Shown here: positions 1 to 64,000 of the stretch, in pieces | Position numbering within the stretch: the stretch's first letter is position 1 | Layout: every line of letters begins with the position of its first letter | Source: Candidatus Omnitrophota bacterium | GTDB taxonomy: Bacteria > Omnitrophota > Omnitrophia > Omnitrophales > Aquincolibacteriaceae | Reading direction: 5' to 3' | DNA length: 64,000 nucleotides | NCBI GenBank assembly: GCA_043821445.1 | Contig: JBDRCT010000031.1 | Location: 116,871 to 180,870, forward strand | Program-made: the position numbers and the translations under genes | The notes under the pieces: generated by a model | What the model was told of the DNA's origin: nothing | Databases searched by the model: none | What the model saw: only the letters and a program-made list of their open reading frames with translations

Positions 1-2
1 TG

Positions 3-59
3 GACCAGGTCCGGAACGAGAAGGTCATTAAATTTTTAAAGCAGCACGCCAAAAAATAG
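3..59 (+). CDS. 3' end of an upstream CDS (partial), possibly trigger factor
   Basis: Frame 3 reads ...DQVRNEKVIKFLKQHAKK* into a stop at 57-59. tig-clpP is a common gene order. The fragment is too short for a confident call. Confidence 0.25.
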   Translation, partial: DQVRNEKVIKFLKQHAKK

Positions 60-138
60 CGTAGAGCGTAGAGCGAATAGTATAAGCTTTTCTATTTTCT
101 CTGCACTGTACGCTCCACGCCGATAACGGAGGTTGGAT

Positions 139-741
139 ATGAGCTATTTGGTCCCGATGGTAATTGAGACAACCGGAAAAGGGGAGCGGGCGTACGATAT
201 TTACTCCCGTCTTCTTAAAGACCGCATTGTTTTTATTGGAACGCCGATCGATGACGTCATCGCCAATCTTATTATCGCCCAGATCCTCTTCCTTAATATG
301 GAAGAGCCGGGCAAGGATATCAACATCTACATCAATTCTCCCGGAGGGTCTGTGACCGCGGGCCTTGCGATCTACGACACCATGCGCTTCGTGAAATGCG
401 ACGTCGCGACCTACTGCCTTGGACAAGCGGCCAGCATGGGTTCCCTGCTTCTTGCGGCCGGCACCAAGGGAAAACGATACTCTTTGCCGAATGCCCGCGT
501 GATGATCCATCAACCCTGGGGCGGCACGCAAGGGACGGCTTCTGACATCCACATCCAGGCCAAGGAGATCCTGCAACTCAAAGAACAACTAAATCAGATC
601 CTTGTCCGTCACACCGGACAATCGCTCGAACGGATCGAGAAGGACACGGATCGGGATTATTTCATGTCCGCCGAAGAAGCCAAGAACTATGGTATTGTCG
701 ACGCAGTGATCACAACCCGCACGGAGGTTCAAAAATCATGA
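139..741 (+). CDS. clpP: ATP-dependent Clp protease proteolytic subunit ClpP
   Basis: Classic ClpP sequence ([23 protein letters not shown]..., [14 protein letters not shown]..., MIHQPWGG). GGAGG RBS lies 7 nt before the ATG at 139. The ORF track starts at an in-frame TTG at 133. Confidence 0.92.
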
Positions 742-1856
742 CGAAGCCCACGATCCTTTTAACTCCCGGTCCCACTCCCGTTCCCGAAGTCACACGCCAG
801 CTGATGGCAGAGCCGATCTTTCACCACCGCACGCCGCGGTACCGCAAGATCTTCGGGGATGTTTCCGAACGCCTGAAAAAAGTGTTCCTGACGGAAAACC
901 CTGTTTACACCTTTGCCGGCTCAGGGAGCCTGGCGATGGAAGCGGCTCTGGTTAATTCCCACTCTGCGGGGGACAAAGTTCTCGTGGTGGAGAACGGGAA
1001 ATTCGCCGAGCGCTTTACACTCATCGCGAAGGCGTTCGGGCTTAATCCGATCAGCCTTAAAGTCCCGTACGGAGAGGCCCCCGACCCGAAGAAGATCGAG
1101 GAGGCGCTTCAAAAGGACCCGGATATCAAGGCCGTTTGTGTCCAACTTTGTGAAACTTCGACCGCGGTCTTAAGCAATGTCAAAGCGATCGGTGAGATCG
1201 TGGCGAAAACAAACGCACTCCTGATCGTGGACGCCATTTCAGGCCTTGGAGCCGATCGCCTTGAGACGGACCAGTGGCACGTGGATCTTGTGGTCGCCGG
1301 TTCGCAGAAGGCGCTGATGCTCCCTCCGGGGCTTGCGTTCCTGAGTGTGAGTGAAAAGGCAAAAGCGCGTATGGCGACCGCCAAGTTGCCGCGCTTTTAT
1401 TACGATCTCAAACATTATGAAAAATCCCTAAAGGACAGCGATACGCCTTGGACACCGGCACTGACCCTGGTGATCGGGCTTCAGAAGTCGCTCGACCTGA
1501 TCGAACAGGAAGGGATCGAAAATGTTTTCAAGCGTTGTGCCGCGAACGCCGTTTTTACGCGCGAATCGCTCCAAAAAATGGGTTTGAAGCTTTTTTCCAA
1601 GGCACCCTCATCGACCGTGACGGCTGCCTGGTTACCCGAAGGGGTCGATGGCGAAAAGCTCTGTCAGGTGATGCGCGACGAAAAAGGGGTCGCGATGGCA
1701 GGCGGGCAGGGCGACCAGATGAAAGGGAAGGTCGTCCGCATTTGTCACATGGGCGCGATCACGAAGCAAGACATTGAAACCGGGCTCAAAGTCCTCGGCG
1801 AGACTCTTAAAGAGATGAAGACCGTCTCGAGTTCTTCCTGTTGCTGTTGTCAGTAA
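738..1856 (+). CDS. Class V pyridoxal-phosphate aminotransferase, likely phosphoserine or serine-glyoxylate aminotransferase
   Basis: Fold-type I class V pattern with a [13 protein letters not shown] lysine region. Immediately upstream of serA, which suggests a serine-pathway role. Overlaps the clpP stop by ATGA. Has an unusual C-terminal SSSSCCCCQ tail. Confidence 0.8.
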
Positions 1857-1907
1857 CAGAAGGATACGAACCATTCGAGCGCTCATTTCAAAAGAGGAGA
1901 TTTCAAA

Positions 1908-3494
1908 ATGAAGATACTTGTTTCAGATTCGTTGGGCCAAGGCGGGATGGACATCCTCCGCAAAGAGAAGAACATCCAGGTGGACGAGAAGGTCGGGCTC
2001 AAACCCGAGGAACTCAAGAAGATCATCGGGGAATATGACGCGATCCTCATTCGCAGTGCCACGAAATTGACGGCGGATATCATCGAAGCGGGCAAGAAAC
2101 TCCGCGTGATCGGCCGCGCGGGTGTGGGCGTGGATAATGTGGACCTTGATGCTGCCACCAAGCGCGGCATCATCGTCATGAACACCCCCGAAGGGAACAC
2201 TATCTCGACGGCGGAGCTCAGTTTTTCGATGCTCATGGCCCTGGCGCGTAACATTCCGCAAGCCGACGCGCACGTGAAAAAAGGCGAATGGAAGCGCAAC
2301 AAGTTCAAGGGTTCAGAGTTAAACGGTAAGACGCTCGGGATCGTGGGATTCGGCCGCATCGGCCGCGAAGTGGCCAAACGCGCCAGCGCCTTCAACATGA
2401 AGGTCATGGTGTTTGACCCCTTTATTTCCAAAGAAAGCGTGAAGCAATATCCGGTGGAATTCGTGGACGTGCCAACGCTCCTCAAGAACGCGGATTTTAT
2501 CACGTTCCATACGCCTCTTACCAAAGAGACCCAGAATCTTCTCAACAGCGAGACCTTCAAGCTTTGCAAGAAGGGCGTCAGGATCGTCAATTGCGCCCGC
2601 GGAGGCATTGTCGATGAAATGGCGCTTGCCGAAGCCATTCAGAGCGGACAAGTGGCCGGCGCCGCATTTGACGTGTTCGTCACGGAGCCGCCCGCGGCGG
2701 ACCATCCGCTTTTGAAGCTTCCCCAATTCATCTGCACGCCGCACCTGGGGGCTGTCACGGAGGAAGCGCAGGAGAATGTGGCGCTTGACGTGGCAAAACA
2801 AGCGATCGATGCCTTGAATGATCGCGCGATCCGCAACGCCGTGAATCTTCCCAATCTCGATCCGGACACGCTCAAAGGTCTCAAGCCCTGGCTTGTGCTC
2901 GCGGAAAAGATCGGCATGCTTTATGCTCAGCTTTTTAGCGGCAGTTTCAAAAAGGTGGAGATCCGTTACGGAGGGGACCCGACGCGTTTCAACGTGGCGC
3001 CGCTCACCATGGCGGTGGTGAAGGGATTGCTCAAACCGATCTGCGGGGATTCCGTGAATTTCATCAATGCGCTAGCGGTTGCCAAAGAGCGGGGGATCGC
3101 GATCGCGGAGAACCGCAGCGACGAAAATGAAGGCTTCGCAAGCTTTATCGACGTTGAAGTGGTCCAGGGCCAGGAAACGCACCGGATCATGGGGACGCTT
3201 TTCAGCAACCAGCCCCGCATCGTCCGTCTCAACGAGTTCATGATCGACGTGGTGCCGGAAGGCTGGGTCCTTTTCGTAAAGAACGACGATCTTCCCGGTG
3301 TGGTCGGGATGATCGGGACCGTGCTCGGCAAGAACGGGGTCAACATCGCGGAGATGTCGCTCGGGCGCGTCGGTAAAGGCAAAAAGGCTTATGCCATGAC
3401 CGCGATCAATACCGACAGTGAAGTGCCCGCCAAAGTCGTGGCATTGATCAAAAAGAACAAGCTCGTGTTAGACGTCAAAGTCGTTAAATTGTAG
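1908..3494 (+). CDS. serA: D-3-phosphoglycerate dehydrogenase with C-terminal ACT domain
   Basis: 2-hydroxyacid dehydrogenase Rossmann motif GIVGFGRIGREVA. The 528 aa length fits the long ACT-containing SerA type. Confidence 0.9.
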   Translation: MKILVSDSLGQGGMDILRKEKNIQVDEKVGLKPEELKKIIGEYDAILIRSATKLTADIIEAGKKLRVIGRAGVGVDNVDLDAATKRGIIVMNTPEGNTISTAELSFSMLMALARNIPQADAHVKKGEWKRNKFKGSELNGKTLGIVGFGRIGREVAKRASAFNMKVMVFDPFISKESVKQYPVEFVDVPTLLKNADFITFHTPLTKETQNLLNSETFKLCKKGVRIVNCARGGIVDEMALAEAIQSGQVAGAAFDVFVTEPPAADHPLLKLPQFICTPHLGAVTEEAQENVALDVAKQAIDALNDRAIRNAVNLPNLDPDTLKGLKPWLVLAEKIGMLYAQLFSGSFKKVEIRYGGDPTRFNVAPLTMAVVKGLLKPICGDSVNFINALAVAKERGIAIAENRSDENEGFASFIDVEVVQGQETHRIMGTLFSNQPRIVRLNEFMIDVVPEGWVLFVKNDDLPGVVGMIGTVLGKNGVNIAEMSLGRVGKGKKAYAMTAINTDSEVPAKVVALIKKNKLVLDVKVVKL

Positions 3495-3593
3495 AAGAGA
3501 AGAAGCACATGAACCCCGTTAGAGCCCTTTGGGGAATCGGTGTTCGGAAAAGTCAAAGTGTTAAAATGAATCCAACAATTACCAGATTTTTAA

Positions 3594-4883
<1,290 letters not shown>

Positions 4884-4978
4884 GATCTTTCATGCCCAAT
4901 CCTCCGTTACCAGAAAATTCAAAGGTTGATTGGACTAGTCCTGGCAGCCTTTTTTTAAAAAACTATTGAGGCCAGGAC

Positions 4979-5722
4979 ATGCCTAACGTGATTCCTCAGC
5001 ATGTTGCAATCATCATGGATGGCAACGGACGCTGGGCCAAGAAGCAAGGCCTTCTGCGCGTTCAGGGACATGAAGTCGGCGTTCAACGCGTCGAAGAGAT
5101 CATCAAAGTCGCGCAGGAAAAAGGGATCCGTTTTTTGACCCTCTATGCTTTTTCCAAAGAAAATTGGCGGCGCCCCAAAGAAGAAATAGAGTTCCTGATG
5201 GGGCTTTTGTCCTCTTATCTGGACAAAAAGATCGAAGTGCTGATCAAGAACAACTGTGTCTTCAATGTGATCGGTGAAACAGGGGACCTTGCCCCAACGT
5301 TGCAAAAAAAACTCAAGCAGGCCGTGGAAGCTTCCAAGCATAATACCGGCCTGGTCGTGACTTTCGCTTTGAGCTATTCCAGCCGCCGCGAGATCTTGCA
5401 GGCCTGTCAAAAGATCGCGGAGCAGGCGGTACGGGGGGCGATTCAGCCTTCCGAGATCACCGAAGAGACCCTTTCCCGCAATCTTTATACGGCGGACATG
5501 CCGGACCCGGAACTTCTGATCCGCACGAGCGGGGAGATGAGGATCAGTAATTTTCTTTTGTGGCAGATCTCTTATGCCGAGCTTTATATCACACAAAAGT
5601 TCTGGCCCGAATTCACCCGTGATGAATTCGAGAAAGCACTTGAGGATTATAAGGGCCGGGAAAGACGCTTCGGCGATACATGCCCCGTTAGAGGCTCGAA
5701 CAACGCGGGTGGCAACCATTAG
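4979..5722 (+). CDS. uppS: Isoprenyl transferase (undecaprenyl diphosphate synthase)
   Basis: HVAIIMDGNGRWA and LTLYAFSKENWRRP motifs of cis-prenyltransferases. Confidence 0.93.
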   Translation: MPNVIPQHVAIIMDGNGRWAKKQGLLRVQGHEVGVQRVEEIIKVAQEKGIRFLTLYAFSKENWRRPKEEIEFLMGLLSSYLDKKIEVLIKNNCVFNVIGETGDLAPTLQKKLKQAVEASKHNTGLVVTFALSYSSRREILQACQKIAEQAVRGAIQPSEITEETLSRNLYTADMPDPELLIRTSGEMRISNFLLWQISYAELYITQKFWPEFTRDEFEKALEDYKGRERRFGDTCPVRGSNNAGGNH

Positions 5723-5810
5723 TAGCCTTTGGGCCATGACGGGTTTTTCGATTTACTTTTGAATGTATTTAAGCCTCTAACGGGGCGGGTGCTCCAAAGG
5801 GAGATGTACC

Positions 5811-6608
5811 ATGAACCAGCTCGTAAAGAGAGCTTCGACTTCGGCGGCCTTTATTTTGATGGCGGTCGCCGTGATCTTTTATCTGCCGCATTGGTGCTTT
5901 TTTCTGGCGGTGGAGGCGTTCATCCTCGTGGGGCTCTGGGAATTCTTTTCCCTCGCAGAGCAAAAGGGACTGCTCGTTCACCGGGGATTCGGCCTTGTGT
6001 TCGGAGCACTTTTGCCGGCGTCCGCTTATTTCTCATTGCAGCCCACGAATCTTCTCATGGTTTGCGTCGCGCTTTTTATTTTTCTTTTCAACCGCCGCTC
6101 TCCGGACAAGACCATCACCAGCGTTTCGGTCAGCGTCTTCGGGATCATCTATGTGGCATGGTTCTTTTCTTATCTCATCAAGATCAAGCTTTTACCCGAC
6201 GGAGCGGCCTGGGTGGCTTATACGATCCTGACCGTGAAGGGCGGGGACATGGCCGCGTATTTTATCGGGAAAAAATTCGGGAGAACCAAACTTCTCGAAC
6301 ACGTCAGTCCCAAGAAGTCCATCGAAGGCGCCCTCGGCCAGATGTTCGCGACGATCGCCCTTTCGGTCGGTTCCGTTTTCTACCTTCATGTCTCGCCGAT
6401 TCATCTTCTCATTTTGGGGACTGCGGTCGGGGCGTTGGCGCTCCTGGGTGATCTCGCGGAAAGTCTGATCAAGCGCGACGCGGGTGTTAAAGATTCCGGG
6501 TCGATCCCGGGGCTCGGCGGCATGTTGGATGTGATGGACAGCCTTCTTTTTACCATCCCTGTTATTTATTTTTATCTGACCATGATCCTGGGTCTTGAAA
6601 GATTATGA
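5811..6608 (+). CDS. cdsA: Phosphatidate cytidylyltransferase
   Basis: Multi-TM protein with a CdsA C-terminal signature (YFIGKKFGRTKL...SPKKSIEG). Sits in the conserved uppS-cdsA-dxr-rseP order. Confidence 0.9.
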   Translation: MNQLVKRASTSAAFILMAVAVIFYLPHWCFFLAVEAFILVGLWEFFSLAEQKGLLVHRGFGLVFGALLPASAYFSLQPTNLLMVCVALFIFLFNRRSPDKTITSVSVSVFGIIYVAWFFSYLIKIKLLPDGAAWVAYTILTVKGGDMAAYFIGKKFGRTKLLEHVSPKKSIEGALGQMFATIALSVGSVFYLHVSPIHLLILGTAVGALALLGDLAESLIKRDAGVKDSGSIPGLGGMLDVMDSLLFTIPVIYFYLTMILGLERL

Positions 6609-7807
6609 AACGTCTTTCGATCCTCGGTTCCACGGGTTCAGTGGGCGAGAATACCCTCCGCGTGGTCCGCATCCATCCCGAGCGATTTTCCATCAAAGCC
6701 CTCGCGGTCAAGAAAAACACCGAAAAACTTTACGAGCAAGCTGTAGAATTCCGCCCCGCAGTGGTTTGTATTTATGACCCGCAAGCAGCTCGAAAGGCCG
6801 CTTCCAAGTTTAAACGTCTCGGGATCCGGGTTGTGGCGGGGGATGAAGGGCTCGAGGAGGTCGCGACGCTTGCCGGGGTCCAGGAAGTGATCTGCGCCAT
6901 GGTGGGTGCTGCGGGGCTCAGACCTATTTTTGAGGCCGTACGCGCGAAAAAGACCGTGGCGATCGCGAACAAGGAACCGCTTGTGATGGCGGGACAACTC
7001 CTTCTGGCGTCGGCGGAGAAAGCCGGGGTTCAAGTCCTTCCGATCGACAGCGAGCACTCCGCGCTTTGGCAATGCCTTGAAAAACAGGATCCGGCTTTTG
7101 TCAAAAAACTCATCATCACTTCTTCCGGCGGACCTTTCCGGACGAGGAAGAGATCGCTTGCGAAGATCACGCCGGCGCAGGCGCTCGATCATCCCAAATG
7201 GAAAATGGGTCCCAAGATCACGATCGATTCTGCGACCCTGATGAACAAAGGGCTTGAAGTGATCGAGGCCGCAAACCTTTTTCGTGTGCCGGCCACCAAG
7301 GTCGAAGTCCTGGTTCATCCCGAGGCGATCGTGCACGCGCTTGTGGAGTTCGTGGACGGTTCGCATTTTGCGCATCTTGGGGTAACCGATATGAGGCTTC
7401 CGATCCAATATGCTCTGAGCTATCCCGAGCGGCTGGAGGACCATCTGCCGCATCTTGATCTGGAGCATCTTACGGCGCTTCATTTTGAGAAACCGGACCG
7501 GAAACGTTTCCCGTGCCTGGACCTTGGCTACACCGCAAGCAAGATCGGCGGGACAATGCCGGCCGTTCTGAATGCGGCCAATGAAGTAGCCGTGGAAGCA
7601 TTCCTTACCGGCCGCATCGGATTCCTCGGGATCCCGAAGACGATCGAAAAGACCATGCGCTCGCACCGTCTTGTCCATAAACCGGTTCTGGCCGATATTT
7701 TCGCGGCGGATGCCTGGGCCCGCCTGCAAGCCACTTCTTTGATAAGGAAGACGAGGCTCGCCTGTCCTCGCAAGGCGGCCCGGGAAACCGCTGAGGAACT
7801 TTTATGA
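6605..7807 (+). CDS. dxr: 1-deoxy-D-xylulose 5-phosphate reductoisomerase
   Basis: N-terminal ILGSTGSVG NADPH-binding motif, plus the DSEHSA and LMNKGLEVIEA motifs. Confidence 0.93.
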   Translation: MKRLSILGSTGSVGENTLRVVRIHPERFSIKALAVKKNTEKLYEQAVEFRPAVVCIYDPQAARKAASKFKRLGIRVVAGDEGLEEVATLAGVQEVICAMVGAAGLRPIFEAVRAKKTVAIANKEPLVMAGQLLLASAEKAGVQVLPIDSEHSALWQCLEKQDPAFVKKLIITSSGGPFRTRKRSLAKITPAQALDHPKWKMGPKITIDSATLMNKGLEVIEAANLFRVPATKVEVLVHPEAIVHALVEFVDGSHFAHLGVTDMRLPIQYALSYPERLEDHLPHLDLEHLTALHFEKPDRKRFPCLDLGYTASKIGGTMPAVLNAANEVAVEAFLTGRIGFLGIPKTIEKTMRSHRLVHKPVLADIFAADAWARLQATSLIRKTRLACPRKAARETAEELL

Positions 7808-8925
7808 ATTCTCTGATCTCGATTTTGCCGGCCCTGATCGTTTTCGGCGTGCTCATTATCGTTCACGAGTTCGGGCATTTTATCGCGTGTCGTTTTTCCA
7901 AGGTCCGTGTTGAGAAATTCTCGATCGGATTCGGGCCGGAGCTTATTCATTGGCAGTCCCAAGAGACGCGGTTTTCCATATCGCTTTTTCCGCTGGGAGG
8001 TTTTGTAAGTCCTGCCGGAGAGGAAGCGTCTAAGGTCGGACCGGAAGGGCCGAAATCAGGGGATTTTCTCGCGGCGTCCGTTCTTTCAAGGATCTTCATA
8101 GTCATTTCCGGCGTGATCATGAATTATGCGTTGGCGTTCGTGGTGTTCTGGGCCGTTTTTATGATGGGGCGTCCCGTGCCGGGGACCGTGGTCGGCGGTT
8201 TTGTGAAGGGATACCCTGCCGAGGCCAGTCTTCTCAAAGTGAATGACAAGATCGTAAAAGTAGATGATAAGGCCGTCCTGAACTGGCAAGACGTTCTGGC
8301 CCGGCTCGATGAAACACCGGGTACGATGATTACATTGAGCGTTGAACGGCCGCATGCGGGTGCGCAGCCGGAGTTTTTAACGGTCCCGATCCGTCCTAAG
8401 ATCGAAGACGCACGGGATCTTTTCGGTAAGACCGTGCGGATGAAGCGCGTGGGGATCATCTCGGATCCCGCAGCATTCGTGTCGGAGCGATACGCCGCCT
8501 TGCCGGCGCTTGCGAAGGCATGGGAGTTCGAGACTTTTTACACGGTGCAGACGCATCGGGCCCTTTTTTATTTGATCACGGGCCAGATCTCTCCGAAAAA
8601 TCTCATGGGGCCGCTTGGGATCATCCAATTAAGCGGACAGGCCGCCAAAGCGGGGATCATGACCCTCTTACAGCTTTTGGCGATCCTGAGCGTATCGCTT
8701 GCGGTGATCAATTTTCTTCCGCTCCCGGCGCTCGATGGAGGGCATCTGGTATTTCTCCTGATCGAACTTGTGACGCGCAGGCGCATCAGCCCGGTGTGGC
8801 AGGAACGGATCACGACGGGCGGGTTCTACCTGCTTATGGCGCTTATGGTGTTCGTGCTCTATAATGACGTTGTCAATCTTTCGATCCTCGAGAAATTAGA
8901 GCACCTTTTTCACTTAACAAAATAA
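7804..8925 (+). CDS. rseP: RIP zinc metalloprotease RseP (site-2 protease) with PDZ domain
   Basis: HEFGH zinc motif in TM1. Central PDZ-like region. NFLPLPALDGG motif in the C-terminal TM region. Confidence 0.9.
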   Translation: MNSLISILPALIVFGVLIIVHEFGHFIACRFSKVRVEKFSIGFGPELIHWQSQETRFSISLFPLGGFVSPAGEEASKVGPEGPKSGDFLAASVLSRIFIVISGVIMNYALAFVVFWAVFMMGRPVPGTVVGGFVKGYPAEASLLKVNDKIVKVDDKAVLNWQDVLARLDETPGTMITLSVERPHAGAQPEFLTVPIRPKIEDARDLFGKTVRMKRVGIISDPAAFVSERYAALPALAKAWEFETFYTVQTHRALFYLITGQISPKNLMGPLGIIQLSGQAAKAGIMTLLQLLAILSVSLAVINFLPLPALDGGHLVFLLIELVTRRRISPVWQERITTGGFYLLMALMVFVLYNDVVNLSILEKLEHLFHLTK

Positions 8926-8985
8926 ACAGCGCAACGCTCAACGCGCAACGGTCAACAAAAAACGTTGCGCTTTGCGCGTTGTGCG
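8926..8985 (+). promoter_or_regulatory. Nested palindrome (CGCAACG direct and inverted copies) between rseP and proS, possibly a terminator or operator-like hairpin
   Basis: The sequence acagcgcaacgctcaacgcgcaacggtcaacaaaaaacgttgcgctttgcgcgttgtgcg contains GCGCAACG twice and its reverse complement CGTTGCGC/TTGCGCGTTG twice. It can form an extended stem-loop. There is no T-tract. Confidence 0.35.
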
Positions 8986-8997
8986 TAGGACGATAAA

Positions 8998-10686
8998 ATG
9001 CGTTGGACCCAAACCCTGATCCCCAGTCTCAGAAATATTCCCAAGGATGCCGAAGCCGTCAGCCATCAGCTTGCGCTCCGGGCCGGCCTCATCCGCCAAC
9101 TTTCCTCGGGGGTTTACAGTTACTTGCCGCTGGGTTTCCGTGTCCTTTCCAAGATCATCAAGATCATTCGCGAGGAGATGAACCGGGCCGGGGCTTCGGA
9201 AGTGCTGATGCCCGCTCTTCACCCGGCCGAGATCTGGAAAAAATCCGGCCGCTATGAAACGCTGGGGGACGACAAATTCGCTTTCAAGAACCGTGCGGGA
9301 CATGAGTTCGTGCTGGGACCGACGCATGAGGAGGTCATCACCGATCTTGTGGGCACCAATATCAAATCCTTCCGCGATCTCCCGCTCAATCTCTTTCAGA
9401 TCCAGAATAAATTCCGCGATGAGGCCCGTCCGCGTTTTGGCGTGATCCGCACCAAGGAATTCATCATGAAGGACGCTTACAGCTTTGATGCCGATGAAAA
9501 AGGCCTGGATGCGAACTATCAGAAAATGTTCGGGGCCTATCAGCGGATCTTCACGCGTTGCGGTCTCAAATTCCAGGTCGTGAATGCGGATACGGGCATG
9601 ATGGGCGGCAAGATGAGTCAGGAATTCATGGTGATCTGCCCGTACGGGGAAGACCGTGTCGCGAGCTCCGAGGGCGGCTATCTTGCAAGTCAAGACATTG
9701 CTTCCCGAGGCAATCCCCACTTAAAAACCCCCGTCCCCAAGATCCCAAGACCCGAGCTTTTCGACACGCCGAATCTTCGCACCATCGAAGAGATCTCGCA
9801 CCGTTACAAAGTACCGCCTTCAAACATGATCAAGACGCTTATTTTTATAGCGGATGAAAAGCCAGTCGCGGCACTCGTTACGGGGGACAGCGAAGTCAAT
9901 GAAGGCAAGCTCCGGAAATTGACCGGGGCCAAAGAGCTTCGCCAGGCGGACGGGCACGAGATCTTAGGGGCCACGGGCGCGCCGGTTGGATTTGCGGGTC
10001 CTGTGGGTCTTAAGATCCCGGTTTATGCAGACTGGGATGTTCTCGGACTGGCGGATGCGGTGACGGGCGGGAACCAGAAAGACAAGCATATGAAGGGAGT
10101 GACGATCGGCCGCGATTTTACGGCCACGGTCGCGGGCGACATCCGTTTCGTAAAGGACGGTGATCTCGCTCCGGACGGCAAAAGCAAACTGGCTCTTACG
10201 ACCAGCATGGAGGTCGGCCATGTTTTCAAGCTCGGGACCCGGTATTCGGAATCGATCGGCGCCCATTTCCTGGATGAAAAAGGCGAGCGTAAGCCCGCGA
10301 TCATGGGCTGTTACGGGATCGGTGTGAATCGCATTCTCGCGGCCACGATCGAACAGCATCACGATCTGAAAGGTATCCAGTGGCCCGAGGCCATCGCGCC
10401 GTTCGCGGTGGAGATCATCACGGTCAATCACTCTGATGATAAAGTCCGCGTTGCCGCCGAAAAGATCTATGAGGAGCTCACCCAGGCCGGTCAGGATGTC
10501 CTTTTTGACGACCGGGACGAACGCGCCGGCGTGAAATTCAATGACGCGGACCTGGTCGGTATTCCTACGCAGGTCGTGATCGGCGAACGAAGCCTGAAAG
10601 AGGGCAAGGTCGAGGTCAAGGACCGGCGGACCGGCCAAACCGAACTTGTGCCCATCGATACCATTGTTTCTCGCCTCGATCGGTAA
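8998..10686 (+). CDS. proS: Proline--tRNA ligase (bacterial type with editing domain)
   Basis: Class II aaRS motifs (FRDE..RPRFG, GCYGIG) and a C-terminal anticodon-binding domain. 562 aa. Confidence 0.92.
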   Translation: MRWTQTLIPSLRNIPKDAEAVSHQLALRAGLIRQLSSGVYSYLPLGFRVLSKIIKIIREEMNRAGASEVLMPALHPAEIWKKSGRYETLGDDKFAFKNRAGHEFVLGPTHEEVITDLVGTNIKSFRDLPLNLFQIQNKFRDEARPRFGVIRTKEFIMKDAYSFDADEKGLDANYQKMFGAYQRIFTRCGLKFQVVNADTGMMGGKMSQEFMVICPYGEDRVASSEGGYLASQDIASRGNPHLKTPVPKIPRPELFDTPNLRTIEEISHRYKVPPSNMIKTLIFIADEKPVAALVTGDSEVNEGKLRKLTGAKELRQADGHEILGATGAPVGFAGPVGLKIPVYADWDVLGLADAVTGGNQKDKHMKGVTIGRDFTATVAGDIRFVKDGDLAPDGKSKLALTTSMEVGHVFKLGTRYSESIGAHFLDEKGERKPAIMGCYGIGVNRILAATIEQHHDLKGIQWPEAIAPFAVEIITVNHSDDKVRVAAEKIYEELTQAGQDVLFDDRDERAGVKFNDADLVGIPTQVVIGERSLKEGKVEVKDRRTGQTELVPIDTIVSRLDR

Positions 10687-10693
10687 GTATTAA

Positions 10694-10729
10694 AGTGTCA
10701 ACGTATCAAAGTATCAAGGGTTTGACACT
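10694..10729 (+). promoter_or_regulatory. Palindrome AGTGTCAA-N20-TTGACACT upstream of dinB, a candidate operator (possible SOS/LexA-type box)
   Basis: Exact 8-bp inverted arms lie 27 nt upstream of the dinB ATG. Tandem GTATCAA repeats sit in the spacer. dinB is classically LexA-regulated. Confidence 0.25.
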
Positions 10730-10755
10730 CTGATACCCTGATGCTCTGACACTTT

Positions 10756-11835
10756 ATGTGCTGGTCTAAGCAATTCATCCACATCGACATGGACGCGTTT
10801 TTTGCGGCGGTGGAGCAGCGTGACCGCCCGGAACTCAAAGGCCAGCCCGTGATCGTGGGCGGGAACCCGCAAAGCCGGAGCGTCGTGAGCACCTGTTCTT
10901 ATGAGGCCAGAAAATTCGGCATTCACTCCGCCATGCCGACCGCTCAAGCAAAACGTCTTTGCCCCCACGGCGTTTTCCTCTATCCCGATTTTGAAAAATA
11001 CAGCGCTGCTTCCAGATCCATTATGTCGATCTTTCACACCTACACGTCTCGGGTGGAACAGGTATCGCTGGATGAAGCCTACCTCGATGTCACCGAGAAC
11101 AAACTCAAGCTCGAAGATCCCGTGAAGCTTGCAACGCTGATCAAACAGCACATTTTTGCCGTGACGAAGCTCACCGCATCCGCCGGCGTAGCGCCCGCCA
11201 TGTTCCTGGCGAAGATCGCCTCTGATATGAAAAAACCGGACGGCCTGACGGTGGTCGTTCCGGACAAGGTCCTGGAATTCCTGAAAGATCTTCCGGTCCG
11301 GAAGATCCCGGGGGTCGGCCCTCGCACCGAAGAGATCCTTCACGGCATGACACTCCGGACGTGCGGGGATATCTGGGGCGTGCAGCCGCAAGATCTCACG
11401 GTGAAATTGGGGAAATGGGGACTGGAACTTTTCCATAAGGCGCGGGGAGAGGAGAACCGGGAAGTGAATCCTCATTGGGAGCGGACACAGTTGAGCGCCG
11501 AGGAAACGTTCCCGAAGGACATAACGGACCTGCCACGGCTTAAACAAAAGCTTGCGCAGCTCGCGGAGCATGTTTTTTATGATCTGAAGCAGGAAGGGCG
11601 CTTTGGAAGGACCGTCGTGTTCAAGGTGAAATACCATGATTTTGAGCAGATCACGCGATCCAAAACGCTTACCGCACCGCCCCAGGATTGGCATGTTCTT
11701 CACGAGATCGCCTGCGATCTTTTGAAGAAAAAAACCCTTGCCGGAAGAAAGTCCATCCGTTTGCTAGGGCTCGGCATGAGCGGGCTAGGCGTCAAAAACG
11801 AGTTCCCGGTTTCGACACAGGGAGAACTGTTTTGA
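10756..11835 (+). CDS. dinB: DNA polymerase IV (Y-family)
   Basis: HIDMDAFFAAVEQRD catalytic motif, SIDEAYLDVT, and a KIPGVGP helix-hairpin-helix. Confidence 0.92.
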   Translation: MCWSKQFIHIDMDAFFAAVEQRDRPELKGQPVIVGGNPQSRSVVSTCSYEARKFGIHSAMPTAQAKRLCPHGVFLYPDFEKYSAASRSIMSIFHTYTSRVEQVSLDEAYLDVTENKLKLEDPVKLATLIKQHIFAVTKLTASAGVAPAMFLAKIASDMKKPDGLTVVVPDKVLEFLKDLPVRKIPGVGPRTEEILHGMTLRTCGDIWGVQPQDLTVKLGKWGLELFHKARGEENREVNPHWERTQLSAEETFPKDITDLPRLKQKLAQLAEHVFYDLKQEGRFGRTVVFKVKYHDFEQITRSKTLTAPPQDWHVLHEIACDLLKKKTLAGRKSIRLLGLGMSGLGVKNEFPVSTQGELF

Positions 11836-12008
11836 AAAATTTCGGGCAATTCCTCGTTCGCCTTCCAGAAGACAACAGGAAGGAATGCCGGAAGGGTTTC
11901 GAAGAGGACTCGAAATTTTTGGAATTTAATTTCGACCTTCAATGGAAAAAAAGTATAGTAAACTATACGCATGGTTCAACCGTTCCCAATCTTTAAGCGA
12001 GAGATCAC

Positions 12009-13085
12009 ATGAATCTTCCCGTCCTCATACCTGCTTATAATCCGACAAAGATCTTGTCGGAATTGGTGCAGGCCCTTATCCGGCAGGGCTTTCAAAATAT
12101 CGTGGTCGTCGATGATGGAAGCGAGTCCGAATGTGCTTTTGTGTTCAGGGAAATAGAACAATGTCCGGAATGCACCGTATTGCGGCATGCCGTCAATCTT
12201 GGGAAAGGGGCGGCCTTAAAGACCGGTTTGAATCATATCTATTGTTCGTTCCCGGATCGGGCCGGGGCCATTACCCTTGATGCGGACGGCCAGCATTTGA
12301 TCGGTGACGTTCTCCGAGTGGAAGGTGCTTTAATGCTGCATCCTGAGAAATTGATCGTGGGAGCGAGGAAGTTCGATCAAGGCGTGCCTCTCCGAAGCAG
12401 GGTCGGGAATTTCATCACCAAAAATCTATTTTGCCTCTTGCTCGGGAAACGGCTGATGGACACACAAAGCGGATTGCGCGGGATCCCGATGGACTTCATC
12501 CCGCAACTTTTAAAGATCGGTTCGAATAGCTACGAGTTCGAGCTCGACATGCTTTTGGCATGCAAATATGCCGGCCGTCCCATCTTCGAGGAAGTCATAC
12601 AAACGGTGTATCTGGAGGGGAACAAGTCCTCTCACTTTAATCCCCTGATCGACTCGATGAAGATCTACTTCGCGCTCTTCCGGTTCGCATTGGCATCGCT
12701 CCTTGCGGCTTTGATCGACAACGTGATATTTTTTTTGGCATACGGCTCGAGTTTGAACATTGCCACAAGCCAGATCACGGGACGCGTGTTAAGCGCGACC
12801 TGCAATTATTTATTGGTCAAGAAGGCCGTTTTTTATTCTAAAAAACCTGTCGCGAAGACGCTCCCTGAATATTTTTTGCTCGTTTGTATTTCGGGGGCCG
12901 TCTCCTATTTCATGATCAAGACCATCACGGCTTATTTTCCGGTCCCGGTGATCGCGGCAAAGATCTTTTCCGAGACGGTCATTTTTTTGGCGAATTTCAC
13001 GATCCAGCGTGATTTTATATTTACCCAGGCCGCTCAAAGCAAAAGTGACCGGTTCAAATCTGAGGTCGACACTCAGCATGCATGA
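12009..13085 (+). CDS. GT2 family glycosyltransferase (polyprenyl-phosphate sugar synthase-like) fused to a C-terminal GtrA-like 4-TM domain
   Basis: N-terminal GT-A fold (VLIPAYNPTK...VVVDDGS...DADGQH, with the DxD motif). The C-terminal ~120 aa is hydrophobic with GtrA-like topology. Confidence 0.8.
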   Translation: MNLPVLIPAYNPTKILSELVQALIRQGFQNIVVVDDGSESECAFVFREIEQCPECTVLRHAVNLGKGAALKTGLNHIYCSFPDRAGAITLDADGQHLIGDVLRVEGALMLHPEKLIVGARKFDQGVPLRSRVGNFITKNLFCLLLGKRLMDTQSGLRGIPMDFIPQLLKIGSNSYEFELDMLLACKYAGRPIFEEVIQTVYLEGNKSSHFNPLIDSMKIYFALFRFALASLLAALIDNVIFFLAYGSSLNIATSQITGRVLSATCNYLLVKKAVFYSKKPVAKTLPEYFLLVCISGAVSYFMIKTITAYFPVPVIAAKIFSETVIFLANFTIQRDFIFTQAAQSKSDRFKSEVDTQHA

Positions 13086-14550
13086 GGAGACAAAGGAAAC
13101 GCTCAAAAAAACGGGCCTAAAGGCCTTTTTGCCTGGCAGTGAAATATTCCTGATCAATCCCTACATTACGAGTGCTGAGCGTTACGGGAAGGATATCGGC
13201 GATATGGGGGGGCATCAGATGCCTCTCGGAATCTACTATTTGGCGGCCCGTCTTTTACGGGATGGCAAGAAGGTAGAAGTGATCGACGCCGAGTCGCTCA
13301 GGATGCCCCATGATGAAGTGATTTTTTTTCTTAAAAAAGCTTCTCCCAAGATCATCGGCATCACTTCCACGAGCGTGGCATTTCGCAATGCCCGCTCTCT
13401 GGCGCAAATGATCCGCAAGGAGCTTCCCGGCATCGTCATCATTATCGGGGGACCCCATATGACTGCAATGCCCGATGCCACGATGCAATGCGGGGCTTTT
13501 GATTATGGGGTGGTCAGGGAAGGTGAGGCGGCTTTTTCCAAGCTTGTCAGATTTATTTTGGATCACGAGGGTTCTCTCGAAGGCATCCCCAATCTGTACT
13601 ATTTTGAGCATGCAACACTCCGGAGCAATTCCGAAGCTCCACCCATCCAAGACCTCGATGTCATCCCTTTTCCGGCAAGACAACTTTGCCGGGATCTCTC
13701 TTTATACAAACCCCCCGTGGGTGCTTTCCGTCTTCTGCCCGTGGTCAGCATGATCACCAGCCGGGGATGCCCCTATGAATGTATCTTTTGTGACAATAAT
13801 ACATTCGGACGCAGGACGCGCTTTCACTCCGCGGAGTATGTGGCGGCCGAGATCAAGGAATTGGTTCAAAAATATCATGCCAGGGAAATCGCCTTTTTGG
13901 ACGACACTTTCGTCTTGGATAAAAATAGATTGCGCCGGATCTTTAAAATATTGGACAAAGACAACTTTCATTTGAAGTGGACTTGTATGACGAGGGTCAA
14001 CAATCTGGATTTCGAACTTCTCAAGTTCATGAGGGATCATGGCTGTTGGCAGATCCGGATCGGGATCGAAAGCGGCAATCAGGGAGTGCTTGATTTTATC
14101 AAAAAGGGGATCACCCTGGGGCAAGTGAGGGATGTGGCGGGCTGGTGTAAGGAACTTAAAGTATGCGTCTCGGGATTTTTTATGATCGGGCACCACATCG
14201 ATACGCCCAAGACCATTCAAGAAACCATCGAATTGGCGGTGAAGCTGCCCTTGACCGATGTGATCGCGACCCTCCATACGCCGATTCCGGGGACTGAGTC
14301 CTACAAGCGGGCCAAAGAGTACGGGACTTATGAGGAGGGGGACTGGACCGCGCTCAATTATTGGACGCCCTGCTTTGTCCCTAAGGGCTTGACCCAAGCC
14401 TACATGCTCGCCAAACAGTCCGAACTTTATCGAAGATTTTATCTTCGCCCGGGTGTTTTGTTGCGCCAAGTAGGGAAGATCCGGTCGCTCGCGATCCTGC
14501 GGAGTTTTTTAAGAAGCGCATTTCTGGGTCTGATGTTCACCAAAAAATAA
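13078..14550 (+). CDS. B12-binding domain radical SAM protein (paralog 1)
   Basis: N-terminal cobalamin-binding-like Rossmann region, then ITSRGCPYECIFCDN (CxxxCxxC). The ATG at 13078 overlaps the upstream stop. The ORF track begins at 13009. Confidence 0.85.
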   Translation: MHEETKETLKKTGLKAFLPGSEIFLINPYITSAERYGKDIGDMGGHQMPLGIYYLAARLLRDGKKVEVIDAESLRMPHDEVIFFLKKASPKIIGITSTSVAFRNARSLAQMIRKELPGIVIIIGGPHMTAMPDATMQCGAFDYGVVREGEAAFSKLVRFILDHEGSLEGIPNLYYFEHATLRSNSEAPPIQDLDVIPFPARQLCRDLSLYKPPVGAFRLLPVVSMITSRGCPYECIFCDNNTFGRRTRFHSAEYVAAEIKELVQKYHAREIAFLDDTFVLDKNRLRRIFKILDKDNFHLKWTCMTRVNNLDFELLKFMRDHGCWQIRIGIESGNQGVLDFIKKGITLGQVRDVAGWCKELKVCVSGFFMIGHHIDTPKTIQETIELAVKLPLTDVIATLHTPIPGTESYKRAKEYGTYEEGDWTALNYWTPCFVPKGLTQAYMLAKQSELYRRFYLRPGVLLRQVGKIRSLAILRSFLRSAFLGLMFTKK

Positions 14551-14576
14551 TTCTACCGGTATGTTTTTTCACCCAG

Positions 14577-14905
14577 GATTGGCACGTTCTTCACGAGCTC
14601 GCCTGCGATCTTTTAAAGAAAAAACCCCTCGCCGGAAGAAAGCCCATCCGTTTGTTGGGGCTCGGCATGAGCGGGCTAGGCGCCAAAAACGAGCTCTCGG
14701 TTTCGACGCAAGGGGAACTGTTCTAACAAATTTTATTCAAAATGTTGGAATTTAATTTCAGCCTTCAACAGAAAAAAAGTATAGTAAACTATGCGCATGG
14801 CTCAGCCATTTCCATTCTTTAAGCGAAAGATCCTATGAATCCTTCTGTCCTCATACGTGCTTATAATCCGACAAAGATCCCGGCAGAGTTGGTGCGATCC
14901 TCTAT
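14577..14905 (+). repeat. Degenerate direct duplicate of the dinB 3' end, the downstream spacer and the GT2 5' end (copy of ~11688-12075)
   Basis: 14577-14726 matches 11688-11835 (ggcatgttcttcacgag..tcgcctgcgatctttt...gggctcggcatgagcgggctaggcg...ggagaactgtt) with scattered mismatches. 14764-14905 matches 11940-12075, including the GT2 start ATGAATC. The fragment then diverges and is non-coding. Confidence 0.85.
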
Positions 14906-15010
14906 CCGACGGAAGACCGTCGAATTATTTGTCAGCCATTTTAAATTCTTTGGGTTTCAAAACGAAAAGTTGTCGCAGCCAAGACCGGCTATGAAAAAGG
15001 ATGGGAGCTA

Positions 15011-16465
15011 ATGCGAATCGCTTTTATCAACCCGCCCTATCTGCATATCTACGGAAAAATTGCAACCGGCAAGCACTGTTCTTTTCCGCTAGGCTTAGGA
15101 TATATGGCCTCTTATGTTCGTGAGCATGGACATACTCCTGCGATTTTTGATATCGAAGCGATGCCCTATCCTTTTGCTGAAACATGGCAGCAAATACTCC
15201 GTTTTAAACCTGATCTTCTCGCGATCACCTCCGTTACCGCAAATTTTACCCAGGCAAAGTTCTTAGCCGAAAAGGCTAAAACTGAGATAGGCTGCCTTGT
15301 CATTATGGGGGGACCTCATGTTGCGGCGCTGCCGGAGGCCACTCTTCAGGCGGTGACCGGACTGGATGCAGTCATTACCGGGGAGGGAGAAGAACCATTG
15401 CGAATTCTGGCGGATCAATTCGATGCGACCGGTAAGGTCGACTTCGCTTCTGTCCCAAGCACGTGTTTCATCGCTCATGGCAAATTTCAACGGTCAGCCC
15501 GGCTGAGTTTGATAGAGAATCTCGATTGCATTCCCTATCCGGCCAGAGATCTTGTGGACATGTCATGGTATAGTTTGCCGCCTCATTTTCAACGCGGGAA
15601 AAAATCCGCCACTATTCTTTCTAGTCGCGGCTGTCCCTCTAAGTGCACTTTTTGCGGCAATCTTATTCATGGAAGAAATTTCCGTTTCAACAGTCCCGAT
15701 TATTTCGTATCTGAGCTTCAAATGCTTCGAGATAAATATGGCATACGGCACTTCCATGTTGTCGATGACTGCTTTTCAGCGGATCCGGAGCGGGTCCAGG
15801 CCATTTGCCGATTGATTCTTGATAGAAAGCTGACCGATATCACCTGGTTCATTTTTGGCCGGGCGGACACGCTTCAAGATGAAAAATTGATAACTAGCAT
15901 GCGTCGCGCCGGATGTGTTTATATTCTATTGGGAGTGGAAAGCGGTTCCGAGCACGTATTGGAAAAAATGCGCAAAGAGACGTCTCTTGATACCGTGAGA
16001 ACATGTTGCAAGCTTCTGCGCAAACATCGAATAGCCTACTTCAACTCTTTTATGATCGGGAATGTCGGGGAAACGGAAGAGGATGTCATGAAGAGCATCG
16101 CCTTTGCAAAGGAATTGAAATCTGTTATGGCTGGGTTCAGCATTATGACGCCGTTCCCGGGAACCCACATATTTAATAAGTTCTACAGCGATCTTGCGAA
16201 TAAGGATACCCATTGGGACAACTTCACTTCTGTTGCATCGAAAATCGCTTTCACTGTAAAACATACTTCCTTGAACAATTCTGATATTGAACGTTTAACG
16301 GCACTGGCATACAAAAAATTTTATTGCGACCTGTCCCAAATATTGAGACTTCTAAGTTTTATCAATAGCCCCAGAACATTCATAAGATACATAGGGGGCG
16401 GATTAGGGGTCTTGCGGTATTATCTTCAGTTGAAACGTCAATCGAAAAGCGCAAATCCTGGTTAG
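15011..16465 (+). CDS. B12-binding domain radical SAM protein (paralog 2)
   Basis: ILSSRGCPSKCTFCGN cluster motif. The N-terminal B12-binding-like domain is colinear with paralogs 1 and 3. Confidence 0.85.
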   Translation: MRIAFINPPYLHIYGKIATGKHCSFPLGLGYMASYVREHGHTPAIFDIEAMPYPFAETWQQILRFKPDLLAITSVTANFTQAKFLAEKAKTEIGCLVIMGGPHVAALPEATLQAVTGLDAVITGEGEEPLRILADQFDATGKVDFASVPSTCFIAHGKFQRSARLSLIENLDCIPYPARDLVDMSWYSLPPHFQRGKKSATILSSRGCPSKCTFCGNLIHGRNFRFNSPDYFVSELQMLRDKYGIRHFHVVDDCFSADPERVQAICRLILDRKLTDITWFIFGRADTLQDEKLITSMRRAGCVYILLGVESGSEHVLEKMRKETSLDTVRTCCKLLRKHRIAYFNSFMIGNVGETEEDVMKSIAFAKELKSVMAGFSIMTPFPGTHIFNKFYSDLANKDTHWDNFTSVASKIAFTVKHTSLNNSDIERLTALAYKKFYCDLSQILRLLSFINSPRTFIRYIGGGLGVLRYYLQLKRQSKSANPG

Positions 16466-16493
16466 CCATTTATCCAATCGATAAAGACCCGTT

Positions 16494-17396
16494 ATGAAAT
16501 TTCAAAAACAACAGCAATTATGTCCGGTGTGCGGTTCTGAAGGCTTTGATGTGGTTCTTTCTCCTTGGGCGGAAGAGGCCGACCCCGCTCAGTTGTATGG
16601 CGCGGCATCAGGGATGCCCGGAACGCAACAACTTGTGAAATGCTTGGCGTGCGGCATGATCTATGAAAACCCGCGTTATGATGCGAACGTCATTATTCAG
16701 GGATATACAGCATCGCAAGAGGCGGAACATGATAGCCAGTACCCCATGCGTGTTCGCAGTTTTTTTAAAACACTTCAAAAGCACATGGGAAAAATTCCTT
16801 CAAAAGGATCCAAAGTGTTGGATATTGGAACTGCGGGCGGTGCTTTTCTCGATGCAGCCAAGCAATTCGGATATAACGCCTATGGTATGGAGCCCTCAGC
16901 GGACTTGGTGAAACGCGGCCGCGCGCGTGGATTACAAGTAGAACAGGGGACGATTGAAAAACATAATTTCCTTCCCGGCTCTTTTGACATGGTTTGCCTG
17001 TGGGATGTTATTGAGCATTTGCCCGATCCAAAATCGGCGCTCATCGAGATTAGAAAATTATTGAAACCCAATGGCATTTTACTAGTCAATTTTCCTGATA
17101 TAGGGACTTTGCAAGCCAGGCTAGCTGGGAAGCGGTTCTGGTGGCTTCTGTCCGTTCATCTGCATCATTTCACACGCAAGTCCATGGCCGATATTTTTAA
17201 GCGAACCGGGTTTGAAGCTTTTCATTTCCAGCGCTATTGGCAAATTCTAGAGTTTGGCTATCTGGAAAAAATGGCAGCCCGTTACAAAATACCGTTCGCG
17301 GAGTTGATAGCTAACTTGACCCCAGGATCCATCCAAAGGATCCCGATCCCGTATTACGCGAGTCAAACAACAGCCCTTGCACGGATTTCAAAATGA
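16494..17396 (+). CDS. Class I SAM-dependent methyltransferase with N-terminal Zn-ribbon (sugar C-methyltransferase-like architecture)
   Basis: N-terminal CPVCGS...CLACGM zinc ribbon. VLDIGTAGGAF motif I and DMVCLWDVIEHLPDP motif. The architecture resembles NDP-sugar C-methyltransferases. Confidence 0.75.
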   Translation: MKFQKQQQLCPVCGSEGFDVVLSPWAEEADPAQLYGAASGMPGTQQLVKCLACGMIYENPRYDANVIIQGYTASQEAEHDSQYPMRVRSFFKTLQKHMGKIPSKGSKVLDIGTAGGAFLDAAKQFGYNAYGMEPSADLVKRGRARGLQVEQGTIEKHNFLPGSFDMVCLWDVIEHLPDPKSALIEIRKLLKPNGILLVNFPDIGTLQARLAGKRFWWLLSVHLHHFTRKSMADIFKRTGFEAFHFQRYWQILEFGYLEKMAARYKIPFAELIANLTPGSIQRIPIPYYASQTTALARISK

Positions 17397-18802
17397 CCAC
17401 TTACATTCTTGGGGCGGGGCCGACTGGTTTGGCGGTTGCGGACGGCTTGATCGATGTTAGCGCGGGCGATTTCGTGGTTTTGGAACAAGGCGCTAAATTG
17501 GGGGGGCAGGCCCGAACTGTTCGATGGGAAGGGGTGGGTCATCACGATCTTGGACCGCACAAGATTTTTTCTCTTAATAAACATTTAACCCACCGGGTCG
17601 AGGCTCTTCTCCCTGGATCTGACTGGTTAACGAGAGACAAAGTTAGCAGTATTTTTATGAGGGGACATTATTTGCCGTATCCCCCATCTCCATTCTCCCT
17701 TGCCGGTGTTTTTGGACTAGCGGCATTTCTGAAGATGGTTGCCGGTTATGGATTTGCGCGCATGGGTAGTTTGTTCAGTTCGCGCAAGTCCGCAACATTT
17801 GCGGAAGATCTGGTCACCCGCTTGGGGAGGCCGCTTTATGAGATTTTGTTTAAACCCATTGCCGAAAAATTATGGGGCGAGCCTAAGAGCTTGGATGTAA
17901 AATTGTCCAGAGGAAGAGTCCAAACCCCATCGCTTTTGGAGCTGCTTGGCCGGCTATTGAAGATCAAAAAAAACAGCGAATTTGAAGCATTGACGTTCCG
18001 CTATCCCAAGGGAGGATTGGGACGATTGTGGGAGGCTATTCAGACAAAGGCGCAAGGTCGCGGAAGGTTTCTTCTGGAACACACTGTCACAGGGCTTGGT
18101 GTGGAGGCTAACCGTGTCCGGCAGATCAGATTCTCTTCGAAAGAGATCAATGGAGTGATCGATTTAGCTCCGGAGGATCAGGTGGTTTCGACTTTGCCGC
18201 TGGCGCAAACGGCGCAGTTTTTATCTCAGGTATTGCCGCCCCATTTTCCGAAGTTGGTAGAAAATGTTATTGTCTTGAACGATCTGCTGCTAGTGTTCCT
18301 GCACATCGATAAGCCCAGTTTATTGCGTGAGTCTTGGCTGTTTATCCCGGATCCAGAAATCGCGTTCCATCGCTTGAGCGAACAAGAATCTTTTGATCCG
18401 GCGATGACCCCCAACGGTAGTATTGTGTGTTGCGAAATGATGAGCAGCGCTTGCCGCCCACTGGCTGGAAAAACTGATGAAGAGTTGTCTGCGCTTGCTC
18501 TTGAGGGGCTCGCGGCCATGGGTTACGGTGATTTTAAAGTGTTGGGCAAGAGAGTTCTTAGGTTGCCAAAGAGTTACCCGGTATTTCGCACCGGTTTTGA
18601 GGTCGGTTTGTCCGAACTTATCAACGCTCTAGATCAGTTCAAAAATTTTCATTCCATTGGAAGGCAAGGTGCATTTAATTACATAGGGACCCTTGATGCT
18701 ATGGACATTGGATACGGATTTGCTGACTGGCTCGCGAATGGTAGAAGTCGTCCTTGGCAGGACGAGCGCAAGAGAACCAATCACTATCCAGTGCTGGATT
18801 GA
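17393..18802 (+). CDS. FAD/NAD(P)-binding oxidoreductase (amine-oxidase/PPOX-like fold)
   Basis: N-terminal ILGAGPTGLAVA dinucleotide-binding motif. 469 aa. Start overlaps the methyltransferase stop. Confidence 0.75.
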   Translation: MTTYILGAGPTGLAVADGLIDVSAGDFVVLEQGAKLGGQARTVRWEGVGHHDLGPHKIFSLNKHLTHRVEALLPGSDWLTRDKVSSIFMRGHYLPYPPSPFSLAGVFGLAAFLKMVAGYGFARMGSLFSSRKSATFAEDLVTRLGRPLYEILFKPIAEKLWGEPKSLDVKLSRGRVQTPSLLELLGRLLKIKKNSEFEALTFRYPKGGLGRLWEAIQTKAQGRGRFLLEHTVTGLGVEANRVRQIRFSSKEINGVIDLAPEDQVVSTLPLAQTAQFLSQVLPPHFPKLVENVIVLNDLLLVFLHIDKPSLLRESWLFIPDPEIAFHRLSEQESFDPAMTPNGSIVCCEMMSSACRPLAGKTDEELSALALEGLAAMGYGDFKVLGKRVLRLPKSYPVFRTGFEVGLSELINALDQFKNFHSIGRQGAFNYIGTLDAMDIGYGFADWLANGRSRPWQDERKRTNHYPVLD

Positions 18803-18805
18803 ACC

Positions 18806-20317
18806 ATGCGATTAACGATGATCTCGCCGAGACTGGCTTTTCAAAAAGGAGATTTCCTGGGTTCCGGGGTCCCTTACTGGCCTTTGGAGTTGGCCACGCT
18901 TGCTGCCTACGCACTTCAGACGGGAGATACCGTTGCTTTTGTCGATCAGTTTGGTGCCAATCCGTCTCGACTCGCCGACGCAGGTGATCATTATCTCCAA
19001 GGGGAGCCCATTGATACCCCGGCGTGGCGTGAACGATTGGAGCAGGCGGAGGCATTTGTCTTGTACGCTATCTCCTATATGTCACACGGAGACTTACTTG
19101 TGACAATCCGATGGCTTAAAGATTCATTTCCTGAAAGACCAGTAGCCGTTCTGGAGAATTCTCAAGCAGTCACCGCTTACTCACTGGAGTGCATGGCACC
19201 CTCCTTTTTTGATGCGGGGGCGGATCTGCTGATCTGCGGGGAGCCCTACTTCAACTGGGCCGCGATCAAAAGACAATTAACGGAAAAGGGCCACGATCCA
19301 TCGATAGTTCCTAACGTCATCACGCGAGAATCTCGCGTCTCACCCCGCCGGTTCAATGAAAAACTAGACCGCTATCCAATTCCGGCATGGGATCTCATGA
19401 ATTTAGATGGATATTGGCGATTGCCCTATGCTCATGGTCCCAAAACGCGCAAATTCCTGCCGATCCTCACATCCCGGGGTTGTCCCTATCCTTGCGATTT
19501 TTGTGTTGTGCCTGAGACGAACGACAAACAGTGGCGGGGAAATGATCCCGAACAGGTTGTCGACGAGATGATCGCTCTGCGAGACCAATATGGTGTTCAT
19601 GACTTTCAGGTTGAGGATCTTAATCCTACCGTTCAACCCCATCGTTGGGAAAAAATTTGTGAACTTTTGATCAAGCGCAAAGCCGATATTCGGTTTTATT
19701 TTGTAAGCGGAACAAAAGCTGAAACTGTCCCTGTGGATAAAACAGCTCTGTTCGCAAAAGCCGGTTGCAGGTATCTATCCATCAGCCCGGAATCTGGCAG
19801 CAGCGATCTGATGCAAGTCATGGGGAAGAGATTTGACTATTCCCGGGGTGTCGAATTAATTGCGGCGTGTAAAGCCTGTGGCATTCGGACGCAAGCCTGT
19901 TTTTTGGTAGGGCATCCTAATGAAACGGAAAAAGATCTCGAACTTTCAAACAGCTACCTTTCACGCCTGGTCAAGGCGGGGTTAGATGAGGTCGCCGTTT
20001 TTGTTCTCGCACCCTTTGCAGGAAGTGAGCTCCATAGAAGAAAGAGCATCATTTTGAAAGATCAAAACACTCTCATCAGCTTTTCGCCGAAAGGACGGGC
20101 TGATTACGAAATGTTATCGCGTAGCAGGAGGATGCTTGTGCGAACTTTTCTCATCCAAAAATTAAAATATAACGGGATCGAATTGTGCTTGCAGGGATTG
20201 CGAGCGATTTTGGGTGTCCCAGAAACCAAGGTCGAAAATTTGCCCCGGCGGATGGTCTTTATTTACTGGCAGGTGCTGAAGCTAGCCGTGGCCAAAAAGT
20301 CAGGTCCTCGATCATGA
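18806..20317 (+). CDS. B12-binding domain radical SAM protein (paralog 3)
   Basis: ILTSRGCPYPCDFCVVPE cluster motif. Same domain order as the other two paralogs. Confidence 0.85.
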   Translation: MRLTMISPRLAFQKGDFLGSGVPYWPLELATLAAYALQTGDTVAFVDQFGANPSRLADAGDHYLQGEPIDTPAWRERLEQAEAFVLYAISYMSHGDLLVTIRWLKDSFPERPVAVLENSQAVTAYSLECMAPSFFDAGADLLICGEPYFNWAAIKRQLTEKGHDPSIVPNVITRESRVSPRRFNEKLDRYPIPAWDLMNLDGYWRLPYAHGPKTRKFLPILTSRGCPYPCDFCVVPETNDKQWRGNDPEQVVDEMIALRDQYGVHDFQVEDLNPTVQPHRWEKICELLIKRKADIRFYFVSGTKAETVPVDKTALFAKAGCRYLSISPESGSSDLMQVMGKRFDYSRGVELIAACKACGIRTQACFLVGHPNETEKDLELSNSYLSRLVKAGLDEVAVFVLAPFAGSELHRRKSIILKDQNTLISFSPKGRADYEMLSRSRRMLVRTFLIQKLKYNGIELCLQGLRAILGVPETKVENLPRRMVFIYWQVLKLAVAKKSGPRS

Positions 20318-21024
20318 ACTCACGGCGTGTGTTGATCATCATTCCTTGTTATAACGAGCAAGTGTCGGTTGCGTTGCTTTTGAAGGAAATTGCAGATTGC
20401 CGGCAAGGCTATGAAACGATCGTTATCGATGACGGTTCGCAAGATGCGACCTATCAAACAGCCCGTCAATTTTCACCTGCCGTGAAATTGCCGAGAAATC
20501 TTGGGATCGGGGGCGCAGTGCAAACGGGGATCAAATATGCTCGCAACCAAGGTTTTGATTTTTGCATTCAGCTGGATGGCGACGCCCAACACGATCCTCA
20601 TGAGATCCCGAAGCTTCTGCAGGCTTATCAGGAAATGCCTCACCCGATCATTATAGGCAGCCGCTATTTACAAAAGGATACATTTCGTTCGACTTGGGTG
20701 CGTAGATTCGGCGGAAAGATCATTGCAAAGGTAATGAGCTTATTATTTCCTGGAGGCACTATTACTGACCCCACAAGCGGTATGCGGTTAATGGATCGAA
20801 ATGCGATCGAATTTTTTTCAAAGCGCTATCCCCATGATTTTCCGGAGCCGATCTCTTTAGCATGGGCGCTCCGGGTGGGGTTTACGGTGGGTGAAGTCCA
20901 AGTCAAAATGCGTATGCGTACGCATGGAAAAAGTTCGATCGTGGGTCTGAAGCCCATAAGCTATATGTTCCGGGTCCTGGGGTATGTTATTCTAGCCCGG
21001 TTTTTGCGCATTTCAGCATTTTAA
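20314..21024 (+). CDS. GT2 family glycosyltransferase (polyprenyl-phosphate sugar synthase-like, ArnC/DPM1-like)
   Basis: VLIIIPCYNEQ...IVIDDGSQD...LDGDAQH motifs. The ATG at 20314 overlaps the rSAM3 stop. The ORF track starts further upstream at 20185. Confidence 0.82.
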   Translation: MNSRRVLIIIPCYNEQVSVALLLKEIADCRQGYETIVIDDGSQDATYQTARQFSPAVKLPRNLGIGGAVQTGIKYARNQGFDFCIQLDGDAQHDPHEIPKLLQAYQEMPHPIIIGSRYLQKDTFRSTWVRRFGGKIIAKVMSLLFPGGTITDPTSGMRLMDRNAIEFFSKRYPHDFPEPISLAWALRVGFTVGEVQVKMRMRTHGKSSIVGLKPISYMFRVLGYVILARFLRISAF

Positions 21025-21039
21025 CAGGAGGTTGTTCCT

Positions 21040-21423
21040 ATGTATGACGTTTCTATCAAAACCATTATTGCTATCACCCTTTTTGCCTGCGGGTATATGT
21101 TTTTTATTATTCGCAAGACAGCCCGAGGCCAACTGGACCTCTATGACCTGATCATGTTGTCCGCAGTGGCCATTATTCCGAGCGCGTTCGCATTGTTCCC
21201 CAAGGTCGGGGTTTTTTTAGCGACCAGTACGGGGGTGCTGTTTCCTTTTGTTGTGTTATTCGGGATCTTGCTTGTGATTCTCTTTATTTTTATACATCGC
21301 CTGACTGTCAAGATCCACCGATTGGAATCGGATAGCCGGTTGCTATTGCAGGAATTAAGTTTGCTCAAGCAAACCGTAGACAACAAACAAAGCCGCATTG
21401 CTCCGGCAGTTTCAGCTCAATAA
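21040..21423 (+). CDS. Small 3-4 TM membrane protein (DUF2304-like partner of GT2)
   Basis: 127 aa, very hydrophobic, with a C-terminal amphipathic tail. Lies immediately downstream of the GT2 gene, a pairing common for polyprenyl-P-sugar synthases. Confidence 0.6.
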   Translation: MYDVSIKTIIAITLFACGYMFFIIRKTARGQLDLYDLIMLSAVAIIPSAFALFPKVGVFLATSTGVLFPFVVLFGILLVILFIFIHRLTVKIHRLESDSRLLLQELSLLKQTVDNKQSRIAPAVSAQ

Positions 21424-21524
21424 ATCCTTTTTTGCGACCAGAGTTCTCAAGATCTCCGTTGCGGAGCATTGACGTGACGAGGGTCGATAGGTGCCGAGGA
21501 GCATCCTTCGGCGTCTCGAACTCT

Positions 21525-23327
21525 TTAATTTCCCCATAAAGGAGCATGTTCCTTTTTCAATTTCAAATACTCAACCAACACCGCCAAAGCTTTTTCTTTA
21601 TCCCCTTTTTCTTTGTACAGCAGCGCTAAAGCATCGTAGCCCTCTTTTGAAGAAGGAGAGACGGCGATCGCCTTCCGAAAACAAGAAATAGCCTCATCCT
21701 CACGCCCTGTTTCGCGGTAAAGTTCCCCAAGCTGGATATAGTAGAAGGGGTATTGAGGATTATCGTGCGTGGCTTTTTCTAATGATTGAATAGCCCTTGA
21801 GATTTTCCCTTCCTTAATAAAAGAGATGGCTTCATTATAAAAAAACAAACCTTGGGATGATTCCTTCGTTGGTTGTTGTAAGAATAAAACTTCCTGTAGA
21901 TACCGTTTGCTCATTTCAGAATTTCCTAAGGCTGAATACGCATTGCTCATGTTCGCCAGGAGCCGCGGGGTTTGCCGACCTGTTTCCAGCGCTTTTTGAT
22001 AATAAAGGAGAGCGGTTTTTTCATCTTTTCGCTCTTTGGAGTAGGCTTCGCCCAGCAGCATGTAAGAACGGTACTTGAAGGGGGATTTTCTGATATTGTC
22101 ACGCCAGAAGACGAACGGATCTTTCCATAATTCATTCCTGGCATAAGTCATTCCGGATAAAACGACTGCGAGGATCAGAATCGCAGCCAGAAAACCCCTT
22201 GAGGATTTCGTAAGCAACCACAAAAAAGATGCAACGAAAAGAGAGAAGCCGAACATCGGGAGGTATAAGCGATGTTCGAAGATGACATCGGGATAGGGGA
22301 TCAGAGAGGACTCAACGCTTAAGGTCAGGAAGAACCATAAGATCCCGAAGGAGAGAAGACGGTATTTTTTAAAAAAGAGGAAACTTAGGACAAGAAGACT
22401 CACAAGTAACGAAAATGCTGCCCACGCGTCAGGATCTCCCCAAGCTGCCGACATACGGTAATCATAATCAAGGCATTGACCTGCTGGAAAAAAAAGAAGC
22501 CGCAAATAGGTCCTCATGACGCGGAATTCGGTCAGGAGGAAATCCCAGCGGGAAATGTGGGTGTTCCATGTGGGCAATAGATTCATGGCGCCGCCGATGC
22601 GAACAAGATTGTCCTTGTAAATGATCCAGGTTAACGGGACGACCAAAAGGAAGGCGGCGAAAGGGAGCCATCGGAGGACCTTTTTTGCGAACGTTTCTTT
22701 TTCGGAAAGCGGGAAAAAAAACCATTCCACAAGCAGGATTGCAAAAGGAAGAGTAAAACCGATCTCTTTAGTGAACATGGCTGCCAGCATGGAAAGAAAG
22801 ACGGCCGGGTAATACCGGGCGTTTTCAATTCGTGCCTTTAAATACATCCAGAGCGTTGCCAGGTAAAAAAGAGTGGCTAATGAGGTCATTCGCTGGACGA
22901 CGTATGTGACGGCCTGGGTCTGGATCGGATGCGTTACGAATAAAAGAGCGGTCCCGAGTGCGAACAGATCCCGGTGCGAGGCGGACAGAGTATCCTTGAG
23001 TGCAGGGGTGCTCAGCAGCAGTCGAGTGGTCCCGAAAACGGTGAGCGATACCAGAAGGTGGATCAGCAAATTGATGAGATGAAAACCCCAAGGCGCTAGG
23101 CCCGTCAAAACATATTGCAGGGCAAAGCTTAGGTTCGCGACAAAACGGGTAGGAAAACTTTCCCAGATCCTTCCCAGGTTGATAGGAGGGCGCAAGGAGA
23201 GATTTTCAACGATACGCATCTGATCGTCAAAATAAAATGGGACATCAAAAGTGTTAGAATAGGCCAGGACCCCGAAAAGCAGGATCAGGAGCAAACAGGT
23301 TCGCGAGGATAACGGTTTTGAATTCAT
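21525..23327 (-). CDS. PMT/TMTC-like (GT-C fold) polytopic membrane glycosyltransferase-like protein with C-terminal TPR repeats, paralog 1 (type A)
   Basis: 600 aa. Its ~11-TM N-terminal domain carries a YFDD motif after TM1. The C-terminal ~200 aa consists of TPR repeats (AYSALGN..., YYQKALE...). Confidence 0.7.
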   Translation of the reverse strand: MNSKPLSSRTCLLLILLFGVLAYSNTFDVPFYFDDQMRIVENLSLRPPINLGRIWESFPTRFVANLSFALQYVLTGLAPWGFHLINLLIHLLVSLTVFGTTRLLLSTPALKDTLSASHRDLFALGTALLFVTHPIQTQAVTYVVQRMTSLATLFYLATLWMYLKARIENARYYPAVFLSMLAAMFTKEIGFTLPFAILLVEWFFFPLSEKETFAKKVLRWLPFAAFLLVVPLTWIIYKDNLVRIGGAMNLLPTWNTHISRWDFLLTEFRVMRTYLRLLFFPAGQCLDYDYRMSAAWGDPDAWAAFSLLVSLLVLSFLFFKKYRLLSFGILWFFLTLSVESSLIPYPDVIFEHRLYLPMFGFSLFVASFLWLLTKSSRGFLAAILILAVVLSGMTYARNELWKDPFVFWRDNIRKSPFKYRSYMLLGEAYSKERKDEKTALLYYQKALETGRQTPRLLANMSNAYSALGNSEMSKRYLQEVLFLQQPTKESSQGLFFYNEAISFIKEGKISRAIQSLEKATHDNPQYPFYYIQLGELYRETGREDEAISCFRKAIAVSPSSKEGYDALALLYKEKGDKEKALAVLVEYLKLKKEHAPLWGN

Positions 23328-23333
23328 AGGGCT

Positions 23334-25124
23334 TTAATTTCCGAACAAGGGTTTGTGCTTCTTCTTGAATTTCAGGTATTCCACCAAGACATCCACAGCT
23401 TTCTGCGGGTCCCCCTTTTCCTTATAAAAAAAAGCCAAAGCGTTATAGCCCTCCTGGGATAAAGGGGCCAGCTCGATGGCTTTCCGGAAAGAAGACACAG
23501 CCTCGTCCTCCTGCTGCATTTTGCGATAGGCCTCGCCGAGTTGGATGTACGTCCAAGGATTCTGAGGGCTTATTTGTATGTCTTTCTTCAGCATCGTTAC
23601 AGCTTCCGCATATTCACCCTTGTTTATCAGAGTGAGCGCCTGGTTATCATAAAAAGAAAGTGTTTTTCTTAACACTGAAAATGATAAAGCTATATTTTTA
23701 AAGTAAACGCTTTTCTCACGATCACCAAGTTGAAAATAAATTTCAGACAGGTTTAAAAAAACCAGGGGAGTGGTAAATCCCAAGTCCAACGCTTTTTGAA
23801 AACAAAATGCCGCGGCTTTGTAATCCTTCACTTCTCTTCTGTAGGCATCACCCAGGCCGGCATAACAAATCCCCTTGTGAGGTGTTTTTTTTACGACGTC
23901 TTGGGCTAGTGAAAGCTTGCTTTTCCACACCTCGTTCCGGGCGTAAGTCATACCTGAAAAAACAACAGTGATAACCAACGAAACAGCGGTGAACCATTTG
24001 ACGGACCTTACTAGTGTCCAAAGAAGCGATGTCAAGAAGAGGACAAATCCGAACGTGGGGAGATAAAGTCGGTGTTCGAATATCAGATCAGGAACAGGGA
24101 TGAAGGAAGATTCGACGCTGAGAGTCAGGAAGAACCATAAAACGCCGAAAGTTAAGAGCCGGTTCTTTTTAAAGCATGCGAGTGACAGAAGCAAAACACT
24201 GAAAAGCAGTGAAAAAGCCACCCACGTATCCGGATCTCCCCAGCCTTTTGAAAGACGATAATCATAGATAAGGCATTGATCGACCGGAAAAAAAAGAAGC
24301 CGCAAGTAGGTCCTTTCGACGCGGAACTGAGTTAAGAAATAATCCCACCGGGAGATATTCTTGGCCATAGATGGAAGGATGTTCATGGATCCACTATCGC
24401 GCGTGAAGATATGAATATTGGTCAGATAAAGTAATGGGATGATCAAAAGAAATGCCGCAAAAGGGAGCCAGCGGATCAATTTTTTGCCGAGAGGATCTTC
24501 GGCCGAGGGCGGAAAGAAGAACAATTCCGAGAGCAGGATCGCGAAGGGGAGGGTGAAGCTGATCTCTTTGGTCAACATGGCTGCCAACATGAGGAGAAAA
24601 ACAACCCGGTAGTAACGGGCGTCCTCCAGCCGTGCCTTAAGGTACATCCAGAGCGTAGCCAAATAAAAAAGGGCCGCCATCGAAGTCAAACGCTGCACAA
24701 TATAAGTGACCGCCTGGGTTTGCACAGGATGCGTTAAAAAAAGAAGTGCGGCGACCACGGCAAACAGATTCTGTTGTGCGGGAGGCACCCAATTTTTCAT
24801 GGCAGGGGTGTTGAGGATCGATAGAGTAAGATTGAACACGACGCACGAAGCAAGGATATGTATTAGCAGATTGACAACGTGAAAGCCCCATGTTGCAAAG
24901 CCCGTCAGGTAAATGTTGAAAGCGAAGCTGAGATTTACAATAAAGCGAAGCGGATGGTAGATCCAGAGTTTTCCGAGATCCAGGGGCTGAAGGGAACGGT
25001 TTTCCAGGATGTTGGGGATATCATCAAATTGAAAAGCTCCGGTCAAACTATTAGAGTAGGCCGCGATCCCGAAGAGCAGGATGAGGAGCAGACAGGTTCG
25101 TGTGGATAACGGTTTTAGATCCAT
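23334..25124 (-). CDS. PMT/TMTC-like GT-C membrane protein with TPR domain, paralog 2 (type B)
   Basis: 596 aa with a QFDD motif. The N-terminal ~230 aa is nearly identical to paralog 4. The C-terminus is a TPR domain. Confidence 0.7.
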   Translation of the reverse strand: MDLKPLSTRTCLLLILLFGIAAYSNSLTGAFQFDDIPNILENRSLQPLDLGKLWIYHPLRFIVNLSFAFNIYLTGFATWGFHVVNLLIHILASCVVFNLTLSILNTPAMKNWVPPAQQNLFAVVAALLFLTHPVQTQAVTYIVQRLTSMAALFYLATLWMYLKARLEDARYYRVVFLLMLAAMLTKEISFTLPFAILLSELFFFPPSAEDPLGKKLIRWLPFAAFLLIIPLLYLTNIHIFTRDSGSMNILPSMAKNISRWDYFLTQFRVERTYLRLLFFPVDQCLIYDYRLSKGWGDPDTWVAFSLLFSVLLLSLACFKKNRLLTFGVLWFFLTLSVESSFIPVPDLIFEHRLYLPTFGFVLFLTSLLWTLVRSVKWFTAVSLVITVVFSGMTYARNEVWKSKLSLAQDVVKKTPHKGICYAGLGDAYRREVKDYKAAAFCFQKALDLGFTTPLVFLNLSEIYFQLGDREKSVYFKNIALSFSVLRKTLSFYDNQALTLINKGEYAEAVTMLKKDIQISPQNPWTYIQLGEAYRKMQQEDEAVSSFRKAIELAPLSQEGYNALAFFYKEKGDPQKAVDVLVEYLKFKKKHKPLFGN

Positions 25125-26872
25125 TACAAGTCCTCAGCGTTTCCGATGAGATCAGACGGATTTGCCTGATTTTTTTGAAGCTCCTGAAGAGTCGCGAGAA
25201 GCTCATGCGCAGGACGTAAAAAAGGATCAAGCGTGATGGCCCTTTCGAGCAGCGAGATCGCCTGCGGATACTCTTTTTTTAGCACATAAATACGAGCCAA
25301 CTCATAATGCGCGATCGAACTTTCGGGCTCCGAGGCGATCGCTGTTTTTAACAAGGAGGCCGCGCTCTCCAGATCTCCCTCTCTCATTTTCAAGACGGCC
25401 AGGTTCGTATAAAGGGTGCCCGACCTTGGATAGGCTTCGAGCCCTTTATGATACCAATACTTCGCTTTAGAAATTTGTCCCGCATTTGCATAGGCCGATC
25501 CCACATTATTGAAATGAATATCATTCCTCTGGCCGGGTGATTTCAAGGATAACGCTTTCAAAAAACTATCAGCTGCCAACAGATATTGATGGTTTTTGTT
25601 GTACGTTTCACCCAGGTGAAAATAGCCGCGGCTTTGCAAAGGAGCTGCCCGGGTTTGATCTTGCCAGAAAAGGAGCTCGTTTGCCCATACGGCGTTGCGC
25701 CGATAAGTGAGCGTCCCCAAAATGAGCGCCAGCGCGATTAAGACAAATCTAAAAAGTCCGGAGGTTTTGATGAATTTCGTGAGGACTGAAGCCGCAAAAA
25801 AACAAAATCCGACCATTGGGAGATAAAGGCGATGTTCAAAGATCACGTCTTTAGCGGGGAAAAAAGAAGACTCGGGGATCAGGGTCAGAAAGAAAAATAA
25901 AATACCAAAAGATAAAAGGCGGTATTTTTTAAAGAGTGCGATAGCGAGCGAGAAAATGCCAAGAAGGAGGAAAAAAGCCGACCATGTATTAAGATCGCCC
26001 CAACCCGTTGAAAGAGGATATTCATAATCGAGGCACTGATCGATCGGAAAGAAAAGAAGCCTCAGATAAGTCCTTATAACGCGGAATTGAGTTAAAAGGT
26101 AATCCCATCGATAAATCTTGTCGTCTAGGGGAGGCAGATTGCCAATAAGATGCTCCGGAAATGTTATAAAAATCAAAGGAATGATCAAAAGACAGGCCGC
26201 AAAAGGGATCCAACGGCGGAGTTTTTTTGAAACGGTTTCAATCGGAGAGAACGGGAAAAAACACACATCGATCAGAAGGATCGTAAAAGGAAGCGTGATG
26301 CTGATCTCCTTCGTGAGCATGGCGAGCAGCATAAAAAGAGAAACAGACCAAAAATAGCGGGTATTTTCAAGGCGTGCTTTAAGATAAAACCAGAGAGTGG
26401 CCAGGTAAAAAAGGGCGGCTAACGAGGTCATGCGTTGAACGACGTATGTGACGGCCTGAGTCTGAATGGGATGTGCTACAAATAAAAAAGCGGTTCCGAG
26501 AGCGAACAGATCTTGGTGCGAAGCGGGGAGAGTGTTCTTGAGTGCGGGCGTCCTTAACAGTGATCGAGCGATCCCGAAAACGGCGAGTGCCGCCAGAAGA
26601 TGGATCAGGAGATTGGTAAGATGAAAACCCCAGGGAGACAGACCCGTTAAAGAATATTGCAGGGCAAAGCTTATGTTTGCGACAAAACGGGTAGGGAAAC
26701 TTTCCCAGATTCTTTCCAAGCTGATAGAGGGGCGCAGGGAGAGATTTCTAATGATTCGATGCTGATCATCAAAATAGAAGGGGGCGTTGAGGGTATTGGA
26801 GTAGATGAGGCACCCCAACAAAAGAAGCAGTGCGACGGACACAGAGAGCGACAAAGATTTTTCTTTTTCCAT
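25124..26872 (-). CDS. PMT/TMTC-like GT-C membrane protein with TPR domain, paralog 3 (type A')
   Basis: 582 aa with a YFDD motif. Closest to paralog 1 (shared ...RIWESFPTRFVAN.SFALQY.LTGL.PWGFHL.NLLIHLL). Confidence 0.7.
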   Translation of the reverse strand: MEKEKSLSLSVSVALLLLLGCLIYSNTLNAPFYFDDQHRIIRNLSLRPSISLERIWESFPTRFVANISFALQYSLTGLSPWGFHLTNLLIHLLAALAVFGIARSLLRTPALKNTLPASHQDLFALGTAFLFVAHPIQTQAVTYVVQRMTSLAALFYLATLWFYLKARLENTRYFWSVSLFMLLAMLTKEISITLPFTILLIDVCFFPFSPIETVSKKLRRWIPFAACLLIIPLIFITFPEHLIGNLPPLDDKIYRWDYLLTQFRVIRTYLRLLFFPIDQCLDYEYPLSTGWGDLNTWSAFFLLLGIFSLAIALFKKYRLLSFGILFFFLTLIPESSFFPAKDVIFEHRLYLPMVGFCFFAASVLTKFIKTSGLFRFVLIALALILGTLTYRRNAVWANELLFWQDQTRAAPLQSRGYFHLGETYNKNHQYLLAADSFLKALSLKSPGQRNDIHFNNVGSAYANAGQISKAKYWYHKGLEAYPRSGTLYTNLAVLKMREGDLESAASLLKTAIASEPESSIAHYELARIYVLKKEYPQAISLLERAITLDPFLRPAHELLATLQELQKNQANPSDLIGNAEDL

Positions 26873-26990
26873 AAAAATTTGATTTCAAACTCAATAATTA
26901 ATATAGAAGGATTATTTCTGATCAGTGTACGGTATTTTTTAATGTCCGCTCGAAGTTTTCCGCCATCTGTTTGCACGATTTTAGAATATC

Positions 26991-28781
26991 TTAATCTCCG
27001 AACAGGGGTTTGTGTTTCTTTTTGTATTTCAGATATTCCACCATGACGGCCACGGCCCTCGGCTCGTCCCCCTTTTTTTTATAAAGAAAAGCCAGGGCGT
27101 TATAGCCCTCCGGGGATAAAGGCGCCAGCTCAATGGCTTTCCGGAAAGAAGACACGGCCTCATCCTCTCGTTGCATTTTAAGATAAGCTTCTCCGAGATG
27201 GAGATAGAACAAAGGATTCTCAGGACTCATCTTTATGTCTTCCTTCAACATCTTGACGGCTCCTGCATAATCGCCCTTTTTGATCAGAGCAAGCGCATGA
27301 TTGTCATAAAAAGAAATATTGTCTTTCAAGGCCGAGGAAGATGAAATTATTTTTTGAAAATAAGCGCTTTTTTCGTATTCACCCAGACGGCCATAGGCGG
27401 CGGCCAAGTTATAAAAAACCCAGGGAGTGACAAAGCCCAAGTCCAATGCTTTTTGATAACAGACCGCCGCGGCCTTATCATCCCTTGCTTCCCTGCTGTA
27501 AGCATCGCCCAGGCCGGCATAAGAGAGCCCCTTGTGAGGATTTTTTCTTACGGCATCTTGGGCCAGCGAAGTGATGGTTTTCCATACTTCATTACGGGCA
27601 TAAGCCATGCTTGAAAAGACAACAGCGATGGCCAGTGAAATAGCGGTAAACCACTTCACGGACCTTAAAAGTATCCAAAGAAGCGATGTCAGGAAGAGGA
27701 CAAATCCGAACATGGGAAGGTAAAGGCGGTGTTCGAATATCAGATCAGGAACAGGGATCAGGGAGGACTCGACACTGAGGGTCAGGAAGAACCATAAAAC
27801 GCCGAACGTTATAAGGCGATTTTTTTTAAAAAAAGCGAGGGATAAAATAAAAACGCTCAAAAGCAATGAAAAAGCCGCCCACGTATCCGGATCTCCCCAA
27901 CCCGTTGAGAGACGATGATCATAAACAAGGCATTGATTGACCGGAAAAAAAAGAAGCCGCAAGTAGGTCCTCTCGACGCGGAACTGAGTCAGGAGATAAT
28001 CCCACCGGGGGGTGCTCTTAGCCATGGATGGGAGAATGTTGATGGATCCATCGATACGCGCGAGAAGATGAGGATATGTCAGATAAAGTAATGGGATGAT
28101 CAAAAGAAATGCCGCAAAAGGGAGCCAGCGGATCAATTTTTTGCCGAGAGGATCTTCGGCCGAGGGCGGAAAGAAGAACAATTCCGAAAGCAGGATCGCG
28201 AAGGGGAGGGTGAAGCTGATCTCTTTGGTCAACATGGCTGCCAACATGAGGAGAAAAACAACCCGGTAGTGACGAGCGTCCTCCAGTCGTGCTTTAAGGT
28301 ACATCCAGAGCGTCGCCAAATAAAAGAGGGCCGCCATCGAAGTCAAACGCTGCACAATATAAGTGACGGCTTGGGTTTGTACGGGATGTGTCGTGAATAG
28401 AAGTGCGGCGACCAAAGCAAACAGATTTTGTTGTGCGGGAGGTACCCAATCTTTCATGGAGGGAGTGCTGAGGACCGATCGGGTAAGATCGAAGACGACG
28501 AGCGAAGTAAGGATATGTATCAGCAGATTGACAACGTGAAAGCCCCATGTTGCAAAGCCCGTCAGGTAAATGTTGAAAGCGAAACTGAGATTTGCAACAA
28601 AGCGAAGAGGATGGTAGAGCCAGAGCTTTCCGAGATTCAGGGGCTGAAGGGAATGGTTTTCCAGGATGTTGGGGATATCATCGAACTGAAAAGCTCCGGT
28701 CAAACTATTAGAGTAGGCCGCGATCCCGAAGAGCAGGATGAGGAGCAGACAGGTTCGTGTGGATAACGGTTTTGAATTCAT
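26991..28781 (-). CDS. PMT/TMTC-like GT-C membrane protein with TPR domain, paralog 4 (type B)
   Basis: 596 aa. DNA identity to paralog 2 is roughly 95% over long stretches by eye (e.g. 28215-28350 vs 24560-24700). Preceded by a conserved sigma70-like promoter element. Confidence 0.7.
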   Translation of the reverse strand: MNSKPLSTRTCLLLILLFGIAAYSNSLTGAFQFDDIPNILENHSLQPLNLGKLWLYHPLRFVANLSFAFNIYLTGFATWGFHVVNLLIHILTSLVVFDLTRSVLSTPSMKDWVPPAQQNLFALVAALLFTTHPVQTQAVTYIVQRLTSMAALFYLATLWMYLKARLEDARHYRVVFLLMLAAMLTKEISFTLPFAILLSELFFFPPSAEDPLGKKLIRWLPFAAFLLIIPLLYLTYPHLLARIDGSINILPSMAKSTPRWDYLLTQFRVERTYLRLLFFPVNQCLVYDHRLSTGWGDPDTWAAFSLLLSVFILSLAFFKKNRLITFGVLWFFLTLSVESSLIPVPDLIFEHRLYLPMFGFVLFLTSLLWILLRSVKWFTAISLAIAVVFSSMAYARNEVWKTITSLAQDAVRKNPHKGLSYAGLGDAYSREARDDKAAAVCYQKALDLGFVTPWVFYNLAAAYGRLGEYEKSAYFQKIISSSSALKDNISFYDNHALALIKKGDYAGAVKMLKEDIKMSPENPLFYLHLGEAYLKMQREDEAVSSFRKAIELAPLSPEGYNALAFLYKKKGDEPRAVAVMVEYLKYKKKHKPLFGD

Positions 28782-28810
28782 AGAGCCTCAAAATTGAGCG
28801 ATCGCGGCGC

Positions 28811-28839
28811 ATTATGTTCGATTTGAAGACAGCGTACAA
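28811..28839 (-). promoter_or_regulatory. Conserved sigma70-like promoter (TTGTAC-N17-CATAAT on the minus strand) upstream of TMTC-like paralog 4
   Basis: The minus-strand sequence reads cggcaaaagacTTGTACgctgtcttcaaatcgaaCATAATgc. The element spans 28809-28850 and starts 27 nt upstream of the start codon. A near-identical element lies upstream of paralog 5. Confidence 0.45.
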
Positions 28840-28946
28840 GTCTTTTGCCGGGGGGATTTTTTAAAAATCGGATGGAGCATTCCGGAAGGTGAAAAGCCGG
28901 GTCGTCATCCACCCTCCGCTATCCGTTCTCCCGGTTTTGAAATACT

Positions 28947-30746
28947 TCAATTTCCAAACAAGGGTTTGTGCTTCTTTTTGAATTTCAGATATTCCACCAT
29001 GACATCCACGGCTTTTTGCCGTTCCCCCTTTTTTTTGTAAAAACGGGCCAGAGCATCGTAGCCTTCTCTGGATAAAGGTGCCAGGTCGATCGCTTTCCGG
29101 AAAGAAGCGATGGCGGCATCTTCTTGCCCCGTTTCGATATAGAGTTCCCCAAGCTGAATGTGAAAAAAATGATCCGGGGGGTTGGCTTTGATAGCTTTCT
29201 TTAAGGAGTCAATGGCCTCCGGTATTTTCTTTTCCTGTTTCAAATAGACCACTTGATTGTAATCAAGGATACCTCGCGCGGAGTAGCCTTCTGACTCCGC
29301 GGAAGCAAGCGCTTGTTTTTGGTAGTAAGCGCTTGCTTTAGAGTTTCCAAGTTGGGAATAAGCCGATGCCATATTGGTGAGAAGTACCGAGGTATAAGAT
29401 CCCGCTCTGAGCGCCTTGTTGAAAAACAGAATGGCGGTTTTAAAGTCTTTCAATTCTCCGGCATAAGCTAAACCCAGGGAACAATAAGGACGCCATTTGC
29501 GGGGGGATTTTTTTGACGCGTCTTCCCACAATGTGAAAGAATTTTGCCATACTTCGTTGCGGACATAGGTCATGCCGGAAAAAACCACAACCACGGACAG
29601 TGAAATGGCAGTAAACCATTGGGTGGACCTTAAAAGTATCCATAGAAGCGATGTCAGGAAGAGAACAAACCCGAACATCGGGAGGTAAAGGCGGTGTTCA
29701 TAGATGACGTCAGCAATAGGGATGATAGAAGATTCGATGCTGAGGGTCAGGAAGAACCATAAAACACCAAAGGTTAAGAGGCGATTTTTTTTAAAAAAGG
29801 CAAGGCTCAGGATGAAGATGCTGAAGAGTAATAAAAACGCGGCCCAAGTATCAGGATCTCCCAAACCCGACGAAATGCGGTAGTCGTAGTCGATGCATTG
29901 GTTCACCGGAAAAAAAAGAAGCCGCAGGTAGGTCCTCCCGACGCGGAACTGAGTCAGAAAATAATCCCATCGGGAGATATTGCCAGCCACGGACGGGAGA
30001 ACGTTCATGGATCCTCCGACGCGCGTGAGAAGAAAACTATTCATAAGAAAAAGCAAGGGGATGATCAAAAGAGATGCCGCGAAAGGGATCCAGCGGATAA
30101 GTTTTTTGCCAAGAGGGTCTTCGGCACAGGGTGGAAAGAAGAACAATTCTGAAAGCAGGATCGCAAAGGGAAGAGTGAAGCTGATCTCTTTGGTCAACAT
30201 GGCAGCAGCGGTGAAGCAGAGAGCAAGACGATAGTGACGGGGATCCCCAAGGCGTGTCTTGAGATACATCCAGAGCGCGGTTAAATAGAAAAGGGTTGCC
30301 ATCGAAGTCGCGCGTTGCACGATATAAGTCACAGCTTCGGTTTGCACGGGATGTGTCGTGAAAAGAAGTGCGGCGACCAGGGCAAACAGATTTTGCTGCG
30401 CGGGAGGCACCCAATTTTTCATGGAAGGGGTGTTGAGGATCGATCGAGTAAGATTGAAGACGATGAACGAAGTAAGGATATGTATCAGTAAATTTAAAAC
30501 ATGAAAGCTCCATGTTGCAAAACCCGCCAGATAAATGTTGAAAGAGAAGCTGAGATTTGTGATGAAGCGGGAGGGATATTCCCGCCAGAGAGTTCCGAGA
30601 TTGAGAGGCCAAAGGGAACGGCCTTCCAAAATGTGCATGCCATCATCAAACTGAAAAGATCCGGTAAAAGTGTTGGCATAGGCCCCGATCCCGAAGAGCA
30701 GGATCAGGAGAAAACAGGTTCGTGTGGATAACGGGTTTGAATTCAT
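28947..30746 (-). CDS. PMT/TMTC-like GT-C membrane protein with TPR domain, paralog 5 (type B')
   Basis: 599 aa with a QFDD motif. The N-terminal half is closely related to paralogs 2 and 4. Confidence 0.7.
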   Translation of the reverse strand: MNSNPLSTRTCFLLILLFGIGAYANTFTGSFQFDDGMHILEGRSLWPLNLGTLWREYPSRFITNLSFSFNIYLAGFATWSFHVLNLLIHILTSFIVFNLTRSILNTPSMKNWVPPAQQNLFALVAALLFTTHPVQTEAVTYIVQRATSMATLFYLTALWMYLKTRLGDPRHYRLALCFTAAAMLTKEISFTLPFAILLSELFFFPPCAEDPLGKKLIRWIPFAASLLIIPLLFLMNSFLLTRVGGSMNVLPSVAGNISRWDYFLTQFRVGRTYLRLLFFPVNQCIDYDYRISSGLGDPDTWAAFLLLFSIFILSLAFFKKNRLLTFGVLWFFLTLSIESSIIPIADVIYEHRLYLPMFGFVLFLTSLLWILLRSTQWFTAISLSVVVVFSGMTYVRNEVWQNSFTLWEDASKKSPRKWRPYCSLGLAYAGELKDFKTAILFFNKALRAGSYTSVLLTNMASAYSQLGNSKASAYYQKQALASAESEGYSARGILDYNQVVYLKQEKKIPEAIDSLKKAIKANPPDHFFHIQLGELYIETGQEDAAIASFRKAIDLAPLSREGYDALARFYKKKGERQKAVDVMVEYLKFKKKHKPLFGN

Positions 30747-30778
30747 TGCAGGCTCTCAGTGTTAAATAATGGTGGTGC

Positions 30779-30807
30779 ATTATGTTCGATTTAAAGACGG
30801 CGCACAA
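30779..30807 (-). promoter_or_regulatory. Second copy of the conserved sigma70-like promoter (TTGTGC-N17-CATAAT) upstream of TMTC-like paralog 5
   Basis: The 42-nt element 30777-30818 is about 38/42 identical to 28809-28850. It sits at the same distance from the start codon. Confidence 0.45.
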
Positions 30808-30931
30808 GTCTTTTGCCGCAAAAATCTTTCAAAAACAAGAAGACACCGGGCAACGAGGAATTTGGAGTTATACTTTAATGATCATGGCGACGAACAGGGC
30901 GCGATATATATTGCCGGCCCGGGATCCGGGA

Positions 30932-32857
30932 TCACATGACCCGGAGCGCCCCTTGCGGGCGGGGAAGTTCTTTTTTTTCTTGATCACCACTCTCGGATCG
31001 ATCCAAAAGCATTTGCGCTGCGGCAAGATTGTTCTTGACGGATTCGTTTTCCGGTTCGAGTTCGAGAGCCTCTTGAAAAGCCTGTGCGGCATTCTTATAA
31101 TCCCCCGAATTCATAAAAGCAGCTCCTAAACCCGCGTAACTATCCACTTCTTTCGGATTCAGTATGATAGCTTGCCGAAATAATCGGATGGCTTTTTGAT
31201 TTTCTCCCCGCACAGTATAAATAACCCCGAGACTGCGACGGGCGGAAGCCTCTCTCAAGGGAGCCTCAGGCTGGGTCTTTCGTTCCCGCTGATATTCCGG
31301 ATCCGTTTCAAGCGCGATAGATTTTTCAAGGTAGGGCAGTGCTTCGGCGCGTTGCCTTTGTAAAAGATGTATATCTGCCATTTCAAGATAACAAAGAGCT
31401 TGGGTAAATGGCTTTGCGAGCGTGATCGCATGCCGGTAAGTGTCCAGGGCCTCTTGGTAGCGGCCGTTCCTTCCATAGATCTTGCCAAGATCCACGTAGG
31501 GGTAAAGATAGTCCGGCTTCAAGAGGATGGCTTTTCGAAATAAAAAAATAGTTTGGTCTTGAGTGCAAATTTTTGGACTATCACGGCATAGAATTCCCAG
31601 GTGAGCGTAGGCGAACGATGAGTGAGGGTTTTGGCGCAGAAGCTGCCACCAAAGCGTGAACCCGTCTTTATAGTTCAGGGTCAGGCGGAAGCTCAGGATA
31701 GAAAGATAAACGATCACTGCCGCAACGATGCTTTTTTTAAAAAAAGGAGAAGGAGCCCAGGAAGCGGTCCGGATCTTTGAAAGTAAGAGGGAAATGCCCG
31801 AGCAGAACAACAGCAGAATGGATGGAACGGAGAGGTAGGTGTAGTGGTCCGCTACATAAGAAAACCGGTGCCAACAAAAATCAAGGAGCCCCAGTACAGG
31901 GAAAAGGGAAACGCCGTAGAAACAAAGAAGCGCGAAAGCCCCGCGGCCAAGGCGGTGACGTTTCCAAAACAATATTGCATAAAGGGTCAGGACCCCCGCA
32001 GGATAAAGCCATGCGGTCACAGGGTTCCCGCCGATTGTCCACTTGGGGTAAAAGGTCATGAAATCCCGGGGAAGTATCATTTGCTGGATGTAAAAGAAGA
32101 AGATCCGTCCTGCGAGGAGCACCCTTTCAATAAGGCTTAACGGAAGATCGGGGATCTGCGGGGAGATGCTATAAGCATTTACAAGGTCAAGATGGAGGAT
32201 CGAGATCATGCCCCCTATCAGGAAAAGGGGCATGGCGAGAAGGAAATCGCGCTTGCAGAGGGAGCCTCGCTTCCACCACCCATAGAGGAGAGGAACGAAC
32301 GCAAAGCAAGCCGCTATGGGTTTACTCAAAAGTGCGGCGATAAAAAAAAGAAGTGATTTCGCGTAGGCCCTTTTTTTTCTGCTTACCTCGAAATCAAGAA
32401 ATGCGTGAACAGCCAACAGGAAGAAAAAAAAGCAAAATAGATTCTTTTGCTCCGAGATCCAGGCAACTGTTTCGACATGGATAGGATGGATCACGAACAG
32501 TAAAGCAATGATGCCGGCCAGACGGGGGGCCCATTTCCGCAAAAGTCCGAAAAGAAGCAGGGCGTTCAAAATATGGAACACTAAACTGATAACATGATAT
32601 CCCCAAGCGCTGACTCCCCAGAGTTTGTACTCGAGTCCGATACAAGAAAGAGTAACGGGATAATATTCTTCAATAATGTTATTGTGGAACCAAATGTTCT
32701 TGAGCCCCGCCCAGGAGCTGACAAATGGATTTTCAAAAACATAAAAACTATCATCCCAAACAAAACCATGGGTCAAAGAACGCGCGTAGATGAGTATCCC
32801 AAGAGTGACCGTCAATAAGACCCAAAACAGTTCTTTGGCCGAAAGCTTTCCGTTCAA
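30932..32857 (-). CDS. PMT/TMTC-like GT-C membrane protein with TPR domain, paralog 6 (divergent type C)
   Basis: 641 aa. Same architecture (polytopic N-terminus with a VWDD motif after TM1, C-terminal TPR repeats) but divergent in sequence. TTG start preceded by a GGGAGG RBS. Confidence 0.65.
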
Positions 32858-32926
32858 GACGCCTCCCGACAGGAAAAAGAATTTTTAGTTGCGAAATCGA
32901 AGACGAATCTTATACTAACACAACTT

Positions 32927-34342
32927 ATGACCCAAACATTATTTGAAAAAATATGGAATTCACACGCGGTGAAAACGTTTCCTGACGAAACGACGCTTCT
33001 CTATATCGACCGCCAGCTGGTCCACGAGGTGACGAGTCCGCAGGCTTTTGAAGGTCTTCGTCTTTCCGGGCGGAAGGTCCGCCATCCGGAGCTTACATTT
33101 GCGACGATGGATCACAATGTGCCGACCGATGCCGACCGCTTCGACATCAAAGATCCTATTGCCCGGGCGTCGCTCGAAGTGCTTGACCGGAATTGCAAGG
33201 AATTTGATGTCACGCTTTATGATCTCCATAGCGAAAAACAGGGCGTGGTGCATATTGTCGGCCCGGAGCTCGGGATCACTTTACCCGGGACGACCATTGT
33301 CTGCGGAGACTCCCACACTGCGACGCATGGTGCTTTCGGCGCGCTTGCATTTGGGATCGGGACTTCCGAAGTGGAGCACGTGCTTGCGACCCAGTGTTTG
33401 TTGCAGAAAAAACCCAAGACCTTCAGGGTCGAATTCACAGGGCGGCTTAAAGAACCGGTCTCTGCGAAAGATATGATCCTGAAGCTGATCGGGATCATCG
33501 GGACCGCGGGGGCCACGGGCTGCGTGATCGAGTATTGCGGAGAGGCGATCCGCGCTCTTTCCATGGAAGCGCGCATGACCGTTTGCAACATGACGATCGA
33601 GGCGGGCGCGCGCGCGGGCATGATCGCGCCGGATGAAGTGACATTCCGGTATGTTGCCGAAGGAAACCGTCCGTACGCGCCCAAAGGGAAGGATCTCGAA
33701 AAGGCCGAGGCTTATTGGCGGACGCTTTTTTCCGATCCGGGAGCAAAATTTGATAAAGAGATCACGATTGATGCGTCCAAGATCGCACCGCAAGTGACCT
33801 GGGGGACAAGCCCCGGCATGGTCGCAGATGTGGACGGGCGCGTTCCCGAGCCGGATCAAGTTCAAGGCTACGGGAAGGCGGATGTCGAGCAGTCTTTAAA
33901 ATATATGGGGCTGAGGTCTGGAATGCCGATCACAGATATTAAGATCGACACCGTGTTCGTCGGGAGCTGCACGAACGGTCGCATCGAAGACCTGCGTGCC
34001 GCGGCAAAGTATTTTAAGGGTCATAAAGTTGCCCGGGGTGTTCGCGTGCTTGTGGTGCCGGGTTCTCAGCGTGTAAAGAAACAAGCTGAGGCTGAAGGAC
34101 TCGACCAGATCTTTTTGTCATCGGGGTGCGAATGGCGCGATGCGGGATGCAGTATGTGTCTTGCCATGAATCCGGACCAGCTCAAACCGCAGGAACGCTG
34201 CGCAGCGACTTCCAACCGTAATTTCGAGGGCCGTCAGGGTAAGGACGGTCGCACGCATCTTGTGAGTGCGGAGATGGCGGCTGCGGCTGCCGTGGCAGGG
34301 CATTTGGTGGACGTCAGAAAATGGCCAGAGGTCTTGTCATGA
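32927..34342 (+). CDS. leuC: 3-isopropylmalate dehydratase large subunit
   Basis: Aconitase-family motifs ([20 protein letters not shown]). 471 aa, followed by leuD. Confidence 0.92.
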
Positions 34343-34980
34343 AAGCATTTGAGAACTTTCGAGGGGTGATCCTGCCGCTGGACCGCGCGAATGTCGATAC
34401 CGACGCGATCATTCCCAAACAGTTCCTGAAATCCGTCGCACGCACGGGATTCGGACAGGCGCTTTTTTACGATTGGCGATATCTTTCGGGCGGAAAAAAC
34501 GATCCCGGATTCATTCTGAACCGGGAAGAGTATCAGAACGCGACGATCTTGGTCGCACGTAACAATTTTGGATGTGGCTCCAGCCGCGAACATGCCGTGT
34601 GGGCGATCTGCCAGTATGGTTTCCGGGTCGTCATCACTCCATGGTCCGGAGAGGGGAAGGACCGTATTCCGGGATTTGCGGATATTTTCAGGAATAACAG
34701 CGTGAAAAACGGTCTTTTGACCCTGGAACTTTCGGAAGCAGAAGTTGAGAAGATCTTTCAAGAGGCTCACAAAAATCCTGGCTTAGAAGCGACCCTCCAC
34801 TTGGCCGATCAGACGGTGACCTTGCATGCTCCCCAAGAGATATCCTTCCATTTCGAAATCGATCCATCGGTCAAAGAGAGGTTCTTCTTAGGACTCGATG
34901 ATATTGGCATCACCCTCCAGGAGGGAAAAGCCATCCGCGAATTCGAAGCGAGACATGACACACAATTCCTTCGCACGTAA
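34339..34980 (+). CDS. leuD: 3-isopropylmalate dehydratase small subunit
   Basis: LeuD/aconitase swivel domain ([21 protein letters not shown]). ATGA overlap with the leuC stop. The ORF track starts at 34321. Confidence 0.9.
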
Positions 34981-35118
34981 TGCTGTCTTTCCGAATTTCT
35001 TCTATCTTTCGCTGAGTCCAGGACTTTCTATATTTTTATTAAGAAAAACCTTTGGCAGGCCGAAGATAAAAGGTAGTATATTGGCTAGAGTCCTAGCGGA
35101 GCTTTGTCTTGAGCATAC

Positions 35119-36894
35119 GTGGCTTTCCATCGCAAGGGGGTTGGGCACATGCAAAAACTCAGTGATACCAGCGATAAAAAAATCAGAATCATCCATCAAA
35201 ATGGTAAAAGCGTCTCTGAACCGCTGGCTCCCAAGAAAGGGATAGTCTTCAGCCTTTTTAACTTCTCGAGGGCCCAGACCCCCGGAGAAAATACTACAAC
35301 TGTTTTAAGTAAACTCGTTCCAGAAATACTTCGCCCTGGTACCCCGCGGGCCGATCTCAAAGCCGTTAAGAGCTGGATCGCTCTGGAAGAAAAGGTTGTC
35401 CACGATTACACGGAGCAAAAAAAAGCTCAACCCAAGAGCGCCGTTCCTTTGTCGACCACTCCTCGCCTTGATATCCTGCGAGCCGATCTCGCAGCCATCA
35501 AGAACCGTGTTGCTCTGGAAAAAAAGGTTGTCCGTGATTATCAGGAGCAAAAAACGGCTCAGTCCAAGAGCGTTGTTCCTTTGCCAAAAACTCCTCGCCC
35601 TGATCTCCTGCGAAACGGTCTCACCGCCGTCAGGAATTGGATTTCTTCATGGGAAAAGGCCGTTCGCAATGGCAAAGAGCAGCAAAAAGCTCAACCTAAG
35701 AGCGCCGTTCCTTCGCTAACCACTCCTCGTCTTGACGTCCTCCGAGCCGATCTTGCAGCCGTCAAGAACTGGGTTGCTTTGGAAGAAAAGATCGTTCACA
35801 ATGATAAGAAACAACAAACGCCTCACTCCGAGAACGCTGTTCCTTTGCCAATCCCCCCTCGCCCGGATACCTCTCGGGCCGATCTTACAACCATTAAAAA
35901 TCGTATTGCTTTGGAAGAAAAGGTTGTCCTTGATCATAAAGAGCAAAAAAAGGAGCAAAAAACAGCTCAGCCCAAGAGTGTTGTTTCTTTGCCAAAAACT
36001 CCTCGTCCCGATCTCCTGCAAACCGGTTTCGCCGTCGTAAGGAATTGGGTTTCTCTTGGGGAAAAATTTGTCCGTGATTATAAGGCTCAAAAAACAACTC
36101 AGCCCAAGAGCGTCGTTTCTCTGCCGAAAACCCCTGAGAAACAGTCCTTGCCCGTTTTTGAGACTTTCAGCATGCAAGCGGCCGTTTCCTCTGCTCCTCA
36201 CATTCCAAAACTCAAGGATCCCCTTCGCGGGTCGGAAAGGATCTCCTTAAAGCTGCGAAAATTTTTACTGGTATTAGGGTGGCTTACAGCAGGGGTCCTT
36301 GTGTTTTTGTATATTCAAGAGGCCTTTTTGAATCGTGAGGTATTGCAGAAACTTTCGCAGCTAAAAAACGAGAAAAATCTTCTCGAACAGTCTTACGTTG
36401 CGCTTCAGAATGTTTGGGAGAATCAGCGCGCGGAAATAAAATCGTTGAATAGCGAACTTCAGGATACGATCTTAGAACTAAAAACGGCCAAATCAGAGAT
36501 CGATACTTTACAAAACACGGTTCAGACTCAAAATGCCATCATCAGGGCCCTTAAGGCTCAGAGCCAAGCCTTTGAAAAGATCATCGATCAGGGAGGTCTG
36601 TCGGCCCTTTCCGGTGCTGCTGCTGGATTTTCGAGCGGACAATTTTTAACTGGGAGAACCCCCATATCGCAAGGAGAAATTACCTCGGTCAATGACCGGA
36701 GAGGTTTTGTTGTGATCAACATGGGTGCTAATCAGGGGGCCTATCCGGGGCGCTGGATCACGATCTCCCGGAACGACAGAGAGCTTGCGGTCGGGCGCAT
36801 CGATCGGGTTTATCCCACCATGTCCGTCGCTGTGCTTCGCAGTTCGGGCATGTTGCAGGTGGTTCAAGAGGGCGATCGCGTTTTCTTTTCTTAA
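35119..36894 (+). CDS. Tandem-repeat protein: six ~44-aa proline/lysine-rich repeats, one TM helix, a coiled coil and a conserved C-terminal domain; likely a pilus/secretion-associated accessory protein
   Basis: The repeats PR(P/L)D.L(R)ADLAA(I/V)KN(R/W)(I/V)ALEEK(V)V.DY.EQK.AQPKS(V/A)VPLPKT span about 35330-36130 with a ~132 nt period. TM helix is LLVLGWLTAGVLVFLYI. An alternative start at the ATG at 35149 has a better AAGGGGG RBS. Confidence 0.75.
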   Translation: MAFHRKGVGHMQKLSDTSDKKIRIIHQNGKSVSEPLAPKKGIVFSLFNFSRAQTPGENTTTVLSKLVPEILRPGTPRADLKAVKSWIALEEKVVHDYTEQKKAQPKSAVPLSTTPRLDILRADLAAIKNRVALEKKVVRDYQEQKTAQSKSVVPLPKTPRPDLLRNGLTAVRNWISSWEKAVRNGKEQQKAQPKSAVPSLTTPRLDVLRADLAAVKNWVALEEKIVHNDKKQQTPHSENAVPLPIPPRPDTSRADLTTIKNRIALEEKVVLDHKEQKKEQKTAQPKSVVSLPKTPRPDLLQTGFAVVRNWVSLGEKFVRDYKAQKTTQPKSVVSLPKTPEKQSLPVFETFSMQAAVSSAPHIPKLKDPLRGSERISLKLRKFLLVLGWLTAGVLVFLYIQEAFLNREVLQKLSQLKNEKNLLEQSYVALQNVWENQRAEIKSLNSELQDTILELKTAKSEIDTLQNTVQTQNAIIRALKAQSQAFEKIIDQGGLSALSGAAAGFSSGQFLTGRTPISQGEITSVNDRRGFVVINMGANQGAYPGRWITISRNDRELAVGRIDRVYPTMSVAVLRSSGMLQVVQEGDRVFFS

Positions 36895-36925
36895 CGTCCA
36901 AGTCATTTTTTGAATTTTTTCATGG

Positions 36926-38524
36926 GTGGCTTGGACAGCACTGACTTCCGATAGAAAATTAATGAAAGTCAGGCAAAATCTTGATCTCAGGGGTATCATG
37001 TTAAAAGGGGTTGGCGTTTATGTCGGTCGCAATGAAGTGATCGCAGTTTCCGCAACCCGCACGGGGACTGGGCCCCAGATCACGTCCTTCGCGATCGAAT
37101 CCATCGGCCCCGAAGATCCTCAACCCGGCGTCGACAGAGAAATCCACAGGATCAAAAAAATGACTCCTGAGGCGCAGGCCGTTCTCAGAGCTCTTACAAA
37201 GATCAAAGAGCAGGGGGCTTTTGTGAATGTTGCTGTCAGCCCTTTGCTGGTCGTGACGCGGAACTTCATCATGCCGATGGTTCCCAAAAAAGACGAGATG
37301 GGCGCAGTCCGTAATGAAGCTAGCCGCTACGTCCCCTTCAAGATCACCGATTCGGTGCTGGATTATCACGCATACCCGACCCACAAGAATGTCCTCTCGG
37401 TCACGGTCACAGCGATCCGGAGCGAAATTCTCGATGAATGTTTACAAAATATGCGTTCGGCATCCGCAAAGGTGCTTGTGGTGGAGCCGGTCTATAACGC
37501 CGCCAGCCGTGTTTTCTTGGCTTTAAGTAAAGTTGGAAAGGCCCAAATCCATGGGTTTGTGATCCTCCAGTCTGACGGGAACGTGAACGTAACGCTTGCT
37601 TCCAAAGGGATCGTCTACCTGTCTCGTGATTTTCTTTTAAGTGGAAGACTGGAAGAAGATAAAACACGGTTCTATAACGAACTTAAAGCCTCAATGGAAT
37701 ATTTTTATAAATTGACCGGGGGTGAATCGATCGAGCAGATCTTTTTATCTGGGGTGGGAGATCTCAAGATCTGGGTCGAACATTTGGAGCATGCGTTCAA
37801 TTATAAAGTCCGTTTTGATGTTGCCAATCTACCCAGGGCAAAGGGCCTGCCGCCGGAGGCGCTTCACGAGTTGTTAGTGGCCTTTGGATTGGCGATTCGT
37901 TCCCTTGGGTATCGTTCTTCTCTCGGGAGTATTCAACTGCTGCCCAAGGAAGAACGCAGATCCGATCCCCCTCAATTCCTGAAATTTCTAGTGATCGAAT
38001 TTTTTTTGATCCTCATTTTTTTTGCCATAGTTCGCCTTGTTGCTTTCCAGCCGTACCTGATGGGCTTGAAGCATCAGAAGGAAGCGATGATGGGTCCCGC
38101 GGAGCAGGAGTTTCCCAAGTTCGCTTCTAGCTCTCTCGAGGACCTGCAGGTCGAAGGAGGAGAGTTGAACCAGAGAATGGAACGGCTGAACAAATTTTTT
38201 GGCGACAAGCTTTCGGTGGCAGCTTTCTTGGCAGCTTTGGGGCAGGGCCTGCCGAAATCGATTTCGTTGGATTATGTTTCGATTGAGGATGCGACCGGAG
38301 CGCTAGCCCAGCAAAGCGGAACCACTCAAAAACGTCTGAATATCAGGGGGATCTGTTATCTCGGAAGCGCCGAAAAAGAAACAGAGACCGTCACCTCTTG
38401 GTTAAAAGCACTTAGTGCGAAAAAGATCATGGCAGAACATTTCTCGGAGATCAGGGTCGAAGAGATCAAAAGGGAAAAGTTTCGCAATCGGGATGTCACG
38501 CGTTTTCGGTGCCTGGGAGAATGA
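36926..38524 (+). CDS. PilM-PilN fusion / GspL-like type IV filament assembly protein (cytoplasmic actin-like domain + TM + periplasmic domain)
   Basis: N-terminal PilM/GspL-like actin-fold region (GVGVYVGRNEVIAVSA...). A single TM helix (FLVIEFFLILIFFAIV) at about residue 345. The periplasmic C-terminus is about 170 aa. Confidence 0.6.
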   Translation: MAWTALTSDRKLMKVRQNLDLRGIMLKGVGVYVGRNEVIAVSATRTGTGPQITSFAIESIGPEDPQPGVDREIHRIKKMTPEAQAVLRALTKIKEQGAFVNVAVSPLLVVTRNFIMPMVPKKDEMGAVRNEASRYVPFKITDSVLDYHAYPTHKNVLSVTVTAIRSEILDECLQNMRSASAKVLVVEPVYNAASRVFLALSKVGKAQIHGFVILQSDGNVNVTLASKGIVYLSRDFLLSGRLEEDKTRFYNELKASMEYFYKLTGGESIEQIFLSGVGDLKIWVEHLEHAFNYKVRFDVANLPRAKGLPPEALHELLVAFGLAIRSLGYRSSLGSIQLLPKEERRSDPPQFLKFLVIEFFLILIFFAIVRLVAFQPYLMGLKHQKEAMMGPAEQEFPKFASSSLEDLQVEGGELNQRMERLNKFFGDKLSVAAFLAALGQGLPKSISLDYVSIEDATGALAQQSGTTQKRLNIRGICYLGSAEKETETVTSWLKALSAKKIMAEHFSEIRVEEIKREKFRNRDVTRFRCLGE

Positions 38525-38537
38525 GGAGCGTTAGAAC

Positions 38538-39095
38538 ATGTTGAACATCATGTTGAATATGAAGATCCGTGAGGGGGAAAAGGAGTTGGCCCTCAAAGCC
38601 GCGGCGGGAGTCGCGATGAGCATATTGTTGTATACACTCGTGGTCCAGCCTGTTTTCCAAGAAATTTTGACCGCACGGCAAGAGCTCAAAAATTCAGAAA
38701 AGCGGCTTGAACTTCACAGAGAGATCCTGGGGCTGAAAAAAGATCTGGAAAAGAAAGAGAGTTCCTTGGCGACGCTTACGGAGCGGTCCCAACTTCTTGG
38801 AAGGATCTCAGATGTTGCGGGTCAGACCCAGATCCGTTTTGGGACGCTGACCCCCCGGACCGAACCGGATGGGGGATTTTTAAAGCTGAAAGTGGAAATG
38901 GACGGACGAGGTTCCTTCTTTTCATTGTTAAAATTTCTTCTGGCGATCGAAAAAACACAGTCTGTGGTTAAAGTCAAGGATATGTCCCTGTTATGGAATT
39001 CTTTCTCTAAACAGCCGGAAGGCAGGGAGTCTTTACAGATTCAACTTGTGTTTGAAACTCTTTTGAAACCGAAGGTCAAAAAAACCGATGGCTAG
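38538..39095 (+). CDS. PilO/GspM-like bitopic inner membrane protein
   Basis: 185 aa with an N-terminal TM helix and a coiled coil (ELKNSEKRLELHREILGLKKDLEKKESSLATL). Its position between the PilM/N-like and secretin genes supports the call. Confidence 0.5.
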   Translation: MLNIMLNMKIREGEKELALKAAAGVAMSILLYTLVVQPVFQEILTARQELKNSEKRLELHREILGLKKDLEKKESSLATLTERSQLLGRISDVAGQTQIRFGTLTPRTEPDGGFLKLKVEMDGRGSFFSLLKFLLAIEKTQSVVKVKDMSLLWNSFSKQPEGRESLQIQLVFETLLKPKVKKTDG

Positions 39096-39627
39096 ACTCA
39101 ACCGGTTCTTTTTTAAATTTTTCCTGGTGGTGGTGTGGCCCCCAGTTTTAGCGTGGGGTGCAGTGGGACCTTCGCAATCCGCTACGAGAGATGCGTCTTC
39201 GGAGATGACTTCCGGGATCGACGGTGCGCTCCAGTTGGCCCAAGGAGAAATTCGGGATCCTTTTGCGATAGCTCCCGAAACTGAGGCTGCCGTGATCGCC
39301 GGTCCTGTTGCGTCGGCGGCGCGCCCCGAGGTTGCCGTGGTGCTGGAAGGGATCGGCTTTGGAAGCAAGGACGCTTATGCGGTCATCGGGGGTGATATTT
39401 ATTACATAGGTGATGAGTTGAATGGAATAAAACTTCTTGAAGTTCGCAGACGAGAGGTCGATATTCTAGTGAACGGGGGAAGGATCACAGTGCCTCTGTT
39501 TCAAGGCGAGGAAGTTGAAAAGGCCAGGAAACGGGCACAGAAAAAAGGGGCCATGAAGAATGCTCCTGCGGATCCGTCGGCAAAAAAGCCGTCACCTTCA
39601 TCAGAAAGGGAGCAACTGACATTATGA
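39088..39627 (+). CDS. Secreted or periplasmic protein, possible PilP/GspC-like secretin-interacting component
   Basis: N-terminal signal/anchor (FFFKFFLVVVWPPVLAWG). 179 aa. Lies immediately upstream of the secretin, overlapping its start. Confidence 0.4.
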   Translation: MARLNRFFFKFFLVVVWPPVLAWGAVGPSQSATRDASSEMTSGIDGALQLAQGEIRDPFAIAPETEAAVIAGPVASAARPEVAVVLEGIGFGSKDAYAVIGGDIYYIGDELNGIKLLEVRRREVDILVNGGRITVPLFQGEEVEKARKRAQKKGAMKNAPADPSAKKPSPSSEREQLTL

Positions 39628-41465
39628 AAAAAACCGACCGATTTTTCGAAAAAAGTGGTCTCGCGATATTTTTATTATCTCTGTGTTTTTCTCGTCCTCT
39701 CATGGCTGCAGATGAAAAACAAGTAGCTCCGGCCCCTCCGGCCAGGGGACAGCCGGTTTCGGCTGAGGAACAACCCTTTCCGGATGACGGACAGCCGATA
39801 CCGATCGTGGCACGGCCGATTGCGCGAGAAGAAGCACCTAAGGTAGAAAGAACGAAAGAGGGGAAATATTACCTGGATTTTAAAGCCGCATCGCTCATCA
39901 ATGTGCTGAACGTGCTTTCTAATCTGAGCGGGATCAATTTTATCGCGGGGATCGAAGTGGCGGATCGGAAGGTCAGCATGACCCTCGACAATGTCAGTCT
40001 TGAGGATGTTCTGCAGTCGCTCGCGTACGGATGCAACGTCAGCTATGATTTTATTCCCGGAAGGAACATCTATCTTTTTCGGGCTAAGTCCGACGCTCCT
40101 AATAAACCAACTTTGCTAACTCGTGTTTTTAAGCTCTATTACATAAGGGTGACCTCCGTTTTAGAAATCGAAGATTCTGGTGGCGGTGGCGGCGGTGGCG
40201 GCGGTGGCGGTGGCGGTGGCGACAGTGGCGGACTTACGACACTTACTGCGCCGAAAGCCGCGGATCTTGGGGGCACGGCGATCGTTGCAGCAGTTGAAAA
40301 GATCCTTTCCGACCGGGGTAAAGTTTCAGTCGATGACCGTTCCAATAGTTTGATCGTGACTGATTCAGATGACCGGCTCAAGATGATTGAATCTGCGATC
40401 GCCGAACTTGACCGTCCTCTGGACCAGGTGCTTATCAATGTGCTCCTGGTCGAGACGTTCGATGATCTTGACCGTACCCTTGGGATCACATGGGGGGACG
40501 ACAATGGCCTTTTAGGGACACTCACAGGTGCTGTTCAAGACACAAATTGGCCGTTCTTTAACGGGCCCGTGGCCGATGGCTCCACCTCATTTTGGAAAAC
40601 AACCCATGACATGTTCAAAAATACAGGAAAGCAGTTCAATCCCGCTCACGATAGCGCTGCCGGAGTTTATAGTACGACCGGCACGAGAGATTTTTCGAGC
40701 TTTCAAGTCGCGATCCATGCTTTGGAGGATGCGAGCAAGCTTAAGATCCTGGCTAAACCCAAGATCCTGGCTTTGGACAATCAGCCTGCTTTGATCAAGA
40801 TTGCGACCAATCAGGCCATTGGCCAGTCGACGTTTACAGAAGCAGGAGGAGCTGGGACCAGTTCCACCGATACCGAGCGTTACGAAGTCGGAACTATCTT
40901 GCGTGTTACACCGCTTATTAATACCGGGGGGCGCATCACGTTAACACTGGAGCCTTCGTTCGCGACGGTGGAACCTTCGGCGATCCGGGTGAGCGGAATC
41001 GGAGGAGGAGCAACGGGAGATCCCACGACGCGCACCGCCAGGACCACCCTGATGGTCAATGACGGACAGACGATCGCTTTGGGAGGCATGCTTTTCAGTA
41101 ATCAATCCCATGACGACAGGAAGGTGCCGTTCTTTGGGAATATTCCCGTGATCGGCAAGGCTTTTTTTACAAGCAGCACTAAATCGATCAAGGACCGGGA
41201 GTTGATCCTTTTTGTGACACCTTACATCATCGCGGATCCTTCCATGCTTCACGATCCGACCCCGCCCGACCGACGATTGGATTTTGAAGATGAAAAGGCG
41301 CCCTTCTGGAAGGTGAAGGGGAAACAATGGTATGAGGAGTTGAAGGACGGTCGAAGGAGGGAGACGGAGTTTGACGATTTTTTTAATCTCCGGAAGAGAT
41401 TGATCGATTCCACGATGGAAAATCTTGATCAGGGCGCAAGGGTACCCGCATCGAGCCAATCTTAA
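39624..41465 (+). CDS. Secretin (PilQ/GspD family) with a poly-Gly linker
   Basis: Signal peptide, N-terminal secretin_N-like domains, a G14-DSGG tract, and a C-terminal secretin domain (LILFVTPYII). Confidence 0.85.
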   Translation: MKKTDRFFEKSGLAIFLLSLCFSRPLMAADEKQVAPAPPARGQPVSAEEQPFPDDGQPIPIVARPIAREEAPKVERTKEGKYYLDFKAASLINVLNVLSNLSGINFIAGIEVADRKVSMTLDNVSLEDVLQSLAYGCNVSYDFIPGRNIYLFRAKSDAPNKPTLLTRVFKLYYIRVTSVLEIEDSGGGGGGGGGGGGGGDSGGLTTLTAPKAADLGGTAIVAAVEKILSDRGKVSVDDRSNSLIVTDSDDRLKMIESAIAELDRPLDQVLINVLLVETFDDLDRTLGITWGDDNGLLGTLTGAVQDTNWPFFNGPVADGSTSFWKTTHDMFKNTGKQFNPAHDSAAGVYSTTGTRDFSSFQVAIHALEDASKLKILAKPKILALDNQPALIKIATNQAIGQSTFTEAGGAGTSSTDTERYEVGTILRVTPLINTGGRITLTLEPSFATVEPSAIRVSGIGGGATGDPTTRTARTTLMVNDGQTIALGGMLFSNQSHDDRKVPFFGNIPVIGKAFFTSSTKSIKDRELILFVTPYIIADPSMLHDPTPPDRRLDFEDEKAPFWKVKGKQWYEELKDGRRRETEFDDFFNLRKRLIDSTMENLDQGARVPASSQS

Positions 41466-41489
41466 GACAGGGGAGTCAAACGAAATCGC

Positions 41490-43184
41490 ATGGGTATTAA
41501 CGCCTTATTGGGTGATATTCTTATCGAGCGTCGGCTCATCAATCTGGAGCAGCTGAGCCATGCCCTTGCCAAACAAAAAGAAACCAAAGAAGCGCTGGGT
41601 CAGATCATGATCCAGTTGGGTTACCTCGATGAGTCCCAGCTCCGGATGGTGCTTTCCGAGCAACTCGGCGTTTCCTTCCTTTCACCCGACCAATTAAAGC
41701 CCCGCATGGATCAGCGTCTCAAGGAGACGATTCCGACCGATTTTGCGCTTGCCAATCTTGTTCTTCCCCTGGATCGTAGCGGGCAGGTGCTTAAAGTGGC
41801 GGTGTCGAAAGTTCACGATCTTATTTTTTTAGATAATCTTCGCAAGATCACAGGCTACGATATCTTAACGGTTCTTGCGACCGAAAGCGAACTTAAGCGG
41901 GCCATCGTAGCGTATTACGGCAGCACGGATTTCCAAGAGGTTATTTCTTCTTCGGAGGTCGATAGCGTTGCGCAAGATTATATCCAGGAACCTGAAGATC
42001 ATAGGGTCGATCTCGAAGCGACCAAAACGGAGGCCGAGAAGGCCCCTGTGGTCAAGCTTGTGGACATCATGATCCGTAAAGCCCTCGAGGACCGTGCGAG
42101 CGATATCCACATCGAACCTGCCCAAGACAAGATCAATATTCGCTACCGCGTGGACGGTGTTCTTTACGAGCTTCCTCCACCTCCCCGGGAATTGCATAAC
42201 GCTATGGTCTCGCGTATCAAGATCCTTTCCAAGATGGATATTGCCGAAAAGCGGATCCCGCAGGACGGTTCGTTCGCTCTTCAGTACCAGGGGCACAAAG
42301 TCGACATACGCGTGTCGACCATGCCCATTATTTTCGGAGAAAAGGTTGTGATGCGTATTCTGGACAAACGCCTGGATCTTTTGGATATGACGGCGCTCGG
42401 TTTTGAGCCGGACCAGCTCGAATATTTCGAAAAGGCGCTGATGCGGCCTTACGGACTTATTTTTATGACCGGGCCGACAGGATGCGGCAAGAGCACGACG
42501 CTTTACGCGGCTCTGAACAAACGTCTTTCTCCGACGATCAATATTTGTACCGTTGAAGATCCGATCGAATACCAGATCGCGGGTATTAACCAGGTCCAAG
42601 TCAAGCCGGAGATCGGCCTGACATTTTCCACGGCTCTTCGCGCCTTTTTGCGTCAGGACCCGGATGTGATCCTGGTGGGGGAGGTACGCGACCTTGATAC
42701 GGCCGAGATCGCCATCCGCGCTTCGCTCACCGGCCATTTGGTGCTCTCTTCGTTGCATACGAACGATGCCGTATCGGCCGTGCTTCGTCTTATCGATATC
42801 GGGATCCAGGCCTACCTTGTTGCCGGAAGCCTGGGACTTGTGGCGGCCCAGCGCTTGATCCGCGTGCTTTGTCCCCACTGCAAAGAACCGTACAAAGTCG
42901 ATTCCAAGATCCAGGATGAGTATAAGATCCGTGCCGAGACCCTCTATAAGGCCACGGGGTGTCCCAAGTGTCGGAAGATCGGTTATTGGGGACGTATGGC
43001 CATTTATGAGGTGATTCCGATCGATCAAGATATCCGGCGTCTTATCACAAAAGAAACGAATCTTTCCCAATTAAGAGAGCTCCAAAAGGAAAAGAAATAC
43101 GAGATTCTTCTCCAGAACGGGGTCAAGAAAGTGGAGCGCGGGCTGACCACTTTGGAAGAGGTCTTAAGCGTGGCTTATGAATGA
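41490..43184 (+). CDS. pilB: Type IV pilus/T2SS assembly ATPase (PilB/GspE family)
   Basis: N-terminal GSPII_E_N domain. Walker A GPTGCGKSTT, Asp box, Walker B DPDVILVGEVRD, His box, and a tetracysteine motif CPHC...CPKC. Confidence 0.88.
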   Translation: MGINALLGDILIERRLINLEQLSHALAKQKETKEALGQIMIQLGYLDESQLRMVLSEQLGVSFLSPDQLKPRMDQRLKETIPTDFALANLVLPLDRSGQVLKVAVSKVHDLIFLDNLRKITGYDILTVLATESELKRAIVAYYGSTDFQEVISSSEVDSVAQDYIQEPEDHRVDLEATKTEAEKAPVVKLVDIMIRKALEDRASDIHIEPAQDKINIRYRVDGVLYELPPPPRELHNAMVSRIKILSKMDIAEKRIPQDGSFALQYQGHKVDIRVSTMPIIFGEKVVMRILDKRLDLLDMTALGFEPDQLEYFEKALMRPYGLIFMTGPTGCGKSTTLYAALNKRLSPTINICTVEDPIEYQIAGINQVQVKPEIGLTFSTALRAFLRQDPDVILVGEVRDLDTAEIAIRASLTGHLVLSSLHTNDAVSAVLRLIDIGIQAYLVAGSLGLVAAQRLIRVLCPHCKEPYKVDSKIQDEYKIRAETLYKATGCPKCRKIGYWGRMAIYEVIPIDQDIRRLITKETNLSQLRELQKEKKYEILLQNGVKKVERGLTTLEEVLSVAYE

Positions 43185-44502
43185 ACCTGTCGCGGGATTC
43201 CCAAAAAAGGATGCGCCTAAAGATCCGGAAGTTCTCTTCGATTGCCAAGTTCGTTCGCGAGATCTTCCGGGTCAAGCCAAGATTTTGACTTTGGAAGCTC
43301 CGTCGAAGGAAATTGCCGTTCAAAGACTTATCGCCCAGGGGTACGTGGTGATCAGCGTCCATGCACAGGGCGAGAAGAAAAGTGGTTTCTGGAACATTTT
43401 TTCAAGGCAATCTTCATCTTCCGGCAAGGCATCCAAAAGAGTTTCAGCCCCCATCTTTAATAGAGTTTCGACGCGCGAAACCATTTTTTTCGGCGTCCAA
43501 CTTGCGACACTTCTTAAAGCCGGTATCCCTCTTCTTCGATCGCTGGAGATCGTTCAAAGGGGGGTCGCGAATCCTTACTTCCGGAAGGTGCTCGGACATA
43601 TGCGCAAGAGGATCACAGAAGGCGGCACGTTCAGTATCGCGCTCCGTACCTATCCCGATGTTTTCCCGTGGGTCTGGATGAATCTTGTGGAGGTTGGGGA
43701 GGCAACGGGAAAGTTGCCGGATTGTCTCGAAGAGATCGTGCATTACCAGGAATCTGCAGCGCGGATCAAAGGCAAGATCATTACCGCATTTTTTTATCCC
43801 GCGATCCTGACCGTTGCGGTGATCGGTGCTCTCACATTCCTTTTGCTTTTTATCGTTCCAAAATTTGCGGCGATCTTTGAGGCACAAAAAATGCCGCTTC
43901 CGGTTTTAACCCAGATCGTCGTGGCCACAAGCAATGTTCTGAGATTTAACTTCCTATGGGTGGCCGGTGCTGTGGTTGCAGTAGGGATCACTTTGGCTTA
44001 CACGAGTAAGGCGGCTTCGATCAAACTGGTGTATGACAGGCTGTCGTTGAACGCGCCTCTTTTCGGGCCGATCCTGTTACAAGTGTCTGTAGTCCGTTTC
44101 ACAAGGTCCTTGGGGACTTTGTTGCGTTCCGGGGTGCAGATCCTTCAAGCGCTTGAGATCTCAGGACGGCTTGTGGAAAATAAGCATCTTGAGGCAAGCA
44201 TCAAGCGTGTGGCCCAGCGGGTCCGGGGCGGGCAGGGACTTGGCCTTCAGCTCGAAGTCCAGAGGATATACCCTGTTTTCGTGACACAACTTATTGCCAT
44301 CGGTGAAGAAAGCGGCCAACTCGACCGTTTTCTGGATTTGTTGTCTAACTACTATGAAGAACAGGTCGATGCGTTTCTTGCGCGCTTGACAACGCTTTTG
44401 GAACCATTCCTTCTGGTATTCATGGGCGGCGTGATCGGGACGATCGTAATCTCGATGTTTCTCCCCATCGTCGAACTGTCGACCCAAGCAGGGATGCACT
44501 AA
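43177..44502 (+). CDS. pilC: Type IV pilus/T2SS platform protein (PilC/GspF family)
   Basis: Two GspF-type repeats with 3 TM helices. About 400 aa; the true start may lie downstream of 43177. Confidence 0.85.
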   Translation: MNEPVAGFPKKDAPKDPEVLFDCQVRSRDLPGQAKILTLEAPSKEIAVQRLIAQGYVVISVHAQGEKKSGFWNIFSRQSSSSGKASKRVSAPIFNRVSTRETIFFGVQLATLLKAGIPLLRSLEIVQRGVANPYFRKVLGHMRKRITEGGTFSIALRTYPDVFPWVWMNLVEVGEATGKLPDCLEEIVHYQESAARIKGKIITAFFYPAILTVAVIGALTFLLLFIVPKFAAIFEAQKMPLPVLTQIVVATSNVLRFNFLWVAGAVVAVGITLAYTSKAASIKLVYDRLSLNAPLFGPILLQVSVVRFTRSLGTLLRSGVQILQALEISGRLVENKHLEASIKRVAQRVRGGQGLGLQLEVQRIYPVFVTQLIAIGEESGQLDRFLDLLSNYYEEQVDAFLARLTTLLEPFLLVFMGGVIGTIVISMFLPIVELSTQAGMH

Positions 44503-45118
44503 AAGGGTGAAGAGGTTATCCACAAAACAAAAAGACCCGTCTTTGTTAAAAGGCTGATATTGGAAGGATTATGGACTTGACAGTAGTTGATAGAAGATGT
44601 AGGGTTTTATTAGTAGGCAAGTGCTTAAAGAATTTAATAAAAATGCCGATGGGCGGGTGAGTGGCAGAAGTTGCCTATGGAAGTTTATTTTCGCCATTTT
44701 TGATCGCGTGCTTGTGCCTGGGGTCGTACTGAAAGATTTGAAATGAAAAAAGGGTGAGAATATCGCAGCGAGAAAAGTTCTTATCCTGGTTGTCGCTATA
44801 GGGTGGGTGCTAATTTTCTTAGCAACCAGGGGTGAATCTATTTCTCTTGGGAAGATGGAGCGCGTGCGGGGTTCTATCCGTTCGGCGCAGATCGTTTCCT
44901 GTGATGTGAAAAAATGCGATGCTCACGAAGTTGCTGTTATGTGCTTGAGTCTTGAGGCCATGATGTTCGGGGATTTCCCGGGGTTCCTCCTTTCCCTTCG
45001 GGCAGTTCCCAAAAATTTTGGCCCAAAGTTAGGCACCGAAAGTGTGTTACTTATCTAACTTTTTTGTCGTGCCAGGTAACATTTTTAACACAAGTTAATT
45101 TTTGAATAGGAGGGGTGG

Positions 45119-45544
45119 ATGAAAAAACAAAAAGGTTTCACACTGATAGAAGTTCTGATCGTGGTGGTGATCATAGGTGTTTTGGCAGCTTTGATCATTC
45201 CGCGGTTTTTAACGGCTCCGGAAAAGGCTATTGTTGCCGAGGCCAACCAGATGCTTGGCAGTATCATCCGTGCACAACAGGCGAACATCGATACGGGCGG
45301 CCCCTTTGTGAGCATTACCGATAATATTACAGTTGCAACCTGGGGCAAATTGCAAATGAATATACCCGGAGCTGCCGTAGTATCCGGTGCTGGCGCGAAG
45401 TTCAACTATACGTGCACCACGCCGAATTGTACGGCCGTACGTACTGGAACTGCTGCTAAATCCGTAGGCCGGAACCTTGCCGGAGTTTGGACCTGCGGCT
45501 CAGATTATACGACGATGACTTATGGAGGATGCACACTTGGTTAG
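45119..45544 (+). CDS. Type IV prepilin / pseudopilin (paralog 1)
   Basis: Class III leader MKKQKG|FTLIEVLIVVVIIGVLAALIIP. C-terminal 4-Cys D-region. Strong AGGAGGGG RBS. Confidence 0.9.
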   Translation: MKKQKGFTLIEVLIVVVIIGVLAALIIPRFLTAPEKAIVAEANQMLGSIIRAQQANIDTGGPFVSITDNITVATWGKLQMNIPGAAVVSGAGAKFNYTCTTPNCTAVRTGTAAKSVGRNLAGVWTCGSDYTTMTYGGCTLG

Positions 45545-45589
45545 TGAGGGCAGTGAATGAGTTTTTAATGCAATAACAAAGGAGGAAGT

Positions 45590-46024
45590 ATGAAAATGAA
45601 GAGAGGGAGCAGAGGTTTTACGCTGATAGAGGTTTTGATCGTGGTAGTGATCATAGGCGTTTTGGCAGCTTTGATCATTCCGCGGTTTTTAACGGCTCCG
45701 GAAAAGGCTATTGTTGCCGAGGCCAACCAGATGCTTGGCAGTATCATCCGTGCACAACAGGCGAACATCGATACGGGCGGCACGTTTATAACCCTTACCG
45801 ATAATGCGACAACTGCGACGTGGAACAAATTGGGCATGCAGCAACCCAATGCTGCTGTAGTATCCGGTGCCGGTGCAAAGTTCAACTATACGTGCACCAC
45901 GCCGAATTGTACGGCCGCACGTACTGGAACTGCCGCCAAATCCGTCGGTGTAAATCTTGGCGGAACTTGGACTTGCGGTTCGGATTATACGCTGTTGGCT
46001 TATGGAGGATGCACATTAGGGTAA
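45590..46024 (+). CDS. Type IV prepilin / pseudopilin (paralog 2, mosaic copy of paralog 1)
   Basis: G|FTLIEVLIVVVIIGVLAALIIPRF. About 120 nt at the N-terminus and about 100 nt at the C-terminus are identical in DNA to paralog 1. The central region is divergent. Confidence 0.9.
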   Translation: MKMKRGSRGFTLIEVLIVVVIIGVLAALIIPRFLTAPEKAIVAEANQMLGSIIRAQQANIDTGGTFITLTDNATTATWNKLGMQQPNAAVVSGAGAKFNYTCTTPNCTAARTGTAAKSVGVNLGGTWTCGSDYTLLAYGGCTLG

Positions 46025-46235
46025 AGTAGTATCCTGGAACGCCTTTTTAAATGAGTATTAGACACCCTGGGGCGGGTCGGTTTTTTGACCAGCCCGCTTC
46101 CGGGGGGTTCTTCAAAAAAAATAGGGCGATCCGGAGAAAAAGAGACGGTTTTAATCTATAGGATTGGTTGCTGGCCTTAGGTTGTAGGGTTTTCCACTTT
46201 TTAAAATGCTCAGTAGTGGGAGAGGACACGCTCTG

Positions 46236-46610
46236 ATGAAAGTCGAAAAAGGTTATACGATGACTGAGATTTTGATCGTGGTGGTCGTCCTTGGGATGTT
46301 GGCGGTCATGATCATCCCGCGTTACACCGGTCAAAGTGAGCGTGGGCTCGTTGCCGAGGCGGTCGCGATGCTTGGCAACATCCGTCAGGCCGAAGTGGCT
46401 TACCAGCTCGAGAATGCAGCGTTCACCACTAATTTGGCCAGCCTTGATATTGACACCTCGACTTCGACGAAGTTCACTTTCACAGTGAGTACGGCCGGAG
46501 CTGCGACCGCCGTGCGTACACCCGGCGGCGGCACGACCTTTAACAGCAAAACGATCATTTTAGATATTGCCGGAACTTGGTCTGGGGACCATCCGTTTAG
46601 GCCCATTTAA
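46236..46610 (+). CDS. Type IV prepilin-like protein (paralog 3, divergent)
   Basis: MKVEKG|YTMTEILIVVVVLGMLAVMIIPRY leader and hydrophobic helix. No Cys pair. The ORF track starts at 46206. Confidence 0.8.
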   Translation: MKVEKGYTMTEILIVVVVLGMLAVMIIPRYTGQSERGLVAEAVAMLGNIRQAEVAYQLENAAFTTNLASLDIDTSTSTKFTFTVSTAGAATAVRTPGGGTTFNSKTIILDIAGTWSGDHPFRPI

Positions 46611-46688
46611 TGCCCCTTTCGAAGGATCCCAAAAGAGCAGGCGGTTGATGTCCTCGCGGTCTGTCCTTGTCTTTCATTCATTTCCTAA

Positions 46689-47504
46689 ATGGTTGACAAG
46701 GACTGCCCCAATTTCGCGAGGCCGAAATTGATAAAAATTAGGACTGTCCTGATTCTCGAAAGACACGGAGGCCCGTGGGCGCCTTTGTTGACGGATTATC
46801 TAAGTGACATGCCGGCGGCCGTTTCAGTGATCGAAGAACCCGCGCAAGCCGCGCTCCATTTCGACAAGATCCTTCCCAGCGTTCTTTTCTCCGAGCCCTG
46901 TTTCTTAAGCAAGGCTTTTCTCCAAAAGATCAAAGTCCGTAAGAATACGGACCCGATGTTCCGGTTTTGCCTGCTCGGCGAACCTCCGGCGGGCGAAAAA
47001 ACAATTCTTTTTGATGCGGTTTTTCCGGCCCTTCCGTCCCAGATCGATCTCAATAGACGTTTTGTCGAAATGCTTCCGACACCTGAGTCCCTGCGGCTTC
47101 TGGTCGTCGATGATGAGGAAGAGATCGGGACAGTGGTCCGGGATTATTTTCATGGGCGAAAAGATCCCGCCTTCGTGATCACATGCACCGCGAACGGCAA
47201 GGAAGCGCTCGAAAGGGTTGCGCGCGAGCGCCCGGATGTGATCATCCTCGACATCAAAATGCCCGTGATGGACGGCCGCGAATTCTACGCAAAACTTAAG
47301 GCAACGAAACTCGAGATCCCTGTGATCGTTTTCTTCGATTCTATTTCCGGTGAGGAACTTTCCGAGATGCGCCGGTTTGGTAATCCGGCGGTGATCGAAA
47401 AAGGCGATAAGGGAAGCTCCCTCGGAGCGATGCTGCTCTTGGTGAAAAAGCTGGCATATTTCAGCAGACAAGAGACCGGGACCCCGGGGCATGAGAGATT
47501 TTAG
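46689..47504 (+). CDS. Response regulator, receiver domain only, with an N-terminal pseudo-receiver-like extension
   Basis: C-terminal REC (LLVVDDEEEIG...DVIILDIKMPVMDG...) with no output domain. The N-terminal ~130 aa is REC-like but lacks acidic pocket residues. Confidence 0.75.
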   Translation: MVDKDCPNFARPKLIKIRTVLILERHGGPWAPLLTDYLSDMPAAVSVIEEPAQAALHFDKILPSVLFSEPCFLSKAFLQKIKVRKNTDPMFRFCLLGEPPAGEKTILFDAVFPALPSQIDLNRRFVEMLPTPESLRLLVVDDEEEIGTVVRDYFHGRKDPAFVITCTANGKEALERVARERPDVIILDIKMPVMDGREFYAKLKATKLEIPVIVFFDSISGEELSEMRRFGNPAVIEKGDKGSSLGAMLLLVKKLAYFSRQETGTPGHERF

Positions 47505-47599
47505 GGAAACAAAAGCGTTTCAATCTGCAGGCGGTTTGGTCTCGGAGGTTCACAAGATCACCCGGAGATTTCCCAAATCCCAAAGAGGAGATTCAGTCA

Positions 47600-49648
47600 T
47601 TGTTTTCCAGGTCTCTAGTCCGCCTGTTTACTAAGTTCTCTATGCTGGGCATCCTTATCTTTTCCTCTCCGGTTACCGCCCAGGAGCCCTTTGCGGGCCC
47701 TGAGGCGCTCTTGGAGGAAGTCCAGAAGAGCGCGTTCCGTTTTTTTGAGGAGCATCATCATCCGCATACAGGCCTCGTGCGGGATAGCGCGCCCAACAGG
47801 CCTGGCACCGTGAGTAATGCTCCGGCGAGCATTGCGGGGGTCGGATTTGCGCTTACGATCTATCCGGTGGCCGTGGAGCGGGGATGGATGAGCCGCACTT
47901 CGGCCCACGCGCTTACTGTGCGGACTTTGGAATTTTTCCTTGATCATGCCGCGCAGTACAAAGGTTTTTTCTATCATTTCCTGGATTTCGAGACCGGAGA
48001 AAGGATGAACGGCTCCGAGCTTTCGCCGATCGACACGGCGCTTTTTCTGGCGGGGGCCCTTTTTGCAGCCGAATATTACGATGACCCGGAAGTCCGGGAC
48101 CTTGTCCAAAAGATCTACGAACGCGTCGATTTCCCCTGGATGCTTAACAAAGGGAAGACCTTTGCGCTTGCCTGGAGTCCCGAGACGGGTTTTAGTAAAG
48201 CTCGCTGGGACCACTTCGATGAATGCCTGCTTCTTTATGTTCTGGCGATAGGTTCCCCGACCCATCCGGTCTCCGAGGAAACCTGGCGCGGAATCCTCCG
48301 AACGGCCGGGAGCTACCGGGATTATCGTCTGATCCAGATGCCGCCGCTTTTTGTGCATCAATACCCGCATGTGTGGCTTGATCTTCGAGGGCAAAACGAT
48401 GGATTTGCGGATTATTTTGAGAATTCCGTGAATGCCTCGCGCGCCAACCGTGCTTTTTGCATCGACCAGGCTTCGAAATTTTCGGGCTACGGTCCGGATC
48501 TCTGGGGGCTTTCAGCCTCCGAGGGTCCAACAGGGTATCGCGCATACGGTGCGCCTCCGGGTTGGACGGTTTTCCATGACGGGACGGTCGCGCCCGCGGC
48601 CTGCGGAAGTTCGATCGTGTTCACGCCCGAGGAATCTATCGCCTGCCTAGAGAACATCCGGACTTCTTACAGCGATGCGATGTGGGGACCTTACGGTTTC
48701 TCTGACGCCATGAACGTGGGCAAGGGATGGTTCAGCGACAAGGTCCTGGCAATCGACCAGGGACCGCTTCTTCTGATGATCGAAAATTACAGGACCGGGT
48801 TGATATGGAAATTCATGTCCCAAAGCGTTCCCGTCCGGGCAGCACTTGAAAAAACAGGGTTCCGGAAAGGGGCTTTGCCGCTTCCGTGGCCGGAGCCCCC
48901 TGTGTATCAAGCGCCCTATGTTTCACCGGGTATTCAAGTGGATGGATTTCTCAGGGATTGGCCTCCCGGCGAGACTCTTGTGATGAACCCGGAAGGGCAT
49001 AAAGATTTCGGGGATTTTGACGGTCCCAATGCCAATCAATCGAAACGAAGTGGAGATTGGGGCCGTCCAAACTACCATGACGGAAAAGAAATAAAAAGTG
49101 TGGACGGGCCTGGGGATTTTGGGGCCAAGATTCGTTTCGCGTGGGATAACGAATATCTTTATTTTGTCGCAAAAGTGGACGATGACGATGTGGTGGCGAG
49201 CAGGACGGGGCAGCATATCTGGCGAGATGATCTTTTGGAGATCTATATCGATCCGGAGGGAGATGGGCTTTTTTGGAATGATCCCCGGGATTTCCAACTG
49301 GGCTTCAGGCCTGGGCGTGACGACCGGGAGCTTGCGGCTTGGTCGTGGTTCCAGGGCGGGGAGGATCCCCGGGAGGGGAAAAAAGTCTACGCGAAAAGCT
49401 ATACCGACGCGAAAGGTTATATCATCGAAGGGGCCATCCGATGGGATTTCCTGGAAGTGACGCCGGAACCCGGCAAGGAGATCCGGCTCAGTCCGGCCGT
49501 GCATGAGGTCGATCGAAAAGGCGGCGATGGAAAACTTGTTTGGTTCTTTCGCAATGAAGAAAAATATCAGCGTTTTGTTCTGGGAAGGATTGTCTTAGTC
49601 CAAGGAAAGGAGATCCGGAATGCCGACGCCCCGAAAAGAAAAATCTGA
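47600..49648 (+). CDS. Secreted (alpha/alpha)6-barrel glycoside-hydrolase-like protein (GH144/DUF3131-like) with C-terminal CBM9-like carbohydrate-binding domain
   Basis: TTG start with an AGAGGAG RBS. Signal peptide. N-terminal glucoamylase-like region. C-terminal WDNEYLYFVAKVDDDDVV...LEIYIDPEG, typical of CBM9/DOMON-like modules. Confidence 0.6.
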   Translation: MFSRSLVRLFTKFSMLGILIFSSPVTAQEPFAGPEALLEEVQKSAFRFFEEHHHPHTGLVRDSAPNRPGTVSNAPASIAGVGFALTIYPVAVERGWMSRTSAHALTVRTLEFFLDHAAQYKGFFYHFLDFETGERMNGSELSPIDTALFLAGALFAAEYYDDPEVRDLVQKIYERVDFPWMLNKGKTFALAWSPETGFSKARWDHFDECLLLYVLAIGSPTHPVSEETWRGILRTAGSYRDYRLIQMPPLFVHQYPHVWLDLRGQNDGFADYFENSVNASRANRAFCIDQASKFSGYGPDLWGLSASEGPTGYRAYGAPPGWTVFHDGTVAPAACGSSIVFTPEESIACLENIRTSYSDAMWGPYGFSDAMNVGKGWFSDKVLAIDQGPLLLMIENYRTGLIWKFMSQSVPVRAALEKTGFRKGALPLPWPEPPVYQAPYVSPGIQVDGFLRDWPPGETLVMNPEGHKDFGDFDGPNANQSKRSGDWGRPNYHDGKEIKSVDGPGDFGAKIRFAWDNEYLYFVAKVDDDDVVASRTGQHIWRDDLLEIYIDPEGDGLFWNDPRDFQLGFRPGRDDRELAAWSWFQGGEDPREGKKVYAKSYTDAKGYIIEGAIRWDFLEVTPEPGKEIRLSPAVHEVDRKGGDGKLVWFFRNEEKYQRFVLGRIVLVQGKEIRNADAPKRKI

Positions 49649-49652
49649 AAAA

Positions 49653-50264
49653 ATGAAAACATGTGTACGTCCCCTTGAGATAGGTCCTGTCGTGAGGGGT
49701 TTGCGCAAAGAAAGAGGCCTGAGCGGTGTAGAGCTTTGCCGTCGCGGCAAGGGGATCGACCCCAAGACGCTTACGGCGCTTGAAAAGGGAAGGATCCGGA
49801 ACCCTTCGATGGTGACCTTGGAGGCGCTCGCGAAAGGGTTTGGTATGAGCGTAAGCGACCTTTTCCGAAAGGTCGAATTCGACCAACGGGACTATTTCTC
49901 CCTGGGTTCTCCAAAAGGGCTCTACAAGGTCGATCTTCTGTCCCAGGGCATTCAGCTGGTCTCTTTTACGCCGCTCATCGAGGAGCTTTTTTGCGGGAAA
50001 ATGATCCTTGAAGGTCAAAAGCAATTTGATCAAAAACTGTTCGGCAGGGACGGCGCCGGAGCTTTTTTTATTATGACCCTGATCGGCCAGTTCGAGGGAG
50101 AGATCGAAGGGCGCAAGGTGGTCCTGAAAGAGGGCGATAATCTTTATTTTTACGGAGGGATGAAATTTCATTTGACGAATACCCTCCAGCGCAACTCCAC
50201 GTTGCTTTTGGTTGCGGTACCGTCTTGCCTGAAAATGCCGAGGGTCTTTAGGAGGCAGGAGTAA
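49653..50264 (+). CDS. XRE-family HTH transcriptional regulator with C-terminal cupin domain
   Basis: HTH_3 region (LRKERGLSGVELCRRG...) followed by a cupin-like C-terminus. The ORF track starts at 49620. Confidence 0.75.
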   Translation: MKTCVRPLEIGPVVRGLRKERGLSGVELCRRGKGIDPKTLTALEKGRIRNPSMVTLEALAKGFGMSVSDLFRKVEFDQRDYFSLGSPKGLYKVDLLSQGIQLVSFTPLIEELFCGKMILEGQKQFDQKLFGRDGAGAFFIMTLIGQFEGEIEGRKVVLKEGDNLYFYGGMKFHLTNTLQRNSTLLLVAVPSCLKMPRVFRRQE

Positions 50265-50581
50265 CTTCATTCGTACTTTAAGGGATCATTTTTTCGGGCG
50301 AGTGCCCATCCTCATCCGTGAATACCTTTCAAGGAGGAAGGTGGGGTTCCCAAGACGAATTTATGACATTAACTTAGATATTTCTTTGCCGATAAAAGAA
50401 GGGCTGTCCCAATATTGATCGAATAGTTCGAATACCAGCGATGGGAGCGGAACAATTCCCATGTCGATCCATGAGCGCAAGGCGGTGATGGGAGCCGTCC
50501 TTGGCGGTTTTTGAAAGAAATAAAATACTAGACAAGTACTATGGATTTTTGACTTAACCGTGGTAAAATGCCGCCAACACA

Positions 50582-52570
50582 ATGTTTATGAAAAAAATCT
50601 CTTTTTATCTCTTAGTGTTCTTTAGCGCCGCAGGTTTTTGCTTGTCCTCCTCCCAAGGACAAGCCTCGGAGAGCACGGTGCCGACGGCCGGTATTTCCAC
50701 AGCTTCCAAAGATGGATCCATTCCCGGCATAGATTCTCAGAAGAAGTCATGGTGGCGCCGATCTTTACCGGCGGTCACGGGTCAGGATTCACAGTCCCCA
50801 CCTGCTTCGGCGGCTCCCGTGGTTTCAAAAAAGTCTTCCCAGACGCCTAAACGCGCCCAAGAGCCTGTCGCTGTTCGCAAAAATGCGCCTCCTGCAAAGA
50901 TCGAGATCGTGAATGGAAAAGAAAAGAAAAGACAGAGCCAACGCAGAAGGGCCAAAGAGGAGGCTCGCGCGGAGGCCCTGGAAAAGGCCGTTGAGCAGCA
51001 GGTAGAAGCATTGCGGGCGGCGCGCGCGCGGGAAATGCCTTATTTGGACAAAGTCTATATCCGGACCAGCATTACACCGTTCAAGATCCAGCAGAAAGAG
51101 GCATTCCTAAGCGGCGGGAAGAAGGATCTCCAAGACCTCATTCTCCGCGCTCAATCCGTACACACCCAGGCCAAGGCCGCCCATGAGAATATCACGCTCT
51201 ATAACCGGCGTGTGCTTCTGGCCTTGCGGAAACTTTTCCCGGAGGTCTCGTTTAACTTCAATGATCGCGAAGGCCTGATCAACACCAATAATTTCACGGG
51301 AGACGATTGGCATGTCACGCTTCGCCAGCCCATCTTTAACGGAGGGGTCCTTTGGAATACGCTCCTGCAGGAAAAGGCGAGCCTGGAGGCTTCGAAAAAG
51401 CAATACGATAAGACCGTCGCCGATCTCGTGTTCGATCTTTCCCGTGCTTATTTTGAATACCAACGGACCTTGCAGACCGCCGAAGAACATCGTATTGCAG
51501 TGGAGAAGATGAAGCGCTTCGCGGAAATGTCGGAAGAGAAGTTCAACGAAAAGATCATTTCCGAGATCGAACATCTGAACGTACAGTCGCTTTACAGCCA
51601 GATGCAGTTCGATCTTGAGTCTGCGAATCAGGAACTGGAGATCGCGAAGCTCGATCTTCAGAAATATCTCGATCTTTCGGTGGACGATCAGTTCACGCTA
51701 GCCAAGATCTATGATCTTGGCGATGTAGTCGAAGGACAGGCGATCCCTGCGGGAAGTACGCCTGGAGACAAGAACCTACCCGATGTTTTTAAAGGTCAAG
51801 ATAAAGCGCCGGAACTTTCAAAATTGATCGACCTCTCGTATGAACATCGTCCGGAACTCCAGGTGGAGGCCGCGAAACTCCAGGTGATGCGACTCGGTGA
51901 GCGTATCCGGTGGGGCGAATTTTTGCCCAAGGCCAATCTGACCTATCAGTTCGGGGCGCTGGGTGAGGCTTATCTCAATAATGGCGCGGTTTATGGCGGT
52001 AGTGGTTATAACGCTAAAAACGAACCCATCCTGAAAAAAGAGTGGCAGCTCATGCTCGAAATGAACTGGAATGTCGGCGGCAATAAGATGAGTTATACTT
52101 TTTCCCGGGATAAAAAAGCACCATCCATTACACAGTTTGATCAGGCTTCAGGTACCATGCTTCGAAAGAACGGTCTCACTTTCGGGGTTCTGGATGGTCT
52201 GGATGCTTTTGTGAACGTGAAACAGGCCGAGGTCGACAAACTCAATCAGGTTGTGGAGTTGGAAAAGGCCGAAAAACAGGTGCTTCAGGACGTGAAACAG
52301 GCCTTTTACGACTATCAAAAATCCGTGATCCAGGTGAATTCCACGGTCAAGCGTTTGGAATATCGCAAACGCTTGCGCGAATTCGCCGAACACCGGCTGA
52401 GCAAAAAAGAGATCGAGCTTTCCGAATATCTTCAGGCCGAATCCGATCTTGTGCGCGAAAAGGCGGAACTTCACAAGGCTCTCAAGGAATATTTTTCGGC
52501 CAGGGCGGCGCTTAATCATGCGGTGGGTATCCAGAATTTCTTTAACATGGATAGCCCTCAGAAAAAGTAG
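50582..52570 (+). CDS. TolC-family outer membrane efflux protein with an extended N-terminal low-complexity region
   Basis: Signal peptide. About 150 aa of S/P/A/K/E-rich sequence, then two OEP-type repeats (coiled alpha-helical + beta) typical of TolC/OprM. Confidence 0.75.
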   Translation: MFMKKISFYLLVFFSAAGFCLSSSQGQASESTVPTAGISTASKDGSIPGIDSQKKSWWRRSLPAVTGQDSQSPPASAAPVVSKKSSQTPKRAQEPVAVRKNAPPAKIEIVNGKEKKRQSQRRRAKEEARAEALEKAVEQQVEALRAARAREMPYLDKVYIRTSITPFKIQQKEAFLSGGKKDLQDLILRAQSVHTQAKAAHENITLYNRRVLLALRKLFPEVSFNFNDREGLINTNNFTGDDWHVTLRQPIFNGGVLWNTLLQEKASLEASKKQYDKTVADLVFDLSRAYFEYQRTLQTAEEHRIAVEKMKRFAEMSEEKFNEKIISEIEHLNVQSLYSQMQFDLESANQELEIAKLDLQKYLDLSVDDQFTLAKIYDLGDVVEGQAIPAGSTPGDKNLPDVFKGQDKAPELSKLIDLSYEHRPELQVEAAKLQVMRLGERIRWGEFLPKANLTYQFGALGEAYLNNGAVYGGSGYNAKNEPILKKEWQLMLEMNWNVGGNKMSYTFSRDKKAPSITQFDQASGTMLRKNGLTFGVLDGLDAFVNVKQAEVDKLNQVVELEKAEKQVLQDVKQAFYDYQKSVIQVNSTVKRLEYRKRLREFAEHRLSKKEIELSEYLQAESDLVREKAELHKALKEYFSARAALNHAVGIQNFFNMDSPQKK

Positions 52571-52600
52571 GAACGGTTCCGAGGGCGGCAAAAGATTTTT

Positions 52601-54079
52601 TTGAAGGCACCATTTCAGACGGAGTTTAAAATGAACATGCAAAACGAAGATTATCCCGGGGACAAGAGTTCTCCGTTCAAGATCAGATCCCCCTCATCGG
52701 AAGGGCCGGCCAAAATGCCGTTTCAGATCCCAAAAAAAAATAAAAATACATGGTTTGATCGGAATAAAGTGCGTCTTGTTATTATCGCGGTCGCCGTAGC
52801 GGGGTTGTTTTTTGGGGGCAAGACGGTGATGGAGCGGTTCTTTAAGACTTCAAAGCCTTCTTTGAGTGAAACGATGAAACAGCAGCAACAGGTGGCCAAG
52901 GATGCGCCGGTGGCGGTCAAAGGTTTTAAGGTCGGCCGGTTCAATTATGAAGATTCCATGAACGTGCTTGGGACGATCAAGGGGTCTATGGAGCTGAAAC
53001 TCAGCTTCGAGATCCCGGGCGTGATCAGTTCGATCAATTACAAGGAAGGGGAGCGCTACGAAGAAGGCGCCCTGCTCGTCTCCTTGAAACAGGATGATAT
53101 TCTCTTGCGATTGAAAAGGGCCCAAGCGGCTTTCAATAAAGCGGAGTCCCAAGCCAAAGTGGCGGAGAACGAGGTCGCGGAGAATGAGAAACTTCTGAAG
53201 ATGGGGGCGATACCGCCGTCGACGGTAGAAAAAAAGAAATTAGAAATGGATGCCGCAAAATACGAAGCCGAGGCCCAGCGTCTTGAGATGAAGGCGAACG
53301 AGGCCATGCTCGAGAAGTCCAACCTTTACGCTCCTTCCTCCGGGATGCTGGGAGATCTGAACGTCGAGGAAGGGGAAAATATCAGCCAAAGCACGCTGAT
53401 CGGGACCCACATCAATATCGAATATGTTTATGCCGAGTTTGGGATCGTGGAGCGTGACGTCCAGAAGATCACGCTGGGACAGAAGGCCAAGGTCTTCGTG
53501 GACGCTTATCCGGATAAGACCTTTGAAGGCGTGATTGAAAATATTGCGCCGCAGATCTCGGGAACAAGCCGTACTTCTACGGCCAAGGTGCGTATTGAAA
53601 ATCCCGAAAGATTGCTGATGCCGGGTATGTTCGCCCGTGTTCGCATCATGCTTTACAGTAAGAAGGACGCTTTAGTGGTGCCGACGGATGCCATCCAGGG
53701 CGGTGAAGGCGAGAAGTTCGTTTATGTGATTAAAATGTCCGGAGGTTTCGCTTCCAATGCCATAGAATCCAAGGTCGCAGGAGTCATGGGGGGAGGGCTT
53801 GGCGCTGTGGCTGCGTTGAGCGCCGGGGCCAAGGGTCAGGAAAAGATCGAGAAGAAGAGCGGAAAAGAAGCCGGTAAGGCGACAAGAGAAAAAGATTCCT
53901 CCAGGATCGAGGAAGGCACCGCTGAGAAACGTCCTGTGACCGTGGGTTACACCCGCACCGACTACTCTCAGATCGATGCGGGCCTTACGGAAGGAGAGAT
54001 TGTCGTTATGACCGGGTTCGAGAGATTGGAGGATGGAAAGAAGATCCGCTTGATCGAAACCCAAGAAGCCGAGCTTTAG
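52601..54079 (+). CDS. Efflux RND periplasmic adaptor subunit (HlyD/MFP family)
   Basis: TM anchor, coiled-coil hairpin, lipoyl-like and beta-barrel domains. An alternative start at 52631 is possible. Confidence 0.82.
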   Translation: MKAPFQTEFKMNMQNEDYPGDKSSPFKIRSPSSEGPAKMPFQIPKKNKNTWFDRNKVRLVIIAVAVAGLFFGGKTVMERFFKTSKPSLSETMKQQQQVAKDAPVAVKGFKVGRFNYEDSMNVLGTIKGSMELKLSFEIPGVISSINYKEGERYEEGALLVSLKQDDILLRLKRAQAAFNKAESQAKVAENEVAENEKLLKMGAIPPSTVEKKKLEMDAAKYEAEAQRLEMKANEAMLEKSNLYAPSSGMLGDLNVEEGENISQSTLIGTHINIEYVYAEFGIVERDVQKITLGQKAKVFVDAYPDKTFEGVIENIAPQISGTSRTSTAKVRIENPERLLMPGMFARVRIMLYSKKDALVVPTDAIQGGEGEKFVYVIKMSGGFASNAIESKVAGVMGGGLGAVAALSAGAKGQEKIEKKSGKEAGKATREKDSSRIEEGTAEKRPVTVGYTRTDYSQIDAGLTEGEIVVMTGFERLEDGKKIRLIETQEAEL

Positions 54080-54123
54080 CGTTATGCGGACGAGCAAAGA
54101 TCTCCGCAGAATGATCCCCCCCT

Positions 54124-57100
54124 ATGAGCCTTCCTGAATTCGCGATCAAGAAAAAGGTCACCGTTTACATGTTCACGCTCGGACTGGTTCTCCTGGGCGT
54201 TCTTTCTTTCAAACGTCTGCCGCAAGACCTTTTCCCTCCGATTACGTTCCCTCAGGTCACGATTGTTACCGATTATTCGAACGCAGCGCCCGAAGAGATC
54301 GAGACGCTCATCACGCGCGTGGTGGAGGAAGCGATCGGGTCCGTTTCCGGATTGAAACGCATTGAATCCATTTCGCGCGAAGGACGCAGCACCATCATGG
54401 CGTCCTTCAATTGGGGTCAGGATATTGATTTCGCAGCACTGGCTGTTCGCGAAAAGGTCGATCTGATCAAGGAAAGGCTTCCCAAGGAGGCCGAAGATCC
54501 CGTGGTTTTGAAGTTCGATCCTCTTGCCCGTCCGATTCTCCTGCTTTCCGTCACAGCTCCGGATCTTCCTCCTGTGCGCATGAAACTCTTGACCGAGAAA
54601 ATGGTCAAAGATCGCCTGGAAAAGGTGGAGGGGGTCGCCTCGGTAAATCTTTCGGGCGGTGTGAATCGCGAGATCTTGGTGGAGATTGACCAGCCGCGCC
54701 TTCAAGCCAACCATCTTTCGCTTCTTGAGGTCGTCAATTCGCTTGATGAAGCCAATGTGTCCTATCCCGCGGGCAGCATCAAAAAGGGTCTTTATGAATA
54801 TCTGATCCGGACGGTCGGAGATTTCCGTTCGCCGGCCGAGATCGGATATGCCGTGGTCGGGGTTGACAACGTGGAAAAACTCCGCAGGGAAGATATAAGC
54901 TTTGTCGAGCGCGACACGAGCGAGGGTCCCCGCCGGACGATCGAGAGATTGCGGGGAGAGGTTGAAAAGCAGATGCTCGAGAAGCGCCTTGTGACCGTCA
55001 AGGATATCGGGAATGTGGTGGACGGGCTGGCGGGCAAGACCAGTATTTCCCGTTATAATGGGGCCGAAAATATTTCCGTGGCCATTCAAAAACAGTCGAA
55101 TGCGAACACCATTCAGGTCGTGGACAAACTTCGTAAGGAGCTGAAATTCCTCGAAGAGGATCTCAATTCCCGCGGGCTTCAGGTCAAGATCATTTACGAC
55201 CACTCCATTTTTATCCGCAATACGATCGAAAACCTGGCTCATGAGGCCATACAGGGCGGTGTTTTGGCTCTGATCACGCTCTACATCTATCTTCGCGCTA
55301 TCGCGATGTCGGTCCTGGTGGTCGTGTCGCTGCCACTGACCATTTTGGGCGTGTTTTTCCTGATGGCTATGGCGGGGGTCACGGTCAACATCATGTCCCT
55401 CGGAGGGCTCGCGATCGCCATCGGGATGATCTTAGACACCAGCATTGTGGTGCTGGAGAATGTTTTTCGCAAACGCCAGGAGGGCGCCAATGCGGAACAG
55501 GGTGCTATCGACGGCGCTACGGAAGTGGTATGGCCTGTGGTGTCCTCCAATCTGACCACAATCGCCGTATTTTTTCCTTTGATCGTATTTGTGCCGGGCG
55601 TCGCGGGCCAGATCTTCAAGGATCTCGCCTGGGCGATCATTTTTTCGCAGATCATCTCGACTTTCATCCCGTTGACTCTGATAACGTTGCTTTCTACTTA
55701 TGTGGCAGTGAATCAGCAGGAGTACAAGCCGCTTAGCCTCACGGGTGACCTGGATCAAAGGATCATGGCGATGCCCACAAAAACGGGGCAAAATCGTTTT
55801 ATGACCGGGATCCTAATTACCGCGTTCGTGGTGCTTGCATCGACTTTTCTGATAGTTCCGACCATTGACCGCGAGGTTTTGCCAAAAGTAGACCAAGGGC
55901 AGTTCTACGTGAAGGTCGATATGCCGCTCGGGACGCGACTCAATGTTACCGACGGAATTTGTAGGCGACTGGAAGAAATATTGCGTTCGGAGGATGCTGT
56001 CCAGGATATTTCTATCGCGATCGGCAGCGAAAAAACGAGTCGCGGAGAGATCAAGATCGAAACCCTCCGGCCTTCTCAAGCGCTTATCCTTGTGACACTC
56101 GACAGGAAAAGGAAGCAGTCATCCTCCAAGATCGTGGCTTTGCTCAAGAAAGAAATCGAGGCGACGAACTTCGAGAAAGATGAAGCTAGGGTTGAATTCG
56201 TGCTTCAGGAAAGCGAATTCTCGGTCGGGGCCGGCAGTATCAAGCCGATCCTGATCGAGGCCAAAGGATACGATTTTACGGCTATGGAAGGTCTTGTGAA
56301 CCGGCTCAAGGAGCGCCTTGGCGCGATCTCGGGGATCATCAATATCCAGGATGACATCGGGGAGAAAACGCCCGAAACGAAACTCGAGATCAATAAAAAG
56401 CGCGCGGCTCTTTATGGGATTTCCGCGATGGATGTTTCGCTCACAGCGAAAGCGGCCATTGAAGGCGTGGTCGCGACGCAGTACCGTGAGGCGGGCCGCG
56501 AGATCGATGTGCGGGTCAGGTTGAGCGATAAAGACAAGGAGAACATCTCGAATCTTGGCACTTTGTTGCTTTACTCAAAGGTCTTGGACATTCACGTTCC
56601 TCTGAAGGAGATCGCCCAGATCAATCGAGGACAGGGGCCGAGCGAGATACGGCGCATGGACCAGGAGCGCACGGTGACCATTTCGGCCGAGATCGATAAG
56701 ACCCGTCAGGACAAAGATGTTCTCGCCGATGTCCAAAAGTTCCTCGCGGGGTTGAAGGTTCCCGACGACATCCCGCAGGATTTCCAGGTCAGACTTTCCG
56801 GTAAAGCCAAGGAGATCAAAGAGAATTTCGGAGGCGTTATTTTCGCGTTCGTGCTCGCCATCATGCTCGTTTATATGATCATGGCCGCCCAGTTCGAGTC
56901 TTTTCTGCAGCCCCTGATCATTATGGTCACTGTGCCACTTTCGTTCGGGGGTGCGCTCATCGCTTTAAAAGTGACCGGGAGCTCCTTTAACGTGATCTCG
57001 CTTTTGGGTCTCGTGCTTTTGGGCGGCGTGGTCGTGGGCAACGGGATCGTGCTGATGGAATATATCAACCAGCTCCGTTCGGAAGGTAAGGAGATGGTCG

Positions 57101-57381
57101 CCGCCGTATGGGAGGCGGTGCGCACGAGAACGCGCCCCGTGCTCATGTCGTCCACCACGACTATTATGGGCATGTTCCCGATCGCTCTCGGGCTTGGAGA
57201 GGGCGGTGGGCTTCTGTCGCCTCTGGCCATTACGGCCATGGGCGGTCTTTTCTCTTCCACGGTGCTGACGCTGATCGTGCTTCCGTGTCTTTACATTATC
57301 GTGAACCGGTTCATGGAAAAGTATCTTGGTTACGAGGAAGAGACCGTTGAAGAAAGCTCCGCAACGCCTCCTTCGGCCTGA
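54124..57381 (+). CDS. RND efflux permease (AcrB/CzcA superfamily), subunit 1
   Basis: 1085 aa, 12 TM helices with two large periplasmic loops, and conserved TM4/TM10 regions. Confidence 0.9.
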   Translation: MSLPEFAIKKKVTVYMFTLGLVLLGVLSFKRLPQDLFPPITFPQVTIVTDYSNAAPEEIETLITRVVEEAIGSVSGLKRIESISREGRSTIMASFNWGQDIDFAALAVREKVDLIKERLPKEAEDPVVLKFDPLARPILLLSVTAPDLPPVRMKLLTEKMVKDRLEKVEGVASVNLSGGVNREILVEIDQPRLQANHLSLLEVVNSLDEANVSYPAGSIKKGLYEYLIRTVGDFRSPAEIGYAVVGVDNVEKLRREDISFVERDTSEGPRRTIERLRGEVEKQMLEKRLVTVKDIGNVVDGLAGKTSISRYNGAENISVAIQKQSNANTIQVVDKLRKELKFLEEDLNSRGLQVKIIYDHSIFIRNTIENLAHEAIQGGVLALITLYIYLRAIAMSVLVVVSLPLTILGVFFLMAMAGVTVNIMSLGGLAIAIGMILDTSIVVLENVFRKRQEGANAEQGAIDGATEVVWPVVSSNLTTIAVFFPLIVFVPGVAGQIFKDLAWAIIFSQIISTFIPLTLITLLSTYVAVNQQEYKPLSLTGDLDQRIMAMPTKTGQNRFMTGILITAFVVLASTFLIVPTIDREVLPKVDQGQFYVKVDMPLGTRLNVTDGICRRLEEILRSEDAVQDISIAIGSEKTSRGEIKIETLRPSQALILVTLDRKRKQSSSKIVALLKKEIEATNFEKDEARVEFVLQESEFSVGAGSIKPILIEAKGYDFTAMEGLVNRLKERLGAISGIINIQDDIGEKTPETKLEINKKRAALYGISAMDVSLTAKAAIEGVVATQYREAGREIDVRVRLSDKDKENISNLGTLLLYSKVLDIHVPLKEIAQINRGQGPSEIRRMDQERTVTISAEIDKTRQDKDVLADVQKFLAGLKVPDDIPQDFQVRLSGKAKEIKENFGGVIFAFVLAIMLVYMIMAAQFESFLQPLIIMVTVPLSFGGALIALKVTGSSFNVISLLGLVLLGGVVVGNGIVLMEYINQLRSEGKEMVAAVWEAVRTRTRPVLMSSTTTIMGMFPIALGLGEGGGLLSPLAITAMGGLFSSTVLTLIVLPCLYIIVNRFMEKYLGYEEETVEESSATPPSA

Positions 57382-57383
57382 TC

Positions 57384-60300
57384 ATGGGAATCCCAAGTTT
57401 CGCGCTTAAGCGTCCGGTTTTTACAGCCATCCTTTTTGTCGGGGTAATCGTTATCGGTATGATCTCCCTCATGCGCCTGAAAGTGGAACTCTATCAGGGC
57501 CAAAGCCAGGGAATCATATCGATCGTAGTGCGTGCCCGCGGCGGGTTACCCTCCCAGGACGTTGAAAAGATGATCACCAAACCCATTGAAGAAGCCATTG
57601 GGACCGTGAGCCACATGAAGGGCCTCTATTCCAGTTCGCGCGAAGCAGAGTCACGCGTAACCATGGAGTTCGATGCCGGCACGGATATGAAGTTCGCTGC
57701 GCTTGAGGTCCGGGAAAAATTTGCGCGTGTCAAACCCCTTCTTCCCAAGGAAATTGAAAAGCCCGTGATCGCCAATTACGATGACGCACAGGCCGCTATC
57801 ATGGTGTTCGCGGCGACTTCTGAGAACATGGCCCCGGAAGAGATCCGCGAAATGGTGGACATTAAACTCAAGCCGGTCCTGAGTCGCGTGGATGGAGTCG
57901 CGAGCGTGGAGGTCTATGGAGGAAGGGAACGCAAGATCCTGGTAGAGCTCGATCGCGACAAGATGGTGGCCTATAACATCTCGATCGAGCGTGTCATGGA
58001 TGTGCTGGGTCAGAGCAATATCAATCTCCTGGCCGGGAATGTTGAAACCGGAAAGTTCGAATATGCGGTCCGGAGCATGGGCTCTTTTCTCACGGTGGAC
58101 GAAGTCGGGGACATCGGCGTGAAGGCCACCCGGCAGGGGTCCATCATTCCGCTCAGGGAGATAGGGACCATTAAGGACTCCTATCTCGAGGCTACGGACC
58201 AAGCGCGTCTGAATCTGGAGCAGAACGTCACGGTCTACGTTAAAAAAGCGAGTATGGCCAATACCCTGGATGTCGCGAGGGATCTCAATCGAGTCCTGGA
58301 TCTATTTGAACAGGAGAATAAAGCACATATCAAGATCGTGGTCGTCAATGACCGGGCAGAAACGATCTCGCGTGCGATCGACGACGTCAAAGGGGCGCTC
58401 TATTTGGGGCTGGTTCTGATCATGGGCGTCATTTATGTTTTTATCCGTAACTGGGTGCTGGCGGCCATCATCCTGGTCGTGATCCCGTGTTCTTTGATCG
58501 CAACGTTCATTTTCATGGCGGCCTTTGGTATCAGCATCAATGTCATGACCCTAAGCGGGCTGGCGCTCGCGATCGGCATTTTGATCGACACCGCGGTCGT
58601 GATCCTGGAAAACATTTTTTCAAAAAAAGAGCGGGGCTTCGGGGACACGCAGGCCATCCGGGAAGGGAGCGAAGAAGTGTGGCTTCCGCTTCTGGCGTCG
58701 CTCTTGACGATGCTCGTGGTGTTCCTGCCGATCATTTTTATCGATAAGACCGTCCAGCTGACGTATGGCGGGTTCGCGTTTACCATCAGTATTTCTCTTA
58801 TCGCATCATTTTTTTCGGCGCTCATGCTTATTCCCATGCTCATTCGCCAGTTCGGGATCGCGGCGCTTAATGCTCACCGCAAGGACACCTCGAGCGCTTT
58901 CATCGATAAGGCGCGGGAAAAATATGTGAAGGCTATTCGCTGGTGTATTGCCTGGCGATGGAAGGTCGTGCCTGCGGTTTTCGGGCTCTGTTTTTTGGCC
59001 ATTTTTTTGCTGGTCCGCACACCGATTGACTGGCCCTCGTCCTTTGAGGAGAACGAATTTGCGATCGTCACGTTCCCGTTGGCCGGCGCGCGTTTGGAAT
59101 CGAATGACGAGGCCATGAAAAAGCTCGAAGAGATCCTCTCGAAGATCCCGGACGTCACTCTCTTCTCAACGACCGTTTCAAAGGACGATCTGCGGCTTTT
59201 TGTCCGCTTGAAACCCGCCCGCAAGCGCCAGTATTCCAAGGACGAGATCATGAAGATCATTGATGAGCAGGGGAACGCCGCGGTCAAGGAGATCCACAGC
59301 GATTACAGCTTGATCGTGGACGAAGGCGCCGGCTCCTCCGAACAGAAAAAACTCGTGGTGAATATCTACGGTCAGAACGGGGATGAGCTTGAGAAACTCG
59401 CCAAGGAGTTTGCCAACAAGATGTCCAAAGTGGACGGTTTGACCAATCTGGTCATGACGGACCTTCGCAAGCGTCCGGAGTATTCGCTTGTGGTGGACAA
59501 GGGAAAATCCGCGATGTACGGGCTTAGCGTGAAAACAGTTGCCGACAGCATGCATGCCCAAGTCCGCGGTATGCGGCCCACGAAATTCCATGAGCTTTCT
59601 AAAGGCGAGGAGATTGAAACCATCACACGGCTCCAGGCCATTTACCGCCAGAAGCTTGACGATCTGGGACAGATCTATGTCCAGACCAAGGAAGCCAGGC
59701 AAGTTCCTTTAAGTGAGATCGCCAACTTCTATCCGTCGACCGGTCCGCAAACCATTGATCGCAAAGACAAGCACCGGTATGTATTCGTCAAAGGGGATGT
59801 GAAGCGGCCGATCGAAAAGATCGCGGTCGATGTCAAAAAAGCCGTGAAAGATATAAAGCTTCCCGATGATTATTACTGGCGTTTCGGCGGCGGATACGAA
59901 GAACTGATGGAGAGTAAATCCCAGTTGGCGGTCGCTCTTCTGATCACGGTCTTTCTGGTCTATATGGTCATGGCCTGTCTTTTTGAGAATTATTTATATC
60001 CCTTCCTGATCATGATCAAGATTCTGCTTAATTTTATCGGGATCTGGGCGGCATTGGCCATCACGCGCAAGCCTCTCAGCACCCAGGTTTTTATCGGGAT
60101 GATCATGCTTGCCGGATACTCGGTGAATGCGGCGATCCTTCTGGTGGACCACGCCCTTCATTTAACCGATGAGAAGAGCAAAAAAGAGCGTTTTATCCAA
60201 GCCGGCGTGGACCGGCTACGACCCATTTTGATGACGGCCATTGCGGCGATTCTTGGATTTTTGCCCATGGCGATGAGTTTTGGCCAGGCGAGCGATCTCT

Positions 60301-60482
60301 GGTCGCCCCTGGCGGTGACCATTATCGGAGGGCTTATCAGTTCGACCATTCTGATCCTTTTCGTTTTGCCGGCGCTTGTAATGATCACGGATGATATCCG
60401 GGAAATTTTTAAAGCTTTTTTTTCGGGCGTATCTGAGAAGATACAGGCCCTTTCAGCGAACAAAGCGATCCAGAGTCCTTAA
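57384..60482 (+). CDS. RND efflux permease (AcrB/CzcA superfamily), subunit 2
   Basis: 1032 aa. Tandem to the first permease, which suggests a heteromeric MdtBC-like arrangement. Confidence 0.9.
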   Translation: MGIPSFALKRPVFTAILFVGVIVIGMISLMRLKVELYQGQSQGIISIVVRARGGLPSQDVEKMITKPIEEAIGTVSHMKGLYSSSREAESRVTMEFDAGTDMKFAALEVREKFARVKPLLPKEIEKPVIANYDDAQAAIMVFAATSENMAPEEIREMVDIKLKPVLSRVDGVASVEVYGGRERKILVELDRDKMVAYNISIERVMDVLGQSNINLLAGNVETGKFEYAVRSMGSFLTVDEVGDIGVKATRQGSIIPLREIGTIKDSYLEATDQARLNLEQNVTVYVKKASMANTLDVARDLNRVLDLFEQENKAHIKIVVVNDRAETISRAIDDVKGALYLGLVLIMGVIYVFIRNWVLAAIILVVIPCSLIATFIFMAAFGISINVMTLSGLALAIGILIDTAVVILENIFSKKERGFGDTQAIREGSEEVWLPLLASLLTMLVVFLPIIFIDKTVQLTYGGFAFTISISLIASFFSALMLIPMLIRQFGIAALNAHRKDTSSAFIDKAREKYVKAIRWCIAWRWKVVPAVFGLCFLAIFLLVRTPIDWPSSFEENEFAIVTFPLAGARLESNDEAMKKLEEILSKIPDVTLFSTTVSKDDLRLFVRLKPARKRQYSKDEIMKIIDEQGNAAVKEIHSDYSLIVDEGAGSSEQKKLVVNIYGQNGDELEKLAKEFANKMSKVDGLTNLVMTDLRKRPEYSLVVDKGKSAMYGLSVKTVADSMHAQVRGMRPTKFHELSKGEEIETITRLQAIYRQKLDDLGQIYVQTKEARQVPLSEIANFYPSTGPQTIDRKDKHRYVFVKGDVKRPIEKIAVDVKKAVKDIKLPDDYYWRFGGGYEELMESKSQLAVALLITVFLVYMVMACLFENYLYPFLIMIKILLNFIGIWAALAITRKPLSTQVFIGMIMLAGYSVNAAILLVDHALHLTDEKSKKERFIQAGVDRLRPILMTAIAAILGFLPMAMSFGQASDLWSPLAVTIIGGLISSTILILFVLPALVMITDDIREIFKAFFSGVSEKIQALSANKAIQSP

Positions 60483-60538
60483 AATTTAACTGAGAAACAT
60501 CACTTCCGTTCCTCAAGGGACGGATAAAGGAGACATCT

Positions 60539-61135
60539 ATGGAAACGAAAGCGGACGGGCAGGCTAAGATCACGACTCATCGTACCAACAAACGCCAGGC
60601 GAAGAATCTCATCATCCATCGCCCCATGCAGCGGGAATTTTCGTTTATGTTGATCGCTCTTTTCATGGTGGCTTCGGCGGCGGTTGCTTGGGTCATTCAT
60701 CAAACCATCCGTGATGCGGCCTTCGGAGGGGCTTTTACTTTCGGGAAGGTCAATCCCTCCGAGATCCTCTATGACGTGAGTTACTCGATCATCATTCGCG
60801 TGACCCTGGTGTTGATCCTTACGCTGATCATTATTGGTGCTTATGGCGTGGTCTTTCTCCATCGCGTGGCCGGTCCGGTTTACCGGTTCCGCCAAACCTT
60901 ACTGAGAGTGAATCGCGGAGAAATGCCCCAGGACATCAAGCTTCGTGAGGGGGATTTTTTCCACGATATGGCCCATGATATTAACATCGTTCTGAAACGC
61001 CTTCGCTCGGAACAAAGTAAGATCTCGGAACTTAAGACAAAAATGAACGATCTTGAGAAAAGCGCATTGTCGGAGGACGTTCGTCAGAAGACCGAAGACA
61101 TGAAGACGGTCCTGGATTCCTTCTCAAAGCTTTAG
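60539..61135 (+). CDS. Hypothetical membrane protein (2 TM helices plus a cytoplasmic helical domain)
   Basis: 198 aa. TM helices around residues 40-60 and 95-118, with an amphipathic HAMP-like C-terminal helix. No recognisable catalytic motif. Confidence 0.5.
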   Translation: METKADGQAKITTHRTNKRQAKNLIIHRPMQREFSFMLIALFMVASAAVAWVIHQTIRDAAFGGAFTFGKVNPSEILYDVSYSIIIRVTLVLILTLIIIGAYGVVFLHRVAGPVYRFRQTLLRVNRGEMPQDIKLREGDFFHDMAHDINIVLKRLRSEQSKISELKTKMNDLEKSALSEDVRQKTEDMKTVLDSFSKL

Positions 61136-61345
61136 GTTAGAGTTTCTGCAACTCATTTCGTAGCAACGGGATGCGATTTTTTTGAGAGATATCTAAAGAT
61201 CCATGGGGGTGGACAGGTCGTTCCGGAGAAATCTCGCAAGCTTTAAACTTTTTTTGTCGGACCCCTTGTCTTTATCTTTTTAAAAGAGTATACTTCTTTC
61301 GACCCTCGCCATGCAGTATCATTTCACGAAAGGAGTAACAAAAAA

Positions 61346-61951
61346 ATGAAGAAGGTTAATAGCAGTTTGACATTAGCGCTCGTTGCGTTGATGGTCGTCG
61401 GTTTTGGAGTTGCCGCATACGCAGCTCCCGCGGCGAACGAGCTTGTGATCGCGGATTTTGACACCGGGGACAAGCCGAATAATATCGGCGGTGATTTCGG
61501 TGGATGGGACAAGGACCCGAACGATGAGTCCCAGGGAACCCAGATGTCTTTCGATACGGACGATAGCCAAGGGGATGCTGCCGGCTATGCGATTCGCCTC
61601 GATTACGATGTGGATTCTCCGAATCCGGCTTACAACGGTTTCTGGATGAAGCTGAACGGCGAGGATGCAACGGCTTACAACACCCTCAATTTCTACGTCA
61701 AGGGGGATGCCAAGGCCGGTTACACCAAGCGTTTCAAGATCGAGCTCAAGGACATGACGAACAAGCCTTCTGCGTATATCGTGAGCGGCATCACGGACCA
61801 GTGGCAAAAGATCTCGATCCCGTTCGAAAAGTTCCGTCGTATTGAAAACTGGAACTCTTTGAACGAGCTTGTCTTCGTTTTCGACGATATCAACTCCAGT
61901 CCGAAGACCGGGAGCATTTTGATCGACCAGATCACGTTCTCGAAGCAATAA
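61346..61951 (+). CDS. Secreted hypothetical protein with a jelly-roll/CBM-like composition
   Basis: Signal peptide MKKVNSSLTLALVALMVVGFGVAAYA. Gly/Asp/Asn-rich beta-sandwich-like sequence. RBS AGGAG. Followed by a rho-independent terminator. Confidence 0.6.
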   Translation: MKKVNSSLTLALVALMVVGFGVAAYAAPAANELVIADFDTGDKPNNIGGDFGGWDKDPNDESQGTQMSFDTDDSQGDAAGYAIRLDYDVDSPNPAYNGFWMKLNGEDATAYNTLNFYVKGDAKAGYTKRFKIELKDMTNKPSAYIVSGITDQWQKISIPFEKFRRIENWNSLNELVFVFDDINSSPKTGSILIDQITFSKQ

Positions 61952-61983
61952 TCGAGGCGTTTTTTGGGAGAAGTTGTTTCCAA

Positions 61984-62019
61984 GCAGCCCCGCTTTAAAA
62001 AGCGGGGCTGCTTTTTTTT
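61984..62019 (+). terminator. Rho-independent terminator
   Basis: GCAGCCCCGCTTT-aaa-AAGCGGGGCTGC perfect 13-bp stem followed by T8. Confidence 0.85.
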
Positions 62020-62238
62020 GTCCCCGCCCCCATTTCTCAAAACACACTTTCTGTCGAGGCGGTATTCAACTATCCGGCAGAGAATTCTTTCCTTGGAAGA
62101 TCCGGTCTCAGGGGTTAAAAGCCCACGGTTTCGGCCGATAATGTGAGAGTGTCCTGGCATAGGATAACTCCGGGGTCTCGAGGCCATGGATGTCAGGGGA
62201 GGCGGCCCAGTACCCGGAGTTCATAGAGGGTACCCTTG

Positions 62239-63810
62239 ATGGAAAAAAACGACGGCGTTTTTGTCATAAGCGCAAGCCGTATACTGCCCGCCAAGCGGTG
62301 GCAGGTTCTGCGTCTGCTCACGCGCGTTCAGGATTTCCCGCGTTTTTTACCCAATATCCTGGAATGTAAGGTCCTTTCCCGGGAGCGGAATCGCGTGGTC
62401 AGTTCCTGGCTCGTGGAAATGGAAAAGGTCCCGATCTCCTGGACGGAAGAAGAGGTCCTGGACCTTCGCCAATTCACGATCCGTTTCACGGCCCTGAAGG
62501 GCGACTTGGAGAAGTTCGAAGGCTTCTGGAAACTTGCGGAGCATCCTTCCGGAGGCACCGAACTTTTTGTCGAAGCCACCATCAAACTCGGCATTCCGGT
62601 ATTCGAGGTGGTAGCCGGAGGGATCATTGCGGCCAAAGTTCATCGCTATTTTGAATCGCTCCTAAGGGCTTTTGAAGAAGAGCTATCCAAGCGCCGCTAC
62701 GGTGGGTTGAAGGACCGCTCACCGAAGAAGGTCTCCGGCTTCGGTGTGATCGGCCATCCCTACAACATTCAGCATCTCATGAACTTTTTTCAGGCCCATC
62801 AACAAAGCCGGGCGATCCCCTCACCGGAATTTCTTGCGAAGATCTTTGAAATGACGCCCTCGTTCGAAGCGGATGCGATCCAGGAGTTCCGTTCTGCGAC
62901 TGGAAAGACCGTGAACGGCTCTCTGATCATCTGCAACATCATTCCGGACATGCTGGACCTGGACATCGGACAAGCGGTCCGCAAGGTGGTGGACGCCTGT
63001 AAGCTCGCGGAGCGCTGCGGATTCGGCATTGTGGCACTCGGCGGCTTCACGTCGATCGCAAGCGAACGTTTTGGCGATGAATTCCTTAAAATGGTGCACA
63101 TCCCCGTGACGACCGGCAACACGCTGACGGCCGCACTCGCGGTCGAACAAGTGAAAAAGGCGGCGGAACTCATGGAGCTGGATCTTTCAAAGGCGAGCGT
63201 GACGATCCTGGGTGGGGCAGGCGATATCGGGAGCGGCTGTGCGCGCGGGTTGGCCGACAAAGTCCGCGAGATCACGGTTACGAGCCGCACGGGCAAGAGT
63301 TTCGGTTGGATCAAGCGTGAGATCGCGAAGGCGGGAAAGGCGAAGGTCCGGACGAGTCTCAGCAACCGGGATGCCGTCAAAAACGCCGACATCGTGATCG
63401 CGGCCACAAGCGCGCATAAGTCCATCGTAGACGTCTCGAACCTCAAGCCCGGCGCGATCGTCTGCGACATCGGCTTTCCGAAGAACATCTCTTATTCCAG
63501 GAGTGATCGCCAGGACATCCTGGTCTTTTCAGGAGGCATCTGCGAGATCCCGTGCGACTTCCGCAATTCGTTCGATCACGGTCTTCCGAACACGAAGATC
63601 CTCTACGGGTGTTTTTCCGAGGCGATCGTGCTCGCGCTCGAGGAGCGTTTTGAACGTTTCTCATGGGGAAAAGGGAACATCACTAAGGAAAAAATGGCGG
63701 AGATCCTCGGATTAGCGGCCAAACACGGGTTTTATCCCGCGCCCTTTTTCTGGGGAGAACGGCTCTTGTCGGACAACGAGATCCGCTCGATCCGCGCCGT
63801 GTCCTTGTAG
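62239..63810 (+). CDS. Fusion protein: N-terminal SRPBCC (polyketide-cyclase/START-like) domain + C-terminal acyl-ACP reductase (cyanobacterial AAR)-like NAD(P)-binding domain
   Basis: The C-terminal ~360 aa matches cyanobacterial AAR motifs as I recall them (GVIGH, ALGGFTSI, TTGNTLTA, GGAGDIGSG, FSWGKGNITKEKM...HGF). The N-terminal ~150 aa is SRPBCC-like. Confidence 0.6.
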   Translation: MEKNDGVFVISASRILPAKRWQVLRLLTRVQDFPRFLPNILECKVLSRERNRVVSSWLVEMEKVPISWTEEEVLDLRQFTIRFTALKGDLEKFEGFWKLAEHPSGGTELFVEATIKLGIPVFEVVAGGIIAAKVHRYFESLLRAFEEELSKRRYGGLKDRSPKKVSGFGVIGHPYNIQHLMNFFQAHQQSRAIPSPEFLAKIFEMTPSFEADAIQEFRSATGKTVNGSLIICNIIPDMLDLDIGQAVRKVVDACKLAERCGFGIVALGGFTSIASERFGDEFLKMVHIPVTTGNTLTAALAVEQVKKAAELMELDLSKASVTILGGAGDIGSGCARGLADKVREITVTSRTGKSFGWIKREIAKAGKAKVRTSLSNRDAVKNADIVIAATSAHKSIVDVSNLKPGAIVCDIGFPKNISYSRSDRQDILVFSGGICEIPCDFRNSFDHGLPNTKILYGCFSEAIVLALEERFERFSWGKGNITKEKMAEILGLAAKHGFYPAPFFWGERLLSDNEIRSIRAVSL

Positions 63811-64000
63811 AACGTAATACGAGTAACGCGCCGGGCCGCGGTTCCAGGCGCTCAACGGGGAGGACGGTCCTTGCTCGAATCTTTTTCATTCAACTGGTAC
63901 GCGCTTCCCGTGGGAGGGATCGGCATCCTGATGTTCCTCACGGGATTTTTCATCTATCTCCAGAACCGCCGCTCTCCCGTCAATCTCTCTTTTTTTCTGA

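Follow-up and report, generated by a model that had tools for sequence, protein, structure and literature searches.

A displaced dinB 3' end within an Omnitrophota surface-glycan gene island, a probable relic of an earlier island junction

How does a gene island come to carry a second copy of the 3' end of the housekeeping gene that borders it? The question is raised by a metagenome-assembled genome (MAG) of Candidatus Omnitrophota. In the window, the whole 64,000-nt stretch of DNA that was analysed, the end of dinB, the spacer behind it and the start of a glycosyltransferase gene all recur further downstream. Blastn against the whole window gave two blocks, 11681-11842 matching 14572-14733 (block 1; 162 nt, 90% identity, E = 4e-58) and 11913-12082 matching 14739-14908 (block 2; 170 nt, 83% identity, E = 3e-46). 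They are collinear direct repeats totalling about 340 bases, and no third copy was found by this search. A five-sequence alignment traces the homology of block 2 to about 12087/14913. The offsets of the two blocks (2891 and 2826) are unequal because copy A, the upstream one, has 70 nt between them (11843-11912) and copy B has 5 nt (14734-14738). The longest perfect runs between the copies are 25, 22 and 22 nt, within surroundings that diverge by 10-17%. A segmental repeat of this composition had been described in an earlier note, and the similarity between 11688-12075 and 14577-14905 is real at these E-values; the place given was right and the coordinates were off by about 5-25 nt.

The repeat lies at the left-hand end of a variable island. 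dinB (10756-11835; + strand, as are all features below unless stated) encodes a DNA polymerase IV family protein with PF00817 (IMS, 9.8e-53), PF11799 (IMS_C, 1.3e-25) and PF11798 (IMS_HHH) domains. Its orthologues in Omnitrophota MAGs share 73-92% amino acid identity and always lie downstream of rseP-proS, and the gene is the conserved left anchor of the island; the conserved right anchor is leuC (32927-34342; Pfam Aconitase, 1.6e-178). Copy A of block 1 is the working 3' end of dinB, comprising its last 52 codons, the TGA stop (11833-11835) and 7 nt. After the spacer come GT2a (12009-13085; PF00535, PF04138), an intact bifunctional GT2/GtrA-family glycosyltransferase identical to NCBI Omnitrophota MAG protein P0001, and rSAM1 (13078-14550; PF02310, PF04055), a B12-binding radical SAM enzyme. 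The longest rSAM1 ORF starts from GTG 13009; alignment to rSAM2 (described below) and the sequence itself point to ATG 13078, overlapping the GT2a stop (ATGCATGA), as the likely start. Orthologues of rSAM1 adjoin GT2-GtrA genes in loci L080-L091 and L096. Pfam agrees with the dinB, GT2 and radical-SAM assignments made earlier, the GT2 gene being a GT2-GtrA fusion and the radical SAM genes B12-binding, and block positions and gene calls bear out that the repeats bracket the GT2a-rSAM1 pair. After the rSAM1 stop, 21 nt (14551-14571) precede the second dinB homology; they are homologous neither to dinB nor to any locus compared, and this junction would be an illegitimate join.

Copy B of block 1 (dinB', 14572-14733) is a displaced dinB 3' end. 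It has no start codon of its own, and it runs in frame over 52 codons with no indels and with a stop at the homologous place (TAA 14724-14726 for TGA), contrary to the loss of reading frame claimed for the copies. The A and B tails show 9 synonymous differences in 34.8 sites and 6 non-synonymous differences in 115.2 sites (dS 0.32, dN 0.054, dN/dS 0.17); among working orthologues dN/dS is 0.07-0.17, and against L016 it is 0.10 for B and 0.09 for A. The probability of six or fewer non-synonymous changes among 15 is 0.0024 under full neutrality, and the contrast with a constrained copy A and a neutral copy B reaches P = 0.046 only. Changes unique to A and to B numbered 9/7, 7/7 and 6/7 in relative-rate tests, and the two tails are equidistant from outgroups. 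On these few sites (15 differences in 155 nt), dinB' shows what appears to be purifying selection, with no rate acceleration relative to copy A. Among the sequences compared, A and B are closest to each other (16/155 differences, against 19-21/155 to L016), and a sliding-window scan of proS-dinB against relatives found no clear import breakpoint. A conserved imperfect palindrome in dinB (11696-11729), 15 nt inside the boundary, gives -16.4 kcal/mol (z = -4.0) when folded within the 46-nt stretch 11690-11735; its silent sites differ with no compensating change, so it is accounted for by the EIACDL codons.

Block 2 consists in copy A (11913-12087) of the gene-proximal spacer, the promoter/5'-UTR region, and the first ~26 codons of GT2a, and in copy B (14739-14913, by alignment with copy A) of the same spacer and a 5' fragment, GT2', with its ATG at 14835. 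Both GT2 starts have the derived states ACAAAGATC and TATCCG in common. Relative-rate tests over the 75 nt of GT2', resting on 12-13 informative sites, gave 1/11 (p = 0.006), 2/11 (p = 0.02) and 3/10 changes unique to A and to B, which suggests that GT2' is strongly accelerated. Since dinB' is not, truncation of GT2 would have preceded displacement of the dinB tail, the reverse of the order claimed earlier. The frame is not lost here either: the ATG is kept and the GT2 homology just ends after about codon 26 of an open 58-codon ORF (orf58, 14835-15011), in which ~26 GT2-derived codons are followed by 32 unrelated ones. The TAA stop of orf58 overlaps the rSAM2 ATG at 15011 (TAATG), a feature native to the rSAM2 cassette and present in L092 too. 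orf58 has no Pfam family match and is mutated at residues conserved in working GT2a N-termini (L3P, P4S, P8R); it is probably a relic and possibly a leader ORF. Between the end of the GT2' homology and the native upstream and ribosome-binding region of rSAM2 lie about 80 nt (14914-14993) with no match within the window or in any locus compared, and a weak terminator-like hairpin (14907-14922) straddles the boundary between GT2' and this orphan DNA.

The copy-A-only segment of 70 nt (11843-11912), seen as an alignment gap in copy B, has AAATTT on either side. Just 3' of the dinB stop, it forms a long hairpin which looks like a bidirectional terminator (-32.8 kcal/mol, z = -3.1, for the 96-nt RNA 11830-11925 that includes the segment). 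Among relatives the dinB-GT2 spacer is long in L096 (177 nt) and short, like that of copy B, in L081 (105 nt). Its gene-proximal part has evolved at the same rate in both copies (A-unique/B-unique changes 7/8 and 8/6) and includes a conserved motif, GAAAAAAAGTATAGTAAACTATAC, made up of an A-tract and the 16-nt palindrome GTATAGT-AA-ACTATAC (11945-11968 in copy A, 14771-14794 in copy B). A 22-nt block with the palindrome, GTATAGTAAACTATAC, is identical between the copies, L096 has TATAGTAAACTA, and L081 has TGTAGT-AG-ACTACA, in which change on both arms preserves the palindrome. TATAGT and TAAACT in this motif resemble -10 promoter elements, making it a candidate promoter or operator. A promoter-like match, TCGACC-16-TATAGT, lies at 11932-11959, in a scan that was overall not above chance (4 found against 3.7 expected) and found none within copy B.

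Downstream of copy B lies module B (15011-21423; Pfam), with six genes: rSAM2 (15011-16465), also a B12-binding radical SAM enzyme, a SAM methyltransferase (MT, 16494-17396), an FAD amine-oxidase-like gene (17393-18802), rSAM3 (18806-20317), GT2b (about 20314-21024) and DUF2304 (21040-21423). All six occur in the same order on the P0121 contig (93%) and in L093 (80%), the first three in L092 (83%), where the contig then ends, and rSAM2 in L095 (79%). dinB, GT2a and rSAM1 are absent upstream of module B in the three readable upstream regions (L092, L093 and L095). Similarity to L092 starts only 17 nt 5' of the rSAM2 ATG, and the P0121 contig, the closest relative of module B, has 616 gene-free nt 5' of rSAM2. 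Judged by these arrangements, rSAM2-MT-oxidase-rSAM3-GT2b-DUF2304 is an independent cassette. The rSAM1 and rSAM2 proteins are 29% identical, with no nucleotide similarity left except one 43-nt family motif; rSAM2 is not a decayed rSAM1. The right-hand part of the island (21525-32857, - strand) holds six PMT_2/TPR paralogues (GT-C-like glycosyltransferase plus TPR), with Pfam matches to TPR in all six and weak ones to PMT_2 in two. Repeat families D1-D6 tie five of them (21525-30746) at 60-83% nucleotide identity, the sixth (30932-32857) lying outside, and relatives have 0-5 copies. No integrase, transposase or other recombinase was found among island or flanking ORFs.

Comparison with related genomes, proposed earlier as a check, found an island-free state and another occurrence of the arrangement at the left end. 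rseP-proS-dinB-leuC occurs without the island in L001, L003, L008, L010, L012 and L013, dinB-leuC occurs also on the P0242 contig, and other relatives have 1-5 PMT/TPR genes between dinB and leuC; relatives thus indicate that dinB-leuC would be the ancestral adjacency. In L081 and L096 a dinB tail is followed by the spacer, GT2a (78-80%) and rSAM1 (73%), apparently one natural version of the left end of the island, and both contigs stop inside rSAM1. The order dinB-spacer-GT2'-module B was on no contig compared. Displaced dinB tails are also found elsewhere: L017 has two extra tails, the leuC-adjacent one being of the ancestral type, and L097 has a 345-nt tail, ahead of which lie an in-frame stop and 113 nt of DNA that is not dinB. 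In window-equivalent positions their boundaries are 11492 (L097), about 11655 (L017, both) and 11681 (window), differing as expected for illegitimate joins.

We favour, with a probability of about 0.58, the reading that copy B is the displaced remnant of an older junction at the left-hand end of the island, produced by additive recombination of two diverged junction versions. dinB and leuC would originally have been neighbours in this Omnitrophota clade, and the gap between them would have become a variable surface-glycan gene island. In one lineage GT2 would have been cut after about codon 26 and fused, via about 80 nt of other DNA, before a six-gene cassette that was separately mobile. GT2' would have decayed after this fusion, the adjacent dinB tail and spacer staying under selection. 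Later, a second junction version (dinB 3' end, spacer, intact GT2a and rSAM1) from a lineage about dS 0.3 away would have been added, by homologous pairing at one end and by an illegitimate join at the other, 21 nt past the rSAM1 stop and 155 nt ahead of the old dinB stop. The mechanism may have been homology-facilitated illegitimate recombination; integration of a circularised fragment by one crossover would lead to an identical product. One dinB tail now completes the gene and the other stands 2.9 kb downstream with the spacer and GT2' stub, which may still supply the cassette with a promoter and leader. We infer this order and mechanism from the observed repeat, gene content, comparative arrangements and substitution patterns. 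The scar would mean that the surface-sugar island probably grew through the addition of blocks of genes from relatives and not by self-copying.

The earlier interpretation that the repeat records island assembly stands; its tandem duplication followed by interior loss is unlikely. A unit reaching from 155 nt ahead of the dinB stop to 21 nt past rSAM1 would have been duplicated in situ, head to tail; most of the second copy, between GT2 codon ~26 and the end of rSAM1, would later have been deleted or have given way to module B. The repeats are direct and agree in order and orientation, which, with the end-of-unit/start-of-unit form of the junction, suits such an event, and the mutual closeness of copies A and B and the derived states common to their GT2 starts are equally expected from an old in-situ duplication. 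However, at least two further events are required, rSAM2 is not derived from rSAM1, and module B is an independent cassette. dinB' would have been useless once duplicated, yet its dN/dS is 0.17 without acceleration, and GT2' is the older pseudogene of the two, opposite to the predicted order. The A-B dS of 0.32 exceeds half of the value for a relative that differs at the species level (0.52-0.58), so that a tandem duplicate must be very old, yet frame and stop are kept without an indel. Far less probable still is an assembly artefact, in which the MAG contig would wrongly merge two strain variants of the locus. Such variants clearly coexist in nature and the window does come from a MAG, but the longest identical run of 25 nt is too short to mislead usual assembly k-mers, no sequence is shared at the junction, the independent P0121 assembly has its gene-free 616 nt upstream of rSAM2, and L017 and L097 hold similar relics in independent assemblies.

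We regard as equally improbable a recombinase that targets the 3' end of dinB, each arriving element carrying a tail to replace the old one. Displaced tails occur in three independent assemblies, three of four boundaries fall within ~30 nt, the conserved palindrome lies close inside the boundary, and the changes in the replacement tail are mostly silent, as at icd. Against this, no recombinase gene accompanies the island, the L097 boundary is 190 nt off and those of the window and L017 are ~25 nt apart, copy B is not at an element end but within the island, whose far end is 18 kb away, and codons account for the palindrome. A further reading is about what copy B does today and would fit either origin: it may have been retained as useful, because module B obtains from it the GT2 promoter/operator, a ribosome-binding site and the leader orf58, in which case modules A and B would be co-regulated. 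This is a tentative suggestion. The unaccelerated spacer, the palindrome block shared by both copies and L096 with its both-arm change in L081, the open orf58 ending in TAATG, and the absence from copy B of the terminator-like hairpin found behind dinB in copy A are consistent with it. The chance-level promoter matches, with none in copy B, the weak hairpin at 14907-14922, the native origin of TAATG, the mutated and family-less orf58, and the 616 nt without a called gene in the 93% relative argue against it.

O-antigen and capsule loci switch by recombination in conserved flanking genes, and here too a highly variable glycan island between conserved housekeeping genes (dinB and leuC) is exchanged among relatives. 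Classical switching replaces the cargo by a clean double crossover, whereas the event proposed here was additive and partly illegitimate. Hill et al. in 1989 are said to have described prophage e14 at the 3' end of icd in E. coli K-12. As in the window, the insert brings its own last ~50 target codons with mostly silent differences, and the old 3' fragment persists as a pseudogene on the other side of the insert. e14, however, uses an integrase of its own and a fixed att core, and its displaced fragment stands at the end of the element; in the dinB case no recombinase is found, the boundaries are not the same from genome to genome and the relic lies within the island.

The repeat is a known, common kind of recombination scar. 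C-terminal or 3'-end displacement is described for Rhs 'orphan' tips (Jackson et al. 2009, as cited in PMC5361080) and Vibrio cholerae T6SS effector-immunity arrays (Kirchberger et al. 2017, PMC5361080). There, as here, a conserved upstream gene region is the homologous anchor, incoming modules are added and not swapped, the former 3' end and following DNA are pushed downstream and kept as relics, arrays grow by repeated events, and homology-facilitated illegitimate recombination without an integrase is proposed. The differences are that the anchor here is a housekeeping DNA-repair gene that only borders the island, that the cargo is glycan-modification genes and not toxins and immunity genes, and that the relic has no obvious benefit, in contrast to an orphan immunity gene. 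For incoming linear DNA, both homology-facilitated illegitimate recombination and circularisation with a single crossover have been described (de Vries & Wackernagel 2002; Prudhomme et al. 2002; Meier & Wackernagel 2003, cited in PMC5361080; Amarir-Bouhram et al. 2011, PMC3240628), and the mechanism is documented with its footprints (PMC5361080, PMC3240628). The process predicts the outcome in the window exactly: a seamless homologous side in dinB or further upstream, an abrupt junction without homology, here at 14551-14572, and duplication of a recipient stretch, here the dinB tail, if the illegitimate join lies within the anchor. Joins of this kind typically have 3-10 nt of microhomology. 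The repeat is formally a substrate for excision of GT2a-rSAM1, as had been proposed, and such excision should be possible and rare, with perfect runs of at most 25 nt in 10-17% divergence. A crossover in either block would leave dinB intact, because the copy B tail is in frame with a stop.

Copy A, formed by the 3' end of the working dinB, the spacer and the start of GT2a (11681-12087), and copy B (14572-14913) share two collinear blocks in the same orientation. A repeat search of 10.5-16.5 kb paired 11681-11842 with 14572-14733 (block 1; 162 nt, 90% identity, offset 2891) and 11913-12082 with 14739-14908 (block 2; 170 nt, 83% identity, offset 2826), and in a pairwise alignment the blocks stand 70 nt apart in copy A (11843-11912) but only 5 nt apart in copy B. 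When each copy was compared with the whole 64-kb window by blastn the E values were 4e-58 and 3e-46, so the repeat reported in the earlier note is real; no third copy, and no relic near leuC, was found by blastn in the 64-kb window. The junction at copy B has the end-of-unit/start-of-unit form. The dinB piece of copy B (dinB') begins 21 nt past the rSAM1 stop, contains no indel over 52 codons and keeps its stop at the homologous position (TGA changed to TAA), and its GT2 piece (GT2') keeps the ATG and an open frame of 58 codons (orf58, 14835-15011) whose TAA overlaps the rSAM2 ATG. The pieces had been said to lose the reading frame, but both remain open and it is only the homology that ends. 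Both dinB' and orf58 should be annotated as relics, not genes.

The gene order is rseP, proS, dinB, GT2a, rSAM1, copy B, module B, six PMT_2/TPR genes, leuC (32927-34342), leuD and a type IV pilus-like cluster, and Pfam confirms the names dinB, GT2 and rSAM given previously. The DinB/Pol IV-family gene (10756-11835) matches PF00817 (9.8e-53), PF11798 (8.3e-09) and PF11799 (1.3e-25), each above cut-off, a set of IMS catalytic, HHH and IMS_C little-finger domains that is complete for a Y-family Pol IV. By Pfam, GT2a (12009-13085) is a fusion of GT2 and GtrA, and rSAM1 and rSAM2 (15011-16465) are B12-binding radical SAM proteins. The longest rSAM1 ORF (13009-14550, GTG start) overlaps GT2a by 77 nt; the true start is likely the ATG at 13078, whose overlap with the GT2a stop (ATGCATGA) points to translational coupling. 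Module B (15011-21423) encodes, in order, rSAM2, a SAM methyltransferase, an FAD amine-oxidase-like protein, rSAM3, GT2b and a DUF2304 protein, with GT2b probably starting at 20314 (ATGA overlap with rSAM3) and not at 20185. The PMT_2/TPR array (21525-32857, minus strand) consists of six consecutive genes for proteins of ~600 aa (GT-C-like glycosyltransferase plus TPR); five of these (21525-30746) are connected by repeat families of 60-83% nucleotide identity, and an intergenic 67-nt repeat occurs at 28801-28867 and 30769-30835. Further downstream (35119-46610) lies a type IV pilus or type II secretion-like cluster (PilM-like, PilO-like, secretin, ATPase and platform protein). Three pilin-like genes with N-terminal methylation motifs follow the PilM-like/secretin genes; those at 45119-45544 and 45590-46024 are near-identical tandem duplicates and the third has a weak, sub-threshold ComP_DUS match. 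The cluster is no proof of competence, one possible route of uptake for foreign linear DNA.

With DinB as the anchor, 17 loci from related Omnitrophota were retrieved and mapped with the proteins of the window. In six of the 17, rseP-proS-dinB-leuC occurs with an empty gap between the last two genes, and a seventh contig (P0242), known from its gene list only, has the same dinB-leuC adjacency, which is the ancestral arrangement. Others carry one to five PMT/TPR genes inside the gap. The conserved rseP-proS-dinB segment is thus followed by leuC directly, by 1-5 PMT/TPR genes or by GT2a-rSAM1; the array varies in copy number among relatives (0-5 genes), and the differing gene number marks dinB-leuC as a hot spot at which content varies. 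On the metagenome contigs L081 and L096 the order is dinB tail, spacer, GT2a (78-80% identity) and rSAM1 (73%), indicating that the layout of copy A is a natural version of the left end of the island.

The six genes of module B occur in the same order on other contigs at 80-93% identity. The L093 copy follows a GT4 gene inside a large polysaccharide cluster, and the L092 copy follows an unrelated 500-aa membrane protein; similarity to the window begins just 17 nt 5' of the rSAM2 ATG. Its recurrence in other contexts identifies module B as an independent cassette. The contig of the database protein P0121 encodes an rSAM2 of 93% identity preceded by 616 nt without a called gene, and that of P0002 a GT2a of 87% identity, upstream of which lie a TPR fragment and an ORF of 99 aa. 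An exact-sequence look-up of the window's GT2a gave no match. A metagenome scan with rSAM1 recovered relatives at 49-69% identity only, among which the association of GT2-GtrA, rSAM and PMT genes was present and the dinB-tail junction was absent. These rSAM1 orthologues (L080-L091) usually lie beside a GT2-GtrA gene, in several unrelated contexts, and four contigs (L082, L085, L088 and L090) have a PMT/TPR gene nearby; some homologues of GT2-GtrA, ~550-580 aa long, carry a fused methyltransferase domain. From its repeated co-occurrence, the set of GT2-GtrA, B12-rSAM and GT-C/TPR genes looks like a recurring functional module.

The earlier note explained the repeat as a tandem duplication of a dinB'-GT2-rSAM unit followed by loss or replacement of the interior of the second copy. 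The direct-repeat layout fits this history, but the interior shows no sign of having been copied and dinB' is not relaxed. The proteins rSAM1 and rSAM2 share 29% amino acid identity, the 2.5-kb interior of the first unit has no nucleotide counterpart 3' of copy B except one 43-nt family motif, and a search for decayed GT2 or rSAM1 DNA downstream of copy B found none. Over 50 comparable dinB codons the copies differ by 9 synonymous and 6 non-synonymous changes (dS 0.32, dN 0.054, dN/dS 0.17), and working orthologue pairs give dN/dS of 0.07-0.17 (copy B and copy A against L016, 0.10 and 0.09). So few non-synonymous changes have a probability of 0.0024 if both branches were neutral, and of 0.046, on few sites, if copy A was constrained and copy B neutral since duplication. 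The two dinB tails are also equidistant from outgroups, with 21 and 19, 30 and 30, and 35 and 36 differences of 155 for copies A and B respectively, and Tajima-type counts of unique changes are even (9/7, 7/7 and 6/7). The 75 nt of GT2' behave differently: unique changes number 1 in copy A and 11 in copy B with L096 as outgroup (p = 0.006), 2 and 11 with L080 (p = 0.02) and 3 and 10 with L081, and residues common to all working GT2 orthologues (MNLPVLIPAYNPT) are altered in copy B. The gene-adjacent spacer shows no acceleration (7/8 and 8/6 unique changes for A/B). The relaxation expected along the whole length of a redundant copy was therefore not seen, only GT2' being accelerated; the informative sites behind these selection and rate estimates are few. 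On these rates the GT2 stub of copy B is an old pseudogene, and the dinB tail acted as a working gene end until recently. This is the reverse of the pattern expected from duplicating first and deleting the interior later, and fits a lineage in which dinB-spacer-GT2' joined to module B was the working arrangement.

We infer that the repeat belongs to a known class of scar, in which additive and partly illegitimate recombination at a variable locus has displaced the 3' end of a gene. The simplest single event would be additive recombination joining two diverged versions of one junction. GT2 would have been truncated first by capture of the six-gene radical-SAM/methyltransferase cassette, and a second GT2-rSAM block would then have arrived from a diverged relative; either block may have been the donor and the other the resident. 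One end would have paired homologously, within dinB/proS at the left or within the PMT array/leuC at the right; the other would have been joined illegitimately, at a point 21 nt past the stop of rSAM1 and 155 nt short of the old dinB stop. Integration of a circularised fragment through a single crossover would yield an identical structure. Incoming linear DNA is documented to follow either route (PMC3240628), and a scheme of the same kind has been put forward for orphan 3' ends and immunity genes at Rhs and T6SS loci (PMC5361080). Consistent with this class, a conserved anchor gene borders a locus of variable content, the displaced dinB fragment bears the signature of a working gene end (in frame, with a stop, dN/dS 0.17 and dS 0.32 to copy A), and independent recurrences have differing junction positions. 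Neither parental version was seen entire. A sliding-window scan of proS-dinB against five relatives showed identity to L016 falling from ~93% to ~86% past about 11200, without a clear step. The orphan ~80 nt between the end of GT2' homology and the start of module B similarity (14914-14993), the 21-nt junction (14551-14571) and the 70 nt peculiar to copy A gave chance-level matches only in the window and 97 loci. The sequence derives from a Candidatus Omnitrophota MAG; no stretch of identity between the copies is long enough to have misled an assembler, and similar structures occur in independent assemblies.

One such assembly, L017, has three dinB tails: its own, one between two PMT/TPR genes (13229-13340) and one adjoining leuC (15411-15565), in the order dinB, PMT/TPR, relic, PMT/TPR, second relic, leuC (10001-15690). 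The two PMT/TPR genes are 50% identical overall and 86% identical at the DNA level around their 5' ends. In the leuC-side relic the last 50 nt are of the ancestral type, as in L002, and the ancestral leader of leuC comes after them; a different ending is common to the working tail of L017 and the middle relic, which indicates that incoming DNA brought its own tail there too. The leuC-side relic matches the working tail at 93% over its first 76 nt and at only 74% over the rest, making it a mosaic. A frameshift near codon 175 appears to divide the L017 dinB into two ORFs (9941-10594 and 10591-11079). A third displaced tail, of 345 nt, is found on a 556-nt contig from another study and metagenome (L097), with an in-frame stop and 113 nt without dinB similarity before it and the end of a PMT/TPR gene (3' part) after it. 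In window-equivalent positions the left boundaries fall at 11492 (L097), ~11655 (both L017 relics) and 11681 (the window); the lack of a fixed site favours illegitimate joins over an att-type mechanism. Displaced dinB tails occur in at least three assemblies, and the dinB-leuC gap of this clade is a hot spot of recombination.

Integrase insertion into a gene 3' end, of the e14/icd type, would place the displaced end next to the ancestral neighbour, and this is matched only by the second relic of L017. In the window, copy B lies 2.9 kb from dinB and 18 kb from leuC and not at the far end of an element, and boundaries 25-190 nt apart among the window, L017 and L097 are at odds with a fixed att core. 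Neither the island nor its flanks have a recombinase gene: a Pfam scan of every dinB-leuC ORF of 150 aa or longer, and of most other ORFs of the window, turned up no recombinase or transposase, and the region 20.9-21.6 kb has small ORFs only. Integration of the tRNA type is out, as the window has no tRNA or tmRNA gene; no Rfam family lies in or beside the island, and at a permissive threshold 11500-15100 gave a chance snoRNA match only. The dinB tail itself contains an imperfect 34-nt palindrome (TTCTTCACGAGATCGC-CT-GCGATCTTTTGAAGAA) at 11696-11729 (copy B, 14587-14620), in the coding sequence and 15 nt inside the repeat boundary, and the surrounding 46 nt (11690-11735) fold at -16.4 kcal/mol (z = -4.0). 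It is highly conserved in Omnitrophota dinB, but silent-site changes are uncompensated, so that it is probably a by-product of the EIACDL codons, and this together with the unfixed boundaries led us to reject it as an att core. It is improbable that the dinB 3' end is a dedicated, recurrent capture point at which glycan cassettes accrete without an integrase, each with its own tail and promoter-bearing spacer, the hairpin at 11696-11729 favouring breaks or joins nearby and the retained spacers acting as portable promoters that turn on every block as it is captured.

The 70 nt found only in copy A (11843-11912) form a palindromic insert immediately after the dinB stop, flanked on both sides by AAATTT, and the 96 nt that surround and include it (11830-11925) fold as a long hairpin (-32.8 kcal/mol, z = -3.1). 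The insert resembles a bidirectional terminator or a small REP/MITE-like element; it is lacking in copy B and L081, and the L096 spacer is of comparable length. A 22-nt block identical in both copies includes the palindrome GTATAGTAAACTATAC; L096 has this palindrome as well, and L081 keeps it through a change on both arms. Copy B also keeps the GT2 ribosome-binding region and the open 58-codon frame abutting rSAM2. Together with the normal rate of the spacer and the lack of the strong hairpin, these features raise the possibility that copy B may serve module B as promoter and leader, for which the evidence is thin. Against this role are a weak terminator-like hairpin at 14907-14922, a TAATG that is native to the module B cassette, and the lack of a called gene in the matching 616 nt of the 93% relative; a promoter scan gave matches at chance level overall and none in copy B.

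The repeat records the assembly of the island, as the earlier note held, with a different order of events. It was also thought able to excise the first GT2-rSAM pair, which holds in principle: GT2a-rSAM1 would be lost through a crossover within block 1 or block 2, and the dinB that remained would be full-length, with a hybrid tail. RecA-dependent recombination needs a minimal length of identity and mismatch repair acts as a barrier; the longest identical runs between the copies are 25, 22 and 22 nt amid 10-17% divergence, so such deletion should be rare. Strain-level variants without GT2a-rSAM1 may exist, and contigs of related genomes may break or vary at dinB-leuC. No new mechanism is implied, and it is the instance that is new (Omnitrophota, dinB-leuC and glycan cassettes): the repeat preserves the steps, ordered and datable, by which a glycan island for the cell surface came together in an uncultivated phylum.

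Two further contigs were discounted as displaced tails or as evidence: P0242 has a frameshifted dinB, broken into ORFs of 212 aa and 101 aa, with plain dinB-leuC adjacency, and L094 starts inside dinB. Further scars and decay mark the same locus: L016 retains just the last 73 codons of a PMT6-like gene (10277-10495), adjoining leuC, and L013 (4713-6852) is without dinB codons 270-359 and leuC codons 1-53. The dinB gene may be dispensable in some lineages among L016, L013 and P0242.

Follow-up and report, generated by a model that had tools for sequence, protein, structure and literature searches.

A layered Omnitrophota locus places a candidate lipid-linked sugar cassette beside a resident array of predicted GT-C/TPR glycosyltransferases

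Introduction

Glycosylation of the cell envelope by a GT2 synthase, a flippase and a GT-C enzyme, acting in that order, is a known scheme. On the transferase side, TfpW of Pseudomonas is a known bacterial protein glycosyltransferase in which a GT-C domain is combined with C-terminal periplasmic TPRs, an architecture also found in eukaryotic TMTC1-4. On the donor side, the DUF2304 family includes GacJ and Rv3632, the activators of GacI and PpgS (bioRxiv 10.1101/180810).

We analysed a window of 64,000 nucleotides of Candidatus Omnitrophota DNA, in which an initial annotation had placed a complete but undescribed glycosylation pathway on an accessory island. All 14 of its genes (eight on the plus and six on the minus strand) were found by Pfam at the positions and with the domains assigned to them, and gene content, folds, motifs, synteny, horizontal spread and insertion scars could be observed directly. 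Six paralogues in tandem, and 14 genes sharing one theme, are far beyond what chance can account for. The region is a three-layer locus rather than a single accessory island. Layer 1 (21525-32857) is a resident tandem family of six predicted inner-membrane GT-C glycosyltransferases with variable copy number, layer 2 (15011-21423) is a horizontally mobile cassette and a candidate maker of a lipid-linked sugar donor, and layer 3 (12009-14550) is a later insert bounded by direct repeats of about 400 nt.

Results and Discussion

Both proposed core flanks were confirmed by Pfam: dinB, encoding DNA polymerase IV, on the left (10756-11835, plus strand; IMS, IMS_C, IMS_HHH) and leuC on the right (32927-34342, plus strand; Aconitase, 1.6e-178), the latter at the same position and 82-91% identical in relatives. 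The comparison of dinB-leuC synteny that had been set in advance was run on these relatives, which carry the array between the two genes in two, four or six copies. Three of them (L001, L020, L022) have it at this site without any donor operon, and the cassette rSAM2-MT-FAD-rSAM3-GT2-DUF2304 is absent in two to three array-bearing relatives. The array is thus resident, and the idea of an accessory island holds only for the plus-strand half, which is variable and made up of two layers.

The array consists of six intact minus-strand ORFs of 582-641 aa, all with strong C-terminal TPR matches. TM1 (21525-23327), the paralogue nearest the cassette, has an 11-helix GT-C domain and predicted periplasmic TPRs, and lacks an orthologue in the relatives. 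TM2 (23334-25124) is 88% identical to TM4 (26991-28781) in the N-terminal domain and 69% in the TPR domain; alignment and tree identify it as a recent duplicate of TM4. TM3 (25124-26872; aligned, with orthologue L001_c) has the most divergent TPR domain of the five close paralogues, sharing only 27-31% identity with the other four (TM1, TM2, TM4, TM5). BLASTP found L001 orthologues of TM4 (85% identical) and TM5 (28947-30746; 84%). TM6 (30932-32857), with a W-DD and an HPIHVETV motif, belongs to a distant subfamily that shares 26-34% identity with the other five, and a 72-codon remnant of it lies next to leuC in L001. The TPR domains diverge faster than the catalytic ones; TM1 and TM3, for instance, share 65% identity in the latter and 27% in the former.

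The N-terminal domain of about 400 residues has a GT-C fold closest to that of protein O-mannosyltransferases, as the initial annotation had held for all six proteins. Pfam PMT_2 was matched below threshold only, in three of the six paralogues (best E 8e-6; weakly in TM5, and in TM6 with 25.4 bits against a cut-off of 26.1); the N-terminal halves had no sequence match in PDB, and the TMTC signature loop DUF1736 was detected in none of 120 family members. The F/W-x-x-DD motif is invariant in all six paralogues. Across 64 family members D34, H133-P134, H352 and Y355 are invariant, conservation of D35, K187, E351 and R353 is 90% or higher, and these residues correspond to TMTC motifs M1 (DD), M4 (KE..T) and M7 (E.R.Y). 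With 11 hydrophobic helices, the TPR domain falls on the side of the membrane opposite the N terminus; in this topology the DD motif occupies the first loop after TM helix 1, on the TPR side, in agreement with its earlier placement in a periplasmic loop. From these features we assign the array as six GT-C glycosyltransferases whose DD, in the first loop on the periplasmic side, is putatively catalytic.

Layer 2 lies on the plus strand and opens with rSAM2 (15011-16465; Pfam B12-binding and Radical_SAM), which in the relative L023 is 93% identical and directly follows dinB. In the Pirellulales locus L007 the methyltransferase gene is preceded by a 67-codon remnant of the rSAM2 5' end, 80% identical. 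The next gene (16494-17396; Pfam Methyltransf_23, Methyltransf_11) encodes a class I SAM methyltransferase with an N-terminal four-Cys zinc ribbon, read from the translation as C10, C13, C50 and C53 (CPVCG...CLACG). It resembles the sugar 3-C-methyltransferases KijD1 and TcaB9 (PDB matches KijD1 5t64 at 3e-9, TcaB9, 4rv9) and is 61-78% identical in eight loci of other phyla. The flavoprotein (17393-18802; Pfam NAD_binding_8, Amino_oxidase) has as its top PDB matches eukaryote-type UDP-galactopyranose mutases (4u8l at 5e-20; also 4dsg) and is a candidate pyranose-to-furanose mutase. It is followed by rSAM3 (18806-20317), an AprD4-like enzyme (6fd2 at 8e-15) with over 1083 relatives at E<1e-30 and 58-73% identity in nine genomes of other phyla. 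The Pfam scan of rSAM3 found Radical_SAM and no B12-binding domain. Of the three B12-radical SAM enzymes named in the initial annotation, two are therefore clear (rSAM1 and rSAM2) and rSAM3 is uncertain.

The cassette closes with GT2b (20314-21024; Pfam Glycos_transf_2 1e-24) and a DUF2304 small membrane protein (21040-21423; Pfam 4.5e-12). The GT2b ORF opens at 20185, but its homologues are 235-240 aa long, which suggests a start near 20314. GT2b matches DPMS (5mlz at 1e-16), GtrB (5ekp) and ArnC in PDB, and both GT2 enzymes of the locus have PpgS as their best NCBIfam model, in keeping with their proposed identity as polyprenyl-phosphate-sugar synthases. The GacJ/Rv3632-like protein is, by its family, the activating partner of GT2b, and the two form a predicted synthase of the GacI/GacJ (PpgS/Rv3632) type; the pairing had been noticed before.

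Layer 3 comprises two plus-strand genes, both missing from L023. The product of 12009-13085 has a GT2 catalytic domain (Pfam Glycos_transf_2 1e-13) and a four-helix transmembrane domain (GtrA_DPMS_TM 2e-13), and is a predicted DPMS/AglJ/PpgS-like polyprenyl-phosphate-sugar synthase; its best NCBIfam models, PpgS and AglJ, were both under cut-off. Its GtrA-like part, earlier taken as flippase-like, is the usual C-terminal transmembrane domain of DPMS-type synthases. The second gene, rSAM1 (13009-14550; Pfam B12-binding and Radical_SAM), may have its real start downstream of 13009, and its top PDB match is AprD4 (6fd2, 8e-22). The bounds of the layer were set by three-way alignment of both repeat copies with L023. 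The duplication scars reported previously were borne out: repeat D8 joins 11681-11842 to 14572-14733 (90% match) and D7 joins 11913-12082 to 14739-14908 (83%). The left copy of D8 is the last ~155 nt of dinB. The right-hand repeat, a non-coding scar (14572-14908), duplicates in decayed form the 3' end of dinB, the spacer between dinB and the GT2 gene, and the opening ~75-100 nt of the latter; stop codons interrupt its dinB-like part in frame 1, the one frame tried. These direct repeats bound the GT2-GtrA and rSAM1 insert.

The five genes MT-FAD-rSAM3-GT2-DUF2304 recur collinearly, whole or in part and at 38-80% identity, in nine genomes of other phyla; recurrence of the six-gene cassette at 58-80% identity extends over Proteobacteria, Planctomycetes and Elusimicrobia. 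All five are present in seven loci; locus L013 is cut within the flavoprotein gene, and L014 has split reading frames for methyltransferase and flavoprotein. The GC content of the cassette is atypical against its surroundings in Thiobacillus and in a Betaproteobacteria MAG. An LPG_synthase_TM protein follows the cassette in six other genomes, and this partner is missing at the Omnitrophota locus. Likewise we found no nucleotide-sugar activation gene among the 14 genes and no stand-alone flippase in the region, so to call the pathway complete, as the initial annotation did, goes too far.

It is possible, though doubtful, that the two halves lie side by side by accident, with the cassette serving a GT-C encoded elsewhere and modifying a polysaccharide or LPS, and the array using a common donor made elsewhere, for example undecaprenyl-phosphate mannose or glucose, to act on proteins. 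Cassette and array are transcribed convergently and so do not form one operon. The three relatives have the array and lack the operon, and distant family members mostly have housekeeping genes and no GT2 around them, showing that the array does not need an adjacent donor. This setting lends no support to the earlier idea that the neighbouring pilins and secretin may be substrates. Conversely, no GT-C/TPR homologue was found within 10 kb of the cassette in any of the nine loci of other phyla. Elsewhere the cassette sits inside polysaccharide clusters with Wzx, Wzy_C, GT4 and epimerases, a hint of glycan rather than protein acceptors, and in Polynucleobacter such loci lack GT-C/TPR genes. Against accident, however, the cassette elsewhere nearly always adjoins a multi-helix membrane protein, mostly dissimilar from locus to locus: a PMT_2/PMT protein in four of eight informative loci (L011 and L012 over the Pfam cut-off, L008 and L009 weak), a YfhO-like protein in L007 and 10-12-helix proteins without Pfam match in L006, L013 and L014. 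At this locus no candidate other than the array was detected, and no PMT_2 domain was found outside it among the proteins scanned in the window. Moreover, L004 carries a second collinear rSAM/MT/GT2/DUF2304 operon, analogous and non-orthologous (only 25-40% identical), set between the GT-C/TPR genes of this same array and running in their direction, and in L015 a GT-C/TPR gene heads a GT2/WbqC/DegT sugar cluster.

That the radical SAM enzymes, methyltransferase and flavoprotein modify a lipid (hopanoid-like or the polyprenyl carrier) or a peptide, with the GT2s merely nearby, appears improbable. The top NCBIfam matches are HpnJ for rSAM1 (202 bits), BchE for rSAM2, and BzaD and BchE for rSAM3, with RiPP C-methyltransferase and lipid B12-radical SAM families lower in the lists; the flavoprotein, PRK07208-like and under cut-off, weakly matches HpnE and CrtI. 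All these matches are nevertheless far under their cut-offs, so that any chemistry assigned to the three radical SAM enzymes is tentative. The closest solved relatives (AprD4, UDP-galactopyranose mutase, KijD1/TcaB9) act on sugars, in line with the sugar side of the sugar/lipid modification proposed earlier, the five genes are strictly collinear with GT2 and DUF2304 across phyla, and the neighbours that were scanned included neither precursor-peptide nor hopanoid genes.

It is very unlikely that the six array proteins are non-enzymes, TPR scaffolds of the PilW/TadD kind for the type IV pilus/secretion machinery (pilins, secretin) 4-14 kb downstream: several family members are annotated by JGI as "Flp pilus assembly protein TadD" and NCBIfam matches PilW and Tgl, but these names and matches concern the TPR part only, the N-terminal domain has its GT-C fold, loop residues DD, HP, KE and EHR.Y are invariant or almost so over the 64 sequences, which would be unexpected for a mere membrane anchor, and in L004 the array is no longer linked to the pilus cluster.

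Conclusions

We consider it fairly probable that the locus is a layered one, in which a sugar-donor cassette and a second synthase insert stand beside the resident GT-C/TPR array and work as follows. The cassette, from its gene content, probably builds an unusual lipid-linked sugar, and its coupling to the array is plausible; we infer the sugar chemistry, the flipping step, the array's use of the cassette donor and the acceptor. A nucleotide sugar would be tailored in the cytoplasm by the UDP-galactopyranose-mutase-like flavoenzyme, the AprD4-like and B12-type radical SAM enzymes and the zinc-ribbon methyltransferase. GT2b, the GacI-like synthase, would load the sugar onto undecaprenyl phosphate together with its GacJ-like DUF2304 partner, and a component outside the gene set found here would flip the lipid-linked sugars to the periplasm. 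There at least one GT-C/TPR enzyme would move the sugar onto acceptors chosen by the divergent TPR domains, probably envelope proteins and possibly glycans. Layer 3 would add a second, DPMS-like synthase with its built-in four-helix membrane domain and one B12 radical SAM enzyme.

This particular gene set is indeed undescribed, whereas the succession of GT2, flippase and GT-C and the bacterial GT-C/TPR enzyme TfpW were known before; the locus reads as a variation on a known envelope-glycosylation scheme, not as a new kind of system.

Gene content of the locus

The window belongs to a Candidatus Omnitrophota metagenome-assembled genome, and the protein encoded at 21525-23327 is 100% identical to an NCBI entry from a genome of this kind. 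The plus strand of the window was observed to carry, by Pfam assignment, a GT2 domain fused to a GtrA_DPMS_TM domain (12009-13085), the B12-binding radical SAM enzymes rSAM1 (13009-14550) and rSAM2 (15011-16465), a class I methyltransferase (16494-17396) whose translation begins with a zinc ribbon (CPVCG...CLACG), a flavoprotein (17393-18802), rSAM3, a radical SAM protein with no detectable B12 domain (18806-20317), a second GT2 enzyme, GT2b (ORF from 20185, probable start at about 20314, end at 21024), and a DUF2304 protein (21040-21423). On the minus strand, at 21525-32857, the ORF listing and Pfam gave six intact GT-C/TPR genes, 582-641 codons long, whose C-terminal parts match TPR strongly; they are named TM1 to TM6 from the rSAM2-DUF2304 cassette towards leuC. 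The left flank consists of dxr, rseP, proS and dinB, and the right flank of leuC and leuD, then a repeat protein, then a type IV pilus/secretion cluster that includes a secretin, an ATPase, a platform protein and three pilin-like genes, the pilins lying at 45119-46610. Every gene named in the initial annotation was present in the ORF listing and Pfam scans. Its count of three B12-radical SAM proteins held for rSAM1 and rSAM2, which have both B12-binding and Radical_SAM domains, and is uncertain for rSAM3, where Pfam detects the Radical_SAM domain only.

A tRNA search of the window revealed no tRNA gene marking an integration site, and promoter and terminator scans returned site numbers no higher than in shuffled sequence. 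A 67-nt segment occurs in two copies (28801-28867 and 30769-30835, minus strand, 81% identical) upstream of TM4 and TM5; it is possibly a promoter or leader common to both, and was not flagged by the consensus promoter scan. Between leuD and pilM lies a gene (35119-36894, plus strand) for a 591-aa protein with no Pfam match, made up of about six tandem S/T-P rich repeats of about 45 residues (PKSxVPL..TPRxD.LRADLAAxKNxVALEEKVV...), one hydrophobic helix and a coiled-coil-like tail; its position in the relatives is occupied by proteins of 364-709 aa, also without a Pfam match. Downstream of the pilin genes and immediately 3' of a response-regulator gene, a 682-aa protein (47600-49648, plus strand) has a putative glucoamylase domain together with a carbohydrate-binding domain of the CBM9 family.

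The minus-strand paralogues are predicted GT-C glycosyltransferases

Taken alone, sequence evidence for the GT-C identity of the six paralogues is weak. Only three of them matched PMT_2 (PF13231), all below the gathering threshold of 26.1 bits (best scores 25.4 for TM6 and 20.8 for TM5). The N-terminal domains of all six were without a DUF1736 (PF08409) match at E<=10, and DUF1736 was absent from the precomputed Pfam domains of the best 120 family members. A profile of the N-terminal regions retrieved nothing from the PDB at E<=10, and a full-length profile retrieved TPR proteins only; TPR matches in Pfam were found for all six.

We rest the assignment on a predicted structure of the TM1 product (21525-23327; pLDDT 89.8, pTM 0.90) and on conservation scored in a 64-sequence alignment of database relatives. 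The model bears out the GT-C fold proposed for the N-terminal domains, with the conserved GT-C N-terminal module in a multi-span membrane fold of 11 hydrophobic helices; the TPRs begin at about residue 404. The odd number of helices would put the TPR domain across the membrane from the N terminus, and together with GT-C superposition it suggests that the DD loop and the TPR domain are extracytoplasmic. The motif F/W-x-x-D34-D35 is invariant in all six paralogues and, in the TM1 model, lies in the first loop, after helix 1 (8-22) and before the following membrane helix; across the 64-sequence alignment D34 never varies and D35 is conserved to at least 90%. The earlier expectation of a conserved F/W-DD motif in a periplasmic loop thus agrees with the alignments and the model, with sidedness as predicted from the latter. 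In the same alignment K187 (in T-K-E-I-x-F-T), E351 and R353 are each at least 90% conserved, and H133-P134 (in LLFxxHPIQT), H352 and Y355 are invariant.

Several of these residues correspond to the motifs described for the eukaryotic TMTC enzymes, namely M1 DD, M4 KE(T/Q)xxT, M5 DW and M7 ERxxY (PMC7801869). M1 is present, M4 is present as K187-E-I-x-x-T192, and M7 is approximate, as E351-H-R353-L-Y355, and missing in TM6 (ADHYTY). M5 is represented only by RWD in five paralogues and is unconserved across the wider family. The LLFxxHPIQT segment matches the "SLLFAVHPIHT" of TMTC3 (PMC7801869). With the GT-C fold present in the model and the DD motif conserved, the glycosyltransferase reading stands, and we predict that the paralogues are members of the GT-C superfamily, with putative use of a polyprenyl-phosphate-linked donor.

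The family is large, with more than 5144 bacterial database matches, some of them named "protein O-mannosyl-transferase" by JGI. In the five close paralogues the catalytic domains are 51-88% identical, compared with only 27-69% for the TPR domains, and this faster TPR divergence would fit diversified acceptor recognition. TM2 is a recent duplicate of TM4, and for TM1, the paralogue nearest the cassette, the relatives examined have no orthologue.

The locus was assembled in layers

The whole region between dinB and leuC had been proposed to be a single accessory island, and comparison with relatives whose proS, dinB and leuC are 82-92% identical to those of the window refutes this. L001, L002 and L020 have dinB, four GT-C/TPR genes and leuCD, and L022 has two GT-C/TPR genes, all without a donor operon. 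Since two, four and six copies occur at the same dinB-leuC site, the array (21525-32857) is resident there, and the accessory label, contradicted for the array by L022 and L001/L020, holds for the two plus-strand layers, which are missing at this site in relatives. The cassette (15011-21423) is missing from L001 and L022 and present in L023, where dinB is followed directly by rSAM2-MT-FAD-rSAM3-GT2-DUF2304 at 88-97% identity; MT here denotes the methyltransferase and FAD the flavoprotein. The insert with GT2-GtrA and rSAM1 (12009-14550) is missing from L023, L001 and L022. By BLASTP the orthologues of array genes share 60-85% identity, against about 91% for the flanking genes. Beside leuC, the four-copy relatives carry a 72-codon fragment (L001 7611-7826; L020 5702-5917) that is 79% identical to the start of TM6 and is what remains of a lost copy.

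The duplication scars reported for the locus were found as direct repeats bracketing GT2-GtrA and rSAM1, at 11681-11842/14572-14733 (90% identical) and 11913-12082/14739-14908 (83%). The downstream copy consists of a decayed dinB 3' end, the intergenic region and the first codons of the GT2 gene, and L023 carries the corresponding junction. The pattern is the signature of a single-crossover integration, or of a tandem duplication with later partial deletion.

The cassette resembles a factory for a tailored, lipid-linked sugar

GT2b matches Glycos_transf_2 in Pfam at 1e-24, and its PDB matches are the Pyrococcus dolichyl-phosphate mannose synthase (1e-16), GtrB and ArnC; the adjacent gene, 16 nt away, encodes a three-helix membrane protein that matches DUF2304 (4.5e-12). 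The best model for both GT2 enzymes is PpgS (NCBIfam NF058614), at 75.9 bits for GT2b and 77.9 for GT2-GtrA with a cut-off of 370; both are of the class of PpgS but not the same enzyme. The GtrA fusion had been read as a flippase fusion; we rejected this, as DPMS-type synthases regularly have this domain as their membrane part (Pfam name GtrA_DPMS_TM). The flavoprotein has UDP-galactopyranose mutases as its best PDB relatives (4u8l/3ute-type, 5e-20, residues 4-357; 4dsg, 5.7e-13, residues 4-430) and no match to the Pfam GLF domain. Both rSAM1 and rSAM3 are closest in the PDB to the sugar diol-dehydratase AprD4. The methyltransferase is closest to the uncharacterised methyltransferase 3cc8 (1e-12), followed by the sugar 3-C-methyltransferases KijD1 and TcaB9. 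On the strength of these relatives, which are distant and are the sole guide to its chemistry, the cassette appears to produce a tailored sugar carried on a lipid. A literature search for the combination of radical SAM, polyprenyl phosphate, GT-C and mutase gave no match, and the methylthioxylose cluster of M. tuberculosis, considered as a possible analogue, was not adopted as one.

The cassette recurs in other phyla beside different membrane proteins

In a scan of one genome per species, the rSAM3 gene was found at 58-73% identity in nine genomes, namely a Solemya symbiont and MAGs of Thiobacillus, Pirellulales, Betaproteobacteria, Legionella, Erythrobacter, Elusimicrobia, Inquilinaceae and one unclassified lineage; at E<1e-30 the whole rSAM3 family exceeds 1083 members. 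The order MT-FAD-rSAM3-GT2-DUF2304 is collinear, whole or in part, in nine other-phylum loci at 38-80% identity. One of these (L013) is cut inside the flavoprotein gene, and in another (L014) the methyltransferase and flavoprotein frames are split. The GC content of the cassette is 49% in the Thiobacillus and Betaproteobacteria loci, against 54-61% in their flanks. In the Pirellulales locus L007, the first 67 codons of rSAM2 remain just upstream of the methyltransferase gene (7473-7673, 80% identical), with a second, 25-codon fragment further upstream (5631-5705); from these remnants, the mobile unit once included rSAM2 there.

In the named species Polynucleobacter paneuropaeus the cassette sits in a polysaccharide locus. 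Together with an LPG_synthase_TM gene, two GT4 genes and three epimerase/dehydratase genes it is bracketed by IS/transposase genes (L024 6815-7483 and 19447-19573; L025 2342-3010 and 14800-17039), which points to a transposable glycan-modification island.

No GT-C/TPR homologue was found within 10 kb in the nine other-phylum cassette loci. Nearly all of these cassettes adjoin another candidate GT-C or large multi-helix membrane protein: PMT_2/PMT matches above threshold in L011 and L012 and weak in L008 and L009, a YfhO-like protein in L007, and 10-12-helix proteins without a Pfam match in L006, L013 and L014. In six genomes an LPG_synthase_TM gene directly follows DUF2304. The membrane partners are mostly dissimilar to one another and have no homologue in the window. 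By analogy with the Gtr and CsbB/YfhO systems, we interpret this as one conserved donor module with interchangeable putative transferases.

Probable coupling of the cassette and the array

We consider it reasonably probable that the cassette and the array are functionally coupled. Elsewhere the cassette is a donor module beside interchangeable transferases, and here the GT-C/TPR array is the only candidate transferase partner found in the window. In the relative L004, GT-C/TPR genes of the same array flank, in the same orientation, an operon of the order rSAM-rSAM-GT2-MT-rSAM-GT2-DUF2304, and in L015 a GT-C/TPR gene stands at the head of a GT2/WbqC/DegT sugar cluster. The L004 operon is collinear with that of the window despite protein identities of 25-40%; these values, compared with 87% for leuC, led us to reject orthology of the two operons.

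That the two modules are merely adjacent seems less likely to us, but several observations speak for it. Three relatives (L001, L020 and L022) have the array and no donor operon, tandem arrays of more distant family members stand amid housekeeping genes with no GT2 nearby (L026 and L027), and in L017 a GT-C/TPR gene stands beside a giant gene of 58,784 codons, again with no GT2 nearby. In the window itself, the cassette and the array are convergently transcribed and no flippase is evident at the locus.

Two further features of these loci were observed. In L017 (1-7673 and 8001-10109) the GT-C/TPR gene, P0082, lies 330 nt downstream of the giant ORF, whose called product of 58,784 residues is conceivably its acceptor protein. 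In L004, beyond leuCD and where the window has its pilus cluster, a further sugar cluster (63-5874) encodes a GT2 and a GT4 enzyme, a DegT aminotransferase, a methyltransferase and a B12 radical SAM enzyme, adjoined by a 765-aa TPR protein.

A specific though rather unlikely scheme would be that the widely transferred six-gene cassette makes a novel lipid-linked sugar, e.g. a deoxy and/or C-methylated furanose, and that the tandem TMTC-like GT-C/TPR enzymes of Omnitrophota O-glycosylate different envelope proteins with donors of this kind, the acceptor of each paralogue being chosen by its TPR domain; pili or the giant surface proteins of the phylum are perhaps among the acceptors.

Significance of the locus

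The gene set described for the window is thus confirmed, and its interpretation is supported in part. TMTC-type enzymes have been studied in animals, where they glycosylate cadherins. Our literature search found no paper characterising a bacterial TMTC-like family, and TfpW of Pseudomonas aeruginosa is the one bacterial precedent found for the GT-C/TPR architecture. The donor cassette with its radical SAM tailoring seems not to have been described before, and nor do the arrays of several GT-C/TPR paralogues in Omnitrophota and further uncultivated phyla. The donor cassette is common, as its many rSAM3 relatives indicate, occurs in a named organism and is without an assigned product; this locus sets donor module and transferase side by side, which makes a concrete, testable pairing. 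It also illustrates how phyla exchange glycosylation modules and how these are added to a transferase family already in place. If the O-glycosylation reading is true, the system would be a prokaryotic counterpart of the eukaryotic TMTC pathway and perhaps an evolutionary source of it; without coupling, the cassette and the array would simply be ordinary representatives of enzyme classes already known.

Comparison with known systems

The overall scheme is the known route from GT2 synthase through flippase to GT-C enzyme (Gac, Gtr, Arn, PpgS, PMT). GacJ and Rv3632 are DUF2304 small membrane proteins that bind and stimulate the polyprenyl-phosphate-HexNAc synthases GacI and PpgS, and in S. pyogenes the GacI/GacJ product is used by the GT-C enzyme GacL (bioRxiv 10.1101/180810). 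The window shares with GacI/GacJ/GacK/GacL, which form the GlcNAc side chain of the group A carbohydrate, a GT2 synthase, a DUF2304 partner immediately after it and GT-C enzymes nearby; PpgS/Rv3632 of M. tuberculosis is the parallel pair, and GT2b with its DUF2304 neighbour is a pair of that type. In contrast to Gac, the cassette has built-in sugar-tailoring genes (two to three radical SAM enzymes, a methyltransferase and a mutase-like flavoprotein), the window is without a Wzx/GacK-type flippase, and its GT-C enzymes carry TPR domains and number six paralogues.

The donor of TfpW is reportedly a polyprenyl-phosphate-linked furanose. TfpW (strain Pa5196/PA7) has 646 aa, 11 TM helices, a DDx in loop 1 and periplasmic TPRs, transfers D-arabinofuranose to pilins, and has DprE1/DprE2 as its donor biosynthetic genes (bioRxiv 10.1101/2020.04.19.049825). 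Compared by description only, it resembles the window paralogues in its GT-C plus periplasmic TPR architecture. It differs in being a single gene directly downstream of pilA, whereas the array has six genes and lies about 12 kb from the pilin genes, which are beyond leuCD; the window's donor pathway is also different from the DprE1/DprE2 type.

TMTC1-4, the eukaryotic protein O-mannosyltransferases for cadherins (CAZy GT105), are likewise 11-TM GT-C domains with lumenal TPRs, the periplasmic topology in the window being predicted. They share with the window paralogues the DD, KE..T and E.R..Y-like motifs and LLFxxHPIxT, and both comprise several paralogues with presumably different acceptors. 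[quoted passage not shown] Compared with the PMT family (yeast Pmt1/2/4), the window proteins have TPRs in place of the MIR domain and only 9-13% sequence identity, and set beside PMT with Ppm1/DPMS and ArnC/ArnT their PMT_2 scores remain below the Pfam gathering threshold. Placement in the TMTC Pfam family thus fails on DUF1736 and placement in PMT_2 on score, while the fold and key motifs are shared.

The Gtr (GtrA/GtrB/GtrC) and CsbB/GtcA/YfhO systems show the same modularity and horizontal mobility, with a conserved donor module and interchangeable GT-C modules. What these systems attach to O-antigen or teichoic acids is glucose or GlcNAc without modification; their GtrA flippase is a separate protein, and they lack the radical SAM tailoring that is built into the cassette of the window.

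Follow-up and report, generated by a model that had tools for sequence, protein, structure and literature searches.

Two conserved modules of lipid-linked-sugar synthases and radical SAM enzymes in a probable glycosylation island of an Omnitrophota genome

We analyzed a 64-kb stretch of a Candidatus Omnitrophota genome, hereafter the window, in which dinB and leuC flank an island of ~21 kb (12009-32857). A first-pass annotation of this DNA had described three B12-binding radical SAM enzymes (rSAM1-3), interleaved with a methyltransferase and a flavin oxidoreductase, as one cassette. These five genes were correctly placed on the forward strand, the CxxxCxxC motif is present in each rSAM, and the GT2 genes on either side, from which a sugar or polyprenyl-phosphate-sugar setting for class B-type rSAMs had been deduced, are genuine; our analysis supports that setting. 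The cassette itself, however, resolves into two modules, which are listed here with the other features of the island:

12009-14550, forward strand: module A, a DPMS-like GT2 with a fused GtrA-type membrane domain, followed by rSAM1
12009-13085, forward: module A GT2; Pfam Glycos_transf_2 and GtrA_DPMS_TM (GtrA/DPMS-type transmembrane domain)
13078-14550, forward: rSAM1, 490 aa, class B radical SAM, cluster motif CPYECIFC
14572-14908, forward: diverged second copy of the dinB 3' end, a promoter-like intergenic region and the module A GT2 up to about codon 25
15011-21423, forward: module B, the six genes that follow
15011-16465, forward: rSAM2, 484 aa, class B radical SAM, cluster motif CPSKCTFC
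16494-17396, forward: class I SAM methyltransferase, four-Cys zinc ribbon at the N-terminus; Pfam Methyltransf_23, E 3e-26
17393-18802, forward: UDP-galactopyranose-mutase (UGM)-like flavoenzyme, by profile against the PDB
18806-20317, forward: rSAM3, 503 aa, cluster motif CPYPCDFC, diverged Rossmann N-domain; Pfam Radical_SAM only
20314-21024, forward: module B GT2, a GacI/PpgS/GtrB-like polyprenyl-phosphate sugar synthase; start overlaps the stop of rSAM3 (ATGA)
21040-21423, forward: GacJ/Rv3632-like small membrane protein; Pfam DUF2304, E 4.5e-12
21525-23327, reverse: T1, polytopic membrane protein with hydrophobic segments, a C-terminal TPR (Pfam) and an F-x-x-D-D loop motif
23334-25124, reverse: T2, T1 paralog (58% identity to T1, 82% to T4)
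25124-26872, reverse: T3, T1 paralog (52% identity to T1)
26991-28781, reverse: T4, T1 paralog (59% identity to T1)
28947-30746, reverse: T5, T1 paralog (57% identity to T1); weak PMT_2 match, E 4.9e-4
30932-32857, reverse: T6, distant member (23-25% identity); PMT_2 match below cut-off (E 1.8e-5), TPR, F-x-W-D-D motif

The module A GT2 is probably a polyprenyl-phosphate sugar synthase, and the module B GT2 resembles such enzymes, with DPMS 5mlz (2e-16), GtrB 5ekp (5e-12) and ArnC (4e-10) as its best PDB matches. The DUF2304 protein would be its activating partner, by analogy with GacJ, a member of the same family that activates GacI (bioRxiv 10.1101/180810). With a flavoprotein profile at an identity of at least 40%, we found the module B core, from the methyltransferase to the DUF2304 protein, with conserved gene order in roughly 25-30 loci from metagenomes, the order being identical in at least 12 long loci and shuffled in other phyla. 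Counted over the loci with enough flank, the methyltransferase gene lies 5' of the flavoprotein gene in 47 of 48, while rSAM3 is found in 38 of 42, the GT2 in 24 of 30 and DUF2304 in 21 of 30. In its wider setting, the cassette lies in polysaccharide loci (Rml, Wzz, Bac_transf, GT4) or beside PMT_2 genes, consistent with a role in glycosylation.

These genes might instead provide a modified nucleotide sugar for the cytoplasmic (Leloir) assembly of O-antigen or capsule repeats, with the small GT2 as a conventional chain-building transferase. We consider this unlikely, since the best solved relatives of the GT2 are all polyprenyl-phosphate glycosyltransferases, the GacJ-type protein follows it in those 21 loci, and self-contained module B operons outside polysaccharide loci lie beside large polytopic membrane proteins (e.g. 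L084, L139). Nevertheless, some copies stand within classic polysaccharide loci (Rml, Wzx/Wzz, Bac_transf, GT4; L001, L002, L083 and Thiovibrio), and the GT2 scores far below the equivalog cut-off of its best NCBIfam match, PpgS (76 vs 370).

The first-pass annotation also proposed that the three rSAMs act in succession on one sugar or lipid substrate, through C-methylations that depend on cobalamin or through other radical chemistry. Their genes are indeed adjacent on one strand and encode the common two-domain architecture of class B enzymes, but the array is interrupted by a non-coding gap of 460 nt between rSAM1 and rSAM2 (14551-15010). According to repeat search and alignment, the duplicate within this gap is 83-90% identical to the original, and a remnant ORF of 58 codons (14835-15011) continues it, with a stop that overlaps the rSAM2 start (TAATG). 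As module B is thus preceded by a duplicated module A promoter region, the two modules may be co-regulated.

Their distribution, by contrast, makes a single pathway quite improbable. The start of rSAM1 overlaps the stop of the module A GT2 by 8 nt (ATGCATGA), and orthologs of this GT2 (44-54% identity) stand directly 5' of rSAM1 orthologs (60-72% identity across phyla) in L087-L090, so that the pair recurs in 5/5 contexts: the window and all four others, from four phyla. None of these four has module B, and conversely, all metagenome loci with the module B core lack rSAM1. rSAM2 accompanies the cassette in some 10 loci and is missing from most: it is found in only 2 of 27 long-flank loci, and in one close relative (L100) it has been deleted, leaving a remnant. 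rSAM2 is therefore an optional extra of module B, and rSAM3 the sole rSAM with core status there. Because rSAM1 belongs to its own pair, rSAM2 is missing from most copies and only rSAM3 is core, the three do not constitute one cassette. Likewise, they are paralogous at the superfamily level only, with pairwise identities of 29, 27 and 23% and separate orthologous groups, each distributed differently.

All three enzymes match Pfam Radical_SAM (E 1e-19 to 1e-22). The B12-binding domain attributed to each of them is present in rSAM1 and rSAM2 (67 bits, cut-off 32), whereas rSAM3 has no match to this Pfam family. Judged by published criteria for class B enzymes (PMC9204698), all three cobalamin motifs are kept in rSAM1 (G94-x-T-S97, G124-G125 and G149-E150, conserved in 61 relatives) and in rSAM2 (S74, G100-G101 and G124-E125, conserved or invariant in a 31-sequence alignment, A1). 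The N-domains of rSAM3 and rSAM2 are homologous (hhalign E 6e-52), but the motifs of rSAM3 are partly lost, with Glu-Asn in place of the Gly-Gly pocket for the cobalamin tail; this, too, argues against the single pathway of the first-pass annotation. In a Foldseek search, the top match of an AF2 model of rSAM3 was AprD4 (TM 0.67/0.73), although the alignment behind this model consisted of rSAM1 and rSAM2 relatives and may have biased it. In P0368, an rSAM3-like gene is fused to a GT2 gene.

The first-pass annotation named the flavoprotein an FAD oxidoreductase; more exactly, it is a relative of UGM, and its profile matches A. fumigatus UGM over the full length (E 1.7e-37). Residues H56, W161, R175, W315, R327, Y395, R424 and Y430 do not vary among 68 sequences. 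Among them are the equivalents of AfUGM His63, Arg182, Arg327, Tyr419, Arg447 and Tyr453, so that the predicted catalytic His and diphosphate-binding Arg/Tyr residues are all retained. The uracil contacts are only partly kept (N163 is replaced by Ala, and Q107 is not conserved), and the nucleotide or sugar may therefore differ from that of UGM. The family falls among the unnamed PRK07208 models of NCBI (211 bits vs a cut-off of 389), and distant relatives in cultured Methylomagnum and Gloeothece adjoin GT2 and GT39 genes. The methyltransferase has a conserved CxxCG...CxxCG motif, and a relative with 34% identity is fused to a B12-rSAM within a Wzx/GT locus of Thiovibrio frasassiensis (P0119). 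It had been compared with sugar C-methyltransferases; a weak likeness to sugar 3-C-methyltransferases does exist, but their defining domains are absent.

This identification of the flavoprotein also bears on a lipid-tailoring pathway, in which the rSAMs would methylate the polyprenyl carrier, a hopanoid or another isoprenoid, and the flavoprotein would act as a desaturase or reductase. Such a pathway might be suggested by the amine-oxidase/phytoene-desaturase superfamily to which the flavoprotein belongs, by uppS, dxr and cdsA 5-8 kb upstream, and by NCBIfam matches, with HpnJ as the best one of rSAM1 and HpnR and ladderane-lipid models as further ones. We deem it very unlikely: for the flavoprotein, which keeps the UDP-diphosphate-binding residues, the match to UGM surpasses those to CrtD and PPO by 16-22 orders of magnitude; uppS, cdsA, dxr and rseP together are an ordinary housekeeping cluster; and no squalene-hopene cyclase or other hopanoid gene was found in the window, nor any support for a GDGT-type role. 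Moreover, none of the three rSAMs clusters with a characterized family or reaches a curated NCBIfam cut-off, all scores being far below (HpnJ 202 vs 578, BchE 165 vs 481, HpnR 111 vs 650; ladderane-lipid models likewise). Finally, we give next to no credence to an aminoglycoside- or nucleoside-like natural-product cluster with AprD4-like rSAMs that deoxygenate or methylate a sugar moiety, for although all three have AprD4 as their best solved match and the class B enzymes GenK, Fom3 and OxsB are well established as antibiotic-pathway enzymes with sugar or nucleotide substrates (PMC12931638), AprD4 NCBIfam scores are 63-104 (cut-off 500), and the window has lipid-phosphate GT2, DUF2304 and GT-C/TPR genes instead of cyclitol, aminotransferase, NRPS/PKS, resistance or export genes.

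T1-T6 are probably six TPR-containing transferases, tentatively of the GT-C type. Their PMT_2 matches are below the Pfam cut-off and recur in only 4 of 11 relatives, a family profile yielded no match among PDB sequences, and the membrane part of the T1 model from AF2 was too poor for the fold to be judged. T1-like genes also stand beside module A in L087 and L089, and the protein in the latter, a Nitrospirae locus, is 35% identical to T1 over the full length.

Taken together, 12009-32857 is probably a periplasmic glycosylation island with two independent modules, which would likely make up its cytoplasmic, donor-building half. Domain identities, conserved residues, synteny and gene fusions are direct observations; substrates and the order of steps are deduced, and every chemical step is proposed by analogy, as the three rSAM groups and the methyltransferase and mutase-like families have no characterized member. 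In module A, the GT2 with its GtrA-type domain would load a sugar onto polyprenyl phosphate, and rSAM1, given its complete cobalamin motifs, would most likely C-methylate this sugar at the nucleotide or lipid stage. In module B, the UGM-like flavoenzyme would convert an NDP-hexopyranose to the furanose, so that one of the two donors is probably a furanose. rSAM3 would then perform a radical step on it, most likely a dehydration/deoxygenation or a rearrangement, and may do so without cobalamin, given its similarity to AprD4 and its missing Gly-Gly pocket. The zinc-ribbon methyltransferase would subsequently add a methyl group, and rSAM2, where present, one more group, probably a C-methyl. With the DUF2304 protein as its activator, the GacI-like GT2 would place the product on polyprenyl phosphate. 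After flipping, for which no module B flippase is recognizable in the window, T1-T6 would pass the sugars on to acceptors in the periplasm or at the surface. The 64-kb window contains no genes for cobalamin synthesis or uptake, which counts against this glycosylation reading. We thus describe two separate, widely conserved and unstudied modules that each pair a lipid-linked-sugar synthase with radical SAM enzymes and probably provide unusual sugars for cell-surface decoration. As the first-pass annotation anticipated, we found no characterized system of such composition in the literature.

The individual components nevertheless have known counterparts. The N-terminal Rossmann domain and CxxxCxxC core of all three rSAMs recur in class B methylases and in HpnJ/BchE-type non-methylases. 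rSAM1 and rSAM2 further share with them the Ser-containing downstream motif and the Gly-Gly and Gly-Glu motifs, rSAM3 has Glu-Asn instead of Gly-Gly, and no characterized class B member has comparable genomic partners (GT2, DUF2304, GT-C/TPR). AprD4 (PDB 6fd2; E 1e-15 to 1e-23 for the three rSAMs, about 20% identity), the radical SAM 1,2-diol dehydratase of apramycin biosynthesis, acts on a sugar and has the same two-domain layout. Its Rossmann-like N-domain binds no cobalamin, whereas rSAM1 and rSAM2 have the full set of motifs, and the cassette encodes no AprD3-like reductase partner. Eukaryote-type UGMs (A. fumigatus 3ute, T. cruzi 4dsg) are homologous to the flavoprotein over the full length at about 25% identity and have in common with it the His loop (DLGPHKIF) and the Arg/Tyr residues for UDP-diphosphate binding, but not all uracil contacts.

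On the system level, module B resembles the three-component systems of the Gac/Gtr type, i.e. GacI-GacJ-GacK-GacL of Streptococcus pyogenes, PpgS-Rv3632 of M. tuberculosis and GtrA/B/C of Shigella phages, in that a small GT2 is directly followed by a GacJ-family protein and large polytopic candidate GT-C transferases are nearby. The sugar moved by these systems, however, is a common one without modification (GlcNAc, GalNAc or Glc), whereas the module B synthase occurs in conserved synteny with the methyltransferase, rSAM3 and the UGM-like flavoenzyme, has no evident Wzx- or GtrA-type flippase, and is accompanied by six candidate transferases with TPR domains. Pentofuranose three-component systems (PPPRS, MATE flippase and GT136; Kelly et al., PNAS 2024, PMC11127046) and mycobacterial decaprenyl-phospho-arabinofuranose synthesis (DprE1/E2) use PRPP and a phosphoribosyltransferase at the outset, and their tailoring enzymes are epimerases, whereas module B would start from an NDP-hexose with a flavin mutase and GT2 and tailor with an rSAM and a methyltransferase. 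Despite having no homologous components in common, these pathways embody the same concept: a furanose on polyprenyl phosphate, auxiliary tailoring and extracytoplasmic transfer by GT-C enzymes.

The radical SAM genes of the window belong to an island (12009–32857) in which eight closely packed genes on the + strand (12009–21423; ORF calls and Pfam) are followed by six genes on the − strand.

Features of the island (window positions, strand)
12009–13085, +: GT2 with a C-terminal GtrA/DPMS-type membrane domain (Pfam)
13078–14550, +: radical SAM protein rSAM1; its start overlaps the GT2 stop in ATGCATGA
14551–15010: non-coding gap of 460 nt between rSAM1 and rSAM2
15011–16465, +: radical SAM protein rSAM2
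16494–17396, +: class I methyltransferase with an N-terminal four-Cys zinc ribbon
17393–18802, +: flavoprotein
18806–20317, +: radical SAM protein rSAM3
20314–21024, +: small GT2; its true start is the ATGA overlap with the rSAM3 stop
21040–21423, +: DUF2304 protein, beginning 15 nt downstream of the small GT2
21525–32857, −: six genes for proteins of ~600 aa (T1–T6), each polytopic in its N-terminal half and with TPR repeats at the C-terminal end

We refer to the GT2-GtrA gene and rSAM1 as module A, and to the genes from rSAM2 to DUF2304 as module B, the core of which runs from the methyltransferase to DUF2304. The five genes that the first-pass annotation had placed between 13078 and 20317 (the three radical SAM genes, the methyltransferase and the flavoprotein) are all present there. 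Likewise, all three radical SAM proteins match the Pfam Radical_SAM family (PF04055; 71–79 bits against a cut-off of 29.5, E 1e-19 to 1e-22) with CxxxCxxC cysteines inside the matched domain (C231/C235/C238 in rSAM1, C208/C212/C215 in rSAM2 and C226/C230/C233 in rSAM3). Given this layout and these matches, the initial observation is real. The three proteins do not, though, form the single local set of paralogs as which they had been described: with pairwise identities of 29% (rSAM1 and rSAM2), 27% (rSAM2 and rSAM3) and 23% (rSAM1 and rSAM3), they fall into separate orthologous groups, and an origin by triplication in situ is rejected on these values. The entry MFH1800171.1 (‘radical SAM protein’, 484 aa), which shares a 90%-identity cluster with the closest rSAM2 relative, is taken as the rSAM2 of the window.

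None of the three clusters tightly with a characterized family; such clustering had been named beforehand as refuting the first-pass reading. Every curated class B NCBIfam model scored far under its cut-off. With a whole-protein score of at least the curated cut-off as the criterion for membership, rSAM1–3 fall outside the HpnJ, BchE, HpnR, PhpK, ApyD, ladderane-lipid, MgmA, BzaD and AprD4 equivalogs, as well as KedN5 and TsrM. The best scores were 202 for rSAM1 (HpnJ, cut-off 578), 165 for rSAM2 (BchE, 481) and 90 for rSAM3 (BzaD, 450); the AprD4 model gave 63–104 against a cut-off of 500. On these scores and the genomic context, the hopanoid, BchE and ladderane readings are rejected, and the public labels ‘anaerobic Mg-protoporphyrin IX monomethyl ester cyclase’ and ‘YgiQ’ on such genes are uninformative.

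In OxsB, TsrM and TokK, base-off cobalamin is held by three motifs: a Ser-containing ‘downstream’ motif on the β3–α3 loop, a Gly-Gly on β4, which forms the pocket for dimethylbenzimidazole and ribose, and a Gly-Glu at the start of α5 (PMC9204698). The first-pass annotation had called all three proteins of the window B12-binding, and for two of them this agrees with the residues found. rSAM1 and rSAM2 carry the N-terminal B12-binding domain that is the criterion for class B (PF02310; 67.0 and 67.4 bits against a cut-off of 32.1) and, judged by sequence, are predicted class B enzymes; both possess all three motifs (G94-I-T-S97-T, G124-G125 and G149-E150 in rSAM1; T73-S74-V-T76, G100-G101 and G124-E125 in rSAM2). 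Within the rSAM1 family (61 sequences), the Gly-Gly and Gly-Glu are invariant and S97 is kept in 51. By contrast, rSAM3 retains the Ser-containing motif (A88-I-S90-Y-M-S-H94) and the Gly-Glu (G145-E146), but lacks the Gly-Gly and has no PF02310 match even at E ≤ 1; among its relatives, 6 of 45 match this family weakly. On the modelled β4 strand of rSAM3 (V113-A-V-L-E117-N118), E117-N118-S-Q stands where rSAM2 has G-G-P-H (G100-G101), with N118 conserved in every one of 45 sequences.

rSAM3 is nevertheless homologous to rSAM2 across both domains (hhalign probability 100%, E 6e-52, columns 2–415). Its AF2 model has a five-stranded Rossmann N-domain (pLDDT 78, pTM 0.82) and was built on an alignment of rSAM1 and rSAM2 relatives, which may have biased it. 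A Foldseek search with this model placed AprD4 first (E 6e-21, TM 0.67/0.73, full length), before MgmA, TsrM, OxsB and TokK. AprD4 itself, a 1,2-diol dehydratase of the radical SAM superfamily, does not bind cobalamin. Given this top match and the missing Gly-Gly, rSAM3 may be cobalamin-independent or use a corrinoid without a tail. Pfam scans of the main ORFs of the 64-kb window found no gene for cobalamin synthesis or uptake.

The two modules recur in other genomes. Orthologs of rSAM1 (60–72% identity) are found across Nitrospirota, Desulfobacterota, Armatimonadota, Victivallaceae and Omnitrophota, and in all four other contexts examined a GT2+GtrA_DPMS_TM gene, 44–54% identical to that of the window, lies directly upstream. 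The fused GtrA_DPMS_TM domain (Pfam) is a candidate for the flippase part of module A. Large TPR or polytopic proteins flank the rSAM1 orthologs in these contexts, including a protein in a Nitrospirae locus (L089) that is 35% identical to T1 over its full length.

For module B, a metagenome search with the flavoprotein profile yielded 80 loci, from which those of at least 40% identity and with enough flanking DNA were counted. The methyltransferase is present in 47 of 48 such loci, rSAM3 in 38 of 42, the small GT2 in 24 of 30 and DUF2304 in 21 of 30, and the order methyltransferase, flavoprotein, rSAM3, GT2, DUF2304 is unchanged in at least 12 long loci. By comparison, rSAM2 occurs in just one of 21 long-flank loci at this identity, or two of 27 when more distant loci are added. 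Moreover, one of the closest relatives of the cassette (L100, 8885–9085) preserves only codons 1–67 of rSAM2, at 81% identity and directly upstream of the methyltransferase. This fragment is a deletion remnant and shows rSAM2 to be dispensable. From the locus counts and the remnant, rSAM3 is the obligatory radical SAM enzyme of module B and rSAM2 an add-on. Where rSAM2 orthologs of at least 47% identity occur, they are accompanied by homologs of the methyltransferase, flavoprotein, rSAM3 and a GT2, as seen in a close relative (L001, 80%), in Syntrophaceae, Verrucomicrobiota and Elusimicrobiota MAGs and in one further genome, with shuffled gene orders; around the more distant relatives in Elusimicrobia (43–49%), the cassette is absent and the neighbours are unannotated genes.

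Gene fusions tie the radical SAM enzymes functionally to the GT2 and the methyltransferase. An rSAM3-like protein (P0368; 41% identity, full length) is fused to a C-terminal GT2 with the IPCYNE / VDDGS / DxD pattern of the small-GT2 class. In the cultured Thiovibrio frasassiensis, a B12-radical SAM protein (P0119) that is 31% identical to rSAM2 is fused to a methyltransferase that is 34% identical to that of the window, zinc ribbon included (E 4e-44), and its gene sits in a Wzx/GT/Bac_transf polysaccharide locus. The polysaccharide locus of the closest relative (L001) holds another GT2–radical SAM link upstream of the cassette, a 669-aa fusion protein with a GT2 at the N-terminus and a radical SAM domain at the C-terminus (4339–6348), directly followed by another B12-radical SAM gene (6345–7808).

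The rSAM3 family is small, with 199 of 1.84 billion cluster representatives at E ≤ 1e-30 and 27,769 at E ≤ 1e-3. One rSAM3-like protein (P0433, 753 aa) contains an intein with an HNH endonuclease just ahead of the radical SAM core (Pfam Intein_splicing, residues 224–507). Seven proteins of 1,800–2,600 aa (P0397, P0420, P0435, P0449, P0453, P0484 and P0494) have two to four rSAM3-matching stretches each and look like multi-radical-SAM fusion proteins.

The flavoprotein, initially described as a FAD oxidoreductase, does have a FAD motif, but it is UDP-galactopyranose mutase (UGM)-like rather than a generic oxidoreductase. Its profile (six sequences) matches the Aspergillus fumigatus enzyme (AfUGM) over the whole length with an E of 1.7e-37, compared to 2e-21 for CrtD and 9e-16 for protoporphyrinogen oxidase, the best non-mutase matches in the PDB. 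Across 68 distinct family members, the GxGxxG motif and H56, R175, W315, R327, Y395, R424 and Y430 do not vary, and in the HMMER alignment these seven residues correspond to His63, Arg182, Trp315, Arg327, Tyr419, Arg447 and Tyr453 of AfUGM. With the bacterial Glf model TIGR00031 it scores 16.8 bits (cut-off 303.75), and the closest curated models are unnamed PRK07208 variants, likewise under cut-off. Distant relatives on megaplasmids of the cultured Methylomagnum ishizawai and Gloeothece verrucosa are translationally coupled or adjacent to GT2 genes. On pRS11DPr1 of M. ishizawai, a methanotroph, the start of the UGM-like gene (26% identity) overlaps the stop of the GT2 gene (L171, 3841–8455), and a GT39 (GT-C) gene lies just upstream; the locus could be a tractable model for a GT2, mutase-like and GT-C trio without radical SAM enzymes.

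The methyltransferase had been likened to sugar C-methyltransferases, and a weak likeness exists (KijD1, E 3e-9; TcaB9, E 2e-7), limited to the zinc ribbon and the SAM domain. It lacks, however, the two domains that define the NDP-hexose 3-C-methyltransferases (TylC3/TcaB9/KijD1): neither Methyltransf_13 (PF08421) nor Methyltransf_14 (PF08484) matched at E ≤ 1, and at 300 aa there is no room for the latter, a C-terminal domain. The best solved relatives of the small GT2 in the PDB are dolichol-phosphate mannose synthase (DPMS), GtrB and ArnC, all polyprenyl-phosphate glycosyltransferases. The DUF2304 match (46.6 bits against a cut-off of 25.5) places its neighbour in the GacJ/Rv3632 family.

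We regard T1–T6 as probable GT-C transferases. An F-x-(F/W)-D-D motif in the first loop is conserved in all of them, and PMT_2 matches below threshold were obtained for T6 (1.8e-5), T5 (4.9e-4) and four of 11 relatives. A PDB profile search for the GT-C fold gave no sequence match, and Foldseek searches with the AF2 model of T1 (pLDDT 69, six sequences) returned TPR structures only, because the membrane domain was modelled with low confidence. T1–T5 share 42–82% identity, with T6 at 23–25% to the others; the 82% between T2 and T4 suggests a recent duplication, and the expansion to six paralogs suggests several acceptor specificities. Loci of Nitrospinia, Armatimonadetes, Desulfobacterales and Nitrospirae have relatives of this family beside class B radical SAM genes. 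In loci other than that of the window, the module B core is usually flanked by polytopic proteins of 640–1230 aa with 6–18 predicted hydrophobic segments, but from locus to locus these mostly share no BLAST similarity, so that no single partner transferase can be defined. For module B, no flippase of the GtrA, Wzx, MATE or ArnE/F type is recognizable in the window. In one other cassette (L002, 11467–11823), rSAM2 and the methyltransferase are separated by the gene of an EamA-like membrane protein (118 aa), possibly an ArnE/F-type flippase subunit, which has no counterpart in the window.

The island lies downstream of housekeeping genes (clpP, serA, purA, uppS, cdsA, dxr, rseP, proS and dinB) and upstream of leuCD, a type IV pilus/T2SS cluster and RND pumps. 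Its G+C content (0.45–0.50 at 12000–32000) is below that of the preceding 12 kb (0.53–0.55), a drop compatible with acquisition by horizontal transfer; on the downstream side the values vary, at 0.49–0.51 beside the island and higher further out. There is no tRNA gene in the 64-kb window, and Pfam scans of its main ORFs revealed no integrase or other recombinase. A direct repeat of ~400 bp, in two pieces with 90% and 83% identity (11681–12082 and 14572–14908), records an old rearrangement that joined modules A and B. Duplicated after rSAM1 are the 3' end of dinB, the intergenic stretch carrying a promoter-like TATAGT, and ~25 codons from the start of GT2-GtrA. The second copy runs on as a 58-codon remnant ORF (14835–15011), the stop of which overlaps the rSAM2 start (TAATG), and may thereby supply the promoter and translational coupling of module B. 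The pilus/T2SS-like cluster (35119–46610) encodes PilM, PilO, a secretin, an ATPase and a platform protein, as well as three pilin-like proteins (45119–46610), and is preceded by a 591-aa coiled-coil protein without Pfam family (35119–36894). Pilins are common targets of glycosylation.

From the observed family assignments, conserved residues, synteny and fusions, we infer substrates, an order of steps and reaction types on the model of the Gac/Gtr and pentofuranose three-component systems (PMC11127046). In module B, the flavoprotein would convert an NDP-hexose to a furanose, rSAM3 would remodel this sugar by radical chemistry and the methyltransferase would then methylate it; in some lineages, rSAM2 would add a second, cobalamin-dependent step, probably a C-methylation. 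The GT2 and DUF2304 proteins would load the product onto polyprenyl phosphate, module A would represent a minimal form of the same scheme, and the GT-C/TPR proteins would transfer the sugars to acceptors in the periplasm or at the surface. We lean towards the general scheme, in which radical SAM enzymes tailor lipid-linked sugar donors for periplasmic or surface glycosylation, while the specific details of a furanose and its radical tailoring appear doubtful by comparison. As a tentative extension, the module B core might make a lipid-linked donor of a previously unknown kind, a polyprenyl-phosphate-linked hexofuranose that is methylated and also remodelled by a radical SAM enzyme (deoxygenated, rearranged or C-branched). 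In this speculative picture, rSAM3 would form a complex with the GT2, as the fusion of the two suggests, and possibly act on the lipid-linked sugar; module A would be a simpler second system with the same logic, and the two together would represent a widespread ‘radical-tailored’ class of three-component glycosylation in anaerobes.

We consider the gene combination a promising lead that can be tested, not a surprise in kind. To our knowledge, no cobalamin-type radical SAM enzyme is tied to cell-surface glycosylation through lipid-linked donors; in the literature, we found no paper on radical SAM enzymes coupled to polyprenyl-phosphate sugar synthases and, for the C-methylation of nucleotide sugars, known methylases only. 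The cobalamin-type superfamily has more than 220,000 members, few of them with an assigned function (PMC12931638). The analysis corrects the habitual ‘BchE’ and ‘YgiQ’ labels in public annotation and sets apart two compact conserved modules, of two and five genes, that recur in Omnitrophota, Nitrospirota, Desulfobacterota, Verrucomicrobiota, Elusimicrobiota and Armatimonadota and are small enough for heterologous expression. Their characterization could reveal new sugar chemistry (such as donors of C-methyl, deoxy or furanose type), assign a function to the ‘hypothetical’ PRK07208 flavoproteins and provide a marker by which unusual surface glycans could be recognized in uncultured anaerobes.

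Compared with known systems, the flavoprotein resembles UGM in its FAD Rossmann motif, His loop and UDP-diphosphate-binding Arg/Tyr residues, all of which are present, but retains the uracil contacts only in part. Similarly, the succession of a DPMS/GtrB/ArnC-class GT2 and a DUF2304 membrane protein, a pair kept in 21 of 30 loci, is that of GacI/GacJ (PpgS/Rv3632), while the small GT2 scores 76 against the PpgS equivalog cut-off of 370. The components are of known kinds, but their combination is an uncharacterized form of three-component glycosylation.
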